DNA from: Mobula birostris
Taxonomy: Eukaryota
Direction of reading: 5' to 3'
Assembly: GCF_030028105.1 (NCBI RefSeq)
Contig: NC_092383.1
Coordinates: 86,323,921 to 86,387,920 of the forward strand
Length of the DNA stretch: 64,000 nucleotides
Part shown: piece after piece, positions 1 through 64,000 of the stretch
Layout: each line of letters starts with the position of its first letter
Position numbering within the stretch: the stretch's first letter is position 1
Made by a program: the position numbers and the translations under genes
Notes under the pieces: generated by a model
The model's database searches: none
The model's input: the letters and a program-made list of their open reading frames with translations, nothing else
Told to the model about the DNA's origin: nothing

Positions 1-502
1 CAAGACACCAGGTGTATTTTGAGTGGAGATTGATAGTTTCTTGATTAGTAAGGACGTCAAAGGCTACGGGGAGAAGTCAGGATAATGAGATTGAGAGTAA
101 AAATAAATCAAACATGATGAAATGGTGGAATAGACCCAAGGGGAAGATTGTCTTAGTTCTTCTCCTATGCCTTTTGATCTTATGGTCTTCTAATACATTC
201 ACCAAACCTGTGAACTCTTCTACACCCGTCCAATATTTCCACATTCAGTATTTGCCATGATGATAATTCAATCAAATCTGTTTTGTGAACTTGCTGCCAA
301 AAAGCAACAAACTAGGAAATAGGTGTGATGTAGAAAGGGCTTTTCATGCAAACTTAGCACACAGTACTTGGCTTAATTCACTCTCCTCTCTGAAGGCTGT
401 GTCTTATCTTTGAAGAGACTTTAAAGCTCCACTCTTCTGAATTCTATTCCATCTGTTTGTGCAATTTCAATAGCTCTGATGGGATTTCACTTTGCTGCAG
501 TT

Positions 503-770
503 ACCATCAGGAGCAATGTCAACATCAATATCTTCCAACCCAATGTCACGTCTTTCTGATGATTTGATTTCATTTTAATAAACAGAGCAATGCCACCCTT
601 GTTGCCTTCTTGTCTGTTCTTTCGATACAATGTTCTCCAAGCTATAATTTTCTTTCAGCCATGATTCAGTGATGCCTACAACATCATACATGCCAATCCA
701 TAACTTTGTGACAAGTTCCTCTACCTTATTCCGTATACTGCACATATTCAAATTTAACGGTGTATTCACC
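503..770 (-). mobile_element. CR1 LINE ORF2 endonuclease N-terminal fragment (decayed)
   Basis: ORF 575..769 NMCSIRNKVEEL...YDVVGITESWL matches the APE start of the intact CR1 at 11.4 kb (NARSIRNKVDEL...YDIVGITETWL). Confidence 0.8.
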
Positions 771-834
771 CTGTTCGATCTTGTCTGCCTTTTATGTTGA
801 AACTCATCCTATTGACTGGTATTTTGCCCTGTCA

Positions 835-1450
835 GAATCAGAATCAGGTTTATTGTCATCGGCACTTGTTAACTTGGCAGCAGCAGTTCAATGCAATATA
901 TAATTTAGCAGAGAAAATAATAATAATAAATAAACAAGTAAATCAATTACAGTATACATATATTTAATAATTTTTTTAAAAAGCGTGCAAAATCAGAAAT
1001 ACTGTATATTTAAAAAAAGTGAGGTAGTGTCCAAAGATTCAATGTCAATTTAGGAATCAGATGGCAGAGGGGAAGAAACTGTTCCTGAATCGCTGAGTGT
1101 GTCTCTTCAGGCTTCTGTATCTCCTACCTGATGGTGACAGTGAGAAAAGGGCATGCCCTGGATGCTGGAGGTCATTAATAATTGATGCTGCCTTTCCATG
1201 ACACCGCTCTCTGAAGATGTCCTGGGTACTTTGAAGACTAGTACCCAAGATAGAGCTGACTAGATTTACAACCTTCTGCAGCTTCTTCTGGTCCTGTGCA
1301 GTAGCCCCTCCATACAAGACAGTGATGCAACCTGTCAGAATGCTCTCCATGGTACAACTATAGATATTTTTGAGTGTATTTGTTGACATACCGTATCTCT
1401 TCGATCTCCTAATTATGTACAGCCGCTGTCTTGCCTTCTTTATAACTACA
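835..1450 (-). mobile_element. L2/Rex-Babar-type LINE 3' fragment
   Basis: ORF 1057..1389 ESILTGCITVLYG...HPGHALFSLSPSGRRYRS...NSFFPSAI is a typical C-terminal motif; (agaatc)n tail at about 835. Confidence 0.8.
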
Positions 1451-1561
1451 ACAGCCTCGCCTCACCACACATTGGGTATTTGTAAATGATACCTTGTATA
1501 ATATGAGAGCTGACTCTATTGTATAAGTTATTGCTGTCAGTTGTGTAGTGTTCACCCTCAG

Positions 1562-1945
1562 TGAAGGATGTGGTTAGAACGTCTGTCTTCTTTACTTGCC
1601 ATAGCAAACAGAATATGGAGAAGTACGAACAGCTGTTGGTACTTCTCTATAGATGACAGATGTTCTGGTCTCCTCCTGTATTGCCCCATCACTTCTTGGA
1701 AAACATCTCAACAACCATGGTGCAACATGCTGATGTGAACAAGTGCAGAGAAACTAAACATCTTCAACAAAACTATTTTGTTTCAGCATCTAGATCATTG
1801 AACAACAATAACAATTCAGGGAAGTGAAAAGGCCACTTAACCATTGTGTTGAAACCTAATCCCAATCCTGTGCAGCCCCGTAAATACAATGGTGGGATCA
1901 TAAAATGTTTACCAGTCAGTTCTTGGGAAGTTATCCAAGAACTGA
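1562..1945 (+). pseudogene. Unidentified exon-like block B (copy 1; homologue at about 55742-56115)
   Basis: Acceptor ttcaccctcag| conserved in both copies; 128 codons in one frame with 2 stops; same frame open in ORF 55814..55996; interrupted by a CR1 tail in both copies. Confidence 0.3.
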
Positions 1946-2296
1946 GGCTTTATAAGGTATAGGTCAGATTCAATGGGCTGAGTGGCCTAATTCTGTTCTG
2001 TTTTATTGTCTTCTGGTCTATGGTCTTAACTGATGAAGCAATGCAGGAAGAGGATGCAACAACTAGTTGACTTGAAGCATCCATTGGATCCACCCTGAAT
2101 ACTGTCTTCTGAGCACAGAAGTTCTAAACTTACTCCTTGAGCATTACTTTGGGATGTCCTCGGAAAAGGAAAGGGTCCCTTTCAGAATCAGGATCAGTTT
2201 ATTTTCACTGTCTTCTGATGTGAAATGTGTTGTTTTGCAGTAGAAAAACTAAGTAAGTTCCTTGCCTCAGAGCATTAATGAACTCCAGTTTAACAG

Positions 2297-2688
2297 GTCC
2301 AGGTCCACAAGTGGGACCACTGCTTCTGGAATTATCCCCAGGCAATCAACACCCATCAGATAACCCTGAGCTGAAGAGGGCAAGAGCTTCATCAGATTCC
2401 GGTGTTATTGTGTCACATCGTCACACAGCAGGCAAAGGTTATTATGCCATATTCCTACCTGCCGATGAGGCTTTTCAAAGTTCAAAATTCAAATTCAATT
2501 TATTATGAAGGTACATACATGTCAGCATAAACTATCCTGATTATAATGACGATAATGCAGTTCACCTTCTCTCATTTTCAAGACCGTTTATTGTACATTC
2601 ATGGGTTACAGTCACAGATCAGTACTGAGAAAAGTTACACCTTCTAGTTGCAGATTCACACCCTGATGACCAATGTAAGCTGCAATAA
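2297..2688 (+). pseudogene. Unidentified exon pair C (2297-2431) + terminal exon D (2654-2688), copy 1
   Basis: tttaacag| acceptor, CAG|gc donor, ttgcag| acceptor; reads VQVHKWDHCFWNY...SHRHTA|DSHPDDQCKLQ*; one stop and one frameshift relative to copy 3. Confidence 0.4.
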
Positions 2689-4029
2689 TTTGCAGCTCTC
2701 TCATTTTATTCAGCACCCAACTTTTATTTCCATTGCTCGTTCTCCTTTAAGGCCTTTGTACAGTGACTGGAAATGTTCATGCTGTGTCTCTTTCTCACTC
2801 CATTTCGACAAAATGTGTTATGAAAAGTCAGTAACCTTGTCAAACTTGAAAATCTTCATAGTAACTTTAGTAGCAAAGTTTGTATGTATTGCCATATTCT
2901 ATCCTCAGTTCCATTTTCTTACAGGCATTCACAGTAGAACAAAGAAGTACAATAGAATCAGTAAAAACTACACACAAGAGCTGACAAAATATAATCTGCA
3001 ATGGAAGGCAAACTATGCAAATACAAAAAAATTATTGATTGTAAATATAAGACTGAGACATGAGTTGTGGAGACATTGAAAGTCAGTCCATAGGTTGTGT
3101 TCAGTGAGCACTTCACTGTTGAGCTGAGTGAAGTTATCAATACCTGGTTCAGGAGCCTGATGGCTGAACTGTTCCTGAAGCTGATGGTTTGGGACGTTCC
3201 AAAGGGAGCAGTGAGAAGAGAGCATGTCTGGATGATGAGGATCCTGGATGATGGATCCTGCTTTCTTGTGGAAACCCTCCTTTGTCGGTGTGCTCATTGT
3301 ATGGGAGGGCTTTACCTATGATCTGATCAGTCTTGACCAATTTCCACACAGACCGTCTCTGAGTCATGAATGGCTCTGTTTTTTATAGAAGCCTGTAAGT
3401 CAATATTGCCCATAAATTAGAAAACAGACAAATATCATACAATGTGGTATCCATACCTCCATGGTATTCTAATGAAGGGCATCAACTGCATATAAAACTA
3501 AAAAGGAGTAATTCTGAAAAGAGATGAGAACGAAAACTCATTATGTTATTTGTAGGAACAGAGAACATAGAACAGTACAGCACAGTACAGGCCCTTTGGC
3601 CCCCAGAGTAGTGCTAAATTGTATTCCATGATCAAGCTAATCCTTCCCTCCTACATTGCACTTAACACTCTATTTTAATACATATATGTGTGTAGCTCTC
3701 TCAGAGCTTCTTAAATGTCCCTGTTGTATCAGCCTCTATCATCAAGCCTACAGTGAATTCCAGAGAGCTGCCACTCACTGTGTGGAAAAAAAAACCTACC
3801 TCTTACATCTCCCCTAAACTTTCCTCCACTCACCTTAAATGGGTGTCCTCTGGTACTGGTCTTTGTCATGATGAGATCGGTGTGCTGCCTATCCACTCAA
3901 CCAATGCTTTATACTCCACAATACTCCACGTGTGATCGAACCAGAGCTGCAATATTTCCTTGTGGCTCTTGAACTCAATCACATCAACTAGTGAAGTTTA
4001 GCACATCATACACCTTCTTTAAGTATCTG

Positions 4030-4835
4030 AGAATGGGCAAAGAAATGGCTGATGGAATACAGTGTCGGGAAGTGTTTGGTCATACACTTTAGTAGAAGAA
4101 ATGAAAGGATGAACTACTTTCTAAATGGAGAGAAGATACCAAAAACTGAGGCACAAAGGGACTTGAGAGTTCTTGTGCAGGATTCCCTCAAGGTTATTTT
4201 GCAGGTTGAGTCTGTGGTAAGGAAGGCAAATATGATGTTAGAATATAAAAGCAAGGATGTAATGTTGAGACTTCATAAAATACTGGTGAGGCCTCATTTG
4301 GAGTATTACGAGCAGCTCCTCATCTTGAAAAGGATGTGCTGAAACTGGAGAGGGTTCAAAGGAATTTCACGAAAATGATTCCAGGATTGAATGGCATTTC
4401 ATATGAAGAGCATTTGATGGCTCTAGGCTGTATTCAATAGAATTCAGAAGAATGAGTGGAGACCTAATTGAAACCTATCACATGCTGAGAGGCCTTGATA
4501 GAGTGGATGTGGAAAGGATGCTTCCTTTGGTGGGAGAGCCTAAGACTAGACAACATAGCCTCAGAATAGGGGTGTGTCAATTCAGAATGGAGATGAGGAT
4601 GAATTTCAAAGTTGGAGATCGGTGAACCTCTGGAATATTTGCCACATGCAGCTGTGGAGGGTGAGTCTTCATGTATAATTAAGGCAAAGATTGATAGCTT
4701 CTTCATTGGTCAGAGCATGAAGAGATATGGGGAGAAAAGCAGGAGATTGAGGCTAAGAGCAAAACTGGAGTTTCCATGATGAATTGGTGGAGCAGGCTCA
4801 ATGAGCCAAATGGCCTAATTATGCTCCTATATCTG
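4030..4835 (+). mobile_element. CR1 LINE 3' fragment (decayed)
   Basis: ORF 4052..4342 YSVGKCLVIHF...LVRPHLEYY matches CR1 post-RT region; CR1 3' UTR follows. Confidence 0.85.
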
Positions 4836-5443
4836 AACTTCTCAGCCACAAGCAATAGCAGATATTTTAACTTGAAGCAAAAATAAAGATTTGGATTTGT
4901 CCTGAAGCAGAGGATTAATCTGAAATGCTGACCACTCTGCCTATGTAGAACACACCTGTCTCCCTGGGTTCCTCCAGAACTTTTATATTTTGCTTGATTA
5001 AAAATGTCAGGTGTGTTGAGTCATTGGGAGAAGTGCTCATGGTGGAAAGAGAAAGAGCACATGTTGAGTGTTTTTGTGATTGTGAGTAGGAAGTTGTGGG
5101 CTTCGTGTTTACAGGCTCCACGACATTTACCATGCCGTGCTCTAAATTCAGGCTGATTCTATAGCCTGCTCAGGCTGCTCCAGGCTTCGAGTCTGAGGAC
5201 GTACTTTCATTCTAAATACTATTTGCTTACTTTTATTGTTTGCACATTTCTCTCTGTCTCTGCACATCAGGAGATTTTTGATCTTTTATTGATGGGCTAC
5301 TTTGGGCTTCTTTGTTTTGTGGCTACCTATAAAGAGATGGATTTTAAGAGTTGAAAATAAATGTACATTGCACTTTGAACTTTTGAATGATGAAATGGTG
5401 GAATAGACCCAATGGGAAGGATAGCCTAATTCTTCTCCTATGT

Positions 5444-5970
5444 TGTTGTGATGGAAATGAGACAGATTCTTTGGGTCTCAAAGGCAAGGATTCTGGACAC
5501 ACAGTTTTAACAATAAGGAGTTTATTTACAAGGGGAGAAGAGCTTGAGGACAACACAAGTGGCTAAAATATTCGCACAAACACGCTTAGGATAGTCAAGC
5601 ATGGGAAAAGTTGGGTTGGCAGTACGCTCCCAAAACCCTATTCAATGCACAGCGCACCACGTGTCTCCAGCGCTGTTCTGTAGTCTTCAGCCTGGAGTGA
5701 AGCAGGGTGGTCCCTCGAGGATGGCAAAAAAGAGAGCTGGCCAAGCACATGTAGCACCCTTTATAGGTCAGGGGGCTGGAGGGTCCAGCCCAGGTGATTC
5801 ACTGGGGGGCCAACGGCTTGGTAGTAGATGGGTTAATCCAATTAAGGTGGCCAATGGTTAAGTGTGCATTGATTAGTTGGGAGGGGTGAAATGTTGACTG
5901 GCATGTGGTGTGCCTTCCGACCAGGTAGAGGGCAGTGCTGAGCCATGACAGGCACGGCTCTCTGGATATA
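5444..5970. mobile_element. Probable solo LTR inserted in a CR1 tail
   Basis: Starts TG, flanked by 5-bp direct repeat TATGT (5439-5443 / 5971-5975); removal restores the CR1 tail seen at about 150-190; 3' end is TA rather than CA. Confidence 0.5.
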
Positions 5971-7158
5971 TATGTCTTTTGGTTTTATGGTCTTCTTATA
6001 CAGGCAACAAACTGGTGAACCTCTTCTGCAATCCCCAAGTGTGTTCTAACTGTATTTTTATACATTTGTAACATAAATTCTTGAGTGATTAATGCTGGCC
6101 CAATGCCATAAGCTCTCTTTACCACCTACTTTACCGTCTCCCTCGATTCCAAAGTTTGGGGAATTATGGACTCCAAGATTTGTGCATCATTCTGGATCTG
6201 CCTTGATGATAATTCAATCAGACGTGTTTTATAGAAGTTGCTGCTGAGAAAGAATAAAAATAGGAAATAGGTGTGACGTGGAAGGGTTTTTCATGCAAAC
6301 TCAGCAGACAGTACCTCATTTCATTCTCTCTCCTCTCTAAAGGCTATGGCCGATCTTCGAAGGAACCTTAAAAGCTTACCCTTCTGAATTCTATTCCAGT
6401 TGTCGGTGCAATTTCAAGAGCCCTGATGGGATTTCACTTTGCTTCAGTCCAATATGAGGGGAAAACCCACTGAATGGAATTACCCATTCACAGCGGGTAA
6501 AATCCACGTCGGATCTCTTAAACCAAATCAACTCCATTTTGAAAGGAAATAGTCTGCATATGTAGACAGCTCCTGTAGTTTCTTTTTCTCATAGATTCAT
6601 GGGGCACAGTTAATGTACAGGTCACATTTGTCCAAGAAGAAGACATTTCTATCTTACCTTCTGCACTTCTTTCTATGTTAGTCGAACTGTGATCTATCCA
6701 GATTCATGCTGTGCGATCCCCTGGGGCAGATGAAGTCTGAGGAGAGCTTCAGTCCAAGGGATTAGAATTCCCACATGTCACACATATTGGAGAATAAACA
6801 CAGAATCAGAATCAGAATCAGGTTTAACATCACCGGCATACCGTATGTCATGAAATTAACTATAGCAGTCCTAAACAGGAATATTTGATGATTCCCATTG
6901 GGAAGGAGAAGCTTGTTTACAGAAGGCATTTATTAGTTCTTCCCTAAATTCTGTTTTGTAAGAGAAGTAAACAACACAGAAGTTCTAACAATATCCTTTG
7001 AGAACTGCTTGAGACAGCCTGGGACAGGGAAGTGTCCATTTCAGAATCAAAATCAGCTTTGTTTTCTCTGTCTTCTGATGTAAACTGTGTTGTTTTGCAG
7101 CAGAAAAAAAATAAACAAGTTCCTTCATTCAGACTATTAACGAGCTCAGGTTTAACAG

Positions 7159-7582
7159 GTCCAGGTTTACAAGTGGGACCACTGCATGTGGAATTATCTG
7201 CAGATAATCAACCCTCATTAGCTAACCCTATCCTGAGGAGGTCATGAGCTCCAAACAGACTCTGGTGTTATTGGTGTTATTTGGTGCTTTTGCTTCACAT
7301 CCTTGCATCGGAGGTGACGGATATTGTGCTGTATTGCTCCTTGTCAGTGAGGCATTTTAAAGTTCAAAACTCAAATTGAGTTTATTATTGAAGTGCATAT
7401 ATTTCAGCAAAAAAACTACTCTGGTTATAATTACAATAATGAAGTTCACCCTTTGTTCGATTTTCAGGATGTTCTATTCTATGTATGTACATTAATGGGT
7501 TACAGTCACGTGTTAGTTCTGAGAAAACTTACACCATCTATTTGCAGATTCACACCCTGATGACCAATGCAAACTCCAATAA
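7159..7582 (+). pseudogene. Unidentified exon pair C (7159-7313) + D (7548-7582), copy 2
   Basis: Same splice signals as copy 1; D reads DSHPDDQCKLQ* and differs from copy 1 by three synonymous changes (TGT/TGC, AAG/AAA, CTG/CTC); C carries stops. Confidence 0.4.
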
Positions 7583-9180
7583 TCAGCAACTGACTCATTT
7601 TAATCAGCACCCAACTTTTATTTCTACTGCTGGTCCTTTAGTACATTTGTGCAATGACTGGAGAGCTTTATGCTTGAGTCTCTTTCTCACTCCATTTCTA
7701 CAAAATGTGTTCTGATGGGTAAGTAATCACGCACTTTATCACAGCTCAAAAAATCCAAAGCAAATTTATTTTCAAAATACATATAAATCACTATATACTA
7801 CCCAGAGATTCATTTTCTTGCAACCTTTCATTGGAGAACAAAGAAAAACAATAGAATCAATGAAAAACTACACACAAAAACTGATAAACGACAAACATGC
7901 AAAGGAAGCCAATCTGTGCAAACACAATAAATAAGAAATTAATTAATACTGAGAACATAAAATTGTAGAGTCCTTGAAAGTGAGTCTATAGGCTGTGTTC
8001 AGTGATCTTTGCTGTTAAGTGACCAAAGTAAACCACTCTGGTTCAGGAGCCTGTTAGCTGAAGTGTTCCTGAATCTGTGGGCTTTGGGCCTAAGGCTTCT
8101 CTGTGTCCTTGCCAGTGAGAAGAGAACATGTTTGTATGATGGACGTCCTTGATGATGGATTCTGCTTTCTCATGGCAATACATCGCTGTAGATATGCTCG
8201 TTGGTGTGCTGGGCTGGGCTTTGCCTATCAATTGATCAAATCAGTATTAACCAATCTCCATACAGACTACCCCCGAGTAACGAATGGGTCTGTGTTTACA
8301 GAGGCCAGAAAGTAAATATTGCCGATAAATCAGAAAACACAGAAATATCACTCAATGTGTTACCCATACCTTCATGGTATTGTAACGAAAGGATCAACTG
8401 CAAATAAAACTGAGGAAAAACAGTAATTTTGAAAAGTGGAGAGAAAGTAAACCAGTTTTGTTATAACATAGAACATAAAACAGTTCGGCCCACAGTATTG
8501 TGCTGATCTATACTCCATGATCAATCAAATACTTCCCAAATGCATAGCCCATGAGACTCTGTTTCGTACATACATGTGTAAGCCCATCTAGGAGTCTCTA
8601 AATGTCCCTATTGTATCAGCCTCTACCCCCATGCCTGCAGTGCGTTCCAGGGACCCACCACTCTCTGTATAACAAAAAACTTACTTCTTACATCTCTGCT
8701 AAACATTCTTCCACTCACCTTAAATGGATCTCCTCTGATATTGGTCATTGTTACCATGAGGAGGGGGTGCTGGCTATCCACTCAATCTATTCTCCACAAC
8801 GCTCCAAGAGTGATCAAACCAGAGTTTTCGAGAGCTGCGACATTACTTTACGGCTCTTGAACTTGATCCCCTCAACCGGTGAAGTCAAGCACCTCATTCA
8901 CCATCTTTAACACCGTTTCAACTTGCTCAACAACTTTAAAGGATCTACACATTTGATCCCAATGTCCCTCTGTAACTCCTCACTGTTAAGAATCCTGCCA
9001 TTAACCTTGTAATCTGGCTTAAAGTTCAATTACCCAAAGTGTATCACAACATATTTTTCAGTGTTAAACTCCATCTACCACTTCTCCACCCGACATTGCA
9101 TCCTGTCTTTGTCTGTTTGTATCTTATGACAACCTTCTGTACCACCCACAACACTGACAATCTACCCCCATATGTATATA

Positions 9181-9571
9181 CAGTACTGTGCAGAAGTTGT
9201 AGGCGTATGTAAAAATATTTTATAAAGCGAAGAGGCTTCCAAAAATAATGAAATGTCAAGTTACCGAATATCAGATATTTACTATAAAGTGCAGTAAACA
9301 GAAAAAAGCTAAATAAAATCGATATTTGGTGTGACCACTCTTTGCCTTAAGAACGGCATCCATTCCCTGAGGCACACAGTTGTGCAGTTTTATAAGAAAA
9401 TCAGCTGCTTTTTCCAAGCAACTTGGAGAACTTGCCACTGTTCTGCAGACTTGGGCTGTCTCGTTTGCTTCTGACTTTCCAGGTAATCCCAGGTAACCTG
9501 GATAATGTTGAGATCAGGACTCGGTGAAGGCTATGCTATCTTGGGATGCCTAAGAATTTTGCACGGTAATG
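9181..9571. mobile_element. Internally deleted Tc1/mariner element
   Basis: TIRs cagtactgtgca... / ...tgcacggtaatg with TA on both sides; interior homologous to the Tc1 at 20.6 kb. Confidence 0.75.
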
Positions 9572-9679
9572 TACATTGGAAATTTGAATTAAGTAACATT
9601 ACAGAGGTTCATTTGTGTGTACAAGTGACATTAAGTCAAGTGATTATAACTTGGGAATGAGCTTGTCCTGTCCAAGACC

Positions 9680-10180
9680 GAAAGAAGCCGCAGAAGATCG
9701 TGAACACGGCGCAGCACATCACACAAACCAATCTTCCGTCCTTGGAGTCACTTTACACCACACGCTGTCGGAGCAGTGCTGCCAGGATGATCAAGGACAC
9801 GACCCACCCAGCCAACACACTTTTCGTACCTCTTCCCTCCGGGAGAAGGCTCAGGAGCTTGAAGACCCATACGGCCAGAGTTGGGAACAGCTTCTTTCCA
9901 ACTGTGATAAGACTGCCGAACGGATCCTGACCCAGATCTGGGCCATACCCTCCAAATATCTGGACCTGCCTCTCAGTTTTTTTGCACTCCCTTACTTTCC
10001 ATTTTTCTATTTTCTATTTATGATTTATAATTTAATTTTAATACTTCTTTTTACTATTTTTAATATGTTTAATATTTCATATTTGTAATCCAGGGAGCGG
10101 GAACTGCAGAATCAAATATCGCTGTGATGATTGTACATTCTAGTATCAATTGTTTGGTGACAATAAAGTATAAAGTATAA
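9680..10180 (+). mobile_element. L2/Rex-Babar-type LINE 3' fragment
   Basis: ORF 9700..9930 AQHITQTNLPSL...HPANTLFVPLPSGRRLRS...NSFFPTVIR; (aaagtat)n tail. Confidence 0.8.
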
Positions 10181-10307
10181 CTGTATCCTCTTTTATCTTA
10201 ACATTACTCCTCCTACCAGATCAATTCTTTAAACTAACACTCTTCCATTTTTAACTCAGATCTGATGAGAAATTCCTGACCTGAAACTGGATTTAATGAA
10301 AAGTTCC

Positions 10308-10788
10308 TGTTATGATTTGCAGCTTCAAAACAGTGAACGAATTCAAAGCAAACAACAGAGCTGGGAAATGAGAATCTTAGACTGTGTTTTTACTTTAAGT
10401 GAGGCGCACATGTATCACATAGAAACATAGAAAATAGGTGCAGGAGTAGGCCATTCGGCCCTTCGAGCCTGCACCGCCATTTATTATGATCATGGCTGAT
10501 CATCCAACTCAGAACCCCGCCCCAGCCTTCCCTCCATACCCCCTGACCCCCGTAGCCACAAGGGCCATATCTAACTCCCTCTGAAATATAGCCAATGAAC
10601 TGGCCTCAACTGTTTCCTGTGGCAGAGAATTCCACACTTTCACCATGTTGGTGTCATGACATATCAATTCATATCATTTACTTATGAACCATATTTAATT
10701 ACTTAAACAAACAAGAATACTTAATCAAACAATATTTACAATATTACTCGAATATTTACAATATTACTGAAATATTAAATACACAACA
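10308..10788 (-). repeat. 3' LTR of the Gypsy element (contains a CR1 3' end at 10418-10645)
   Basis: TG...CA termini; aligns with 18334 onward (cttcaaaac..., aagtgaggc...tgtatca). Confidence 0.7.
10418..10645 (-). mobile_element. Short 3' end of young CR1
   Basis: Near identical to 14957-15180; (catagaaa)n tail. Confidence 0.9.
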
Positions 10789-11034
10789 CTCCTTGCAACT
10801 TAAGTATAAATTCCATCTGAATAGAAAATGCATCTCACTATATATACAGTATACTATATGAAGGATTTCATACTCTTGGCATATCATCCTTCCTGAAACA
10901 GGGGATCACTCTGCTTAGCAGATGAGACTTGTAGCTGTGAAACCATCTTAGGTTCTGGGGCCTCCTCCACAGTGGGTTGTAAGAGCTGTTGACCCTGAGA
11001 CTGCAGGAAGTGGTTCTGACTGCGATGGACATCT

Positions 11035-11122
11035 TTCTTCTCTTTCCCATTTCTTCTTCTAGTTCATGCATTTAGCTCACTGGAGTATTCTCTTATTAAT
11101 CCTTCTATTGCTCCCTTTACAA
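11035..11122 (-). pseudogene. RBM25: RBM25 retrocopy fragment, distal part
   Basis: Translates VKGAIEGLIREYSSELNA, matching vertebrate RBM25 IKGAIEVLIREYSSELNA (recalled sequence). Confidence 0.85.
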
Positions 11123-13983
11123 AAGGACGGGTTGCACTTGAATCCTAGGGGGACCAATATCCTGGCAGGGAGATTAGCGGGGGCTACTGAGGTGACTTTA
11201 AACTAGAATGGTTGGGGGGTGGGAATCAAATTAAAGAGGCTAGGCGAGAGGAGGTTAGTTCACAACAGGGGGATGGGAACCAGCGCAGAGAGACAGAGGG
11301 GTGTAAAGTGAGGGTAGAAGCAAAAAGTACTATGGAGAAAAGTAAAAGTGGCAGGCCGACAAATCCAGGGCAAGCATTAAAAAGGGCCACTTTTCAGCAT
11401 AATTGTATAAGGGCTAAGAGAGTTGTAAAAGAGCGCCTGAAGGCTTTGTGTGTCAATGCAAGGAGCATTCGTAATAAAGTGGATGAATTGAAAGTGCAGA
11501 TTGTTATTAATGATTATGATATAGTTGGGATCACAGAGACATGGCTCCAGGGTGACCAGGGATGGGAGCTCAACGTTCAGGGATATTCAATATTCAGGAG
11601 GGATAGACATGAAGGAAGGGGAGGTGGGGTGGCGTTGCTGGTTAAAGAAGAGATTAACGCAATAGAAAGGAAGGACATAAGCCGGGAAGATGTGGAATCG
11701 ATATGGGTAGAGCTGCGTAACACTAAGGGGCAGATGACGCTGGTGGGAGTTGTGTACAGGCCACCTAACAGTAGTAGTGAGGTCGGAGATGGTATTAAAC
11801 AGGAAATTAGAAATGTGTGCAATAGAGGAACAGCAGTTATAATGGGTGACTTCAATCTACATGTAGATTGGGTGAACCAAATTGGTAAAGGTGCTGAGGA
11901 AGGGGATTTCTTGGAATGTATGCGGGATGGTTTTTTGAACCAACATGTTGAGGAACCAACTAGAGAGCAGGCTATTCTGGACTGGGTTTTGAGCAATGAG
12001 GAAGGGTTAATTAGCAATCTTGTCGTGAGAGGCCCCTTGGGTAAGAGTGACCATAATATGGTGGAATTCTTCATTAAGATGGAGAGTGACATAGTTAATT
12101 CAGAAACAAAGGTTCTGAACTTAAAGAGGGGTAACTTTGAAGGTATGAGACGTGAATTAGCTAAGATAGACTGGCAAATGACACTTAAAGGATTGACGGT
12201 GGATATGCAATGGCAAGCATTTAAAGGTTGCATGGATGAACTACAACAATTGTTCATCCCAGTTTGGCAAAAGAATAAATCAAGGAAGGTAGTGCACCCG
12301 TGGCTGACAAGAGAAATTAGGGATAGTATCAATTCCAAAGAAGAAGCATACAAATTAGCCAGAGAAAGTGGCTCACCTGAGGACTGGGAGAAATTCAGAG
12401 TTCAGCAGAGGAGGACAAAGGGTTTAATTAGGAAGGGGAAAAAAGATTATGAGAGAAAACTGGCAGGGAACATAAAAACGGACTGTAAAAGCTTTTATAG
12501 ATATGTAAAAAGGAAAAGACTGGTAAAGACAAATGTAGGTCCCCTGCAGACAGAAACAGGTGAATTGATTATGGGGAGCAAGGACATGGCAGACCAACTG
12601 AATAATTACTTTGGTTCTGTCTTCACTAAGGAGGACATGAATAATCTTCCAGAAATAGTAGGGGACAGAGGGTCCAGCGAGATGGAGGAACTGAGCGAAA
12701 TACATGTTAGTAGGGAAGTGGTGTTAGGTAAATTGAAGGGATTGAAGGCAGATAAATCCCCAGGGCCAGATGGTCTGCATCCCAGAGTGCTTAAGGAAGT
12801 AGCCCAAGAAATAGTGGATGCATTAGTGATAATTTTTCAAAACTAGTTAGATTCTGGACTAGTTCCTGAGGATTGGAGGGTGGCTAATGTAACTCCACTT
12901 TTTAAAAAAGGAGGGAGAGAGAAACCGGGGAATCATAGACCGGTTAGCCTAACGTCGGTAGTGGGGAAACTGCTGGAGTCAGTTATCAAGGATGTGATAA
13001 CAGCACACTTGGAAAGCGGTGAAATGATCGGACAATGTCAGCATGGATTTGTGAAAGGAAAATCATGTCTGACGAATCTCATAGAATTTTTTGAGGATGT
13101 AACTAGTAGAGTGGAAAGGGGAAAACCTGTGGATGTGGTATATTTGGATTTTCAGAAGGCTTTTGACAAGGTCCCACACAGGAGATTAGTGTGCAAACTT
13201 AAAGCACATGGTATTGGGGGTAAGGTATTGGTGTGGGTGGAGAGTTGGTTAGCAGACAGGAAGCAAAGAGTGGGAATAAACGGGACCTTTTCAGAATGGC
13301 AGGCGGTGACTAGTGGGGTACTGCAAGGCTCAGTGCTGGGACCCCAGTTGTTTACAATATATATTAATGACTTGGAGGTACTACTGCAGTTGTACAAGTC
13401 CTTGGTGAGACCCCACCTGGAGTATTGTGTGCAGTTTTGGTCCCCTAATCTGAGGAAAGACATCCTTGCCATAGAGGGAGTACAAAGAAGGTTCACCAGA
13501 TTGATTCCTGGGATGGCAGGACTTTCATATGAAGAAAGACTGGATGAACTGGGCTTGTACTCGTTGGAATTTAGGAGATTGAGGGGGGATCCGATTGAAA
13601 CGTATAAGATCCTAAAGGGATTGGACAGGCTAGATGCAGGAAGATTGTTCCCGATGTTGGGGAAGTCCAGAACGAGGGGCCACAGTTTGAGGATAAAGGG
13701 GAAGCCTTTTAGGACCGAGATTAGGAAAAACTTCTTCACACAGAGAGTGGTGAATCTGTGGAATTCTCTGCCACAGGAAGCAGTTGAGGCCAGTTCATTG
13801 GCTATATTTAAGAGGGAGTTAGATATGGCCCTTGTGGCTACGGGGGTCAGGGGATATGGAGGGAAGTCTGGGGCGGGGTTCTGAGTTGGATGATCAGCCA
13901 TGAGCATAATACATGGCGGTGCAGGATCGAAGGGCCGAATGGCCTACTCCTGCACCTATTTTCTATGTTTCTATGTTTCTATG
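11123..13983 (+). mobile_element. Young CR1 LINE, 5'-truncated (ORF1 end + ORF2 APE-RT), defective
   Basis: ORFs 11212..12846 (APE) and 12880..13884 (RT); (tttctatg)n tail; 7-bp TSD TTTACAA (11116-11122 / 13984-13990); stop at about 12844 and internal deletion at 13374. Confidence 0.95.
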
Positions 13984-14460
13984 TTTACAACCTGATCTGC
14001 CCTCTAGGTTTCCTCATCCACAACCTGTGGCAAATCCTGTTTTTGTCTCTCCTTTGACTCTATTTCTTTTTGGCCTTCCTTTCATCGATCTGGTCTTTGG
14101 TCTTTGGTCTTTGCATCTACTTTTACAAGCAATTTTTTCTCCTACTTGACATTCCTGCAACAACCATAAAACACACAGAGTAGGTTTCAGTTCTTTACAG
14201 GCACAAAAGCCAAATGCTTGCAACTTTCCTGAAGATCCTTAAACTCTCCTCCAGCTTAAAACCAAGCCACATTTCACAAGTATCTGACTGATTAACTTAT
14301 CAGAAGCTTTCTCAGACATGTTGCCTATAAAAACTGTTGTAGTCCAACTAGTGCTTTCATCATTTTCACTCTTCCTCTGAGCAGCGTGGCCCTTCCTTAC
14401 AGGAATATGCTTTCCAATCAGAGGCATAGAAGTTGGAACCAACACATGTTTGTTCTCAGT
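13984..14460 (-). pseudogene. RBM25: RBM25 retrocopy fragment (RRM region), intronless
   Basis: TTTVFIGNMSEKASDKLISQILVKCGLVLSWRRV*GSSGKLQAFGFC...GEK(fs)LLVKVDAKTK...DEET matches RBM25 TTTVFVGNISEKASDMLIRQLLAKCGLVLSWKRVQGASGKLQAFGFCEYKE...KVDAKTK; one stop, one frameshift. Confidence 0.9.
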
Positions 14461-14489
14461 TAGGCAATGGTTTATGATGTATGTCAAAG

Positions 14490-14955
14490 AGGCAGTCGTG
14501 GCATTATCTAGTACCTTTCTTAATTTGGTTTCAGTCGGCTTCATTGCAAGGGATGTGGCATGCAATTGGTGGATGGATCTCCAATCGAGTAGCAGTTGTC
14601 TCAGCAAATGAAGTCCCCACAATGCTGGTCCTTCTGTTTTTACCACATACAAGCTCAATGTGGCTCACAGTTCTGCATGTCATTCCCACAGGAGTTATCC
14701 TTTTACCAGTGTAAGTTCTCAGTTGAATATTTGCAGGCTTCACTTTGGTATCTTTCAAATGCTGTTTAAACTCATTTTGTGGGATGACTGAAACAGCTGA
14801 ACTAGTGCCTAATTCCATTTTACTAATTTGTCGTTTACTCCTGGTGTAAGCCACATTGCTTGTTTGTTGTTAATTTTCATACAGTAAAGCTCAAGGCTAC
14901 ACAGTCCTGTGTCACTCTCATCATAATCAGATTTTTCATCTACAGCATGCAGATT
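14490..14955 (-). mobile_element. Gypsy aspartyl protease region (decayed)
   Basis: MELGTSSAVSVIP...QLRTYTG...LYVVKTEGPALWG; catalytic DTG degraded to GTS. Confidence 0.85.
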
Positions 14956-14956
14956 T

Positions 14957-16416
14957 GAAACATAGAAAATAGGTGCAGGAGTAGGCCATTCGGCCCTTCG
15001 AGCCTGCACCGCCATTTATTATGATCATGGCTGATCATCCAACTCAGAACCCTGCACCAGCCTTCCCTCCATACCCTCTGATCCCCCTAGCCACAAGGGC
15101 CATATCTAACTCCCTCTTAAATATAGCCAATGAACTGGCCTCAACTGTTTCCTGTGGCAGAGAATTCCACAGATTCACCACTCTCTGTGTGAAGAAGTTT
15201 TTCCTAATCTCAGTCCTAAAAGGCTTCCCCTTTATCCTCAAACTGTGACCCCTCGTTCTGGACTTCCCCAGCATCGGGAACAATCTTCTTGCATTTAGCC
15301 TGTCCAATCCCTTTAGGATTTTATACGTTTCAATCAGATCCCCCCTCAATCTTCTAAATTTCAACGAGTACAAGCCTAGTTCATCCAGTCTTTCTTCATA
15401 TGAAAGTCCTGCCATCCCAGGGATCAATCTGGTGAACCTTCTTTGTACTCCCTCTATGGCAAGGATGTCTTTCCTCAGATTAGGGGACCAAAACTGCACA
15501 CAATACTCCAGGTGTGGTCTCAGCAAGGCCTTGCACAACTGCAGTAGTACCTCCCTGCTCCTGTACTCGAATCCTCTCCCTATAAATGCCAGCATACCAT
15601 TCGCCTTTTTCACCGCCTGCTGTACCTGCATGCCCACTTTCAATGACTGGTGTATAATGACACCCAGGTCTCGTTGCACCTCCCCTTTTCCTAATCGGCC
15701 ACCATTCAGATAATAATCTGTTTTCCTATTTTTGCCACCAAAGTGGATAACTTCACATTTATCCACATTAAATTGAATCTGCCATGAATTTGCCCACTCA
15801 CCCAACCTATCCAAGTCACCCTGCATCCTCTTAGCATCCTCCCCTCCTCACAGCTAACACTGCCGCTCAGCTTCGTGTCATCCGCAAACTTGGAGATGCT
15901 GCATTTAATTCCCTCATCCAAGTCATTAATATATATTGTAAACAACTGGGGTCCCAGCACTGAGCCTTGCAGTACCCCACTAGTCACCGCCTGCCATTCT
16001 GAAAAGGTCCCGTTTATTCCCACTCTTTGCTTCCTGTCTGCTAACCAATTCTCTATCCACATCAATACCTTACCCCCAATACCATGTGCTTTAAGTTTGC
16101 ACACTAATCTCCTGTGTGGGACCTTGTCAAAAGCCTTTTGAAAATCCAAATATACCACATCCACTGGTTCTCCCCTATCCACTCTACTAGTTACATCCTC
16201 AAAAAATTCTGAGATTCGTCAGACATGATTTTCCTTTCACAAATCCATGCTGACGTTGTCCGATGATTTCACCACTTTCCAAATGTGCTGTTATCACATC
16301 TTTGATAACTGACTCCAGCAGTTTCCCCACCACCGACGTTAGCCTAACTGGTCTATAATTCCCTGGTTTCTCTCTCCCTTTTTTTTTTTAAAAAGTGGGG
16401 TTACATTAGCCACCCT
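14957..16416 (-). mobile_element. Young CR1 LINE, 5'-truncated RT portion
   Basis: ORFs 15044..15826 and 15706..16182 ([25 protein letters not shown]); same subfamily as 11123-13983. Confidence 0.95.
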
Positions 16417-16561
16417 TAGTGCTTTTTCGAAGCTGCAAGTTGACTTTTTAGCTTTTTTGCTTCCTAGTACCATGCATTTATTTTTGTCTGGCTGGCAAGT
16501 TCTTTGTATGTGTCCTACTTTGTTGCACTTTCTGCAAGTTTCAGCTTTAAACCTGTATTTG

Positions 16562-17340
16562 TGTCACAATGGGGTGCTGGGAATGGACCCAAATACAAAA
16601 AACAGACACTGAAGTACAAGGAACAGGACTTGACTAGAGTAGGGACGTGACAGGATACAGACAAGGAGCAGGGACAAGAACGCAGACTAGGGCTTGGATC
16701 CCAAGCCAGAGACTGGACAAGGACCCAAAACCTGGGTCTTGTCTCGGGCTCGGGCCCCAGAACCAGGCATGGACATGACATGACTGCAGGACTGGAGGTT
16801 GGGGTCTTGAGGCTTGAGGCTTGGAGACAAGCTAGGGGTCTTGAGGCTGGAGGCTTGGAGACAGGCTAGGGGTCTTGGTCTTGAGGCTTGGAGACAGGCT
16901 TTGGGTCTTGAGGCTTGGAGACAGGCTTGGGGTCTTGGTCTTGAGGCTTGGAGACAGGCTTGGAGTCTTGGTCTTGAGGCTTGGAGACAGGCTTGGGGTC
17001 TTGGTCTTGAGGCTTGGAGACAGGCTTGGAGTCTTGGTCTTGAGGCTTGGAGACAGGCTTGGGGTGCTGGTCTTGAGGTTTGGGGTCTTGGTCTTGAAGT
17101 GAGCAGGCAGAGAGTCAGGCAAGGTATCCAGGCAGAGAGTCAGGCAAGGGGGAAAAGACAGGGAGGGGAGCAGGACAGTCCAGCAGGGAATTCCTGGTTT
17201 GTAGAAGTATTTATGTCTCAGCCCCAAAACGAGAAACATGTGACCCAAACAGAAACTGGGGAAAATCAGAAACCCTGGAACGAGGAACCATGGACCGGAC
17301 CGTGAACCGGAACACGGACTTTACGGACCGGACTATGACA
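16562..17340. mobile_element. Solo LTR inserted in Gypsy gag
   Basis: TGTCA...TGACA termini, 5-bp TSD ATTTG; the uninterrupted gag sequence is visible at about 63880-63990. Confidence 0.85.
16808..17090. repeat. Tandem array of about 33 bp (ggtcttgaggcttggagacaggcttggggtctt) inside the solo LTR
   Basis: About 8 near-identical units directly visible. Confidence 0.9.
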
Positions 17341-18333
17341 ATTTGTTTGGTGAACGTGAGCCCCTGACACAATGGTAACACAATTTGTTCAGCCAGGCCA
17401 GTTTATGTTTGGACAATGTAATTTGTCTACACTCACTTTCATTCCTGATTGCAATTTAATTGTATCTCTGTGTGTGGTTTCCATTGAAACAGCAATTTTA
17501 CCTGCTCTCTTGAATGTAAGTTGTGCTACAGTTAGGAGTCATTTGTGAATGCTTTCTTGAAAGATTCCACAAAATAAATAATCTCTCAGTACATCTTTAA
17601 GCCTATTGTTGAGGTGACAATGGTCAGGCAATCTCTTCAATTCAGCCATGAACACTGAAGTGGGCTCCCCTTCTTTTAGATTCTGCTTATGAAACCTAAA
17701 GCTTTCTGCAACAAACAGTGGCATTGTTTCTAAATGTTCTTGAGAATATTAGCAAAGCTAATTTCTGCTGGTTTGTTTGGAGCAGTCAAACTCTGAAGCA
17801 AACTATATGCCTTTAAAGGCAAAGTACTTGGAAAAATTTGCACTCATTTCTTGATGTCTATTACATTTTCTTCAAGCTAGTGTTGAATTAGCTCAGTATA
17901 CATATTCCCCTGCCATGTACATGATTTCCCAATATGTCTGAGCGGCGTGGAGGGAAATTTTCCGCCAAATGGAAATTCCAGATGCGACCTAACAACGACG
18001 ATACACATTCCAATTATCTGCTATGGAATCAGACAAGCCAATCTTTCTGATGTAGCCATCTGTGTCTGCTGTTTTAAATGATGATTATCGCCCAGTACTC
18101 ACTCTTTACGAATGGATGAATTCTTCTGATATCTGACTTTTTTAATACTTGATCGTGTTCTCCCTTCAGAAGAACATGTGCTGTGCTGTTTTTTAATTAA
18201 ACTTGACCATCTTTCTATGTGCTGGGCTACGATTTTTTTAACTTGCAGTGTTTTTTTTTAGTTCAAATATTTCTCTGCGTTTCAACAGGTTGACAGCTAC
18301 CTAACATTCATTTTAAAGATACGTCATCGCCAA

Positions 18334-18520
18334 TGTATGTTTTGTAACTTCAAAACATCAAACTAATTCAAAAGGAAATACGGGAGTCGGGGAATATTCT
18401 TCACTTCATTCTTCACTTCAAGTGAGGCATGTATGTATCATGTAAATTAAATATATCTTCATTCTAGCTCATATTTATACATGTAACCCATAATTTATTA
18501 TTTTCACACACACACAAACA
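18334..18520 (-). repeat. 5' LTR of the Gypsy element (outer end uncertain)
   Basis: Homologous to 10308 onward; adjacent PBS-like sequence on the gag side. Confidence 0.6.
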
Positions 18521-19638
18521 CACAAGATGACTCATATAGAACCGAAATATTAAATACAGCTTCCACTAGTAGGGGAGCCAAGGACAAAAGGGCAGTCTCA
18601 GAATGGACGGACATCCCTTCAGAACAGAAATAAGGAGGAATATCCTTCATCAGAGGTGGTGAATCTGTGGAATTCATTATTACAGATGGCTGTGGAGACC
18701 AAGTCATTGGGTATATTCATTAGTGAGGGCATTAAAGCTTACAGGGAGAAGGCAGGAGAATAGAGTTTACTGGGATAATATATCAGCTATGATAGAATGC
18801 CGAAGCAAACTTTACGGGCCAAATGGCCTTACCCTGCTCCTGTGTTTATGGCCCTATGGTCTTGATTCCATCAAGAAAATCCAGGAACCTGAATGTGATC
18901 TGTTCACCATGTTTGAATTTTCATTCTCAACTAAGCCAAGAGGATAAATTAGTTATTAGCATCAACAATTTGTTAATAAGAATATTAGCTGATTGTTTAT
19001 TAATTATTGAAACATACAACAACAACCTCAGGCATTTGAGTCCATAGAACAGCATTTAATAGAGTAAACTGGTCTTAAGCAGTTCACAGCCATGACAGGG
19101 TTAAAAATCGTTGCTTGCGCAATGAAAAGAAAACATTGTGAAAAGGTGCCATACAGTTGAGATCTGTGAAGGTGACATGTTGGAAATGGAATGCTAAAAA
19201 AAGTCAAAGTCCTTACGTATGGTAACATTATTTTTTCACCTTCATGAAGTTGTTAATGAATGACAAGAGAGGTTAATTCTCCACAGATGTTAAATTTGTC
19301 TATATTCTGAAAAAGTATGACTATTTCATCTTGGTGTGAAATTCCAGCAGAATCTGTGTGATCCAGAAGCCTTCACTTTACCTTATAGACCAGTCTGGGA
19401 GGATCTGATTCATCGCGTCTCTGCAAAAGGAAATGGTCAAATCATCAGACTCATCAACACTGGGAACTCTGTTTTAGAGTTGTATCTGGAGCTTGGACTC
19501 CAATATATTCACATCAAGCATTCTGCACACATAGTATGTCAACATCTTGTCAATATCATCTGCAAATAGCTTTGGATTGACCATCCTCAAATGATCAGTA
19601 TATTTGAGTGCAAATTCTATTGTTTTCCATAAGCCTAC

Positions 19639-19726
19639 CTTGGTTTCCCTTGTGAACCACGTGACCGAAATAGTGCAGATCAGGAAAGCGAAGAGCAGCC
19701 AACAACCAACCTTCCATATCATGAAA
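19639..19726 (-). CDS. Transmembrane exon of the Ig receptor
   Basis: ccctttacgcag| acceptor (phase 2), AAG|gtaggc donor; FMIWKVGCWLLFAFLICTISVTWFTRETK hydrophobic helix followed by basic residues. Confidence 0.7.
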
Positions 19727-20602
19727 CTGCGTAAAGGGGAAGAGTAACAGAACTGATGAGATACAGAAACGAGATGGCTTTGTGTTTGAAATATTTACCT
19801 CCTGTTTCCTCTGTAACATTAGTGGAGTGGGGTGAGGTAAATAAGCAGAGCTGGAGGAGTAAATAATGTTGACTGAATGAAAGGGAGAAAAACATCATCA
19901 GTTGGAATAAAACCATATTTTCTCGAGGCAATGGCAACATCTTGCAATGCAGTCATTCACTGATACTATTATGGTTGTTGGAATTACAGTAGATCCGCTA
20001 GAAAATGAATCTCAGGGTTGTATAATAAATTTACCTTGATAATAAATTTACTTCGAGCTTTGAAATCTTTTCTGCACTACATCCAGTTGAATAACAATTC
20101 CCTTTTTTAACAGAGTACCAGATTCTCTACTCTGACTAATACCAGAAACCTTCTTCACTATAGTGACTCCACTTTCAAGGAACCATGTACCTGAATTCCA
20201 AGATCCCATTGTTCTTTAACACTTCCCAGGGCCCAACCAATCACTTCGAAAGTCTTACTTGATTTGTCTTTTGAAAATGCAAGACTTTGCACAATTCTGA
20301 ATTAAACTCCATTTGCTATTCCTCAGCCCAAAAACTCAGCTCATCAAGATCCTCTGTAATTCTTCAAAATCCTTTTCACCAGGGACATGAGATGTACAGG
20401 TTGGAAAGGTGACAGCAAACTTGTCCATTCTCAGAGGTGAATGAAACTAGATGACATGGATTTAGATTTGAAGCGATTGTTTTCACCCAGAGAGTGGTGG
20501 AAAAAGTGTCACAGTCAATGTTTGTGGAGTGTCTGAATGAGATCTCAAGTCACATCTCCATGGTAGGCTTTGGACCTTGTTCTGGAAGATAGGGTTTAGA
20601 TA

Positions 20603-20997
20603 CATTACTGTGCAAAATACAGGTGCATTTAAAAGAATTCTGTAAAGAGACGATGCTTTCAAAAGTAATGAAATGAAAAATATTTAAATATTTAAAAATA
20701 TTATAATGTGCATTAAGCAGCAATAAACTAAATCAAATCAAAGTTGGGTGTCACCACACTTTTCCTTTAAAACTACTTCAATTCTTTCGGGTACCCTGTC
20801 ATGCAGTTTTATAAGAAAATCATCTGCTAGGTTGTTCCAAGTGTCTTGGAGAACTTGCCACATTTCTTTTTCAGACCTTGGCTTCTGCTTCTCCAAGCAA
20901 TCACAGACAGCCTCGGTGTTGTGATCAGGACTCTGGAGATGATACCACCTGAAACTAAATAAGAATCGAAGGTGCCTAAGGCATTTGCAGTATACTG
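20603..20997 (-). mobile_element. Internally deleted Tc1 transposon
   Basis: ORF 20738..21082 QSPDHNTEAV...WQVLQDTWNNL...RIEVVLKEKCGDT equals the Tc1 transposase C-terminus; TIRs and TA flanks. Confidence 0.85.
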
Positions 20998-21234
20998 TAG
21001 ATGGATGTGCAATGGAAATCCACATGGTCTTTGTCTGTGTTGTACGACTCTGGGACCAGATGAACCTGTTACACAACAGCATTATCTGAACCCTGAAGCT
21101 TAAAGTTCAAAGTGGATTTATTACCAAAATACATATCTGTCATCATATACAACCCTGAGATTCAATTTTTTGTGGGCATACTCAGTAAATCTATAGATTA
21201 ATAACCACAACAGAATGAACAGAATGACCACAAC

Positions 21235-22655
21235 AGAACAAAGGTTCTGAACTTAAAGAGGGGTAACTTTGAAGGTATGAGACGTGAATTAGCTAAGTTA
21301 GACTGGCAAATGACACTTAAAGGATTGACGGTGGATATGCAATGGCAAGCATTTAAAGGTTGCATGGATGAACTACAACAATTGTTCATCCCAGTTTGGC
21401 AAAAGAATAAATCAAGGAAGGTAGTGCACCCGTGGCTGACAAGAGAAATTAGGGATAGTATCAATTCCAAAGAAGAAGCATACAAATTAGCCAGAGAAAG
21501 TGGCTCACCTGAGGACTGGGAGAAATTCAGAGTTCAGCAGAGGAGGACAAAGGGCTTAATTAGGAAGGGGAAAAAAGATTATGAGAGAAAACTGGCAGGG
21601 AACATAAAAACGGACTGTAAAAGCTTTTATAGATATGTAAAAAGGAAAAGACTGGTAAAGACAAATGTAGGTTCCCTACAGACAGAAACAGGTGAATTGA
21701 TTATGGGGAGCAAGGACATGGCAGACCAATTGAATAATTACTTTGGTTCTGTCTTCACTAAGGAGGACATAAATAATCTTCCAGAAATAGTAGGGGACAG
21801 AGGGTCCAGTGAGATGGAGGAACTGAGCGAAATACATGTTACTAGGGAAGTGGTGTTAGGTAAATTGAAGGGATTGTAGGCAGATAAATCCCCAGGGCCA
21901 GATGGTCTGCATCCTATAGTGCTTAAGGAAGTAGCCCAAGAAATAGTGGATGCATTAGTGATAATTTTTCAAAACTCGTTAGATTCTGGACTAGTTCCTG
22001 AGAGTTGGAGGGTGGCTAATGTAACCCCACTTTTTAAAAAAGGAGGGAGAGAGAAACCGGGGAATTATAGAACGGTTAGCCTAACGTCGGTGGTGGGGAA
22101 ACTGCTGGAGTCAGTTATCAAAGATGTGATAACAGCACATTTGGAAAGTGGTGAAATGATCGGACAAAGTCAGCATGGATTTGTGAAAGGAAAATCATGT
22201 CTGACGAATCTCATAGAATTTTTTGAGGATGTAACTAGTAGAGTGGATAGGGGAGAACCAGTGGATGTGGTATATTTGGATTTTCAAAAGGCTTTTGACA
22301 AGGTCCCACACAGGAGATTAGTGTGCAAACTTAAAGCACACGGTATTGGGGGTAAGGTATTGATGTGGATGGAGAATTGGTTAGCAGACAGGAAGCAAAG
22401 AGTGGGAATAAACGGGACCTTTTCAGAATGGCAGGCGGTGACTAGTGGCATACCGCAAGGCTCAGTGCTGGAACCCCAGTTGTTTACAATATATATTAAT
22501 GACTTGGATGAGGGAATTAAATGCAGCATCTCCAAGTTTGCAGATGACACGAAGCTGGGTGGCAGTGTTAGCTGTGAGGAGGATGCTAAGAGGATGCAGA
22601 GTGACTTGGATAGGTTGGGTGAGTGGGCAAATTCATGGCAGATGTAATTTAATGT
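21235..22655 (+). mobile_element. Young CR1 LINE internal fragment (5' and 3' truncated)
   Basis: ORFs 21277..21879 and 21919..22647 near identical to 12100-13370; no 3' tail. Confidence 0.95.
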
Positions 22656-22966
22656 GTTTTTCCATTATTCATTCCAATAATCTACTTACAAGGTAAAAAC
22701 ATATATCAACTTTCATGTCAAAAGTTATTGCAGAATATTTGGAGAGATTAGTTTATCTTGAACTCCTGGGATTAAAACATGTTGTCGAGCGTTGGTTGTA
22801 CTACTGGTTGTGAAAATGAAAACAATATTCTCACAGGCATTCAGTACAAGTAAATGAAATTATAAATTTCCCCTGAATTATCTCTCATATGGCGGGGGGG
22901 GAGGCAATCATAGCACCAGCAATGAGAACATTGTACATTTAAGCAGGACTGGATCAAGTGACTTAC

Positions 22967-23012
22967 CTTGCAGTTGATACTGTTGTAAATGTTTCACATG
23001 AATATTCACGTC
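22967..23012 (-). CDS. Stalk exon b (phase 1 to 2)
   Basis: ttttctttccttgcctcaacag| acceptor, AAG|gtaagt donor, 46 nt; (G)REYSCETFTTVSTA(S); joins C2c to the TM exon in frame. Confidence 0.75.
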
Positions 23013-23414
23013 CTGTTGAGGCAAGGAAAGAAAATTCAGTCTCGCATGTTTACCCAGTGCAGTCAAGCAAGAGTACATGATTGGCAGGTGGAAACTCATG
23101 GTTTGAGTAAAAGGCTGATTGGTTACAGGGAGGTGAGTAATTTCTGTTTCTTGTGCATATTTGAACACCTGTTGCTGGGGAAATTACGAGGCTTGAGTTG
23201 GAGGGTTTGCAAACCATAATCCTAAGCAGACAGAAGTGGAAGTTCCAGCCAGGCAATTGACATCTGCCAGCTCTGGGAGATCTGTTGTTGGGGCCACAAC
23301 ACCCACCGGAAAGACATACACATCTCTGCACTGAGTGTATGTGGAGATATTGGACCAAGTACAGTTGTTGATACAACAGGATAATGCTTCTGTTCTCAAT
23401 GAAAAAACAACTTG

Positions 23415-23630
23415 TATAATGCAAGATGCTGGAGGAACTCAGCAGTTCAGGCTGCATCTATGGAAAGAATAAACAGTCGACATTTCAGACCAAGACCTTT
23501 CTGATGAAGGATCTTTGCATGAAAAATTGACTGTATACTTCTTTGCATAGATGCTGCCTGGCCTGATGAGTTCTTCCAGCATTTTGTATATGTTGTTCTT
23601 GTTCTCCAGCATCTACAGAATCTCTTCTGT
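23415..23630. mobile_element. Penelope-like pseudo-LTR remnant with degenerate hammerhead core
   Basis: atgctggaggaactcagcag...ctgatgaaggatctttgcatgaaa...gagttcttccagcattttg; same motif at the end of the Penelope at 26.0 kb. Confidence 0.6.
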
Positions 23631-25350
23631 TCCTGTTTTAATAGTGGGATGACAAATGTCATTGAACATCATAGAGTTATACAGTATGGGAACTAGCCCT
23701 TCAGCTCAATTCATCCACACTAACCAGCATGAGCTAGTCCCATTGAGTCTACTCCACCATTTCAGCACAGCTGATCCATTTCCCTTTCAACCTCGTTTTC
23801 CTGCCTTCTCCCCATTACCTTTCATGTCCTGACTAATCAAGAACTTATCAACCACAGCCATAAAGGTATCTGGTGATCTGACCTTCACCACCACCTGTGG
23901 CAACAAATTCCTGTCTCACCTCCCTCTGGCTAAAGAATTTCCTCCTCATCTCTGTTCCAAGTGGACATCACTCTCTTTTGAGTCTGTGCCCTCTGGGTTT
24001 TGACTTTCCCACCAATGGAAACATCCTCTTCACATCCACTGTATAAAGGCCTTTCACCATTCGATCAGCTTCAATCAGACCTCCCCTCATTCTTCTAAAT
24101 TCCAGTGAGTACAGGTCCTGAGCCTTCAATTGCTATTCATATGATAATCTTTTCATTCCCGGAATCGTTCTTGTGAACCTCCTTTGAACTATCTCCAATG
24201 CCAACACATCTTATTTTAGATAAAAGGCCCAGAAATACTCACAATATGGACGTCCCTGAAAAGGACAGGCCTTCATTAATCAGAGGATTGAGATCAAGAG
24301 TTGTGAGGTAATTGTGTAATACCAGTGGTCACCATCTACTGGCAGAATATCTATTGCGACCCTCTGCCTTCTGTAGGAAAACCAATTTCTATTATTAGAA
24401 TATCTCAAATGAAGAGGCACTGTAACAAGATAAGGATCAGGTAATTTAAAATTGGATTTAAATTCACAATCCTTAGAATCCTACACCTGGATGGTGGTGG
24501 AGGCTGGATCAGTGGGGATCTTTAAACAGAAAGTACCGTAGATATTTTTTGATAAAGATCAGGAAATGGCGAACTGTAGGAAAATGATGCAGAAGAGCTA
24601 AGAAAGCCTAGTACAGATCAGCCAAGATGATATTGAATAGTGGAGTAGTCTTGAGACACCAAACAGCCTGCTTGGTTTCTTGAGTTCAGTCCTTACACCT
24701 ATTGCATGTGACTTCCATTGCTTCTTTAGCCTGTATAATTCTCTCTATTTTCCACGAAACAAACTACTGGAAACTGTTTATAAATCCAGAAGGTGTGAGT
24801 TTGGGTATTTGCTGGTTCTCAAAGATGAGAAAATCTCAGTCAGCAACTAGAAATGTCAGCAATTTAGACGCAAAGCCACCATGCACAGCAAGAGCAGGCT
24901 GCAGGCAGGAAACTCTCTGGTGAGGGACTCACTTCTCAGCTACCGAACAGGGCATGCCGTTCCCTGCAAGATTTGTCACAATGCAGCTTAAAGAACATAA
25001 CAGATGAACACTCCCACCCACTAACCCACCCCTCCACAACCCCCACCACCACTACTTTATCATTTCATGTCAGGCACCTCAGGTAGATACACTATTGTGC
25101 CTAGCAGCAATTTACTTACATACAACCAATGTATATAAACAATTTTATGTATTTATATGTATCATGTTTATTAACGATTGTGTTCTGTACCTTATTGTTA
25201 TTTTTTATGGGTGCATTAGATCTAGAGTAACAATTAGTTTGTTCTCCTTATATTTGCATATTGGAAATGATATTAAGCAATCTTGAATCTTGAAGACGGT
25301 ACATGATACTCAATCAATCTCCCTAATGATTCGCACCCTCCACCACTTAC

Positions 25351-25671
25351 CAGTGCCAGTGAACTGAATCACAAAGCTGCAGTTGTCTCCTCTGTTGTCG
25401 ATGGACACGTTCACTATTTCACTAGACTTTGCTCCATGAGTATTGGAGGCAGTGCAGTAATATTGATAGTGTTGGTGTTTGAAGGATTGACAACGTAGAT
25501 CCAGTTGACTGTTTTCAGAGACTTTTGAATCCACAGATGAGATATTTTCATGCCATGTGTACTGAATGGGAAGGGATCCCTGGACAGACTCACAGGACAC
25601 TGACACGGAGCCCCCAACACACACGATATTTGCAGAAGACAGATATCGAAGCACAGGAACAGACACTGGTT
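25351..25671 (-). CDS. Ig C2-type domain exon C2c
   Basis: 321 nt, phase 1-1, ttcccacag| and G|gtaagt; EPVSVPVL...VSVSC..YTW...YYC; open. Confidence 0.9.
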
Positions 25672-25984
25672 CTGTGGGAAAGAATCAGTCAACATATTGA
25701 AATCAATATGTGGGCATCTGAACTCCACATCAATCCCAGATGCCTGAACCCCGCGTCTGCCACTATTCCAAAACACAGCAGGAGTCCAGATCAGAACAGC
25801 AGCAATGACAGTGAGGATGTGATGTGTCAGTGTGAAAATCAGGGTACAATCTCTCACAGCTACAAGGAGACAGTCACCACTGGTGTTTGAAAAAAAATAA
25901 TGCAAGCGTTGTTTGAAGGTGATAGTTTAATGGAAACTTGTGAGACAAGCTCTTTAGCTACAATGATTGTGGCGACTCCCTGTA

Positions 25985-27700
25985 ACACATAGAAATTACT
26001 GGAGGAACTCAGCAGACCAGGGAGCACCTACAGAAAAGAGTACAGTCGACATTTTGGGCCAAGGCTTTTCAGCAGAACAGGAAGATGAGGACTCAGAGTC
26101 TGAGGGTGGGAGGAGGGGAGGGAGAAACGCAGGGTGATAGGTAAAACCAGTAGGGGGAAGCATAAAGTGACAGGGAGGGGAGAGGTAAAGGAAAGAGTTG
26201 GGAAGTTGATTGGTGAAAGAGATACAGGGCTGGAGAAAGCAGAATCGAATAGGGAAGGACAGAAGGCCATTGAGAAAGAAAAAGGGGGAGGAGCACCAGA
26301 GGGAAGTGATGGGCAGGCAAGAAGATAATGTGAGAGAGGGAAATGGGAATGGGCAATAGAGAAAGGGGGGGGGAGGAACATTACTGGAAATTCGAGAAAT
26401 CAATGTTCATGCCATCAGGCTGGAGGCTACACAAACGGAACAAAAAGTGTTGCTCCTACAACCTGAGTGTGGCCTCATCACAGCAATAGAAGAAGCCAGA
26501 GACTGACAGGTTGGGATGGGATTGGGAAGTGGAACTAAAATGGGTGGACACTGCAAGGTCCCACTTTTTCTGGTGGATGGAGTGTATATGCTCGGCAAAG
26601 TTGTCTTCCATTCTACTTTGGGTCTCACTGATATACAAGAGGCCACACCGGGAGTACCGGATACAATAGATGACCCCAACAGACTCACAGGTGAAGTGTC
26701 GCCTCGCCTGGAAGGACTGTTTTGGACCCTAAATGGTAGTGAGGGAGGAGATGTAGGGGCAGATGTAGCAGTTGTCCGCTTGCAAGGATAAATGTCAGGA
26801 GGGAGTCTGTGGGGAGGTGTGAATGGACATGGGTGTTGTGCAGGAAGTGATCCCTGTAGAAAGCAGAAAGTGAGGGGAAAGGAAAGATGTGCCTGGTGAC
26901 GGGATCCCATTGGAGATGGCAGAAGTTTCAGAGAAATATGTGATGGAGTTGCAGCTTAACGGGGTGGTAGGAGACAACAGGAGGAACCCTAACACTGATG
27001 GGGTGGTGGGAAGATAGGGTGAGGGCAGACGTGTGTGAAATTGAAGAGATGTAGTTGAGGGCAGTGTTGATAGTGGAGAAAGGGAAGCCCCTTTCTTTCA
27101 AGAAGGAGGACATCTCTATCCTCCTGGAGTGAAAAGCCTCATCGTGAGAGCAGATGCAGTACAGAAAGAGAAGTTGAGGGAAGGGGTTTGGTATTTTTAC
27201 AAGTAACAGGGTGGGAAGAGGTATAGTCCAAGTAGCTGCAAGAGTCATTGGGGTTTGTAGCAATCTTCAGAGATAAACTGTCTCCTGAGATAGAGACAGA
27301 CAATTTGAGGAAGGGAAGGGAGGTGCTGGAAAAGGACCTGGAAATTTGGAGTCAAAGTTGATGTAGTCAATTAGATCGGCATGGGTGCAGGAAGCAGCAC
27401 CAATGCAGTCATCAACGTAGCATTGGAAACGTGAGGGAGAGACACCAGTATAGACTTGGAACGTAGATTGATCCATGCAGCCAACAAAAAGGCAGGCATA
27501 GCTGCGACCCATGCAAGTACCCATAGCTATTGTTTGAAGGAAGTGGGAGGAGCCAAAGGAGAAATTATTGAGAGTGACGATAAGTTCCGCAAGATGGAGG
27601 AGAGTGGTGATGGAGGGGAACTGGTTGGCTCTGGTGTCCAGAAAGCAGCAGAGACCTTTGAAGCCTTTCTGGTGGAGGATAGAGGTATGTAGGGAATGTA
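25985..27700 (-). mobile_element. Penelope-like element (RT + GIY-YIG endonuclease), decayed
   Basis: ORF 27267..27878 TLNNFSFGSSHFLQTIAMGTCMG...YVDDCIG; ORF 26456..26638 YISETQSRMEDNFAEH (GIY-YIG C-terminal part). Confidence 0.85.
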
Positions 27701-27981
27701 CATGCATAGTGAAAATAAGATGCTCGGGGCCAGAGAACCGGAAATCAGGGTGGCATTTCATACAGTTCAGAGGCAGGAAAATGTACTGAGCCTTTCCACT
27801 GGAAATTGTTGGCCAGTCAGTGGGACGGACAACATGTGGGGTTCCCAAACCTTGCCCACTCCCCACAGGGCTCTGCACTGCTGAGGAGCCTCAGGATATC
27901 CATGCTTCTCTGACACTTCCTCGAGCAAATATGGATCAGACATTTCACTGGACACATAAAGGTAATCAAGGAGAAACCTAC

Positions 27982-28301
27982 CGTCAGATACTTGTAGATA
28001 CACGTCAAACACTGGATGATTGCCAGATGTTGCAATTCCACATCTGTAAACTCCTGTATCTTGAGAGACAAGATTCTCCATAGTAACAGTAAATATTCCC
28101 TGGGATGTGTTATCTCTGATTGTTATTCTTCCATACTGCTCATTTGTCCCATTTGTATTCACTAATGATGTGCATTGGCGACCCCACATGCGGCACAAAT
28201 ACTTTGTGTGTGAACGGTACTTTGGTCATTGTGACAATCGATTGTGATCGCTCTTCCCACAACTCCTCTTACTTTGTTTTCTGCCCATAAAGCACCCAAA
28301 A
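27982..28301 (-). pseudogene. Ig V domain exon V3, frameshifted
   Basis: Intact splice sites but 320 nt instead of 321; 1-nt loss near 28225; restored frame VLGALWAENKVRG...CH..KYRSHTKYLCRMWGRQC...DTGVYRC. Confidence 0.85.
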
Positions 28302-31300
28302 CTGAGGGAGAAATTCTTCTGAAAATGGACAGGTAAAATTCAAATTTACACAAGCAGATTCAAGATTGCTTCATGTCATTTCCTCTATACAAATATAAAG
28401 GAGAACAAAACCATTGTTCCTCCGGATCTGAAGCAGCACAGAAAAAGCAAATGATAAAGAAAGCAATAATAATAAAAAGAGATGTTTTATTTAAAGCTGT
28501 CAGTGTGTTCTAAGGAATCTACCACACCCTCAATTGGTGTAATTGAATTCCACATTGTCTGAAAAATGCTACAGCATCGTCCCTCATCACAAGATCACGG
28601 CTCTTCACAAGTAATGATTTTTATTTGATTGGAGTCATCATTATCACTGCCCAGTGATGTCTCAGTGTGTTTCAACAATTCTGAGTCAATAGATTACTGA
28701 TCCAGTCCTATTCCAGGCAGGTGAGCACAAGATCGGTAGTGGATAAATTACCAGAGGTAGTTCTCTGAGACAGGGTCTACCTGAATTTGCAAAGGCATGA
28801 TCTGGTTGTGGATAGTCAACGTGATTTTGTGCATGGGAAATCTACTCTCAAGAAATTGACAAGGTTTTTTTTTGAAGGGATGAAGAAACGGACTGATGAG
28901 GGCAGGAGCAGTAGCATGTAGCACATGGAGTTTAGCAAGGCCTTTGAAAACATCTCACATAGCAGACAGATTTGTATTGTGAGATCACATGGTAAGCTAG
29001 TTGGTTGGATACAGAATAGGCTGAAGGGATCTCGAAAGAGAACTGGTGTTCAGCCCCATTACTCTGTGCTAGCCAGATTCCCCCACATGAGCCCAACCCG
29101 TCTGCCTGCATTTGATCCATCTCCCTCTCTTCTCACCAGAGCCATCTATTCAAGTTGAATTTCAAGTTTAATTGTCATTCAACCATATATGGATACTGCC
29201 AAATGTAACAGCGATATTCCTGGACAAGGACGAAAACTACAGTAACAACGGTGAAACATAGCAGAAGGCTCATATAAAATAGCAGTCAAGAAAAAATTAT
29301 ATGTAGTTTGTTTATGGTACACATAATTTCATAATTAGTTTACTTTGAATATTGAACTTGGAAAGTGGCTAATGGAATGACTGATGTATGGAACTCAGGC
29401 AGTGTGAAGTAATGAATTTTGGGAAGTGGAACAAGGACAAAACGTACACAGCAGAGAACCAGGTTTGCAACTACACAGGTCCCTGAATGTGGCAACACAG
29501 GTGGACAAACTGCTGAACAAGGAATATGACCAGTTGCCTTCATTGGATGGGGCATTAAGTAGAGCTGGGATGGCATGTTACAACTATAAAGGACATTGAC
29601 AAGACCTCATCTCGACTAATCTGTGCAGTTCCAGAGGAAGAATGTGATTAATTAGAGAAGGTACAGAAAGCATTCACAAAGATGCTTCTGAAACTGGACG
29701 GTCTGGGTTTTGGATAGGCTGGGACAGTTTTCCCTGAAGTGAACACAGCTGAGGTTTAAAAATTAAGAGGGGCAAAGATATGCTGGATAATCACAGTCTT
29801 TATCCCAACTTTGGGGAGTCGAAAACTAGAGAGCCAAGACTGACGGTGAGGGTGGAAAGTCTTTGAGGGCCTGGAGGGGCAGTGTTTTCCACACAGAGCA
29901 GTGTGTACGTGAAAAGGCTGCCAGAAGAAGTACTAGGGGGTGGGAATAAATTCACCTTTAAAATACTTTTGGACAAGTTCATGAAATTTGCTGAAGTTAG
30001 TCCATAGCCACAAAGTGAGTCATCACTGCAGCACATTAATTGCAGGCCACAGACTGAGTTCAGCGCAGAAGTGAGTAAACCTTGTTGACAAACTAATTAA
30101 ACACCAGCCCATCCCCTTGCCTATGACATGCATTCCTTTAGTTTTTCGCACAGGTTTCGAAGGTATATTATCTTTGTCACAATCACGAAATACAGCAGCC
30201 TTGTTCATATCAGTATAGAAGGAATGGGTTCCCTTCTCATTTCTGAAGGTGAGGAAGGTACTTTAACCAGCAACCTGAAACTCAGTTTCAGTAGTCACAA
30301 TGTTAATTGGGCTGCTCAGGAAATCCTAAAGCTGGTGATGATCATAACACAATGAGATCATAAGACATAGGAGAATTAGGCCATTCGACCTATATCGACT
30401 GCTCTGCCATTCCATCTTGGCTGATTTATTATCCCTCTCAATCTTATTCTCTTGCCTTTTCCCTGTAACCTTTGATGCCCTCACTACTCAAAGACCGATC
30501 AAACTCAGCTTTAAATAAACCCGATGACTCGGCCTCAACAGCCATCTGTGGTAATAAATTCCACAGATTCACCACCATCTGGCTAAAGAAATTCCTCCTC
30601 ATCTCAGTTCTAATGCTGTCTGTTAGGGGTCTGTACTTCTTCCACGTAGAATGCATAGGCTTTCCCCAGGTGCTCCAGGTTCCTCCCACAGTCCAAAACC
30701 ATGTTAATTGGTCCCTGTTAATAGTCCTGTGATTATGTTAAAATTATCAGCTTTGTCAAGGGTTAATGGGGCAGCATGGCTTGAAGGGCCAGAATGGCCT
30801 ATTCAGGGCCAAATCTTTAAATAAATAAAAAGAAAGAATGTTCTTGTAAGGAGCAAGCCCAGGTACATTACAAGATCAAGAGCTCATTTTATGATACTAG
30901 GAGACCATCCAATAGTTTCACAACAGTGAGAAAGAAGCTGTCCTTGAAGTTTGTAGTACATGCTTTCAGACTTTTGTAATTTCTGCCCGATAGGAGGTGA
31001 GAGGAAGAGAATATGTCAGTGAAAGTTGGATCTTCAATTAGATTGGCTGCTTTACCAAGTCAGTGAAAAGTATTAAAAACAATAAAAAATATAAATTACT
31101 GCAAATATCCAAAAAGTATAATTTTGTATGTATGCACACTTGTGTGTAACAATCAGGATGTGGGGAGAAGCTGAGGTAGATATCTAGAGATTCCACTGCA
31201 CTCACAGTTGAAGGATCTAATAAAGGAAAGATTGCATTTGCTTAAAACCAGCTCCCCTATAAAAATCAATTCCCGCCAAATCCCACACTGGTTTGGACAT

Positions 31301-32942
31301 TGATTGCTGAGCTCTTACTAGTGTCATGTCAAAATTTTTTCTCATCTGAACTGTGGAATATCTTCAACAGACCCAGCAGAAGACCTACAGTGAATGTCTT
31401 AGGGCAAGCAGTTTGACAATCACATGAGCTCATTACAGACAGAGAGCGGATTAATGAGAGCAGGGCAGTGGATGTTGTCTATCTGAAACTCAATAAGGCC
31501 TTTGACAAGGACCCATTAGTTCAAGATGGTCTAGCAAATTGAATATAACATTGGCTTGATGGGATGAGTTAGTGGATTGTCATGGGGGGTTTTCAAATTG
31601 GAGGTTTTGCATTTTGGCAAGTTAAACCACTGCAAGACGTACAGTAAATGGTCGGAGGATGCTATGGAGAATGTTGCAAAAAAGTGATCTGCTCTTCCAG
31701 GTACATTGTTACCTGAATATGATGACACAGGTAGACAGGATGGTGAAGAAGGCATTTGGTACACTTACTTTGTTAGTCAGGGCACTGCGTACAAGATTAT
31801 TATATTATGTTATGGCTGTACAAGATGTTAGTGAGACTACTCTTCAAATACCATGTGCAGATGTTGTCTCCTGATAATAGGAAATATATCATTGGACTGG
31901 AAAGGGTGCAGCAGAAAAATCATGAGGACATTCCTGAGAATGAAGGGATAGAGTTATAATGGAGGGTTGGAAGGATGAGACTTTTGCCCTGGAGCTTAGA
32001 ATGCTGACGGGTCATTTAACAGAGGTATATAAAATCATGAGGGGCACCTATAAGGTGAATGGTCACTGTCTTTTTACAAGGGGAGGGGACAGTAAAGCCA
32101 GCAGGTGCAGGCTACAATTTAGCGGTGAAAGGTCCTAAAGAGCAATTTTATACACAGAGGGTCTTAGGTATATGGAACAACCTGCCATAGCAATCCATAG
32201 GAGTGGGAGCATTTACAACATTCAGAAGACATTTTGACAGATACATGAGTAGGAAAGGCTTAGAACAAGGGTTCACAAACTTTTTTGCCATGTCCCCCTA
32301 CCATTAACTAAGGGGTCCATAGAGTCAGTGTCACTGGTTAATTTGCTCTGTAGTTTACAGAACTGAATTTATGCACCTCAGTTTGTTTATTTATGTGTAA
32401 TCCATTTGCAGATCTCATCCCCACTTTCATAAGTTATTATGTGTTATGCGTGTTACACCCTGGTTTGGAGAAACATTGTCTCGTTTGATGGCATACATCT
32501 ATATAGTTATATGACAATAAAATTCACTTGACTTGACTTGACTGGTCTTGACCGCAGGTTGGGAATCTCTGGCAGAGAAGGATATGGGATAAATAAAATT
32601 ACAGGTGCTCTACCTAGATGAAAATCTCGGTTGACTTGGACGAGTCAGGCTGACGGGCCAGTTGTTCTAGTAAACAACAAGCACTTTATGACTCAGAACA
32701 TGAGTTTCAATTGCTATGCTCAAATTATTAAATATTTGGAAAAATAAATTTATCTTTGATCTCAGGCTTGACGCATGTACAAGAAAATCAGGAATATTCA
32801 GATTCCAACACATCATTTCATTGAAGTTAATCATGTCAGATAAGTTTAACACCAGTTAAAGAGAAACATAGTTCTCTCCCAGCTGGCTCTATTTGAAAGC
32901 AATTACAGTGAAATCCCCTGTAGAGAGAACCTAATACTTTAC

Positions 32943-33021
32943 ATTTGAGGTGATGTAGTTTTTTTCCTTTCTGCAGTTGTCATCGATTCTGTCACATTAT
33001 TTTTACAGAAATGATTTTGCC
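32943..33021 (-). CDS. Stalk exon a (phase 1 to 2)
   Basis: ttttcttttaacag| acceptor, AT|gtaaag donor, 79 nt; (G)QNHFCKNNVTESMTTAERKKTTSPQ; Cys plus Thr/Ser-rich like stalk b. Confidence 0.6.
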
Positions 33022-34822
33022 CTGTTAAAAGAAAATAAAATTCAATTTCATCTGCTTTGTATTTAAAAGAACAAAAGAGCACAATTGTTAGACCAACAGG
33101 TAGTTTAGTGTGGTGGACCAAAGGTGATCTATACTGAATGCACATTAAAAGTTGAAGATGACATTTTTTCCTCACATGTACATCAGATCATACAGTGAAA
33201 TGTGTTGTTTACAATGACCAACACAGAATATGTGCTGGGGGCAGCCTGCAAGTGTTCCATGTTTCCAGTGCCAAAATAGCTTCCCTTTGACATACCAATA
33301 CTAACCTGTGCGTCTCTGGAACGTGGGAGGAAAGCGCGACACCCGGAGGAAACTCATACAGCTACTAAGAGAACGTACAAACAACTTGCAATAGTGGTTG
33401 GAATTGGACCCGGATTGCTGATCGCTAATTGCTGTTCTACTGTGCACCCAATTACATTTACTGATGGCTTGGATTCTTTCCCATACTCAGTACCTGATGG
33501 TGTGGAGATGCAGCTGGGAAAGTTAAAGGACTTGGATTGAGGAAACTGTAATTCTATCTAATTAGGGAAAGGTCCATCTAGGGAGATGGCCTCAGCCGGC
33601 ATGGCGAGATCACTTTCCAGGGCCCCATCACCCTCTGCAGAGTTGGTGATAGCTGTACTTGAATATACAGGGAGATAGTGGTTCAAGTACACTTTTTGTC
33701 CAAAAGGATAATGTAGGAGATTTTTTCAATGAAAAGTCAAAGTCTTTTCCTTCCCATATCTCTTGATCTTTCTACCTCTGAGAAAAATAACTCAATCTTT
33801 CTTGCATATAGGTTCAGCACATTCTGGGCGAAGAAATCCTTCCTAATCCCAGTATTAAATGTCTCACCCTTTAGATTATTTCTAAGCCTCCATGCTTACT
33901 TACTTACTGCCCATTACAACATTGGCATTTAGGGCAGCAATGAAGGTTTTCTATCCCTAGCATTGTTCAGGGCTTCCTCCATCATGCCAGTAGATTCCTT
34001 TCGGTTTTCACTGCTGTCAGTCATGCAAGTCCCAGATGCAGACTGAGCAATACCATCAATCTCTGATGTAGAAGGATTCTTCATTCCTGTTTCCATAACA
34101 ATTTTGTTTTACCACTCAGCTTTGTTAGTCCTGAGCTGAACCCCCAAACCTGGAGGACTGGTGGATCACTCTAAGTCTGACCTCTACACTTTGACCTATA
34201 TAGGCATGGGTGAGCCTACAAAGAGCCAAAGTATAAAGACCTCACTCCAGCCAACAGAGATCTCCAGGTTATTGAGGCATGCAAGACTCCAAATCCAACA
34301 GCAAGGTTGTGATCCTCTTGGAGGTAAGATTCCATAGACTGTCCAGTATTCCCTGGTATTGGAAGCCTTCTAACTGCATCTGTTTCAGCCTGGTAAAATA
34401 TTGCAGCTTTCTATGAGATCACCTTTCAGTCTGGTGAACTCCAGGAAATAAAAACCTGATCAACCAATTCTCTGTTCTTGTGTCACTCATGGCATCCCAG
34501 AAATCAGTCTGCTGATCCTTTGCTAGCTTCCTTCCATAACAAGAACATCTTTCATCAGACCAAAACTGTTGGTGACATGAGAGTGAGGATGAAGAGATTG
34601 TCTGACTGATTTAAGCTTTAGGCCAGAATGGAAAAGTGGGGTATGTGCCAAATTGAGGCAGCGAGTCCCAGGCACAGGAGCGTATCGAAGCAGCACGAAC
34701 CCCCTACCATCTAAGCCATGTGTACTGGATATTGTGTTCCAACAATACAATATCCAGTACACATCAGTCACTCAGTTGTACTCCATTGACAATCATAAAA
34801 TATTAAACTCTGCACTACTTAC

Positions 34823-35143
34823 CCATTCTGTTGACATCAATCACATTTCTGCAGTTCCTGACATTGTTGGAGATGGACACGCTGATCATTTCACTAGTCT
34901 TTTCCCCATTATCATTTGAGACTTTGCAATAATACAGATATTTTTTGTATTTTAAGGATTGACAATGTAGATCCAGTTTATTGGTAACAGAGATCTTTGA
35001 ATCCACAGTTGGGGTCTTTTCGTACCATGAATACTGAATGGGAAGGGATCCATGGCCAGACTCACAGGACACTGACACATAGTCCCCACAACCTGAGCCA
35101 CTTGTTAGTGGTGAAAATCGAAGCAAAGGAACAGACACGGGTT
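34823..35143 (-). CDS. Ig C2-type domain exon C2b
   Basis: 321 nt, phase 1-1, ttttccacag| and G|gtaagt; VSVSC..YSW...YYC; open. Confidence 0.9.
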
Positions 35144-36009
35144 CTGTGGAAAACAACCAATAAACATCTGAAAATCAAACACAGTAAAGATTTCAGCAGT
35201 TCTGTATCTCAACCAGGACCCACACGTCTGGAATCTCAGCAGCTCCTCTACCTCTCTGTGTCTCTGCATCCTCTTATCTGCCTGAACTGCCATATCTGCC
35301 ATTATCCCTGAACACAGCAGGTCTCCAGATCAGGACAGCAGTGATGACACTGAGTATGTATCTGTGTGAAAATCAGAGTTACAAACTCTCTCAGCAGCAA
35401 GGAGACAGTCTAATGTTGCAACCAACAGCTTGACTCTGAAAAGGCAGCACTTGTGGGTGTCCTGGAAACCTATCAACTTCTGCTTTAAATATATCCAATA
35501 ATTTAGTCTCCACAGACTGTGGCAATGGATTCCACAGATTCACCAGCCGCTGGCTAAATAAATTCCTCCTCATCTCTCTTTTTTTCTGAGTCTGTGCCCT
35601 CTGGTCTTAGAGGTCCACACTACAGGAAGCATCCTCTCCACAACCATCAGCTTTTCTGTGCTCATTCTTCTAAGCTCCTGCAAGTGCACGCCCAGAGGTT
35701 TCAAACACTCCGCATACATCTGGGGAATTTAATATCTGGAGCCCTTTAGAGTTGATGTACAGAGAGTTCTTGGGGTTGAAGTCCATTGCTCCCTGAAAGC
35801 TGCAACACAAGTGGAAATAATGGTAATGAAAGCATTCAGCACATTTGCATTCTTCATTTTACATATTGGAAACTAAAGCTGACAAGGCATTTTGAAGCTT
35901 CATAAGACTTTGTTTAGGGCACATTTGCAACATACAATAATTTGTGATTCTGATAGCGACAGTATAGAAAAGATGTGGAGGTTTTAGAGAGGGTAATAAG
36001 GTCATCAGG

Positions 36010-36310
36010 GTGTCACCAGGGCAGCATTGTAGACTAATGGTTAGCACAAGGCTTTACCGTGGCAATTTCTGCTGCTCTGTGTAAGGAGTTTGTGTGTTCT
36101 CCCCATGTCCACGTGGGTTTCTTCCAGGTGCTCTGGTTTCCTCCCACAGTCCAAAGACCTAGAAGTTGGTAGGTCAATTGGTTGTTATAGATTGTCTGAG
36201 TTTGAGGCTGGGGTTAAGTCTGGGGGATTACTGGGTGGCACGTCTCAAAGGGCGTGAAAGGCCTCTCCACGCTATATCTCAATCAATGAATAAATCAAAT
36301 AAATGAATAA
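36010..36310 (+). mobile_element. tRNA-derived V-SINE (HE1-like); related copies at about 30625-30830 (+) and 33170-33430 (-)
   Basis: V-domain core gtgttctccccatgtccacgtgggtttcttccaggtgctctggtttcctcccacagtccaaagac; (aata)n tail. Confidence 0.7.
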
Positions 36311-37324
36311 ATGTTACCTGGATTGTAGCTATGGGGAGAAGTTTGACAAACTTGGATCATTTTCGCTGCAGTATAGGAGGCTGAGGAGAGACCTGATAGA
36401 AGTTTATGAAGTTATAGAAATCACAGATAGGGAAGATAGAATCTTTTCCCAGGGTTTAAATGTAAAATGATAGTGAGCATCGTTTGAAGGCAATAGGGGG
36501 AATGTTTAAAGAATGTTTTCGAGACAAGTTTTATTTACTCTGAGGGTGCTGACTGCATGAAACACACCGACAGACTGGCTGGTAGAAAGGGATATCATAA
36601 CAATATTTAAGAAGCTTTTGGACATGGACATGAAAAGGGAGGGGTTGGAGAGATATGGACCACATGCAGTAAGATGGAAGTAGCTTAGAATGATAGCATG
36701 GTCAGTGTAGACATAGTGGGCCAAAGAGTCAATTCTTGGGCTGTACATTATATCAAGTTCTCTCTAACCCCATTGCTCTATTTCCCACCAGGAATGGGCT
36801 GAATGGGGAGGCTGGCTACCGGGAAGTGGATGGTTAGTGGGTGCTGGCGGGTGGTTTATGAGAGCACAGAGAGAGTGCCGGGTAGGGGTGGGAGTGACTG
36901 ATCCATGAAGCAGGGATGGGAAATGGAATAGACTGCCCTGGGAGGACTGAACACAATCTGTAGTGATCTGGATCTGATTCCCTTTTTATGCTTTTTGAAG
37001 TGTTTAGACCATGTGAAACACTTGTTTCTCATTGACCTGTAAATATCAGATTCTTAGTTTTAGTCTGAATGCAAACCACTGTCAGAGCAACATTTCATAT
37101 GGTTCAGAAGCAGGATAATGTGCTGAGCCTCCCACTGGAAACCAGAGGGTCAGATTCCACACTGGGTGAGAGCAACTGGAGTGGGATTTCCGAACCCAGC
37201 ACCCTCCCCGCAGGGGCCTGCTCTGTAACAGAGCCTCTGAATATCGGTGCTGCCCGGACACTCCCCAGAGAAAACATGAATCAGACACTTCAGTGGAAAG
37301 ATAAAGTCAAAATCGGAAACCTAC

Positions 37325-37638
37325 CAACAGATACTTGTAGATGCACGTTAAATATTGGAGGATTGCCAGATGATAGAATTACACATATATAATGCCCTGC
37401 ATCATTAGGGTCAAGGTGCTCCATAGTAACAGTAAATATTCCCTGGGATGTGTTATCTCTGATTGTCATTCTTCCATACTGCTCATTTTGCCCATTTGTA
37501 TTCACTAACGATGTGCATCGGCGATCCCGCATACAGCACAACATCTTTGGGTCTAAGCGATACATTGGTGCATAGTGACAATTGATTGTGATCGCTCTTC
37601 CCACAACTCCTCTCACTTTATCTTCTGCCCATAAAGCA
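37325..37638 (-). CDS. Ig V domain exon V2, canonical acceptor deleted (possibly pseudo-exon)
   Basis: Open frame ALWAEDKVRG...INCHY...DAGHYIC; G|gtaggt donor; 8-nt deletion (gttttggg) relative to V3 removes the AG. Confidence 0.7.
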
Positions 37639-38142
37639 TGAGGGAGAAGTTTCTTAGAGAATGGACAGGTAAAATCAAATTTACACAGGCAAATCCTAGA
37701 TTCAAGATTGTTTAATGTCATTTCCAGTGCTCATGTGTAAAAGAGAATGAAATCATTGTTACTCTAGTCTAATGCAGCACAAAAACTCAAAAGATAAAGA
37801 ACATAATAATAATAAATAAAGATATTTTATTTAAAGCTGTCGCTGTGGTCTAAGGAATCTACCACACCGTCAATTGGTGTAATTGAATTCCACATTGTCT
37901 GAAAAGGCAACAGCATCGTCCCTCATCACAAAATCACAGCTCTTCACAAGTAATGATTTTTATTTGATTGGAGTCATCATTATCACTGCCCACTAATGTC
38001 GCAGTGTGTTTCCACATTTCAGGGTCAATAGATTACTGATCCAGTCCCATTCCAGGCAGGTGAGCACAAGATCAGCAGTGGGTAACTTACTGGAGGTGAT
38101 TCTGTGAGACAGGATCTATCTGAATTTGCCAAAACATAATCT

Positions 38143-38445
38143 GACTTAAGGATTGAAGGGCGCCCATTCAGAACAGAAATGCGAAGAAATTTTTTTAGTC
38201 AGAGGGTGGTGAATCTATGGAATTTGTTGCCACGGGCAGCAGTGGAGGCCGAGTCATTGGGTGTATTTAAGGCAGAGATTGATAGGTATCTGAGTAGCCA
38301 GGGCATCAAAGGTTATGGTGAGAAGGCAGGGGAGTGGGACTAAATAGGAGAAAATGGATCAGCTCATGATAAAATGGTGGAGCAGAATTGATGGGCCGAA
38401 TGGCCTACTTCTGCTCCTTTGTCTTATGGTCTTATGGTCTTATGA
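38143..38445 (+). mobile_element. CR1 3' end (about 300 bp)
   Basis: Near identical to the reverse complement of 39698-39997; (cttatggt)n tail. Confidence 0.9.
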
Positions 38446-39697
38446 TTTGGGATGGTCTATGTGATCTTGTGCATGGGACATCCCCTTTCAAACAAATATG
38501 GCTGAGCTTTTTGGAAGAGATAATCAAAAGGATTGAAGAGAGCAGGACAGTAGTGTTTAGCCCATGGAGTTTAGCAAGGCCTTTGACAAGATCTTGCATT
38601 GTAGACTGATCTGTAATGTGAGGTCACAGTGTAAGCTAACTGGATGGATATTGAATAGGCTTGGCGGAAGGGATCAGATCGTGATTCTGAAGTCTGACAT
38701 CAGACTTTATCACAAGTGGTGTACCATAGGGATCAGTGCTATTATTCGTTAACCACTGTTATTTGTCATCAATATTAATAATTTGTAATGATAATGTAAG
38801 TAATATGATTAATAAGTTTTGGATGACACTGTAGTGTGGTGGACAGTGGAAAGAATTGTCGAATTTTATAATGGGATCTGGAAAATGAACCAGTGTTCAG
38901 CCACATCACTCTGTACCAGCACAATCCTTCCACCTGAGCCCATCCCATTTGTCTGAATTTGAAACATCTACCTCTCTTCTTGCTACCACCATTAGGTAAG
39001 ACGTACAGGAGTCCTGGACCATTTTCACTCGCCTCAGCACTGAACTGACTCTGCAGCTGTGGTCTCACTTTCGGGGACTCTGTGACTCATGTTCTACGTA
39101 TCATTTGTTTACATATTTTATTTATTTTGCACAATTCATCATCTTTTGCACATTGGATGCTTGTTAGTTTTTGTCGTATGTGGTTCGTCGTGGATTCTGT
39201 TGTGTTTCTTTGTTTTGTGGGTGCCTGCAAGAAGATGAAACTAGATTGTTTATGGTATACCTAGATTGATAATGAATTTACTTTGAACTTTGAACTAGGA
39301 AAGTGGCCAATGGAACAGCTGATGGAATTGAACTCAGGCACTGTGAAGTGATGCATTTTGGGAAATTAAACAAGGACACAACTTGCACTGTTGGGAACGA
39401 GGTGTGCAACTACATTGGTCCCTGAAAGTGGCAACACAGATGGACAAAGTGTTGACCAAGGCAAATGCCATGCTTGCCTTCATTGGATGGGGCATTAAGT
39501 ACAGTTGGGATGGCATGTTACAGCTATAAAGGGTGTTGACAAGATTTCACCTGTCCAGAGGAAGAGTGTCATTAATTTAGGGAAGGTACAGAAAACATCC
39601 ATACAGATGCTGTGGGACTGGAAGTTCTAGGATATGGATAGGCTGGGACTGTTTTCCCTGAAGTGAACTCTGATGAGGGATGACCTCAGTTTAAAAA

Positions 39698-41040
39698 TTA
39701 AGACCATAAGACCATAAGCCAAAGGAGCAGAAGTAGGCCATTCGGCCCATCAAGTCTGCTCCGCCATTTTATCATGAGCTGATCCATTTTCTCCTATTTA
39801 GTCCCACTCCCCTGCCTTCTCACCATAACCTTTGATGCCCTGGCTACTCAGGTACCTATCAATCTCTGCCTTAAATACACCCAATGACTCGGCCTCCACT
39901 GCTGCCCGTGGCAACAAATTCCATAGATTCACCACCCTCTGACTAAAAAAATTTCTTCGCATTTCTGTTCTGAAAGGGCGCCCTTCAATCCTTAAGTCGT
40001 GCCCTCTTGTACTAGACTCCCCATTATGGGAAACAACTTTGCCACATCCACTCTGCCCATGCCTTTTAACATTCAAAATGTTTCTATGAGGTCTCCCCTC
40101 ATTCTTCTAAACTCCAAGGAATACAGTCCAAGAGCGGACAAACGTTCCTCATATGTTAACCCTCTCATTTCCGGAAACATTCTAGTGAATCTTCTCTGTA
40201 CCCTCTCCAACGTCAGCACATCCTTTCTTAAATAAGGAGACCAAAACTGCCCACAGTACTCCAAGTGAGGTCTCACCAGCGCCTTATTGAGCCTCAACAT
40301 CACATCCCTGCTCCTATATTCTATTCCTCTAGAAAGGAATGCCAACATTGCATTCGCCTTCTTCACTACTGACTCAACCTGGAGGTTAACTTTAAGGGTA
40401 TCCTGTACGAGGACTCCCAAGTCCTGTTGCATCTCAGAACTTTGAATTCTTTCCCCATTTAAATAATAGTCTGCCCGTTTATTTTTTCTGCCAAAGTGCA
40501 TAACCATACACTTTCCAACATTGTACTTCATTTGCTACTTCTCTGCCCATTCTTTCAATCTATCCAAGTCTCTCTGCAGACTCTCCGTTTCCTCAGCACT
40601 ATCGGCCCCTCCAACTATCTTCGTATCGTCAGCAAACTTAGCCACAAAGCCATCTATTCCATAAACTAAATCATTGATGTACAATGTAAAAAGAAGCGGC
40701 CCCAACACTGATCCCTGCGGAACACCACTGGTAACCGGCAGCCAACCAGAATAGGATCACTTTATTCCCACTCTCTGTTTCCTGCCAATCAGCCAACGCT
40801 CTATCCACGTATGTAACTTTCCCATAAATCCATGGGCTCTTATCTTGTTAAGTAGCCTCATGTGTGGCACCTTGTCAAAGGCCTTCTGAAAATCCAAATA
40901 TACAACATCCACTGCCTCTCCCTTGTCTGGCCTGGTAATTTCCTCAAAAAATTGTAATAGGTTTGTCAGGCAGGATTTTCCTTTAAGGAATCCATGCTGA
41001 GTTCTGCCTATCTTGTCATATGCCTCCAGGTACTCTGTAA
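39698..41040 (-). mobile_element. CR1 LINE, 5'-truncated RT portion
   Basis: ORFs 39798..40076, 40073..40531, 40757..41065; flanked by aattaag direct repeat. Confidence 0.9.
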
Positions 41041-41189
41041 TTAAGAGGATATGGTGGATAATCACCGTCTTTATTCCAGAGTAGGGACTTCAAGATCTAA
41101 AGAGTCTCGTCTGAAGGTGAGAGGAGAGTCTTAGAGGACTGGGAGGGGTAGTGTTTTCCACACGGAACAGTATGTGCATGGAAAAGGTC

Positions 41190-44100
41190 AGAGGAAAAGT
41201 CCCAGCCTCCCCAAGGATTACATCTGCACCAGGTGCACTGAGATGAGGCTTCTGAAGGACCGTGTTAAGGTGCTGGAGATGGAAATAGATGACCTTCGGC
41301 TAATTAGGGAAAGTGAGGAGGTGATAGATACTACCTATAGAGAGGTAGTGGATAGCACCCCTGTGACAGTCCCCCTCAGAAATCGATCTATCGTTTTGGA
41401 TTCTGTTGAAGAGGCAGACCTGACAGAGGAGGACCACAGTGAACGAGACTCTAGCATTCTGCCCAGTGCCAAAATCAAGAGAGCAAGAAGAAATGCGGTA
41501 GTTATAGGGGACTCCATTGTAAGGGGGACGGACAAGAGATTCTGCGAGCCGGACGAGGATACCCGGATGGTGTGTTGCCTCCCTGGTGCCAAGGTACGGG
41601 ATGTCTCAGATCGAGTCCAGAGTATTCTGAGGAGAGAGGGCGAGCAGCTGGAAGTCTTGGTACATATTGGTACCAATGACATAGACAGAAAAAGAGAGGA
41701 GGTCCTGAAGAAAGATTGCTGGGAGCTAGGAAGAAAATTGAAAAGCCGGACCTCCAGAGTAATAATATCAGGATTGCTGCCTGAGCTGCACGCTAATGAT
41801 GGTAAGAATAGCAGAATTAAGTGGATGAATGTGTGGCTAAGTAACTGGCGCAGGGGGCAGGGCTTCAAATTCTTGAATCACTGGGATCTATTTTGGGGAA
41901 GGTATGACTTGTACAAAAAAGATGGATTACACCTGAACTCAAAAGGTACTAATATCCTAGCGGGATTGTTTAATATAGCTGTTAGGGAGGGTTTAAGCTA
42001 AGTTGGCAAGGGGAAGGAAACCAAGATGTTAGGATCGAGGAAGAAGAAAATAGAAATAAGTCAAAAATACCGTGCAGCAAAGATGGTAAAAAGGACAGGC
42101 CGATGAATATACAGGATAATTTGCTGCGAAATAGATACATAGCACAAGTGGCAACAGGTACCGATCTAAATGTACTGTACTTAAATGCACTCAGCATTAG
42201 TGGATGACCTTGCTGCACAGCTGCAGGTTAAAAGGTATGACATTGTGGCCATCACCGAGTCATGGCTAAATGATGGATGTGATTGGGAGCTGAATATCCA
42301 AGGATACACAGTGTACAGGAAGGATAGGAAGGTAGGTAAAAGGGGCGGCGTGTCCCTGATGGTAAGTAACGATATCAAATCAATAGAATGAAGGGATATA
42401 GGATCAGAAGAGGTAGAATCCTTATGGGTAGAATTAAGAAATGGCAAGGGTAAAAAGACACTAATAGCAGTTATATACAGGCCTTCAAACAGCAGTCGGG
42501 ATGTGGACTACAAGTTGCAGCTGGAAATAGAAAAAGCGTGTCAGAAGGAAAATGTCAAGATAATTATGGGGGATTTTAATATGAAAGTGGATTGGGAAAG
42601 TCAGGAAGGTAATGGATCTCAGGAGAGGGAGTTTGTAGAATGCCTACAGGATGGCTTTTTGGAGCAACTTGTCCAGAAGCCCACCAGGGGACCGGCTGTT
42701 TTGGATTGGGTGCTGTGTAATGAACCTGAGGTGATTAGGGAGCTGGAGGTAAAGGAACCTCTTGGAAGTAGTGATCATAATATGATTGAGTTCAGTTTCA
42801 AATTTGAAAAGGAGAAGCTGGTATCAGGTGTATCGATATTTCAGTGGAACAGGGGAAATTACAGTGGTATGAGAGAGGAACTGGCCCAAGTCAATTGGAA
42901 AAGTAAACTAAATGGAGGGATGGCAGAGCAGAATTGGATGAAATTCCTATAAGAAATAAGGAAAATGCAGGAAAAATATATTCCAAGAAAAAAGAAAATC
43001 ATGAATGGAAAAATGGCACAAATGTGGCTAACGAGAGAGGTTAAGGCAAAAATAAAAGCAAAAGAAACGGCGTACAAGGAAGCAAAAATTAGTGGGAAAA
43101 ATGAGGACTGGAAGACCTTTAAAAACTTACAGAAAGAAACTAGGAAAGTCATTAGGAAAGAAAAGATGAATTATGAAAGGAAGTTGGCGATTAACATAAA
43201 AAAGGATACTAAGAGTTTTTTTTAAATATATGAAGAGTAAAAGAGTGACAAGGGTAGATATGGGACCGATTGAAAACGATGCTGGAGTAATTATAATGGA
43301 TAACAAAGAGATGGCGGAGGAACTGAATGAGTATTTTGTATCAGTCTTCACAGTGGAAGACATGAGCAATATACCTGATAGCCAGAGGTATCAGGGAATA
43401 GAATTAGGTACAGTCAAGATAACTAGAGAGAAAGTGCTTGGGAAGCTAAGTGGACTAAGAATAGATAAGTCTCCCGGCCCGGATGAGGTGCACCCAAGGG
43501 TTCTGAAGGAGGTGGCTTTGGAGATTGTGGAAGCATTGGAAATGATCTTTCAGGAATCAATAGACTCTGGCATGGTTCCGGAGAACTGGAAGGTCGCAAA
43601 TGTAGTTCCGCTATTTAAGAAAGGAAGGAGGCAGCAGAAAGAAAATTACAGACCTATTAGTCTGACATCGGTGGTTGGAAAGATATTGGAGTCAATCCTC
43701 AAGGACGAGGTTATGAAATACCTCGAGATGCATGACAAGATAGGCCGAAGCCAGCATGGTTTCATGAAGGGAAGATCCTGCCTTACCAACTTATTGAAAT
43801 TTTTTGAGGTAATCTCGAATAAGATTGACAAGGGAGAGGCTGTGGATGTTGTGTATTTGGATTTTCAAAAGGCCTTCGATAAGGTGCCGCATATGAGGCT
43901 GCTTAATGGATGAGAGCCCATGGAATTATAGGAAAGATATTGAAATGGGTGGAGCATTGGCTGATAGGCAGAAAGCAAAGGGTGGGAATAAAGGGATCCT
44001 ATTCTGATTGGTTGCCGGTTACTAGTGGTGTTCCGCAGGGGTCGGTGTTGGGGCTGCTTCTTTTTACGATGTATATCGATGATTTGGATTATGGATTAAA

Positions 44101-45045
44101 TGGTTTTGTGGCCAAGTTTGCGGATGACACCAAGATAGGTGGAGGAGCAGGAAATGTTGAAGAAACGGAAAGGTTGCAGAGAGACTTAGTCAGTTTAAGA
44201 GAGTGGGCAAAGAAATGGCAGATGAGATACAACGTTGATAAATGTACGGTTGTACATTTCGAAAGAAGAAATAATCGGGCAGATTATTATTTAGATGGGG
44301 AGAAAATTCAAATATCGGAAGTGCAAAGGGACTTGGGGGTCCTCGTGCAGGATACCCTAAAGGTTAACCACCAAGTTGGATTGGCGGTAAGGAAAGACGA
44401 ATGCTATGTTGGCCTTCATTTCAAGAGGAATAATGTATAAGAGTAAGGAGGTGTTGATGAGGCTCTATGGGGCATTAGTGAGACCTCATTTGGAATACTA
44501 TGTGCGGTTTTGGGCCCCCTATCTTAGAGAGGATGTACTGATGTTGGAGAGAGTTCAGAGAAGATTTACGAGGATGATTCCTGGAATGCAGGGGCTAACA
44601 TATGAGGAGCGTCTGTCGGCTCTTGGATTGTATTCATTAGAGTATAGAAGGATGAGAGGGGATCTCATAGAAACGTTTCGAATGTTGAAAGGGTTGGACA
44701 GAGTAGATGTGGAAAGGTTGTTTCCCTTGGTGGGTGAGTCCAGGACAAGAGGCCATAGTCTTAGAATTAGAGGGTACCCAGTTAAAACAGAGATGAGGGG
44801 AAATTTTTTTAGCCAGGGGGTCGTGGATTTGTGGAATTCGTTGCCACATATGGTTGTGGAGGCCCGATCATTGAGGGTGTTTAAGGAGGAGATTGACAGG
44901 TATCTAATTAGTCAGGGTATCAAAGGATATGGGGAAAAAGCCGGAAATTGGAACTAGATGGGTGAATAGTTTAGCTCATGGGGGAGCTGCGGAGCAGACT
45001 CAATGGGCCAAATGGCCTACTTCTGCTCCTTTGTCTTGTGATCTT
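41190..45045 (+). mobile_element. Near full-length CR1 LINE: ORF1 (zinc knuckle + SGNH esterase) and disrupted ORF2 (APE-RT)
   Basis: ORF 41174..42001 CTRC...VIGDSIVRG...HIGTNDI...DGLHLN; ORF2 in pieces 42185 to 44957 with FADD; (cttgtgat)n tail. Confidence 0.95.
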
Positions 45046-47463
45046 GTGAAGTGTTGGAGGTGGGTACAAATACACTATTTAAAATACATTTGGACAAGTT
45101 CATGTACAGGAAAGCTTTAGAAGGATGTGGACCAAATACAGGGAAATGGGTGAAACTCAGTAAGACACTGTGGTCGGCATGGACGATTTGGGCCGAAACA
45201 CCTGTACCCATAACCTGTAACTCCATGACTCTGCAGCATCCTCTCTAAACTGGATTACACTTCTGAAAGTTTAAATTCAGAATTCAATTTCGGAGGGAAG
45301 GCCTCAAAATCCCCAGCTTTGCCTGCTGTTGGCAACCGAGATGGAGGACGAATCGTTCGGATAGAGATGGCGCTCAGTACTCGGTGTCAGAGAGCTGATC
45401 AGAACTCAAAGTTTTCAGATGACTCAGAGTCGGACCGTGGTCGGGTATGGCAGAGAGAGTTTTTCTTCCTTCTCCCTGAGATGTGGGACATTTGAGAGAC
45501 TTCGAACTTTTACTGTGCTCATGGACTTCTTCATCAAGTTATGGTATTGTTGCACTGTTGTAACTATATGTTATAATTCTGTGGTTTTGTTAGTTTTTTT
45601 CAGTCTTCGTCTGTCCTGTGTTTTGTGATATCACACCGGAGGAAATATTGTATCATTTCTAAATGACAATAAAAGAGGACTGCATGTCTTCATAATCTAA
45701 AAAAAAGTGTGACAGCTTATGGACTCAGCCAATCAGATTACACTTCAATTTCAAAGTTCAAAGTTCAAAGTACATTGATTATCAAAGTATGTATACTATA
45801 TACAACCCCGAGATTCATTTTCCTACAGGCAGCCACAAAACAAAGAAACCAAATACAACACATTTAGAAAAAAAACTGTCAAATCGTGCAAACCATAAAA
45901 GTAAGCAAATTACATTCAGAACTGAAATTCGTGAAAATGAGTCACAGACACAAAGCCAGTCATCACTGCAGCCAATTTAGGAGCCCATTAATTGAAGGCC
46001 ACAGCGTCAGTTCAGGACAGAGATATATCAGCCTTGTGGAGCTTAAGTTGAACACTGGCCTATCCCTCACCTATGACAAACATTGCTGTAGTGTTTTACA
46101 AGAGATTTGAGCGTTTATTATCCTGTTCAGAATCATGAAATGCAGCAGCCTTGTTTGTATCTCTAAATCCATTCTTTCTAGTCCTTTCAATATTCGATAG
46201 GATTCAATGACGTACCCCTTCATCAAAATCAAAGTAAAAATTTGTTATTAGAGTACATACTTCTCACCACATATAACCCTGAGATTCTTTTTCTGCGGGC
46301 ATACTTAGCAAACCTACAGAACAGTAACTGTAAACAGGATCAATGGATAAGAAACTGTGCAAACTTTGACTTTCACTTTGACTTTATTGTCCCCAAACTT
46401 GGCCACAAGGTCATCAACACTGTCATCCAAATCGTTGACATGAAATGTGAAATGAAGAAGTGGTTCCAACACAGACCACTGTGGAAAACCTTGAGTCATT
46501 GACAGTCAAACGGAAAGGCACCATTTTGTTCACGCTCTTTGCCTCCTGCCAGCCAGCCGATCCTCTTTCCATTCTAGAATCTTTCCAGTACTACTGTGGT
46601 TTCTTCTTCAGCAGCTTCAAGTGTGGCACCTTGTCAAAGGCCTTCTAAAAATCCAAGTAAGCAATATCCACTTTGTCTATCCTGCCTGTAATTTCCTCAA
46701 AGAGTCTTAACTGATTTTTCAGGCTAGATTTCCCCTGTATGAAACCATATTTAATCATGTGCCTTCAAGTAACCCAAAACCTCATCCTTGATAATGGACT
46801 CCAACATCTTCACAACCACTGAAGTCAGGCTAACTGGCCTTTAGCTCCCTTTCATTTGCCTCCCTCTATTCTTAAAGAGTGGAGGAACATTCCCAATTTT
46901 TCAGTCCTAGAAAACCATTCCAGAATCCAGTTATTCTTTAAAGATCACTTCTTATGCCTCCACAATCTCTTCAGCTGCCTCCTTCAGAACACTGGGGTGT
47001 AGTCTATCTGGTCCAGGCAACCTATTGACCTTCAGACCTCTCAGTTTTCCAAGCACCTTCTCCTTAGTAGTAGCAACTACACTCACTCCTGCCCCCTGAC
47101 ATTCTCGAATTTCTTTCATACTGCTTGTTCAGAGTCCTTCCTTTTGTTTATATGACAGTGTCACTGTCTCACAACTGGACACCCATTCTCACATCTTCAA
47201 TGCAGAAGTCACAAGTATGAATGGAATTCTTTCTTTTTCATGGAGGTGCAAGTCCAACTATGTTTGAGATGCTCCACATCTTCCAGGAGGAAGTGACAGA
47301 CTTAACTGTTTACTGCACTTTATTTCTACCCCATGGAGGCTGCAATGTGTAGCTTCTACAAATGCAAAGACATACCTTACTCTCACTAGAAGTATAAGAG
47401 CAGCAGTAACAGAGTAACAAAAAGAAATATTTAAATGTATCCTCTCTTGAAAGTAGAACTTAC

Positions 47464-47784
47464 TGGTGCCATTGATTTCTGTCACATAACTGCAGATCTC
47501 TCCGTTGTTGAAGACTGTCACTTTAACCATTGCACTGTATTTTACTCCAAGCTTACTCGAGGCTTTGCAGTAATATTGATGGTGCTGCTGGTTGAAGGAT
47601 TGACAACGTAGAGCCTGTTTATTGGTATCTGAGATCTTTGGATGCCCAGATGAGGTTTGTTCATACCATGTGTACTGAATGGGAAGGGATCCCTGGAGAG
47701 ACTCACAGGAAACTGACACTGAGCCCCCAAGACGGGAGACATTTGCTGGTGACAGATATCGAAGCACAGGAACAGACACAGGTT
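47464..47784 (-). CDS. Ig C2-type domain exon C2a
   Basis: 321 nt, phase 1-1, ttcccacag| and A|gtaagt; VSVSC..YTW...YYC; open. Confidence 0.9.
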
Positions 47785-47836
47785 CTGTGGGAAGGAATTC
47801 AACAATCAGACTCTGAATAAACATCTGAAAATCAAA

Positions 47837-48388
47837 CACTCTTCTGCCACTTTATTAGCTACACCTGTTCATCTGGTCATTAATGCAAATATCAGATTAG
47901 TCATTTATGTGGCAGCAACACAGTCCATAAAATCATGCAGACATGGTCAAGATGTCTGGTTGCTGTTTAGGCAAAACATCAGAATAGAGAGGAAATGTGA
48001 TCTTAGTGACTTTGACAGTGGAATAATAGTTGGTGGCAGATGGAGAGGTCTGAGCATCTCAGAAACTGTTGACCTCCTGGGATGTTCAGGCACAACTCTC
48101 TCCAGAGTTTACACAGAACGGTGCAAAAAAACCAGAAAGTATCCAGTGAGCAGCAATTCTGTGATCAAAAATGCCTTCTTTATGAGAGAGGTCAGAGGAG
48201 AATGGCCGGACTGGTTCAAGCTGACAGAAAGATGACAGGAGTTTAAATAACCATGTGTTATGACGGTGGTGTGCAGAAGAGTATCTGAACCTTGAAGTGA
48301 GTGGGTCAGAGCGGCAGAAGACCATGAATGTACACTCAGTGGCCTATTTATTAGTTATGAAGATACCTAATGAAGTGGCCATTGAGTG
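47837..48388 (+). mobile_element. Non-autonomous Tc1-like element in the V1-C2a intron
   Basis: ORF 47909..48235 DLSDFDSGIIVG...GLSISETVDLLG (paired-like HTH); TIR ccactttattag / ctaatgaagtggcc. Confidence 0.8.
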
Positions 48389-48742
48389 CTTAAAGGCAGC
48401 AACTTGTGAGATATCCGTCACATGTTTGGTGGCTTTCATGAGAAAATGACCTGCCGTAGAAAGGGAAATATTTGGCACTGATATTAATGCAATGGTAGTT
48501 AGGGATGGACAGTGTCTGGACAAAGATCTTGTAATCTGTGCAGAGGCTGAGCAGGAGGAGGAGAAGAATGCTGTTCTTCAGACACATCCACGAGATGGGC
48601 ATTTCTCCATTCAACAAGCTTCACCCTGGGATCAGCACATTGTCACTCCCCAGGACATCTAATGCACAGACCCTTCCCGGAGAAAACATGGATGAGACAT
48701 TTATTCTACTGAAGGGACAAAGTCAATCACTGAGAAACCTAC

Positions 48743-49063
48743 CTTCATGTACTTCTAGATGTAAATAATATCTTGTATCGAGACCTGGTGTTGTAATTCC
48801 ACAGCTGTACCATCCTGTATCTCCAGAGTGAAGATCCTCCAGAGTAACAGTAAATATTCTCCGTTCCGGGTTATCTGTGATTGACACTCGTCCACTCCGT
48901 CTGTGCTGCCCATTTGTTTTCACTAAAACTGAACACAGTGGAGTCCATCCATCACACCAATACTTTTTGTGTGAGTGGTGCTTTTCTTCATAGTGACAAT
49001 CGATTGTGATCGCTCTTCCCAAAACTCCTTTTACATATTTCTCTGCCCACAATGCACCTGAAA
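48743..49063 (-). CDS. Ig V domain exon V1, CD300/pIgR/TREM-like
   Basis: 321 nt, phase 1-1, ctccctcag| and G|gtaggt; ITIDCHY...KYWC-x6-C...RVSITD...FTVTLEDL..GDTGWYSC. Confidence 0.93.
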
Positions 49064-49199
49064 CTGAGGGAGGCATTTTCAGTTTTGAGGGGAAAGGACC
49101 AATTAATGCAAACTAATATTTTTGAACATGACAATAAAAAACCCGTCCAGGTCACGTCCAGCAAGTGGCACGTGTTACCACGGCTAATGATTTTGGTGT

Positions 49200-49380
49200 G
49201 AAGTGCAGTCAGTGCTGTTACTGTGTCAGCTGTGTCAGTGCTCTCTCCCCTGTGTCAGTACATTGTGGGTTCACTTCCCACTCCAGAGCCCTGAGCAGAA
49301 ACCCAGGGCTGACCCTCCAGTGCAGTACTGGGGGACAGCGGCAATATTAAACTTTCAATTACCTCCTATCAGCCCTTCAA
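49200..49380 (+). mobile_element. Decayed DeuSINE/SacSINE1-like element
   Basis: gggttcacttcccactccagag...ggctgaccctccagtgcagtactg resembles the recalled DeuSINE consensus. Confidence 0.45.
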
Positions 49381-50879
49381 ATGTACACAAAGTTCCCAAA
49401 GGATTAATTTGGAATACTCCCAGATTTTTGTGTGTGTGTGTCTCAGATTCCAGGAAATTGGAACTGGAGGCGGAGCCTAACGGCAACTCCTTTGCTGACA
49501 TTTTGGAAACATCTCTATTTCTATCTTTTGATAGCACTTTTTTCCCTCTCAAGATTCTTCTGTAGTCCCTGACCTGAAGGTTACACGCTCAATTCAGTTC
49601 TTGGTGGAAATGGGACCTGCTTTCGGGGCCTCACGACTGGTCGCTTTTCGATATGCCAAGGATGCAGCCTGGAAGGTCAGCGCGCCTTCAGGGTGCCGGC
49701 TTTTCGTGGCTCTGGAGGCAGGCGGATTCAAGGCTGGTGAGTCGTGGGAGTACACGGAAGATCGTAAGCGGCGAGCTGGCTGCAGGTTGTGTGCCCAGAG
49801 GCCCGAGCCTTTTGGGCACAGGGCTTGGAAAATACAACACAACAGAATTTTAACACCATAAATCAGCAAGTCGCTTTGTTATGCCTCCCTTCTACCTGTG
49901 AAACAGGGACACCTCTTTTCCCTTATCAGGGAGCGAGAGCGCCTGCGGTATGTTGAATTACCGGGTGAATGAATAGTCTTTGGGGTACTGCAAGTCTGTG
50001 TCTTTATTTATGCTTTGCTGCATGCTTGAGTGCTCAGTGGGTGGGGTGTTGATGCTTTTTTGCTGGTGGGGGAGGGGGGATCATTGCTTTGCTGCTGCTT
50101 ATGCGTGAGAGGGGGAGTTGGGGGGTTCTTTGGGGTTCTAACATTTAATTGTCATTCATTCTTTGAGGCATTCCTCTGTTTTTGTGGATGTATGCTCAGA
50201 AAAAGAATTTCAGGATGTACATTAAATGTATCTATTGAAACTGATTGAGCTGGAAGTTGGTAGGATCATTTGAGATCATGTTTCAGTCCTCTCCATTAGG
50301 CTGGTGTCCTGATTTACTCCTCACTTACAGACCAGTTTATAAACTGCAGAAAGAAACCCCTCATGATGTCTAAAACCAGGCCCTCTGGTTCTGATGGAAA
50401 CTTTATATTTTGTACCTATCAAGTATTTCTCTGTGTAATTAGAAGGTGGTGCAATAGTGGTCATTAGTACTTTAGTGTCTAGAAATCCAGGTGCAATTTT
50501 AATTTCTTTAAGGATGCATTAAGAGTTTATGTAGATAATTTATTAATTATTTCTGGATTAAAAACACATATCAATAATGATAATGATCAACTACCAGACT
50601 GTCAAAATCCCATCTGGATCAGAAAGGCCTTTCAGGACAGAAATCTTTCATCCCTACACACCCTGGTTTACCTTTGACTCTAGATCTAGTAATGTTCTTT
50701 ACTAATTGCCCCACTGAAATGGTCCAGGAATGACACTGATTTCAAGACAATAATCTCATAGTGATCCCTACATTGTGAAATCAGATTCCAGAAATGGCAG
50801 ACCTGATGTTCTCGCTTAACAGCCACCAGGAGATTTCTCCACCTGGACATATTCTCTCCTGACTGACTCCATACTATTC

Positions 50880-51170
50880 CCCTTTTCTCCTTATCTGCTT
50901 CACCTCTCACCCACTTGAAACTCCACACCTTCCCCTCTCCATTCTATTTGCCGACTGTGCTTCACCCCTCCTCAATCCCCTACCACCTAGTGGACCCAGT
51001 CTCACACCTCCCCCTCTTCTATTTACACTCTATCCCTCTCCACTCACACGTGATGCAGGGTCTCGACCCAAACCGTTGACATTTCCCCTCTCCCTGAAAG
51101 AAGCTGCTTGACCCATTGAGTTCCTCCAGGAGTGAACTCTGAACTCCAGTTTCTGACATCTTTAGTGTCT
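50880..51170 (+). mobile_element. Penelope-like 3'/pseudo-LTR remnant in intron 1
   Basis: Pyrimidine-rich stretch then tgatgcagggtctcgacccaaaccgttgac...gagttcctccag. Confidence 0.55.
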
Positions 51171-51258
51171 ACAGGTATTCAAATACTGTTCTGAAAATGG
51201 TGTATGACCCCCAAACCAAAACTGATGATGCAAATGTCCAGCGCAGTTTGTTACTCAC

Positions 51259-51295
51259 CGGGTAGGAAACCAATCAGAAGAACTGAAGTCCACAT
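51259..51295 (-). CDS. Leader (signal peptide) exon of the Ig receptor
   Basis: aaaagATGT start, MWTSVLLIGFLP, G|gtgagtaa donor, 37 nt phase 1; splices in frame to V1 giving ...LPVSGALWAE. Confidence 0.85.
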
Positions 51296-51509
51296 CTTTT
51301 TATTCGCAGAGACCCAGCCAGGACCTATCTGTCCTCAGAGAGAAATAGCTGGGAAATAAAAATGAGGAAGAAAGCAGCAGGGAGTTTGATCAAAAACCAC
51401 AACTGGAGAGTAGCAAGTGACGATCTTCAAAGCTTTTAGCTATATTTAGCAAGAGAGAAACTTTCAAACAGTTCCCAAGGATTAAATTAAATGCTGAGAA
51501 GAGCTAAAA

Positions 51510-52378
51510 TATCAGGATTAGAAAATATATCAACGGGATGAGTTGCAACATAAAAGGCAGACAAAATTGAAAAGAGTGAATACAGGACTGAAGGTGTTAT
51601 ATCTGAATGTGCGCAGTATACAAAATGAGGTAGATGATCTTGCAGCACAGTTGAGGATTGGTAGGTGTGATGTTGTAGGCATCACTGAATCATGCTGAGA
51701 AAAGATTCTAGCTGGAAATTGAATGTCCTGGGATACATATTGTATCGAAAAGACAGGCAGGAAGGAAGATGAGGTGGGCTGGCTTTATTGGTAAAACATG
51801 AAATCAAATCATTAGAAATAGATGACATATGGTCGGACAGCTTTGAATCATTGTGGGTAGAACTAAGGAACTGCAAAGGTAAAAAGACACTGATGGGAGT
51901 TGTATACGGACACCCAAACAGTAGTAAGGATGTGGTCTGCAAGTTACAACAGGAGATAGAAAATGCATGCCAAAAGGGCAATGTTACAACAGCCACAAAA
52001 TGCTGCAGGAACTCAACAGGCCAGATAGCATCTATGGGCCAAAATGTCGACTGTACTTTTTTCCATAGATGTTGCCTGGCCTGCTGAGTTCCTCCAGCAT
52101 TTTGGGTGTGTTGCTCAGACTGCCAGCACCTTCAGGTTTTCTCATGAATGTTACAATGGTCATGGGAGACTTCAGTGTGCAGGTAGATTGGGAAAATCAG
52201 GTTGGTGCCGGTTTCCAGGATGGAGAATTTCTGGAGTGCCTATGAGATGTCTTTTTAGAGCAGTTTGTGGCTAAGCTCACTAGGGGATCAGTTATTCTGG
52301 ATTGGGTGTTGTGCAATGAACCTGGATTGATTTGACAGTTTAAGGTAAAAGAACCCTAAGAAAAACTAATCATAATAT
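51510..52378 (+). mobile_element. CR1 endonuclease fragment interrupted by a Penelope pseudo-LTR piece (about 51990-52150)
   Basis: SFESLWVELRNCKGKKTLMGVVY...EIENACQK; aaaatgctgcaggaactc motif. Confidence 0.75.
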
Positions 52379-53490
52379 TGTGACACCGCCCCTGAATTTC
52401 TAATGACCAGCACTATTTATTGCTCTTGTGTTCAAATGTTTTTATGGGATTATGGTGGGAAGTTCCAGTTCTTTTATTGTTACATTTTAGCTTGGATTAT
52501 ACAGTTATTTGCTTGTGTATTTGTGGGTCACCCTAACTGCAATGGAGGTGTGTGATGGTTACCTCCCCCATCTGTATGAGACTGGTTGGGTTCACTCTCC
52601 GGGTCATGGTTCCTAGTCTGTTTTGGGTTTATAACAATACAATGGTTGTTGAGTTCAATGAGTTTCCTCGTCTGTCATTGTGGACCAAATGTTCGCCACA
52701 TTGGTATCAGGAGTGGGATGCAAAATTGACAATGAGATTGAAGGGCTACGACGTTGTATAGAGTGCCTTAAGACACGCGTAATAAGTCCAGGACCGAGCA
52801 GTATGCCTGCCCCGTACCGAGCTCATGAGATGAGACCCCAGGGAGGACCTGGGAACCAAGCTTCGTGCCTTCCCAGGGAGCCCCGACGGAGAGAGCGTAC
52901 CAGTCAACCCAACCTGGCGGACACGGCGGAGCGCAACACCCGCCTCTGTCACGACCCGCACCAGGGAATGCAAGATGTCGTAGCCATGGGAGGATGGGCA
53001 TGAGGCAGATGCTGCTGGAGCAAGGGGAAGACCAAAGGGCCTCAACGATTAGCGCCACAAGATCAACCCTGGAGCTCCCCAGATACAACAGTCCAGCCGC
53101 CCGGAGCAAGTCAAACTTGCCTCATGGCACAACAGGTAGAGCCCGCCGAGGTGGCTGTGCACTTTTCTGTGGTGCTGGAGGGGTAGACCCTGTGAGCCCT
53201 CATCGACCTAACGCTAGCCAAGCAGCATGACTACCGGGCCCTTGTATCAGTGCTGGAGCGCTGTTTCGAGCAATGAGGGAAGAACTGTGCCACAGACGGT
53301 GCAGTACGGAGAAAGCTTGGGGGCCCCTGCAGCAGATCACAGCCACTGTACTCAGCAAGGCTACCGCCAGTTCCCTCCCGCAGCCCAGGAAGAGCTTGCC
53401 CTCTGCACTTTTGTAAACGCCTTCGGCAGCATGTTTGCCCAACATCGGCAGAATCATTGGCTGGGGCAGAGAGGGCAGAAGCAATCTTAG
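52379..53490 (+). mobile_element. Truncated Gypsy element: LTR (52379-52700), PBS, gag fragment
   Basis: TGTG...CACA LTR, PBS-like TGGTATCAGGAGTGG at 52702; gag-like ELALCTFVNAF. Confidence 0.65.
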
Positions 53491-54087
53491 TCCCCCAGAG
53501 ACATCCCTTTTGAACAGCGATGAAGAGGTAGGAAATAGGTGTGATGTAGAAGGGGCCTTTCATGGAAACTCAGCATACAGTACTCCACTTCATTCCCTCT
53601 CTAAAGGCTGTGCCCACTCTTTAAAGTAACTTTTAGAGCTCACCTCTTCTGAATTCTTTTCCCTCCGTTGGTGCAATTTCAAGAGCTCTGATGTGATTTC
53701 ACTTTGCTTTAGTTAGATGTGAGGGGAAACCTACTGAATGGAATTACACATTCACAATGGGTAAAAGCCACGTCGGAACTGTTCCTAAACCAACTCGGCT
53801 CCACTTTGACAGGAAATGGTCTGTGTAAGTAGACAACCGCTGTAGTTTCTATTTCTCATAGAATCATAGGGCAAAGTAAATGGACAGGTCACACTTGTCT
53901 AAGGAGAAGACATTTTTATCTTACCTAATTCACCTCCATATCCTAACTCTGCATACTTTTGCACAGATTCTCAGTTGCTAGCTTCCCAATATTCCTGTTC
54001 ACCTGGTTAGATCTTTCAATGTTAGTCAAAGTGTGATCTATCCAGATTCATGCTGTGCGATTCCCTGAGGCAGATGAAGTCTTAGAG

Positions 54088-55195
54088 TGTCATGGTCCAG
54101 TCAGTGAAGTCTGCATTTCTGTTCACGGTCCAGTCCATCAATGCTTGTTCTGGGTTTTCCTGTTTTCTCTCTTGTTCTGTTGGGTGCCTTAATTGAGGCA
54201 CCTGATTCTCAATTCGGCCTGGCACATAAATACCTCTGCAAACCTAGGGATTGTTTTGGCTGGACTGTTCCCTTCCCTTCCTTCTGAAACCTTTGCCTGC
54301 AACCTTGTCAAGTTCAGCCGCCGGAGTGAGACCAGAGCCTTGCCGTGCCAAGAGAGGGAACAATCTGTCATTGAGTTTGGAACTGTCTCTTTGTGTCCCT
54401 CTGTTTAGTTTCCATGTTCTGTGTACAAGTCCCAACCCTACATCTTGTGCTTCCCAAGGAGGAGTCCTGACTCTGTGGTTCCTGTTCCTGTGCTCAAATC
54501 CAAAGCTCTCTGTTGCTGTGTTCCAAGACCAAGTCCAGGCGCCGTGTTCCAGCCTTGTCTAAGTCTGAGCTTTGTGTCCTTATCCAGTTCTGGTGCCTCG
54601 CCCAGCCCAGTGCTGGAGATTCCTCATCCTGTGCTGGATCGCCCAATCCAAATCCTCAGCAGACATCCCTGCCCTGTGCTCCAAGGAGGAGTCCCAGCTC
54701 CGTACCCAAGAGCCTAACCAAGCCGAGTCCAAGAGCCGAGCCAAATCTAGTTCAAAAGCCACGTCCTGTGCTGGAGTTCTCTCGTCCAGTCCAGGAGTTC
54801 CTCGGCCTATCCAAGCCACATTCAAGAACCTCGTGCTGTGCAGGAGTTCCACATCCTGTCCTTGCCAAGATCCTAGTCCTGAGTCCCAGCCTAGACCCGG
54901 GTTCCGGTTCCGAGTCAAGACTCAGGTTCCAAGTCCCAACTAAGACCCAGGTTCCGGGTCCTTGTCCAGGCTCTGGTTGCAAGTTCCTAGTCCAGGCTCT
55001 TTGTTCCTCATTCCACATCCGGGTTCCGTGCTTCTAGCCCAAGTCCTAGCCCAGGCCCTGAATCCTCGCCCAGGGCCTGTGTCAATGTCCAGCATTGTTT
55101 CTTCCCTTGCTTTCCTGACAAACCTAGTCCTGTTCCTAGAACTTCAGTGTCTGTGTCTTGCATTTGGGTCCGCTACCAGCGCCCCCCTTGTAACA
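54088..55195. mobile_element. Solo LTR, same family as 16562-17340, opposite orientation
   Basis: TG...CA termini, flanks tagag/gagag; 3' end matches the reverse complement of 16562-16640; empty site visible at about 6735. Confidence 0.8.
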
Positions 55196-56719
55196 GAGAG
55201 AGCTTCAGTACAAGGGATAACAATTCTCACATGTCACACTTGTTGGAGAAACAATACAGGATCAGAATCAAAATCAAGTTTCATATCACTGGCATACTGT
55301 ATGTCCTGAAATTATCTGTATCGGCACCATCTTGGAGTTTAACTAAACAATGTTAATTGTTCAACTGCCTGGACTGCTGAGCTCCCCCGGCATTTTGTGT
55401 GTGTTGTTTCATTGTTCAATCTTAATTTCATTGCAGTGCGAGGGTTGAGATGATCCAAGAATGTGGCTGATTTATATTGTCCTGAATTTTCGTTGCTGAT
55501 TTTGCAATTGTTTATAAACACTGAATTTCACATTGTACAGAAATGGATAAATGATAAAAATAATTCAGTATAGATAGAGAGCTTTTGTTACTTTGGGTTT
55601 GTTACATGTGTTTTAGGAGAAAACAGTGCAGTATATTAGCCATGAATGTATGTCTGCTTAAATTCTGTACATTGGGATATAGTATGAGTGCTGACTCTGT
55701 TGTATCAGTCACTACTGTCATCTGTGTAATTTTCACTCTCAGCAAAAGATGTGGTTAGAACTTCTGTCTTCTTTATTTATCTTCCCAAACAGAATATAGG
55801 GAAGTACCAGTAGATGCTATATATAAACAAATTGTTCTACCCTCTTCCTGTATTTTCCCATCACTTTTTGGAAAACTTCTCAATAACCATTGTGCTATAT
55901 GCTGATGAGAGCAAGTGCAGAGATGCAAAATATCTTCAGATCAGCATTTTTGTTTCAGCAAGATCACTGAACAACAATAATAATTCCATGAAGTAAAGGC
56001 CTTTTGACCTTTGTGTTTAAAATTAATCCCAATCCTGTGCACAGCTGTAAACACAACTATGGGATCATAAAATGTTTTCCAGTTGGTTTTTGGGAAGTTA
56101 TCAAAGAACTGAGGCTTTATAAGGTATTGGTCAGACTGCACTTGGAATATGTTGAACAGTTTAGGAAACCCTATCTATGAAAGGATGTGCTGTATTTGGA
56201 GAGGGTCCAGAGGAGATTCATGGGAATGATCCCAGGAATGAGAAAGGTTAACACATGAGGAGCGTTTGATGGCTCTGGGCCTGTACTTGCTGGAGTTTAG
56301 AAAAATGAGGGGGAAATTTCATTGGAATCTCTTGAATAGTGAAAGGCCTGGATGGAGTGTATGTGGAGACAATGTTTCCTATCATGGGGGAGTCTCCGAT
56401 ACAATGACATCCCTTTTGAACAGAGATGAGAAAGAATTTCTTTAGTCAGAGAGTGGTGAACCTGTGGAATTCATTGAAAAAGAAGGCTGTGGAGACTACG
56501 TCATTGTGAATATTTAAAGTGGATGTTGGTGGTTCTTGATTAGTAAGGGTGTTGAAGGTTATGTGGAGAATGGGGCTGAGGTGGATAATAAGTCAGCCAT
56601 TATAGAATGGTGGCACAGACTGATAGGCTGAATGGCCTAATTATGTTCCTGGAATATTGTCTTCTGGTCTTATGCTCTTAAGTGATGGAACAATGAAGGC
56701 AGATGATGGAACAATTTGT

Positions 56720-57885
56720 TTAGTCATAGTCATAGTCATAGTCGTAGTCAAACTTTATTGATCCTGGGGGAAATTGGTTTTCGTTACAGTTGCATCATAG
56801 ATAATAAATAGTAATAAAACCATAAATAGTTAAATAGTAATATGTAAATTATGCTAGGAAATAAGTCCGGGACCAGCCTCTTGGCTCAGGGTGTCTGACC
56901 CTCCAAGGGAGGAGTTGTAAAGTTTGATGGCCACAGGCAGGAATGACTTCCTATGACGCTCAGTGTTGCATCTCGGTGGAATGAGTCTCTGGCTGAATGT
57001 ACTCCTGTGCCCAACCAGTATGTTATGTAGTGGATGGGAGACATTGTCCAAGATGGCTTGCAACTTGGACAGCATCCTCTTTTCAGACACCACCATCAGA
57101 GAGTCCAGTTCCATCCCCACAACATCACTGGCCTTACGAATGAGTTGGTTGATTCTGTTGGTGTCTGCTACCCTCAGCCTGCTGCCCCAGCACAAAACAG
57201 CAAACATGATAGCGCTGGCCACCACAGCCTCGTAGAACATCCTCAGCATCGTCCAGCAGATGCTAAAGGACCTCAGTCTCCTCAGGAAATAGAGACGGCT
57301 CTGACTCTTCTTGTCGACAGCCTCAGTGTTCTTTGACCAGTCCAGTTTATTGTCAATTCTTATCCCCAGGTATTTGTAATCCTCCACCATGTCCACACTG
57401 ACCCCCCGGATGGAAACAGGGGTCACCCGTACCTTAGCTCTCCTCAGGTCTACCACCAGCTCCTTAGTCTTTTTCACATTAAGCTGCAGATAATTCTGCT
57501 CACACCATGTGACAAAGTTTCCTACCGTAGCCCTATACTCAGCCTCATCTCCCTTGCTGATGCATTCAACTGTGGCCGAGTCATCAGAAAACTTCTGAAG
57601 ATGACAAGACTCTGTGAAGTAGTTGAAGTCCGAGGTGTAAATGGTGAAGGGAAGGGGAGACAAGACAGTCCCCTGTGGAGCCCCAGTGCTGCTGATCACT
57701 CTGTCGGACACACAGTGTTGCAAGCACACGTACTGTGGTCTGCCAGTCAGGTAATCAAGAATCCATGACACCAGGAAAGCATCCACCTGCATCACTGTCA
57801 GCTTCTCCCCCAGCAGAGCAGGGCGGATGGTGTTGAATGTACTGGAGAAGTCAAAAACCATGACCCTCTCAGTTACATGAGGCAT
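56720..57885 (-). mobile_element. Rex1/Babar-type LINE, 5'-truncated RT
   Basis: ORF 56854..57885 FDFSSTFNTI...GAPQGTVLSP...QKFSDDSA; (gactat)n tail. Confidence 0.9.
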
Positions 57886-58118
57886 CCATTGGTACTTCCT
57901 TAAATTCTGTTTTGTAAGTCAAGTAAAGAGCACAGAAGTTCTCAGCATATCCACTGACAATTGCTTTGGGATGTCCTCAGAAAGGGAAAGGGCCCCTTTC
58001 AGAATCAGAATCAGGTTTGTTTTAACTGTCTTCTGATGTAAAATTCCCTGTTTTGCAGCAGAAAAAAAAAACGAGCAAGTTCATTCCCTCAGACTATTAA
58101 TAAATTTGGGTTTAAAAG

Positions 58119-58518
58119 GACCAGATTCACAAGTGGGACCACTGTAAATGGAATTATCTCGGGCTAATCAAATCCCATCAGATAACCCTGACCTGTAGAG
58201 GTCAAGAGCTCCTAACAGACGCTAGTGTTTTTGCTTCACATCCTCACACAGCAGGTGAAGACTATTGTGTCATATTCCTCCTTGTCATTGAGGCATTTCA
58301 AAGTTTAAAATTCAAATTAAATTTATTATCAGAGTACATATATGTCACCATATACTACCCTGATTGTAGTTACAATAATGAAGTTCACCTTCTGTTTTAT
58401 TTCCAAGACATTTTATTCTATGTATGTATACTTATGGGTTACAGGTGCATGTTAGTACTGAGAAAAGTTGCACTGTCTGTTTGCAGGTTTACACCCTGAT
58501 GACCAATGCAAGCTGTAA
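58119..58518 (+). pseudogene. Unidentified exon pair C (58119-58254) + D (58487-58518), copy 3; extra D copy at 59075
   Basis: C is open for 45 codons (DQIHKWDHCKWNYLGLIKSHQITLTCRGQELLTDASVFASHPHTA), CAG|gtgaag donor; D reads GLHPDDQCKL*. Confidence 0.4.
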
Positions 58519-59226
58519 TAATTTGCAGCTCACTCATTTTAATCAGCACCAACTGTATTTTCATGCTTGAGTCTCTTTCTCACTCCATTTCTTCAACATG
58601 CATTACAATAGGACAGTAGTCGTGCACCTTATCAAAGTTCAAAAAGAGCTGCTGCGCTCTTGTTAGAGAAACGTCACTCTGAAACAATATCCCCTGCACC
58701 ATCAGTCTTCAGGACGGATATGTCACTCAGAGATTTGCACTGATATTATTATTATCATTATTATTTATTTTTGTGTATCTATGTGCTTTTTTAACTATAT
58801 GTGTTGTGTGATGTGTGCTGTGTGTAACTGTCTTCTGTGTTTTTCACCTTGGCTCCGGAGGAACATTGTTTTGTTTAGCTGTTACATGTGCATGGTTGAA
58901 TGACAAATAAACTTGAACTTCAGATTGAACTTGAAAAGGTCCTTTGCATTTTCTAACTTCATGATTATAATGACAATAGTGTAGTTCACCTCTTATTTTC
59001 AAGACCCTTTATTGTACATTCATGGGTTACAGTCACAGATCAGTACTGAGAAAAGTTACACCTTCTATTTGCAGATTCACACCCTGATGAACAATGCAAG
59101 CTGCAAAAGTTTGCAGCTCACTCATTTTAGTCAGCACCCAACTTTTATTTCCATTGCTCATTCTTCTTTAAAACCTTTGTACAGTGACCAGAAATTTTCA
59201 TGCTGTGTCTCTTTCTCACTCCATTT

Positions 59227-62200
59227 ATGCAGATAGGGGATTCTGCAGCAGCAAAAGAAACAGCAGGATAGTGTGTTGCCTCCTGTGTGCTAGGGTTCAG
59301 GATGTCTCAGAATGGTTGAAGAATATTCTTGAAGGGGAGCGTGAGCAGCTGGAGGTCACAGTACATGTTGGTACCAATGATATAGGCAGGAGAGGGGTAG
59401 AGGTTCTGCGTCGTACATTTAGGGAGTCAGGAAGGAGGCTGAAGAGCAGAACCTCCAAGGTGGTAATCTCCAGATTACTCCTGGTGCCATGAGCTAGTGA
59501 AGGTCAGAACAGGAAGATAACACAGATGAATGAGTGGCTGAGGAGATGGAGCAGGGGGCAGGGTTTCAAGTTCTTGAATCATTGGAACCTTTTCTGGGGA
59601 AGGGGTGACCTGTACAAGGGGGACGGGTTGCACCTGAACTGGAGGGTAACTAATATCCTGGGAGGGAGGTTTGCTCATACTATTGGGGAGGGTTTAAACT
59701 AGATTTGCAGTGGGGTGGGAACCGAAGTGAAGAGGCAGAGGATGTGGTAGTGGTGCAAAAGTCGGGACAGCTTGTAGGAAGTTTGTGAGGGAGGAGAAAC
59801 AGATGATACAGCAAAGATGCATTCAGCCAGATGGTTTGAGATGTGTCTATTTTAATGCAAGGAGAATCATAGGCAAGGCAGATGAACTTAGAGTGGGGAG
59901 CAATATGTGGAACTATCATGTTGATGTGACTACAGAGACTTGGATGTCTCAGGTGCAGGAATGGCTGCTGAGTGTGCCGAGTTTAGAGGTTTTAAAAAGG
60001 ACTGGGAGGGAGGCAAAAGAGATGGGGGAGAAGCATTGCTAATCAGGGATAGTATTACGGCTGCAGAAAAGGAGGAAGTCTTGGAAGGATTGTCTACTGC
60101 GTCATTGTGGGTGGAAGTCAGAAACAGGAAGGGGGCAAAAATTCTGCTGGGTGTTTTTTATAGACCATCACCCAATAGTAACAGAGACATCGAGGAGCAG
60201 ATAAGGAGGCAGATTCTGGAATGGTGCAAAAATAAAAGGGTTGTTGTGATGAGTGATTGTAACTTTCCAAATATTGACTAGCATTTCTTTCGAGCAAGGG
60301 GTTTAGGTGGGGTGGAATTTGTTAGTTGTGTTCAGGAAGGTTTCCTGATGCAATACGTAGATAAGTCAACTAGAGAAGAGGCTGTACTTGATCTGGTATT
60401 GGGAAATGAACTGTCAGGTGTCAGATCTCTCAGTAGAAGAGCATTTTGGAGATAGTGATCACAACTCTTTCTGCTTTACCTTAGCGCTAGAAAGAGACAG
60501 GAGCAGACTATTTGCAAAAACATTTAATTGGGGTAGGGGAAATATGATACTGTTTGGTAGGAACTTAGGAACATAAATTGGAAGCTGATGTTCTCAGGGA
60601 AATGCATGGCAAAAAAGTGGCAAGTGTTCAGGGAACATTTGCATGGCGTTCTGCATGGGTATGTTCCATTGAGGCAGGGAAAGGATTGTGGGATAAAAAA
60701 GTCACGGTGTACAAAGGATGTAGAAAATCTAGATAAAAAGTAAAGAAAAATTTACAAAAGGTTCAAGAAACTAGGTACTGTTAGAGCTCAAGAAAATTAC
60801 AAGGGTGCCAGAAAGGAGCTCAGGAATGAAATTAGGAGAGCCAGAAGGGGCCATGAGAAGGCACTTGTAAACAGGATGAAGGAAAACCCAAGGGCGTTCT
60901 ACAAATATGTGAAGAACAGGAGGATGAGCCATGTGAGAATAGGACTAATCAGGAGCGATAGTGAAAAACGTGTATGGAGTCAATGGAGATAGCGGAGGAA
61001 CCTAATGAATACTTTGCTTCAGTATTCACCAATGAAAAGGACCTTAGCAATTGTGAGGGTGACATACAGCAGATTGAAACAGTTGAGTGAATAAACATTA
61101 AGAAAGAGGATCTGCTGGAGCTTCTGAAAGGTACTAAGTTAGATGAGTCACCGGGACCGATCGTGATATACCCCAGGCTACAGGGGGAAGCGAGGAAGAA
61201 GATTGCTGAGATTCTGGTGATGATTTTTGTATCATCAATAGGGACAGGCGAAGTACCAGAGGACTGCATGGTTGCAAACTTTGTTCACTTGTTCAGAAAA
61301 GGGATTAGAGATACTCCAGGAAATTATAGACCAGTGTGTCTTACTTCAGTGGAGGGCAAGTTGTTGGAGAAGATCCTGAGAGGCAGGATTTATGAACATT
61401 TGGAAATATATTGTCACCAGATTTGGATATGGCCCAAGTGCAGAGTGAGAGAAACTGAAGTGGTTCGATATTTCACAGACTTTAATGTGAACGATGTTAG
61501 AAAGGAAAAAGAAAACAATAAACGTTAGGCCAAACAGGGCCATTGACTAAAACACTCAGATGGAAAGTGGAGCCTACAGTGCGGCTGAAAAGAACAACTA
61601 AGAATAAAATGAATACCGCTTGTCTTCACAGTCAGTTGACAGTCCAATTTCTCAGCCAAGGCAGAATGCAGGTAATGAAGTGTAGCTATGTCCATGACCA
61701 AGTCTCGACAAATACTATGACTGGAGTTAAATACTATCACAATGAAGTAACAATTAGCTGACACATGCACATTCATGAGTGCAATTGCCGAATCTCCTGC
61801 GCTGCCGAATCCGTGGTTCTAACAGACGTAATCTGATTAGGGAGAGTCAGCATGGCTTTGTCAAGGGCACATCAAGCCTTATGAAAATATTGAGGCATGG
61901 GATCCAAGGAGACCTTGCTTTGTGAATCCAGAATTGGCTTGTCCACAGAAGGAAAAGAGTGTTTGTATATGGTTTGTATTCTGCATGGAGGAGGGTGACC
62001 AGTGGTGTTCCACAGTGATTTGCTCTGGGACCCCTCCTCTTTGTGATTTTTATAAATGACCTGGATGAAGAAGTGGAAGGGTGGGTTAGTCAGTTTGCTG
62101 ATGACACAAAAGTTGGGGGTGTTGTGGATAGTCTGGAGGGTTGTCTGAGGTTAGAGTGCGATGTCGATAGGATGCAGAACTGGACTGAGAAATAGCAGAT

Positions 62201-62990
62201 GGACTTCAACCCAGATAAATGTGAAGTGATTTATTTCAGGAGGTCAAATTTGAAGACAGAATATAATGTTAATAGTAAGACTCTTGGCAGTGTGGAGGAT
62301 CAATGTGATTTTGGGATCTGTGTCCATAGGGGACTCTAAGCTGCCGTGCAGGTTGACTGTGTTGTTAAGAAGGTGTATGGTATTTTGGCCTTCATCAACC
62401 ATGGGATTGAGTTTCAGAGCTGTGACGTAATTTTACAGCTATATAAGACCTTAGTTAGACTTCATTTGGAGTACTGTCTTCAGTTCTGGTCACCTCACTA
62501 CAGGAAGGATGTGGATACTCTAGAGACAGTGCAAAGTAGATTTAAAAGGATGTTGCCTGGATTGGAGATCATGCCCAATGAGAACAGGTTGAGTGAACTT
62601 GTCCTTTTCTTCTTGGAGTTACAGAAGATGAGAGATGACCTGAAAGAGGTGTGTAAGATGATGAGAGGCATTGATCGTGTGGATAGCCGGAGGCTTTTAC
62701 CCCAGGCTGAAATGGCTAACATAAAGGATCATAGTTTCAAGGAGTTTGGAAGTAGGTACAAGGTCTAAGTGAGAGGTAAATTTTTCCACACAGAGTTGTC
62801 ATTGTGCAGTATGCACTGCCGGCAATGGTGGTGGAGGTGGGATTCAATAGGGTCTTTTAAGAGACTCGTAGATAAGTAAATGGAGCTCAGAAAAATAGAG
62901 AGCTATTTGGAAATTCTAGGCAGTTTCTAGAGTAGGTTACATGGTTGGCACAACTTTGTGGGCCGAAGGGCCTGTAATGTGCTGTAAATT
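59227..62990 (+). mobile_element. Older decayed near full-length CR1 (ORF1 esterase + ORF2 pieces)
   Basis: HVGTNDIG (59184..59492), APE (59940..60281), RT pieces (61163..61528, 62346..62768). Confidence 0.9.
61412..61824. mobile_element. Possible solo LTR inserted in CR1
   Basis: TGTCA...AACA termini; CR1 RT resumes on both sides; TSD not clear. Confidence 0.45.
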
Positions 62991-63819
62991 TCTGTGATCT
63001 ATGCTCAAAAATGCGTTACTGTAGATAAGTAATCATGCACCTTATTAAAGCTCAAAAAGTTTAAAGTAAATTTATTATCAAAATTTGAAAATATCACTAT
63101 ATATGAAGAAAGTGTAATTCTGAAAAGTGGAGAAAAAGAAAACAGTTCTGTTATTTGTAGCAACACACACAAAATGCTGGGGGAATTTCACAGGCCAGGC
63201 AGCATCAATGGAAAAGAGTACAGTCAATATTTCATATAGATTAGTAGAGTACAGGATGAGTCTTTCGGCATACAATACTCAGACAATCTATGTTCCATGA
63301 TCAGTCTAATTCATCCCTCCTACATAGCCCATAACACATTATTTTTCATACATACATGTGCGTGCCTATCTGCAAGTCTCTTAAATGTTCCTATTATATC
63401 AGCCTCTACTCCCATGCCTGCCATGCATTTCAGGGACACACCAATCTGTGTAAAAAAAAACTTGCCTGTTATATTACCCCTAAACTTTCTTCCAATCACC
63501 TTAAATGGACGTCCTCTGGTATTGGTCATTGTCACCACGGGAAAGGGGTGCTGGCTGTCCACTCAATCTATGGCTTACACTCTACAATACTCCAAGGGTG
63601 ATCAAATCAGAGTTTTACAGAGCTGCACCATTACCTTGCAGCTCTGGAAATCAGTCCCCAGTGCATCACACACCTTCTTTAACATTCTTTTAACTCGTGC
63701 AGCAACTTCGAGGAATCAACATACTTGGACCCCAATATCCCTCTGTACCTCCACATTGCTCAGAGTTCTGCCATTGACCTTGCAATCTGCCTTCAAGTTC
63801 AATCGTCCAAGGTGTACTG

Positions 63820-64000
63820 TCCTCTTATTTTTGTCTCCCCGACATGCTCTTTGTATGAGTCCTACTTTATTGCAACTTCTGCAAGTTTCACCTTTAAACC
63901 TGCATTTCTTTGGTGAATGTGAGCCCCTGACACAATGCTAACACAATTTGTTCAGCCTGGCCAGTTTGTGTTCGGATATTGCAAATTGTTTACACTAACT
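63820..64000 (-). mobile_element. Gypsy gag fragment, same family as 16.4-17.9 kb; runs off the window
   Basis: Aligns with 16500-16561 plus 17341-17430 without the solo LTR. Confidence 0.8.

Follow-up and report, generated by a model that had tools for sequence, protein, structure and literature searches.

Retrocopies made by LTR elements through template switching have been described by Tan et al. (2016; PMC5131818), with BLASTOPIA/Gypsy chimeras in Drosophila and five of the seven zebrafish cases, and LTR-mediated retroposition is already known in flies, zebrafish, chicken and mammals (PMC5131818). In these retrocopies some of the internal ORF has given way to an incomplete copy of a spliced host mRNA, which lies in sense orientation and is truncated at both ends, with neither a poly(A) tract nor a target duplication of its own, while both LTRs are kept. 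The maize Bs1 and human HERV-K/FAM8A1 elements likewise join an LTR element to pieces of spliced host genes (PMC5131818). Two further systems share parts of this anatomy, namely retroviral oncogene transduction (gag-onc), in which host coding sequence replaces pol in frame with gag-protease and leaves a defective, helper-dependent genome, and the LINE-mediated processed pseudogene, an intronless and decayed copy of a housekeeping mRNA. A junction within an intron is a hallmark of retroviral transduction. No report of LTR-mediated retroposition in cartilaginous fish was found in our literature search; sharks are mentioned nowhere in the main text of PMC5131818, RBM25 occurs in none of its nine supplementary files searched, and the consulted part of PMC12789967 does not describe transduction.

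Analysis of a 64-kb stretch of the Mobula birostris genome (the window) supports the presence of an old, defective Ty3/Gypsy element that, judged from its sequence, carries a piece of spliced RBM25 RNA in place of its replication genes. The locus has all the features listed above for the retrocopies of PMC5131818 and, as in BLASTOPIA, one switch lies near an exon end. It is far older than the fly cases (~13% divergence here, <1% there), and its RBM25 sequence starts in a non-canonical region. Unlike transduced oncogenes, the cargo is the RRM of a splicing factor, and the element that bears it is of Gypsy type, lacks a recognised env and shows no sign of selection or spread. Bs1 has several parents, one to five copies and is expressed (PMC5131818), whereas here there is one parent and one decayed copy in the window. 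A LINE-mediated pseudogene would differ from this locus, where poly(A) and an own duplication are absent, the host sequence is cut short at its 3' end and the surrounding element has lost its continuity.

Results

Architecture of the element

The initial annotation had placed an LTR, primer site, gag, protease, RBM25 sequence, integrase tail, purine tract and second LTR in this order on the minus strand. Alignment of the LTRs and matches to gag/protease and RBM25 bore out this order, with a protease-RT linker following the protease (Table 1). Later insertions account for ~5.4 kb of the 8.2-kb span and are five in number, comprising three CR1-like LINE pieces, a solo LTR and an insert of ~100 bp. 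Together with three stops and four frameshifts these have left a decayed locus, which shows no sign of function, selection or spread. A copy related to the solo LTR is present at 54088-55195.

Table 1. Features of the chimeric element and of the sequences inserted into or adjoining it.
Feature	Position	Strand	Remarks
Whole unit	10308..18520 (initial annotation); upstream LTR edge 18558	-	Decayed Gypsy-type retrotransposon with RBM25 cargo
Candidate 4-bp target duplication	10304..10307	+	TTCC; also 18561-18564 and 18866-18869
Downstream (3') LTR	10308..10788	-	Split by CR1-like 3' end
CR1-like 3' end within downstream LTR	10418-10645		228 bp
Degenerate polypurine tract	10789..10800	-	9/12 purines; directly before downstream LTR
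Probable C-terminal tail of Gypsy pol, with 3' untranslated part	10801..11045	-	Weak match to P0095 tail; before purine tract
RBM25 coding sequence, resumed	11031..11121	-	23/30 codons identical to P0002 aa 171-206
Later CR1-like LINE splitting the RBM25 piece	11123..13983	+	Endonuclease and internally deleted RT; 7-bp duplication TTTACAA
RBM25 coding sequence, pre-RRM through RRM	13987..14445	-	Intronless; protein matches; RRM_1 E 0.003, below cut-off
RBM25-locus sequence upstream of canonical exon	14446..14497	-	Homology demonstrated for 14481-14446
Aspartic protease and protease-RT linker	14498..14956	-	Matches P0087, P0089, P0093, P0094, P0095
Later CR1-like LINE fragment	14957..16420	-	RVT_1; member of a young family (95-97% identity with other copies)
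gag zinc knuckle	16421..16560	-	Pfam zf-CCHC E 5e-4, just under curated cut-off; 21/28 codons identical to P0095
Later solo LTR, other family	16561..17340		TGTCA...TGACA; 5-bp duplication CAAAT; internal 33-bp tandem repeat
gag 5' part	17341..18057	-	Homologous to aa 3-204 of Gypsy polyprotein P0095; interrupted by stops, frameshifts and ~100-bp insert
Later short insert in gag	17898..18011		Flanking 11-bp duplication with one mismatch; no other copy in window
Primer-binding-site-like motif	18321..18331	-	Starts TGGCGA; directly after upstream LTR end
Upstream (5') LTR	18332..18558	-	167 matches, 45 mismatches to downstream LTR
Older CR1-like 3' fragment	18559..18865	+	At outer edge of upstream LTR; matches 7/7 CR1 copies tested

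When each half of the downstream LTR was aligned with the upstream LTR, none of 1000 shuffles scored as high. The downstream LTR begins with TGTTGTG and ends with CATAACA, giving TG...CA at both ends, while the start of the upstream LTR is damaged, its first ~5 nt being lost or changed where it adjoins the older CR1-like fragment. Since these first bases are damaged, the TTCC duplication is only suggestive; its two upstream matches bracket the CR1-like fragment, one of them may be CR1 sequence, and 0.5% of all positions in the window carry TTCC. Its length is within the 4-5 bp expected of Ty3/Gypsy target duplications. The tRNA corresponding to the primer-site-like motif would be tRNA-Ser. Rfam and tRNA searches gave no matches. 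Insertion of the Gypsy element into the neighbouring CR1-like fragment was considered and rejected, as the far flank does not continue the CR1 sequence (10130-10307 gave no clear match to CR1 copies, at best 17/200 shuffles).

Replacement of pol

When the gag piece was searched against proteins by shared words, none of 96 candidates passed. The linker matched 11 proteins in a full HMMER scan, eight of which were used (three repeat-like ones were omitted), and the proteins matching the protease-linker region carry protease or RT/RNase H/integrase domains. In P0091 and P0087, which both match it, the domain order is RT, RNase H, then integrase. Because no linker match exceeded 56% identity, there was no close family member with which the junctions could be mapped. 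Gypsy homology stops at about 14500-14497. The absence of RT, RNase H and integrase core, claimed at the outset, was confirmed, in that a tblastn search of the whole window with these parts of the relatives' proteins found no match below E 0.01. In the relatives, the stretch from the 5' junction to the tail spans at least about 725 aa; as it is wholly missing from the window, pol has been replaced and not interrupted. The integrase C-terminal tail proposed beyond the RBM25 sequence is weakly supported, the P0095 match being reached by 9/2000 shuffles in the best of six frame/protein tests.

The RBM25 sequence

The RBM25 piece runs in the sense of the Gypsy element. Used as a query, it matched 79 proteins among 126 candidates, all of which carry an RRM, and those with informative names are RBM25; a PDB search returned generic RRMs only. 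The best match was an RBM25-like protein of the sevengill shark Heptranchias perlo (P0002; E 4e-36, 66% identity). The piece is colinear with RBM25 protein, with no insertion larger than 6 nt. It is truncated at both ends and, relative to an orthologue of 823 aa, stops at residue 257. The RBM25-derived sequence totals ~600 nt, and not 560 as estimated initially, and starts at 14481, or as far out as ~14497, instead of at 14460.

Exon structure was taken from the gene models of other vertebrates, not of Mobula birostris; the literature yielded nothing usable on RBM25 exon structure or a poison exon. According to these models the piece is not confined to one exon, and two intron positions are crossed without an intron, one at KLQ|AFG (present in 6/74 models) and one after ASNG (2/17 among the models listed). 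The KEKK stretch closes the piece at an inferred exon end (12/74 models). The piece may represent exons 4-7, with a third internal junction. The large CR1-like piece that splits it was rejected as an intron on account of its 7-bp duplication and LINE ORFs.

No poly(A) was found around the piece, with no A-run of six or more near its 3' end, nor any target duplication of its own, and age could erase such short signals. These observations bear on the possibility that the Gypsy element was already integrated when it was patched and that LINE machinery or break repair copied in RBM25 RNA or cDNA, with internal priming at the purine-rich stretch and deletion of >2 kb of pol. CR1-like LINEs are abundant in the window, the A-rich 3' end could have primed internally, and only one chimera is present; a 244-genome survey, in the part consulted, reports 14,081 cartilaginous-fish retrocopies and ascribes non-mammalian retroduplication to CR1 or Tx1. 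Besides the missing poly(A) and target duplication, however, such a history would have to combine priming from within with an extensive deletion, a matching orientation and a comparable age, and we regard it as unlikely.

Age of the LTRs and of the cargo

Over aligned columns the two LTRs share 75-79% identity, and their alignment has numerous gaps (blastn, 70.6% over 109 nt). This low identity would suit a history in which deletions brought together two separate Gypsy elements and an RBM25 retrocopy that lay between them. The LTR-LTR distance of 0.25-0.31, or 0.12-0.15 per LTR, is nonetheless compatible with twice the age of the RBM25 sequence, whose RRM core has diverged by ~0.13 (0.10-0.20), the ranges being wide. 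The candidate target duplication is common to both flanks, and the junctions contain no foreign sequence beyond ~16 unassigned nt at the 5' side. Fusion of two elements is very improbable, and a single insertion seems to account for both LTRs. A further copy of gag, at 63825-64000, is closer (distance 0.17) than the two LTRs are to each other; this and the width of the age ranges weigh against LTR-mediated capture.

Junctions and proposed route of capture

The RBM25 piece begins 36-52 nt upstream of canonical coding sequence, and the 5' junction lies within 14499-14482, 36-54 nt upstream of the canonical RBM25 exon. The 12 codons of 14481-14446 need only seven nucleotide changes to give the N-terminus of P0002, and none of the 127,928 placements tried across the window did better. 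This upstream segment, either an alternative exon or the end of an intron, is in frame with gag-protease. It is absent from the retrieved bony-vertebrate RBM25 proteins and shared only with the one sevengill shark gene model, which itself runs into non-homologous residues after KEKKEE; a search for proteins with the shark N-terminus gave three matches among four candidates, none of which covers the segment. Since the junction falls in non-canonical RBM25 sequence, a non-standard RBM25 RNA must have been captured, which counts against the template-switch reading.

At the 3' side, the purine-rich overlap was originally read both as RBM25 EKK and as Gypsy EERCP. The candidate overlap lies at 11045-11032. 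Its RBM25 reading, KEKK(D/E), which reaches 11031, was confirmed, and the Gypsy reading is putative. Microsimilarity at the switch points is a further mark of LTR-mediated retrocopies (PMC5131818). The two junction regions have a single 6-mer in common, >15 nt from the 5' junction.

The position of the 5' junction would also suit a history with a single switch, in which splicing came after a read-through or a deletion. In such an oncogene-type transduction, a Gypsy element in an RBM25 intron upstream of the RRM exons would have had its 5' half joined to the intron end by deletion or read-through, the downstream introns would have been spliced, and a single switch to a helper RNA would have made the 3' junction. 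Both the location of the junction and the restriction of the segment to a single shark model favour this route, and read-through has been described as a way to transduction (PMC9143442; PMC515179). The segment, however, is rich in purines and does not resemble a polypyrimidine tract, and 12 nt that look like an acceptor in P0002 (CFTQ) are missing from the window. This pattern is consistent with splicing of an alternative exon to the canonical acceptor. Transduction would also call for one more rare event, within the RBM25 gene, and we consider it unlikely. Its extension, that this route gave an in-frame Gag-protease-RRM fusion that spread as a non-autonomous family of which the locus is one decayed copy, is less probable again.

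Discussion

Replacement of pol, sense orientation, truncation at both ends, absence of poly(A) and of an own duplication, and matching ages together support LTR-mediated capture of spliced RBM25 RNA. Template switching between Gypsy and RBM25 RNAs is the best explanation of the sequence, and we give it somewhat better than an even chance. The double template switch originally proposed is likely, with the one-switch route also fitting the 5' junction.

An RBM25 RNA that had the extra upstream segment and had lost the introns between its RRM exons would have been packaged with Gypsy RNA. During minus-strand synthesis, reverse transcriptase would have switched from the Gypsy template within the integrase tail to RBM25, of which it copied ~600 nt, and presumably returned to Gypsy RNA just after the protease, skipping >2 kb of pol. 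In the resulting cDNA the LTRs would both have been retained, as would the primer site and purine tract, and enzymes supplied in trans probably carried out its integration. Judging by reading frame only, the newborn copy could have encoded an in-frame Gag-protease-RRM fusion. Decay and the five insertions followed. A second RBM25 piece was not found in the 64-kb window, where the chimera is single; co-transcription and secondary copies are further features of LTR-mediated retrocopies (PMC5131818).

Taken together, these results would extend LTR-mediated retroposition to cartilaginous fish, whose retrocopies are ascribed to LINEs in the consulted part of the 244-genome survey. The chimeric anatomy is still legible at ~13% divergence. 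In addition, the captured piece preserves an upstream segment otherwise seen in one shark gene model, and so provides independent evidence of the presence of this segment in RBM25 RNA.

Results

A protein search with window positions 14445-14125 returned 79 RRM proteins among 126 candidates, and every informatively named one was RBM25. The protein of the sevengill shark Heptranchias perlo matched best, and by tblastn it outscored a bichir orthologue (E 9e-46 vs 2e-32). Both results, and a segment that the window shares with this shark model alone, suggest a cartilaginous fish as host. We used this shark gene model, P0002, for a frameshift-aware alignment, which placed residues 3-170 at 14481-13989, with 109 of 159 codons identical (2 stops, 4 frameshifts, insertions of at most 6 nt), and residues 171-206 at 11120-11031, with 23 of 30 codons identical (1 stop and a deletion of 6 codons). 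A CR1-like insertion, whose 7-bp duplication is exact, splits the two parts. The piece ends at residue 257 of an 823-aa orthologue, and a candidate 3' overlap at 11045-11032 is readable as RBM25 KEKK(D/E); the microhomology with Gypsy initially proposed there is putative.

Intron positions were taken from variant gene models in other species (74 named orthologues, five unnamed matches excluded). Models diverged just before VLVPT, the start of the canonical coding exon, in 3/74 cases and after KKE(E/D) in 12/74; six of the 74 carried five inserted residues at KLQ|AFG, and 2/17 models shown broke after ASNG, one of them skipping to the next exon. The piece in the window is continuous across both internal positions (KLQ|AFG and after ASNG), bearing out across these inferred sites the initial annotation's claim of an intronless host segment. 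We presume a third internal junction, and take the exons to be numbers 4-7. A poly(A) or target duplication of the RBM25 piece's own, which that annotation named as refuting its reading, was looked for; close to the 3' end no stretch of six or more A was present, and no duplication flanked the piece. A patch into a resident element after integration appears improbable.

Between the flanking LTRs, the 5' halves aligned with 90 matches and 19 mismatches and the 3' halves with 77 matches and 26 mismatches; none of 1000 shuffles equalled the score of either half. Directly after the upstream LTR comes a primer-site-like TGGCGA, and the downstream LTR is directly preceded by a degenerate purine tract. 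With the 55-aa linker as query, HMMER found 11 matches among 1.84 billion representatives, and eight of these were run against the window. These Gypsy relatives aligned to gag, zinc knuckle, protease and linker up to about 14500-14497, and elsewhere only to a second piece of gag (63.8-64.0 kb), which ends after the zinc knuckle and is cut by the window end. Two of the eight carry RT, RNase H and integrase domains, in that order; none of these domains matched the 64-kb window at E<0.01, and their absence had been correctly called. The relative P0091 has at least about 725 aa from the 5' junction to the conserved integrase end, so that >2 kb of pol was replaced by 0.6 kb. Gag-protease aligned to a second relative, P0095, over 374 codons (202 identical, 3 stops, 6 frameshifts). 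The proposed integrase C-terminal tail, at 11045-10801, showed only a weak similarity to that of Gypsy elements (reached in 9/2000 shuffles, best of six tests; 53/2000 for a second protein).

The main threat to a single-element reading was the low LTR identity. At least 21 nucleotide changes are needed over 80 codons of the RBM25 RRM core, and functional orthologues differ from P0002 at 1-4 of 81 residues (5/5 checked). Simulation put neutral divergence near 0.13 (compatible 0.10-0.20); LTRs born identical should thus differ by about 0.26, and the Jukes-Cantor distances were 0.25 (0.18-0.33) and 0.31 (0.19-0.45). Stop density was alike in RBM25 (3/189 codons) and gag-protease (3/374). The second gag copy, at a distance of only 0.17 (0.11-0.24), counts against a single element, but would fit if that copy is younger. 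TTCC occurs at the downstream LTR flank and on both sides of a CR1-like fragment at the upstream edge; as a putative target duplication it is suggestive only, being four bases long against a background of 0.5%. We regard a fusion of two elements as very improbable.

The 52 nt from the Gypsy linker to VLVPT, overlooked initially, are mostly RBM25-locus sequence. Twelve codons at 14481-14446, picked for placement after their match had been seen, lie 7 nucleotide changes from P0002 residues 3-14, the best of 127,928 window placements (next best 10). None of the bony-vertebrate RBM25 proteins listed has a counterpart, and a search for more proteins with the P0002 N-terminal segment found none. Ahead of VLVPT, P0002 carries four further residues, CFTQ, with no counterpart in the window. 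The segment is either an alternative exon spliced to the canonical acceptor or an upstream-intron end with a later 12-nt deletion; its purine-rich make-up favours the putative exon. The Puntigrus tetrazona RBM25-like X2 protein (P0010) has 13 extra residues before VLVPT that start LYT as in the shark segment; the rest is unlike, and the likeness may be chance. The frame from linker to RBM25 is open (ORF 14664-14239), and the original chimera could therefore have encoded a Gag-protease-RRM fusion; an in-frame junction has a one in three chance.

The surrounding DNA is repeat-rich, with many CR1-like LINE pieces. A single young CR1-like family has four copies here, 95-97% identical; three of them lie within the chimera, and the largest has an RT internally deleted near 13375. 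Tandem Ig exons at 25-49 kb, V-set and C2-like, mark an Ig-superfamily receptor gene or cluster.

Features of the window
Feature	Position	Strand	Remarks
Related LTR pair	18558-18332 and 10788-10308	minus	local alignment
Second gag fragment	63825-64000	minus	same Gypsy family, 85% identical
Young CR1-like copies	10418-10645, 11123-13983, 14957-16420, 21237-22656		
Related solo LTRs	16561-17340 and 54088-55195		other family, internal tandem repeats; first inside gag with 5-bp target duplication
Gag insert, ~100 bp	17898-18011		11-bp flanking duplication, one mismatch; no further copy in 64-kb window
Three tandem Ig units	25310-49112	minus	V-set, then C2-like exon
Ig V-set exons	48723-49112, 37290-37730, 27767-28225	minus	
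C2-like Ig exons	47258-47851, 34815-35174, 25310-25684	minus	
GDSL esterase-like ORF	41135-42001	plus	probably first ORF of a LINE
RT ORF with ALKBH8_N match	56854-57918	minus	probably another LINE family

Discussion

The chimera, in which we directly observe the anatomy, pol loss, a sense-strand host piece free of introns and of LINE hallmarks, ages that are compatible, and later insertions, is real and well-formed though decayed, and is best read as an LTR-mediated retrocopy of RBM25. Gypsy and RBM25 RNAs would have been co-packaged, joined by two template switches and integrated by helper enzymes; such double switching, as initially proposed, is somewhat the better bet. Read-through or chimeric transcripts permit retroviral gene capture, according to the parts available of PMC9143442 and PMC515179; read-through or deletion followed by splicing and one switch seems unlikely here. 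LTR-mediated capture in one form or the other is quite probable.

In the accessible part of a preprint (bioRxiv 10.64898/2026.06.26.734816), cartilaginous fishes have 14,081 retrocopies, and non-mammalian retrocopies are ascribed to LINEs. Sharks are absent from the main text of Tan et al. (2016; PMC5131818), and RBM25 from its searched supplements; the available parts of PMC12868881, PMC12699894 and PMC12789967 held nothing relevant. In mostly open-access literature, we came across neither an LTR-captured gene described from a shark or ray nor a described RBM25 retrocopy. LTR-mediated retrocopying is a known mechanism, and the Mobula case places it in a lineage without a report found; its non-canonical 5' segment makes the capture route testable.

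Follow-up and report, generated by a model that had tools for sequence, protein, structure and literature searches.

Does the array of immunoglobulin (Ig) exons on the minus strand of a 64-kb stretch of Mobula birostris DNA (the window) belong to one gene, and can that gene still produce a receptor with three V-C2 modules? An earlier note had proposed such a (V-C2)x3 receptor, arising either by cassette splicing of a single gene or through fusion of three paralogues. We consider it probable that minus-strand positions 51295 to 19373 form a single transcription unit of ~32 kb, an activating-type gene of the modular domain immune-type receptors (MDIR), a family of innate immune receptors in cartilaginous fish; both internal V exons are disabled and productive mRNAs skip them. 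Besides the six Ig exons (three V-set and three C2), the unit comprises a single leader, two short stalks, a single lysine-bearing transmembrane (TM) exon and a terminal exon of 15 codons. Ancestrally, the order would have been leader, V1, C2a, V2, C2b, stalk a, V3, C2c, stalk b, TM (Lys) and short tail. RefSeq models of Myliobatiformes served for comparison: P0170 of M. birostris, P0154 and P0037 of M. hypostoma, P0152 and P0171 of Hemitrygon akajei, and P0159 of Hypanus sabinus.

Searches of the 64-kb window by tblastn with V1 and C2a as queries recover exactly three V and three C2 exons, alternating and all on the minus strand, and no further V or C2 exons elsewhere in the window. V1 and the three C2 exons are each intact, exactly 321 nt long and of phase 1-1, in agreement with the proposal that all six Ig exons share this design once lesions are allowed for; V2 carries an 8-bp deletion and V3 a 1-nt deletion. 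It was also proposed that any subset of these exons splices in frame, which is true but unremarkable, since symmetric phase 1-1 Ig exons are a general rule in Ig-superfamily genes. Pfam assigns V-set domains to V1 (3e-14) and V2 (6e-10), and Ig_3/Ig_2 domains to the C2 exons. C2a (47464..47784, minus strand) reaches 87% identity with relatives; C2b (34823..35143, minus strand) is 78-81% identical to the C2 domain preceding stalk a in relatives; and C2c (25351..25671, minus strand) is up to 87% identical to the C2 domain preceding stalk b and matches FCRL5 at 1e-40.

V1 (48743..49063, minus strand) encodes a pIgR/CD300-type V-set domain. Its acceptor, CCCTCAG|, yields a VSGALWAE junction as in relatives, and the domain shares 81% identity with the first V of M. 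birostris P0170 and P0174. Among PDB entries it matches pIgR D1 (7jg2) at 1.5e-50 and CD300 (2q87) at 3.7e-19, along with CD300A, CD300LF, NKp44 and TREM2. These matches, together with the extra C-x6-C pair CDGWTPLC, bear out the suggestion that the V domain carries the additional cysteine pair of the CD300/pIgR/TREM kind.

The 37-nt leader exon (51259..51295, minus strand) encodes MWTSVLLIGFLP plus 1 nt, ends in phase 1 at a GTGAGT donor and matches residues 1-13 of relatives by tblastn. A PSSM built from the leaders of 29 relatives scores 37.8 at position 51295, versus 13.5 for the next best site in the 64-kb window. No second leader was found in the window by this PSSM, by blastn-short or by a scan that looked for an ATG together with a hydrophobic stretch and a donor of phase 1; the donor of a candidate at 45863 (MCCIWFLCFVAA) is weak, and the candidate does not resemble the leaders of relatives.

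At the other end of the unit, the TM exon (19639..19726, minus strand; 88 nt, phase 2 to 0) encodes FMIWKVGCWLLFAFLICTISVTWFTRETK, with a lysine within the membrane span (FMIWKVGCW...) followed by a 22-residue tail. It matches relatives by tblastn at E = 5e-11, with 83-86% identity. The motif reads WKVGRW in relatives and WKVGCW at this locus. The last coding exon (19373..19420, minus strand) encodes RRDESDPPRLVYKVK and then a stop, its C-terminus ...RLVYKVK being common to P0152, P0158, P0159 and P0170; downstream, there are poly(A) signals at 19060 and 19001. The two stalk exons are both of phase 1 to 2. Stalk a (32943..33021, minus strand; 79 nt, GQNHFCKNNVTESMTTAERKKTTSPQ, donor AT|GTAAAG) matches relative P0019 at E = 6e-8 by tblastn, and stalk b (22967..23012, minus strand; 46 nt) encodes (G)REYSCETFTTVSTA(S), identical to P0152 and P0171 at 14/14 residues.

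By blastn-short, the leader, stalk b and TM exons each occur only once in the window, and neither tblastn at E<=200 nor an HMM built from the tails of 11 relatives (best E = 6.6) picked up an inhibitory TM or an ITIM tail anywhere in the 64 kb. The claim of one leader and one TM exon thus holds across the entire window. Further TM segments from a hydrophobicity scan were judged to be chance only, as was a hydrophobic segment with two Arg in the read-through ORF past C2a, which is without a homologue in relatives. The stretch directly after stalk a (SIRFSLQGISL*LL) was considered as a decayed TMa; it is interrupted by stops and its matching residues are confined to Leu, Ile, Ser and Gly, and we dropped this reading because the stalk a donor of relatives sits at the same point (…SPQ|), so that TM is a separate exon.

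The internal V exons carry the lesions. V2 (37325..37645, minus strand) has an open reading frame, and an 8-bp deletion has removed both of its acceptor AGs. The one AG left upstream is of phase 0, whereas GGGCAG| at 37625/37624, inside the exon, would offer a cryptic phase-1 acceptor defining a 300-nt exon. V2 is also the most diverged exon, at 77% identity to its best relative. V3 (27982..28318, minus strand) has two acceptors, the phase-1 CCCTCAG| at 28301 and the phase-2 CCATTTTCAG| at 28318. From 28301 to 27982 it measures 320 nt, having a 1-nt deletion near 28223-28227 and a lost second AG, and the deletion shifts the frame into stop codons. Downstream of the frameshift, V3 is 88-90% identical to the internal V domains of relatives. 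Values of dN/dS among paralogous exon pairs are high throughout (0.72-1.1) and therefore do not separate live from dead exons. Because V2 lacks a usable acceptor and V3 is frameshifted, a working (V-C2)x3 receptor is not present in this assembly, although both lesions could be assembly errors or polymorphisms.

Three mRNAs that skip both V2 and V3 are open: L-V1-C2a-C2b-stalk a-TM, L-V1-C2a-C2c-stalk b-TM and L-V1-C2a-C2b-C2c-stalk b-TM. Their products comprise 393, 404 and 500 aa. Every isoform that contains V3 hits a premature stop. The reading L-V1-C2a-(V2)-C2b-C2c-stalk b-TM, proposed to be open if V3 is omitted, is indeed open in its V-skipping form; its optional V2 is without the normal acceptor. 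Use of the cryptic V2 acceptor gives an open product of 504 aa. With V2 disabled by acceptor loss and V3 by frameshift, only mRNAs that skip both would be productive. The receptor would then present a single V domain of the pIgR/CD300 type above two or three C2 domains that resemble those of FCRL, followed by a Cys-containing stalk and the TM lysine. This lysine would, by analogy with CD300, TREM and NKp44, recruit a DAP12- or FcR-gamma-type ITAM adaptor. The analysis shows how the exons are built, where the lesions lie, which frames are open, the kinship with the family, and that leader and TM are single; we infer exon joining and expression, and any adaptor or ligand.

The use of V exons as cassettes finds backing in relatives. 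Isoforms X2 and X3 of Mobula hypostoma, and one X2/X3 pair of M. birostris, differ solely by one V exon, these RefSeq isoforms being computational models. A small new detail concerns stalk a, which reads in frame into the TM exon and also into the upstream, phase-2 acceptor of V3. The corresponding stalk a-to-V junction, QI..P.V...LW, recurs in P0158, P0159 and P0171, three stingray models. Since the joining of stalk a to an internal V by way of a phase-2 acceptor is conserved within single genes in these models, the other half of the original proposal, a fusion of three paralogues, is not needed. Ray MDIR genes may perhaps have a dual-use stalk a and V exons with two acceptors, one of phase 1 used after C2 and one of phase 2, 17 nt upstream, used after stalk a. 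Splice choice would then set receptor length and valency, the ectodomain either ending early (stalk a to TM) or gaining a V-C2 module (stalk a to V). We advance this idea tentatively; if it is correct, the add-on V has just been lost at this locus.

The same observations could be read as a cassette-splicing gene that still works, in which V2 is entered through GGGCAG| and V3 is intact in the animal, its frameshift being a sequencing error or polymorphism. Such a gene would make receptors with one to three V domains, and would use stalk a as a membrane-proximal stalk or as an inter-module linker. The phase of the cryptic V2 acceptor and its open product are consistent with this scheme, but V2 has lost residues conserved in all relatives (KYLC to KMLC, CG to CV), and its unique changes are 2.5-3x those in V3. 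Similarly, V3 retains both acceptors, its donor and a close resemblance to functional relatives, yet its deletion lies outside any homopolymer. V2 and V3 are 85% identical as exons, no higher than their flanking introns (75-87%), which also speaks against a working gene. The V-skipping isoform pairs and the recurrent stalk a-to-V junction also favor a working gene, the former with the reservation that they derive from computational models. On balance, we judge this explanation unlikely.

Somewhat less likely still is a pseudogene reading, in which the entire locus is unexpressed and in decay within a large MDIR cluster. Lesions affect two of the six Ig exons, the conserved TM Arg has become Cys, and LINE insertions have enlarged the introns. 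Those in the C2a-V2 intron, identified like the others by self-blast, the ORF list and Pfam RVT_1 and Lipase_GDSL_2 matches, occupy 38143..45048 (no strand assigned) and contain reverse-transcriptase ORFs as well as an ORF1 that has a GDSL esterase domain; insertions of the same kind are present at 21237-22700, 23738-24246, about 26000-27900, and 30341-30615. In addition, none of the 248 relatives fetched is the annotated protein of this locus (best exon identities 81-90%), which may be annotated as a pseudogene or may not be expressed. However, the leader, V1, three C2, both stalk, TM and tail exons keep open frames and consensus splice sites, and these features, with 78-100% identity to relatives, make long neutral decay unlikely.

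It is highly improbable that unequal crossover or deletion joined tandem paralogues, an inhibitory-type L-V1-C2a-V2-C2b-stalk a-TMa-ITIM gene without its 3' end and an activating-type gene without its 5' end, leaving V3-C2c-stalk b-TM downstream: although C2b-stalk a usually stands before an ITIM-bearing tail in relatives and C2c-stalk b before a Lys TM, the introns upstream of V2 and V3 share about 2 kb of homology before they diverge, and no remaining TMa or ITIM exons were found in the window, the order stalk a, V (phase-2 acceptor), C2c, stalk b, TM occurs within single Hemitrygon and Hypanus models and the layout is therefore older than M. birostris, while V2-type domains are always internal in relatives, such that V3 never required a leader of its own.

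We thus favor a single activating-type gene whose internal V exons are skipped. With two of its three V exons broken, it is an ordinary, partly decayed member of the MDIR family, and reveals no new receptor class or mechanism. Its value is as a fully dissected genomic example for a family whose known members come mostly from cDNAs of skates and from automatic gene models, illustrating how an MDIR locus can change by exon-module duplication, LINE bloat and single V exon loss while the gene stays open. The phase-switching use of stalk a is a concrete hypothesis that can be tested with transcript data.

Several known receptor families resemble the product in part. Mammalian CD300 (CMRF35) and pIgR share the fold family of V1 and its extra disulphide, and activating CD300 members likewise have a charged TM residue. 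However, CD300 proteins have a single V as their sole Ig domain and lack C2, whereas this unit has three C2 exons. pIgR has five V-type domains and transports polymeric Ig; pIgR-type receptors consist of two to five V-type domains only, with a long cytoplasmic sorting tail, in contrast to the FCRL-like C2 domains and 22-residue tail encoded here. As for FCRL and the classical Fc receptors, the C2 exons match Ig domains of FCRL5, yet FCRL ectodomains have C2-type domains only and are without the V-set domain that V1 represents. Teleost DICPs (D1-D2 or D1-D2-D1-D2) alternate two Ig domain types in one, two or four copies and occur in activating and inhibitory forms; they belong to a different lineage, and the likeness is one of layout.

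The closest correspondence is with MDIR itself. At E<=1e-10 there are 908 representative homologous proteins, headed by batoid models named 'pIgR-like', 'CMRF35-like' and 'FcRL5', and the named matches include MDIR2, 3 and 5 of Rostroraja eglanteria. MDIR2, 3 and 5 are the members given for clearnose skate (Cannon et al. 2006, cited in PMC3031540). The collinear relative P0037 matches MDIR3, 5 and 2 at E = 2e-223, 3e-197 and 1e-89, and the exons described here show 57-71% identity to domains of MDIR3 and MDIR5, in keeping with the MDIR-like V plus C2 architecture that had been suspected. As in that family, a CD300/pIgR/TREM-type V-set with an extra intradomain Cys pair stands at the N-terminus, V is followed by C2, and the modules are repeated, with three of each alternating. 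MDIR members occur as paired activating (charged TM, short tail) and inhibitory (ITIM) forms; the present gene has the activating form, with a Lys TM 53% identical to that of MDIR5, a short tail and no ITIM exons in the window. It differs from the skate MDIRs in its host, a Mobula ray, in having three modules with two dead V exons, and in its extra internal stalk a exon. The modular design is not novel: MDIR5 is V-C2-V-C2 and MDIR3 is V-V-C2-V-C2, (V-C2)x3 RefSeq models exist in Hemitrygon, Rhinoraja, Pristis and Chiloscyllium, and proteins with two or three V-C2 modules are thus already recorded in skates, rays and sharks.

The Myliobatiformes models match the gene most closely in exon-type order: P0037 is L-V-C2a-C2c-stalk b-TM, P0170 is L-V-C2a-V-C2b-stalk a-TM-...VYKVK, P0152 is (V-C2)x3-stalk b-TM, and P0171 is ...C2b-stalk a-V-C2c-stalk b-TM. 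They share with it an identical stalk b, the ...RLVYKVK end and the stalk a-to-V junction, and include V-skipping isoforms. Their internal V exons, in contrast, are intact, and at only 76-90% identity they are paralogues or orthologues rather than products of the locus itself.

The window is LINE-rich vertebrate DNA. A tblastn search with the two best Ig open reading frames against the whole window detected six Ig exons, three of V type and three of C2 type, all located on the minus strand from 49.1 to 25.3 kb, and found no further Ig exons outside this interval. Direct reading of splice sites places a leader exon at 51295..51259 (37 nt, phase 1, encoding MWTSVLLIGFLP, donor GTGAGT), followed on the same strand by V1 (49063..48743), C2a (47784..47464), C2b (35143..34823) and C2c (25671..25351), each 321 nt and phase 1-1, by stalk b (23012..22967; 46 nt, phase 1 to 2), and by a transmembrane (TM) exon (19726..19639; 88 nt, phase 2 to 0) that encodes FMIWKVGCWLLFAFLICTISVTWFTRETK. 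Two minus-strand exons absent from the list in the earlier note were identified by tblastn with relatives and direct reading: stalk a (33021..32943; 79 nt, phase 1 to 2), encoding GQNHFCKNNVTESMTTAERKKTTSPQ, and the last coding exon (19420..19373), encoding RRDESDPPRLVYKVK and then a stop, with poly(A) signals 300-370 nt further 3'. V1 has tandem acceptor AGs, and use of the first yields the junction ...FLP-VSGALWAE, present in every relative. Because phase 1-1 symmetric Ig exons are the norm in the Ig superfamily, the in-frame property of these exons is genuine, yet unremarkable. If the C2a donor is left unused, 68 more codons remain open (47258-47463, minus strand), with a hydrophobic run SVTAALILLVRVRYVFAFV; this stretch has no homologue among the relatives.

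By Pfam, the V exons are V-set domains and the C2 exons are Ig_3/Ig_2. Among PDB structures, V1 is closest to pIgR D1, CD300A and CD300LF, then to NKp44, FcmuR and TREM2, while the nearest match of C2c is FCRL5. A full HMMER scan with V1 returned 908 representatives (E<=1e-10), headed by elasmobranch RefSeq models (Mobula, Hemitrygon, Hypanus, Pristis, Narcine, skates and sharks) labelled 'pIgR-like', 'CMRF35-like' or 'FcRL5'. Identity is greatest to models from Mobula and stingrays, at 76-90%. P0037, a collinear Mobula hypostoma model, recovered by name 'Modular domain immune-type receptor 3', '5' and '2' of Rostroraja eglanteria. MDIRs are skate receptors resembling CD300, TREM, FCAR and pIgR (PMC3031540, citing Cannon et al. 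2006), and the gene belongs to this family, as the earlier note had suggested.

Alignment of the three V exons bears out the exon description of that note, lesions included. In V2 (37325..37645), an 8-bp deletion removes both acceptor AGs. In V3 (27982..28318), a 1-nt deletion near 28223-28227 shifts the frame into stop codons. Beyond this frameshift V3 is 88-90% identical to internal V domains of relatives, the best among the Ig exons of the locus (V1 81%, C2a 87%, C2b 81%, C2c 87%, V2 77%), and thus its lesion is either an error or of recent date. V2 stands apart from the others, with 2.5-3 times the unique replacements of V3 against 10 of 12 outgroups, and it retains neither the Tyr of KYLC, invariant elsewhere, nor the Gly of YxCG. 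Identity between V2 and V3 is 85.3% in the exon, no higher than in flanking introns (86.6% and 75.1%). Values of dN/dS (0.72-1.1) are high across all paralogous exon pairs and do not discriminate. The Leu that replaces the canonical Trp in V2 is kept in all V2-type domains of relatives, and was therefore rejected as a sign of decay. A frameshift has likewise cost a paralogous Mobula locus its first V, since the N-terminus MDGVDECQSQITRNREYLLLLWRIFTLEIQD of its model P0218 (Mobula birostris 'FcRL5', 332 aa) is a V exon translated out of frame; the annotated start lies inside that V. No annotated protein of exactly this locus was recovered among the fetched relatives, which would fit annotation as a pseudogene.

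Any isoform containing V3 meets a premature stop. Leader-V1-C2a can be continued to the TM exon and tail in an open frame through C2b-stalk a (404 aa), C2c-stalk b (393 aa, collinear with P0037) or C2b-C2c-stalk b (500 aa). This last frame had been predicted to be open when V3 is skipped. A version that uses a cryptic GGGCAG acceptor inside V2 is also open, at 504 aa. Stalk a ends in phase 2, whereas Ig exons begin in phase 1. A further V3 acceptor, located 17 nt upstream (CCATTTTCAG, at 28318), is in phase 2, and when spliced to it stalk a reads on as ...TTSPQ-IRISPSVLGALWAENK. The corresponding QI..P.V...LW junction occurs twice in P0171, a Hemitrygon model, and once each in the relatives P0158 and P0159. 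The TM exon, too, continues the frame of stalk a, a junction seen in the M. birostris model P0170. Judged from these frames, stalk a could serve as final stalk or as inter-module linker, a dual joining that may be a new detail. The upstream acceptor is missing from V1, and the surviving homologous AG of V2 is in phase 0 and thus unusable.

A leader PSSM built from 29 relatives and run over all six frames scored 37.8 at 51295, with a runner-up of 13.5. No second copy of leader, stalk b or TM was found in the window by blastn-short, and an HMM of inhibitory TM plus ITIM tail (11 relatives) reached at best E = 6.6 in six-frame translation. Thus these searches revealed no separate leaders or TM exons for modules 2 and 3, in agreement with the single leader and TM proposed earlier. 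With LINE insertions set aside, the introns upstream of V2 and V3 (27754-30211 versus 37091-46161) are homologous over ~2 kb, and V1 flanks lack homology to them; the internal modules therefore arose through duplication of an internal segment containing a V exon. Fusion of paralogues, the origin offered as an alternative in the earlier note, is conceivable for one inhibitory and one activating gene, as C2b-stalk a in relatives usually leads into an ITIM-bearing tail; however, single stingray models show this exon order as well, which argues for a layout older than Mobula birostris.

Several repeats accompany the gene. Intronic LINE copies lie at 41174-45048 (+), 39698-41032 (-) and 21237-22700 (+), and in one of them reverse transcriptase comes after an ORF1 that bears a GDSL/SGNH esterase domain. 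The copy spanning 21237-22508 is young, given its 97% identity to 12105-13376. A 300-bp inverted pair of LINE 3'-tail sequence (38143-38442 and 39699-39998, 98% identity) brackets ~1.25 kb of the intron between C2a and V2 and may reflect either an inversion of recent date or an insertion able to form a hairpin. Directly 3' of C2c, a ~100 bp segment (25167-25290) is an inverted copy of 37698-37816 and 28356-28446, with 77-81% identity to the sequence immediately 5' of V2 and V3. Large end blocks without Ig exons (242-9043 versus 53529-59226 and 63008-63816, 73-91% similarity) flank the gene, probably as a repeat family or a segmental duplication. A short direct repeat, tandem or overlapping (16799-17097, 85-88% identity), sits 3' of the gene within the zone rich in retroelements that had been noted earlier.

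The product of the locus is most likely a type I membrane protein. It would carry a single V domain for ligand binding, two or three C2 domains as spacers, a Cys-containing stalk, a TM lysine and a 22-residue tail without signalling motifs. Because the TM lysine of CD300b, CD300e, TREM and NKp44 pairs with an aspartate of DAP12 or a related ITAM adaptor, we infer by analogy an activating receptor that signals through such pairing. Precedent for CD300 ligands is lipids.

The earlier note was correct in its observations and in part of its interpretation, MDIR kinship included; repeated V-C2 modules and V-exon skipping are already on record for the family, as relatives' architectures show even though most of these are computational models. 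Skate MDIR5 is arranged L-V-C2-V-C2-stalk-TM(K/R)-short tail and skate MDIR3 L-V-V-C2-V-C2-TM-ITIMs. Three V-C2 modules occur in models from Rhinoraja (P0003), Pristis (P0155), Chiloscyllium (P0168) and Hemitrygon (P0152, continuing stalk b-TM-...RLVYKVK), while P0170 reads L-V-C2a-V-C2b-stalk a-TM-...VVYKVK. Isoforms X2 and X3 differ solely by presence or absence of an internal V exon, both in Mobula hypostoma (P0154, P0037) and in M. birostris (P0169, P0186), and the C2-to-C2 junction of the V-skipping Mobula isoforms, GT-K-PVSVP, is that predicted for the locus. The order in P0171 (...C2b-stalk a-V-C2b-stalk a-V-C2c-stalk b-TM) is that of the lower two thirds of the locus.
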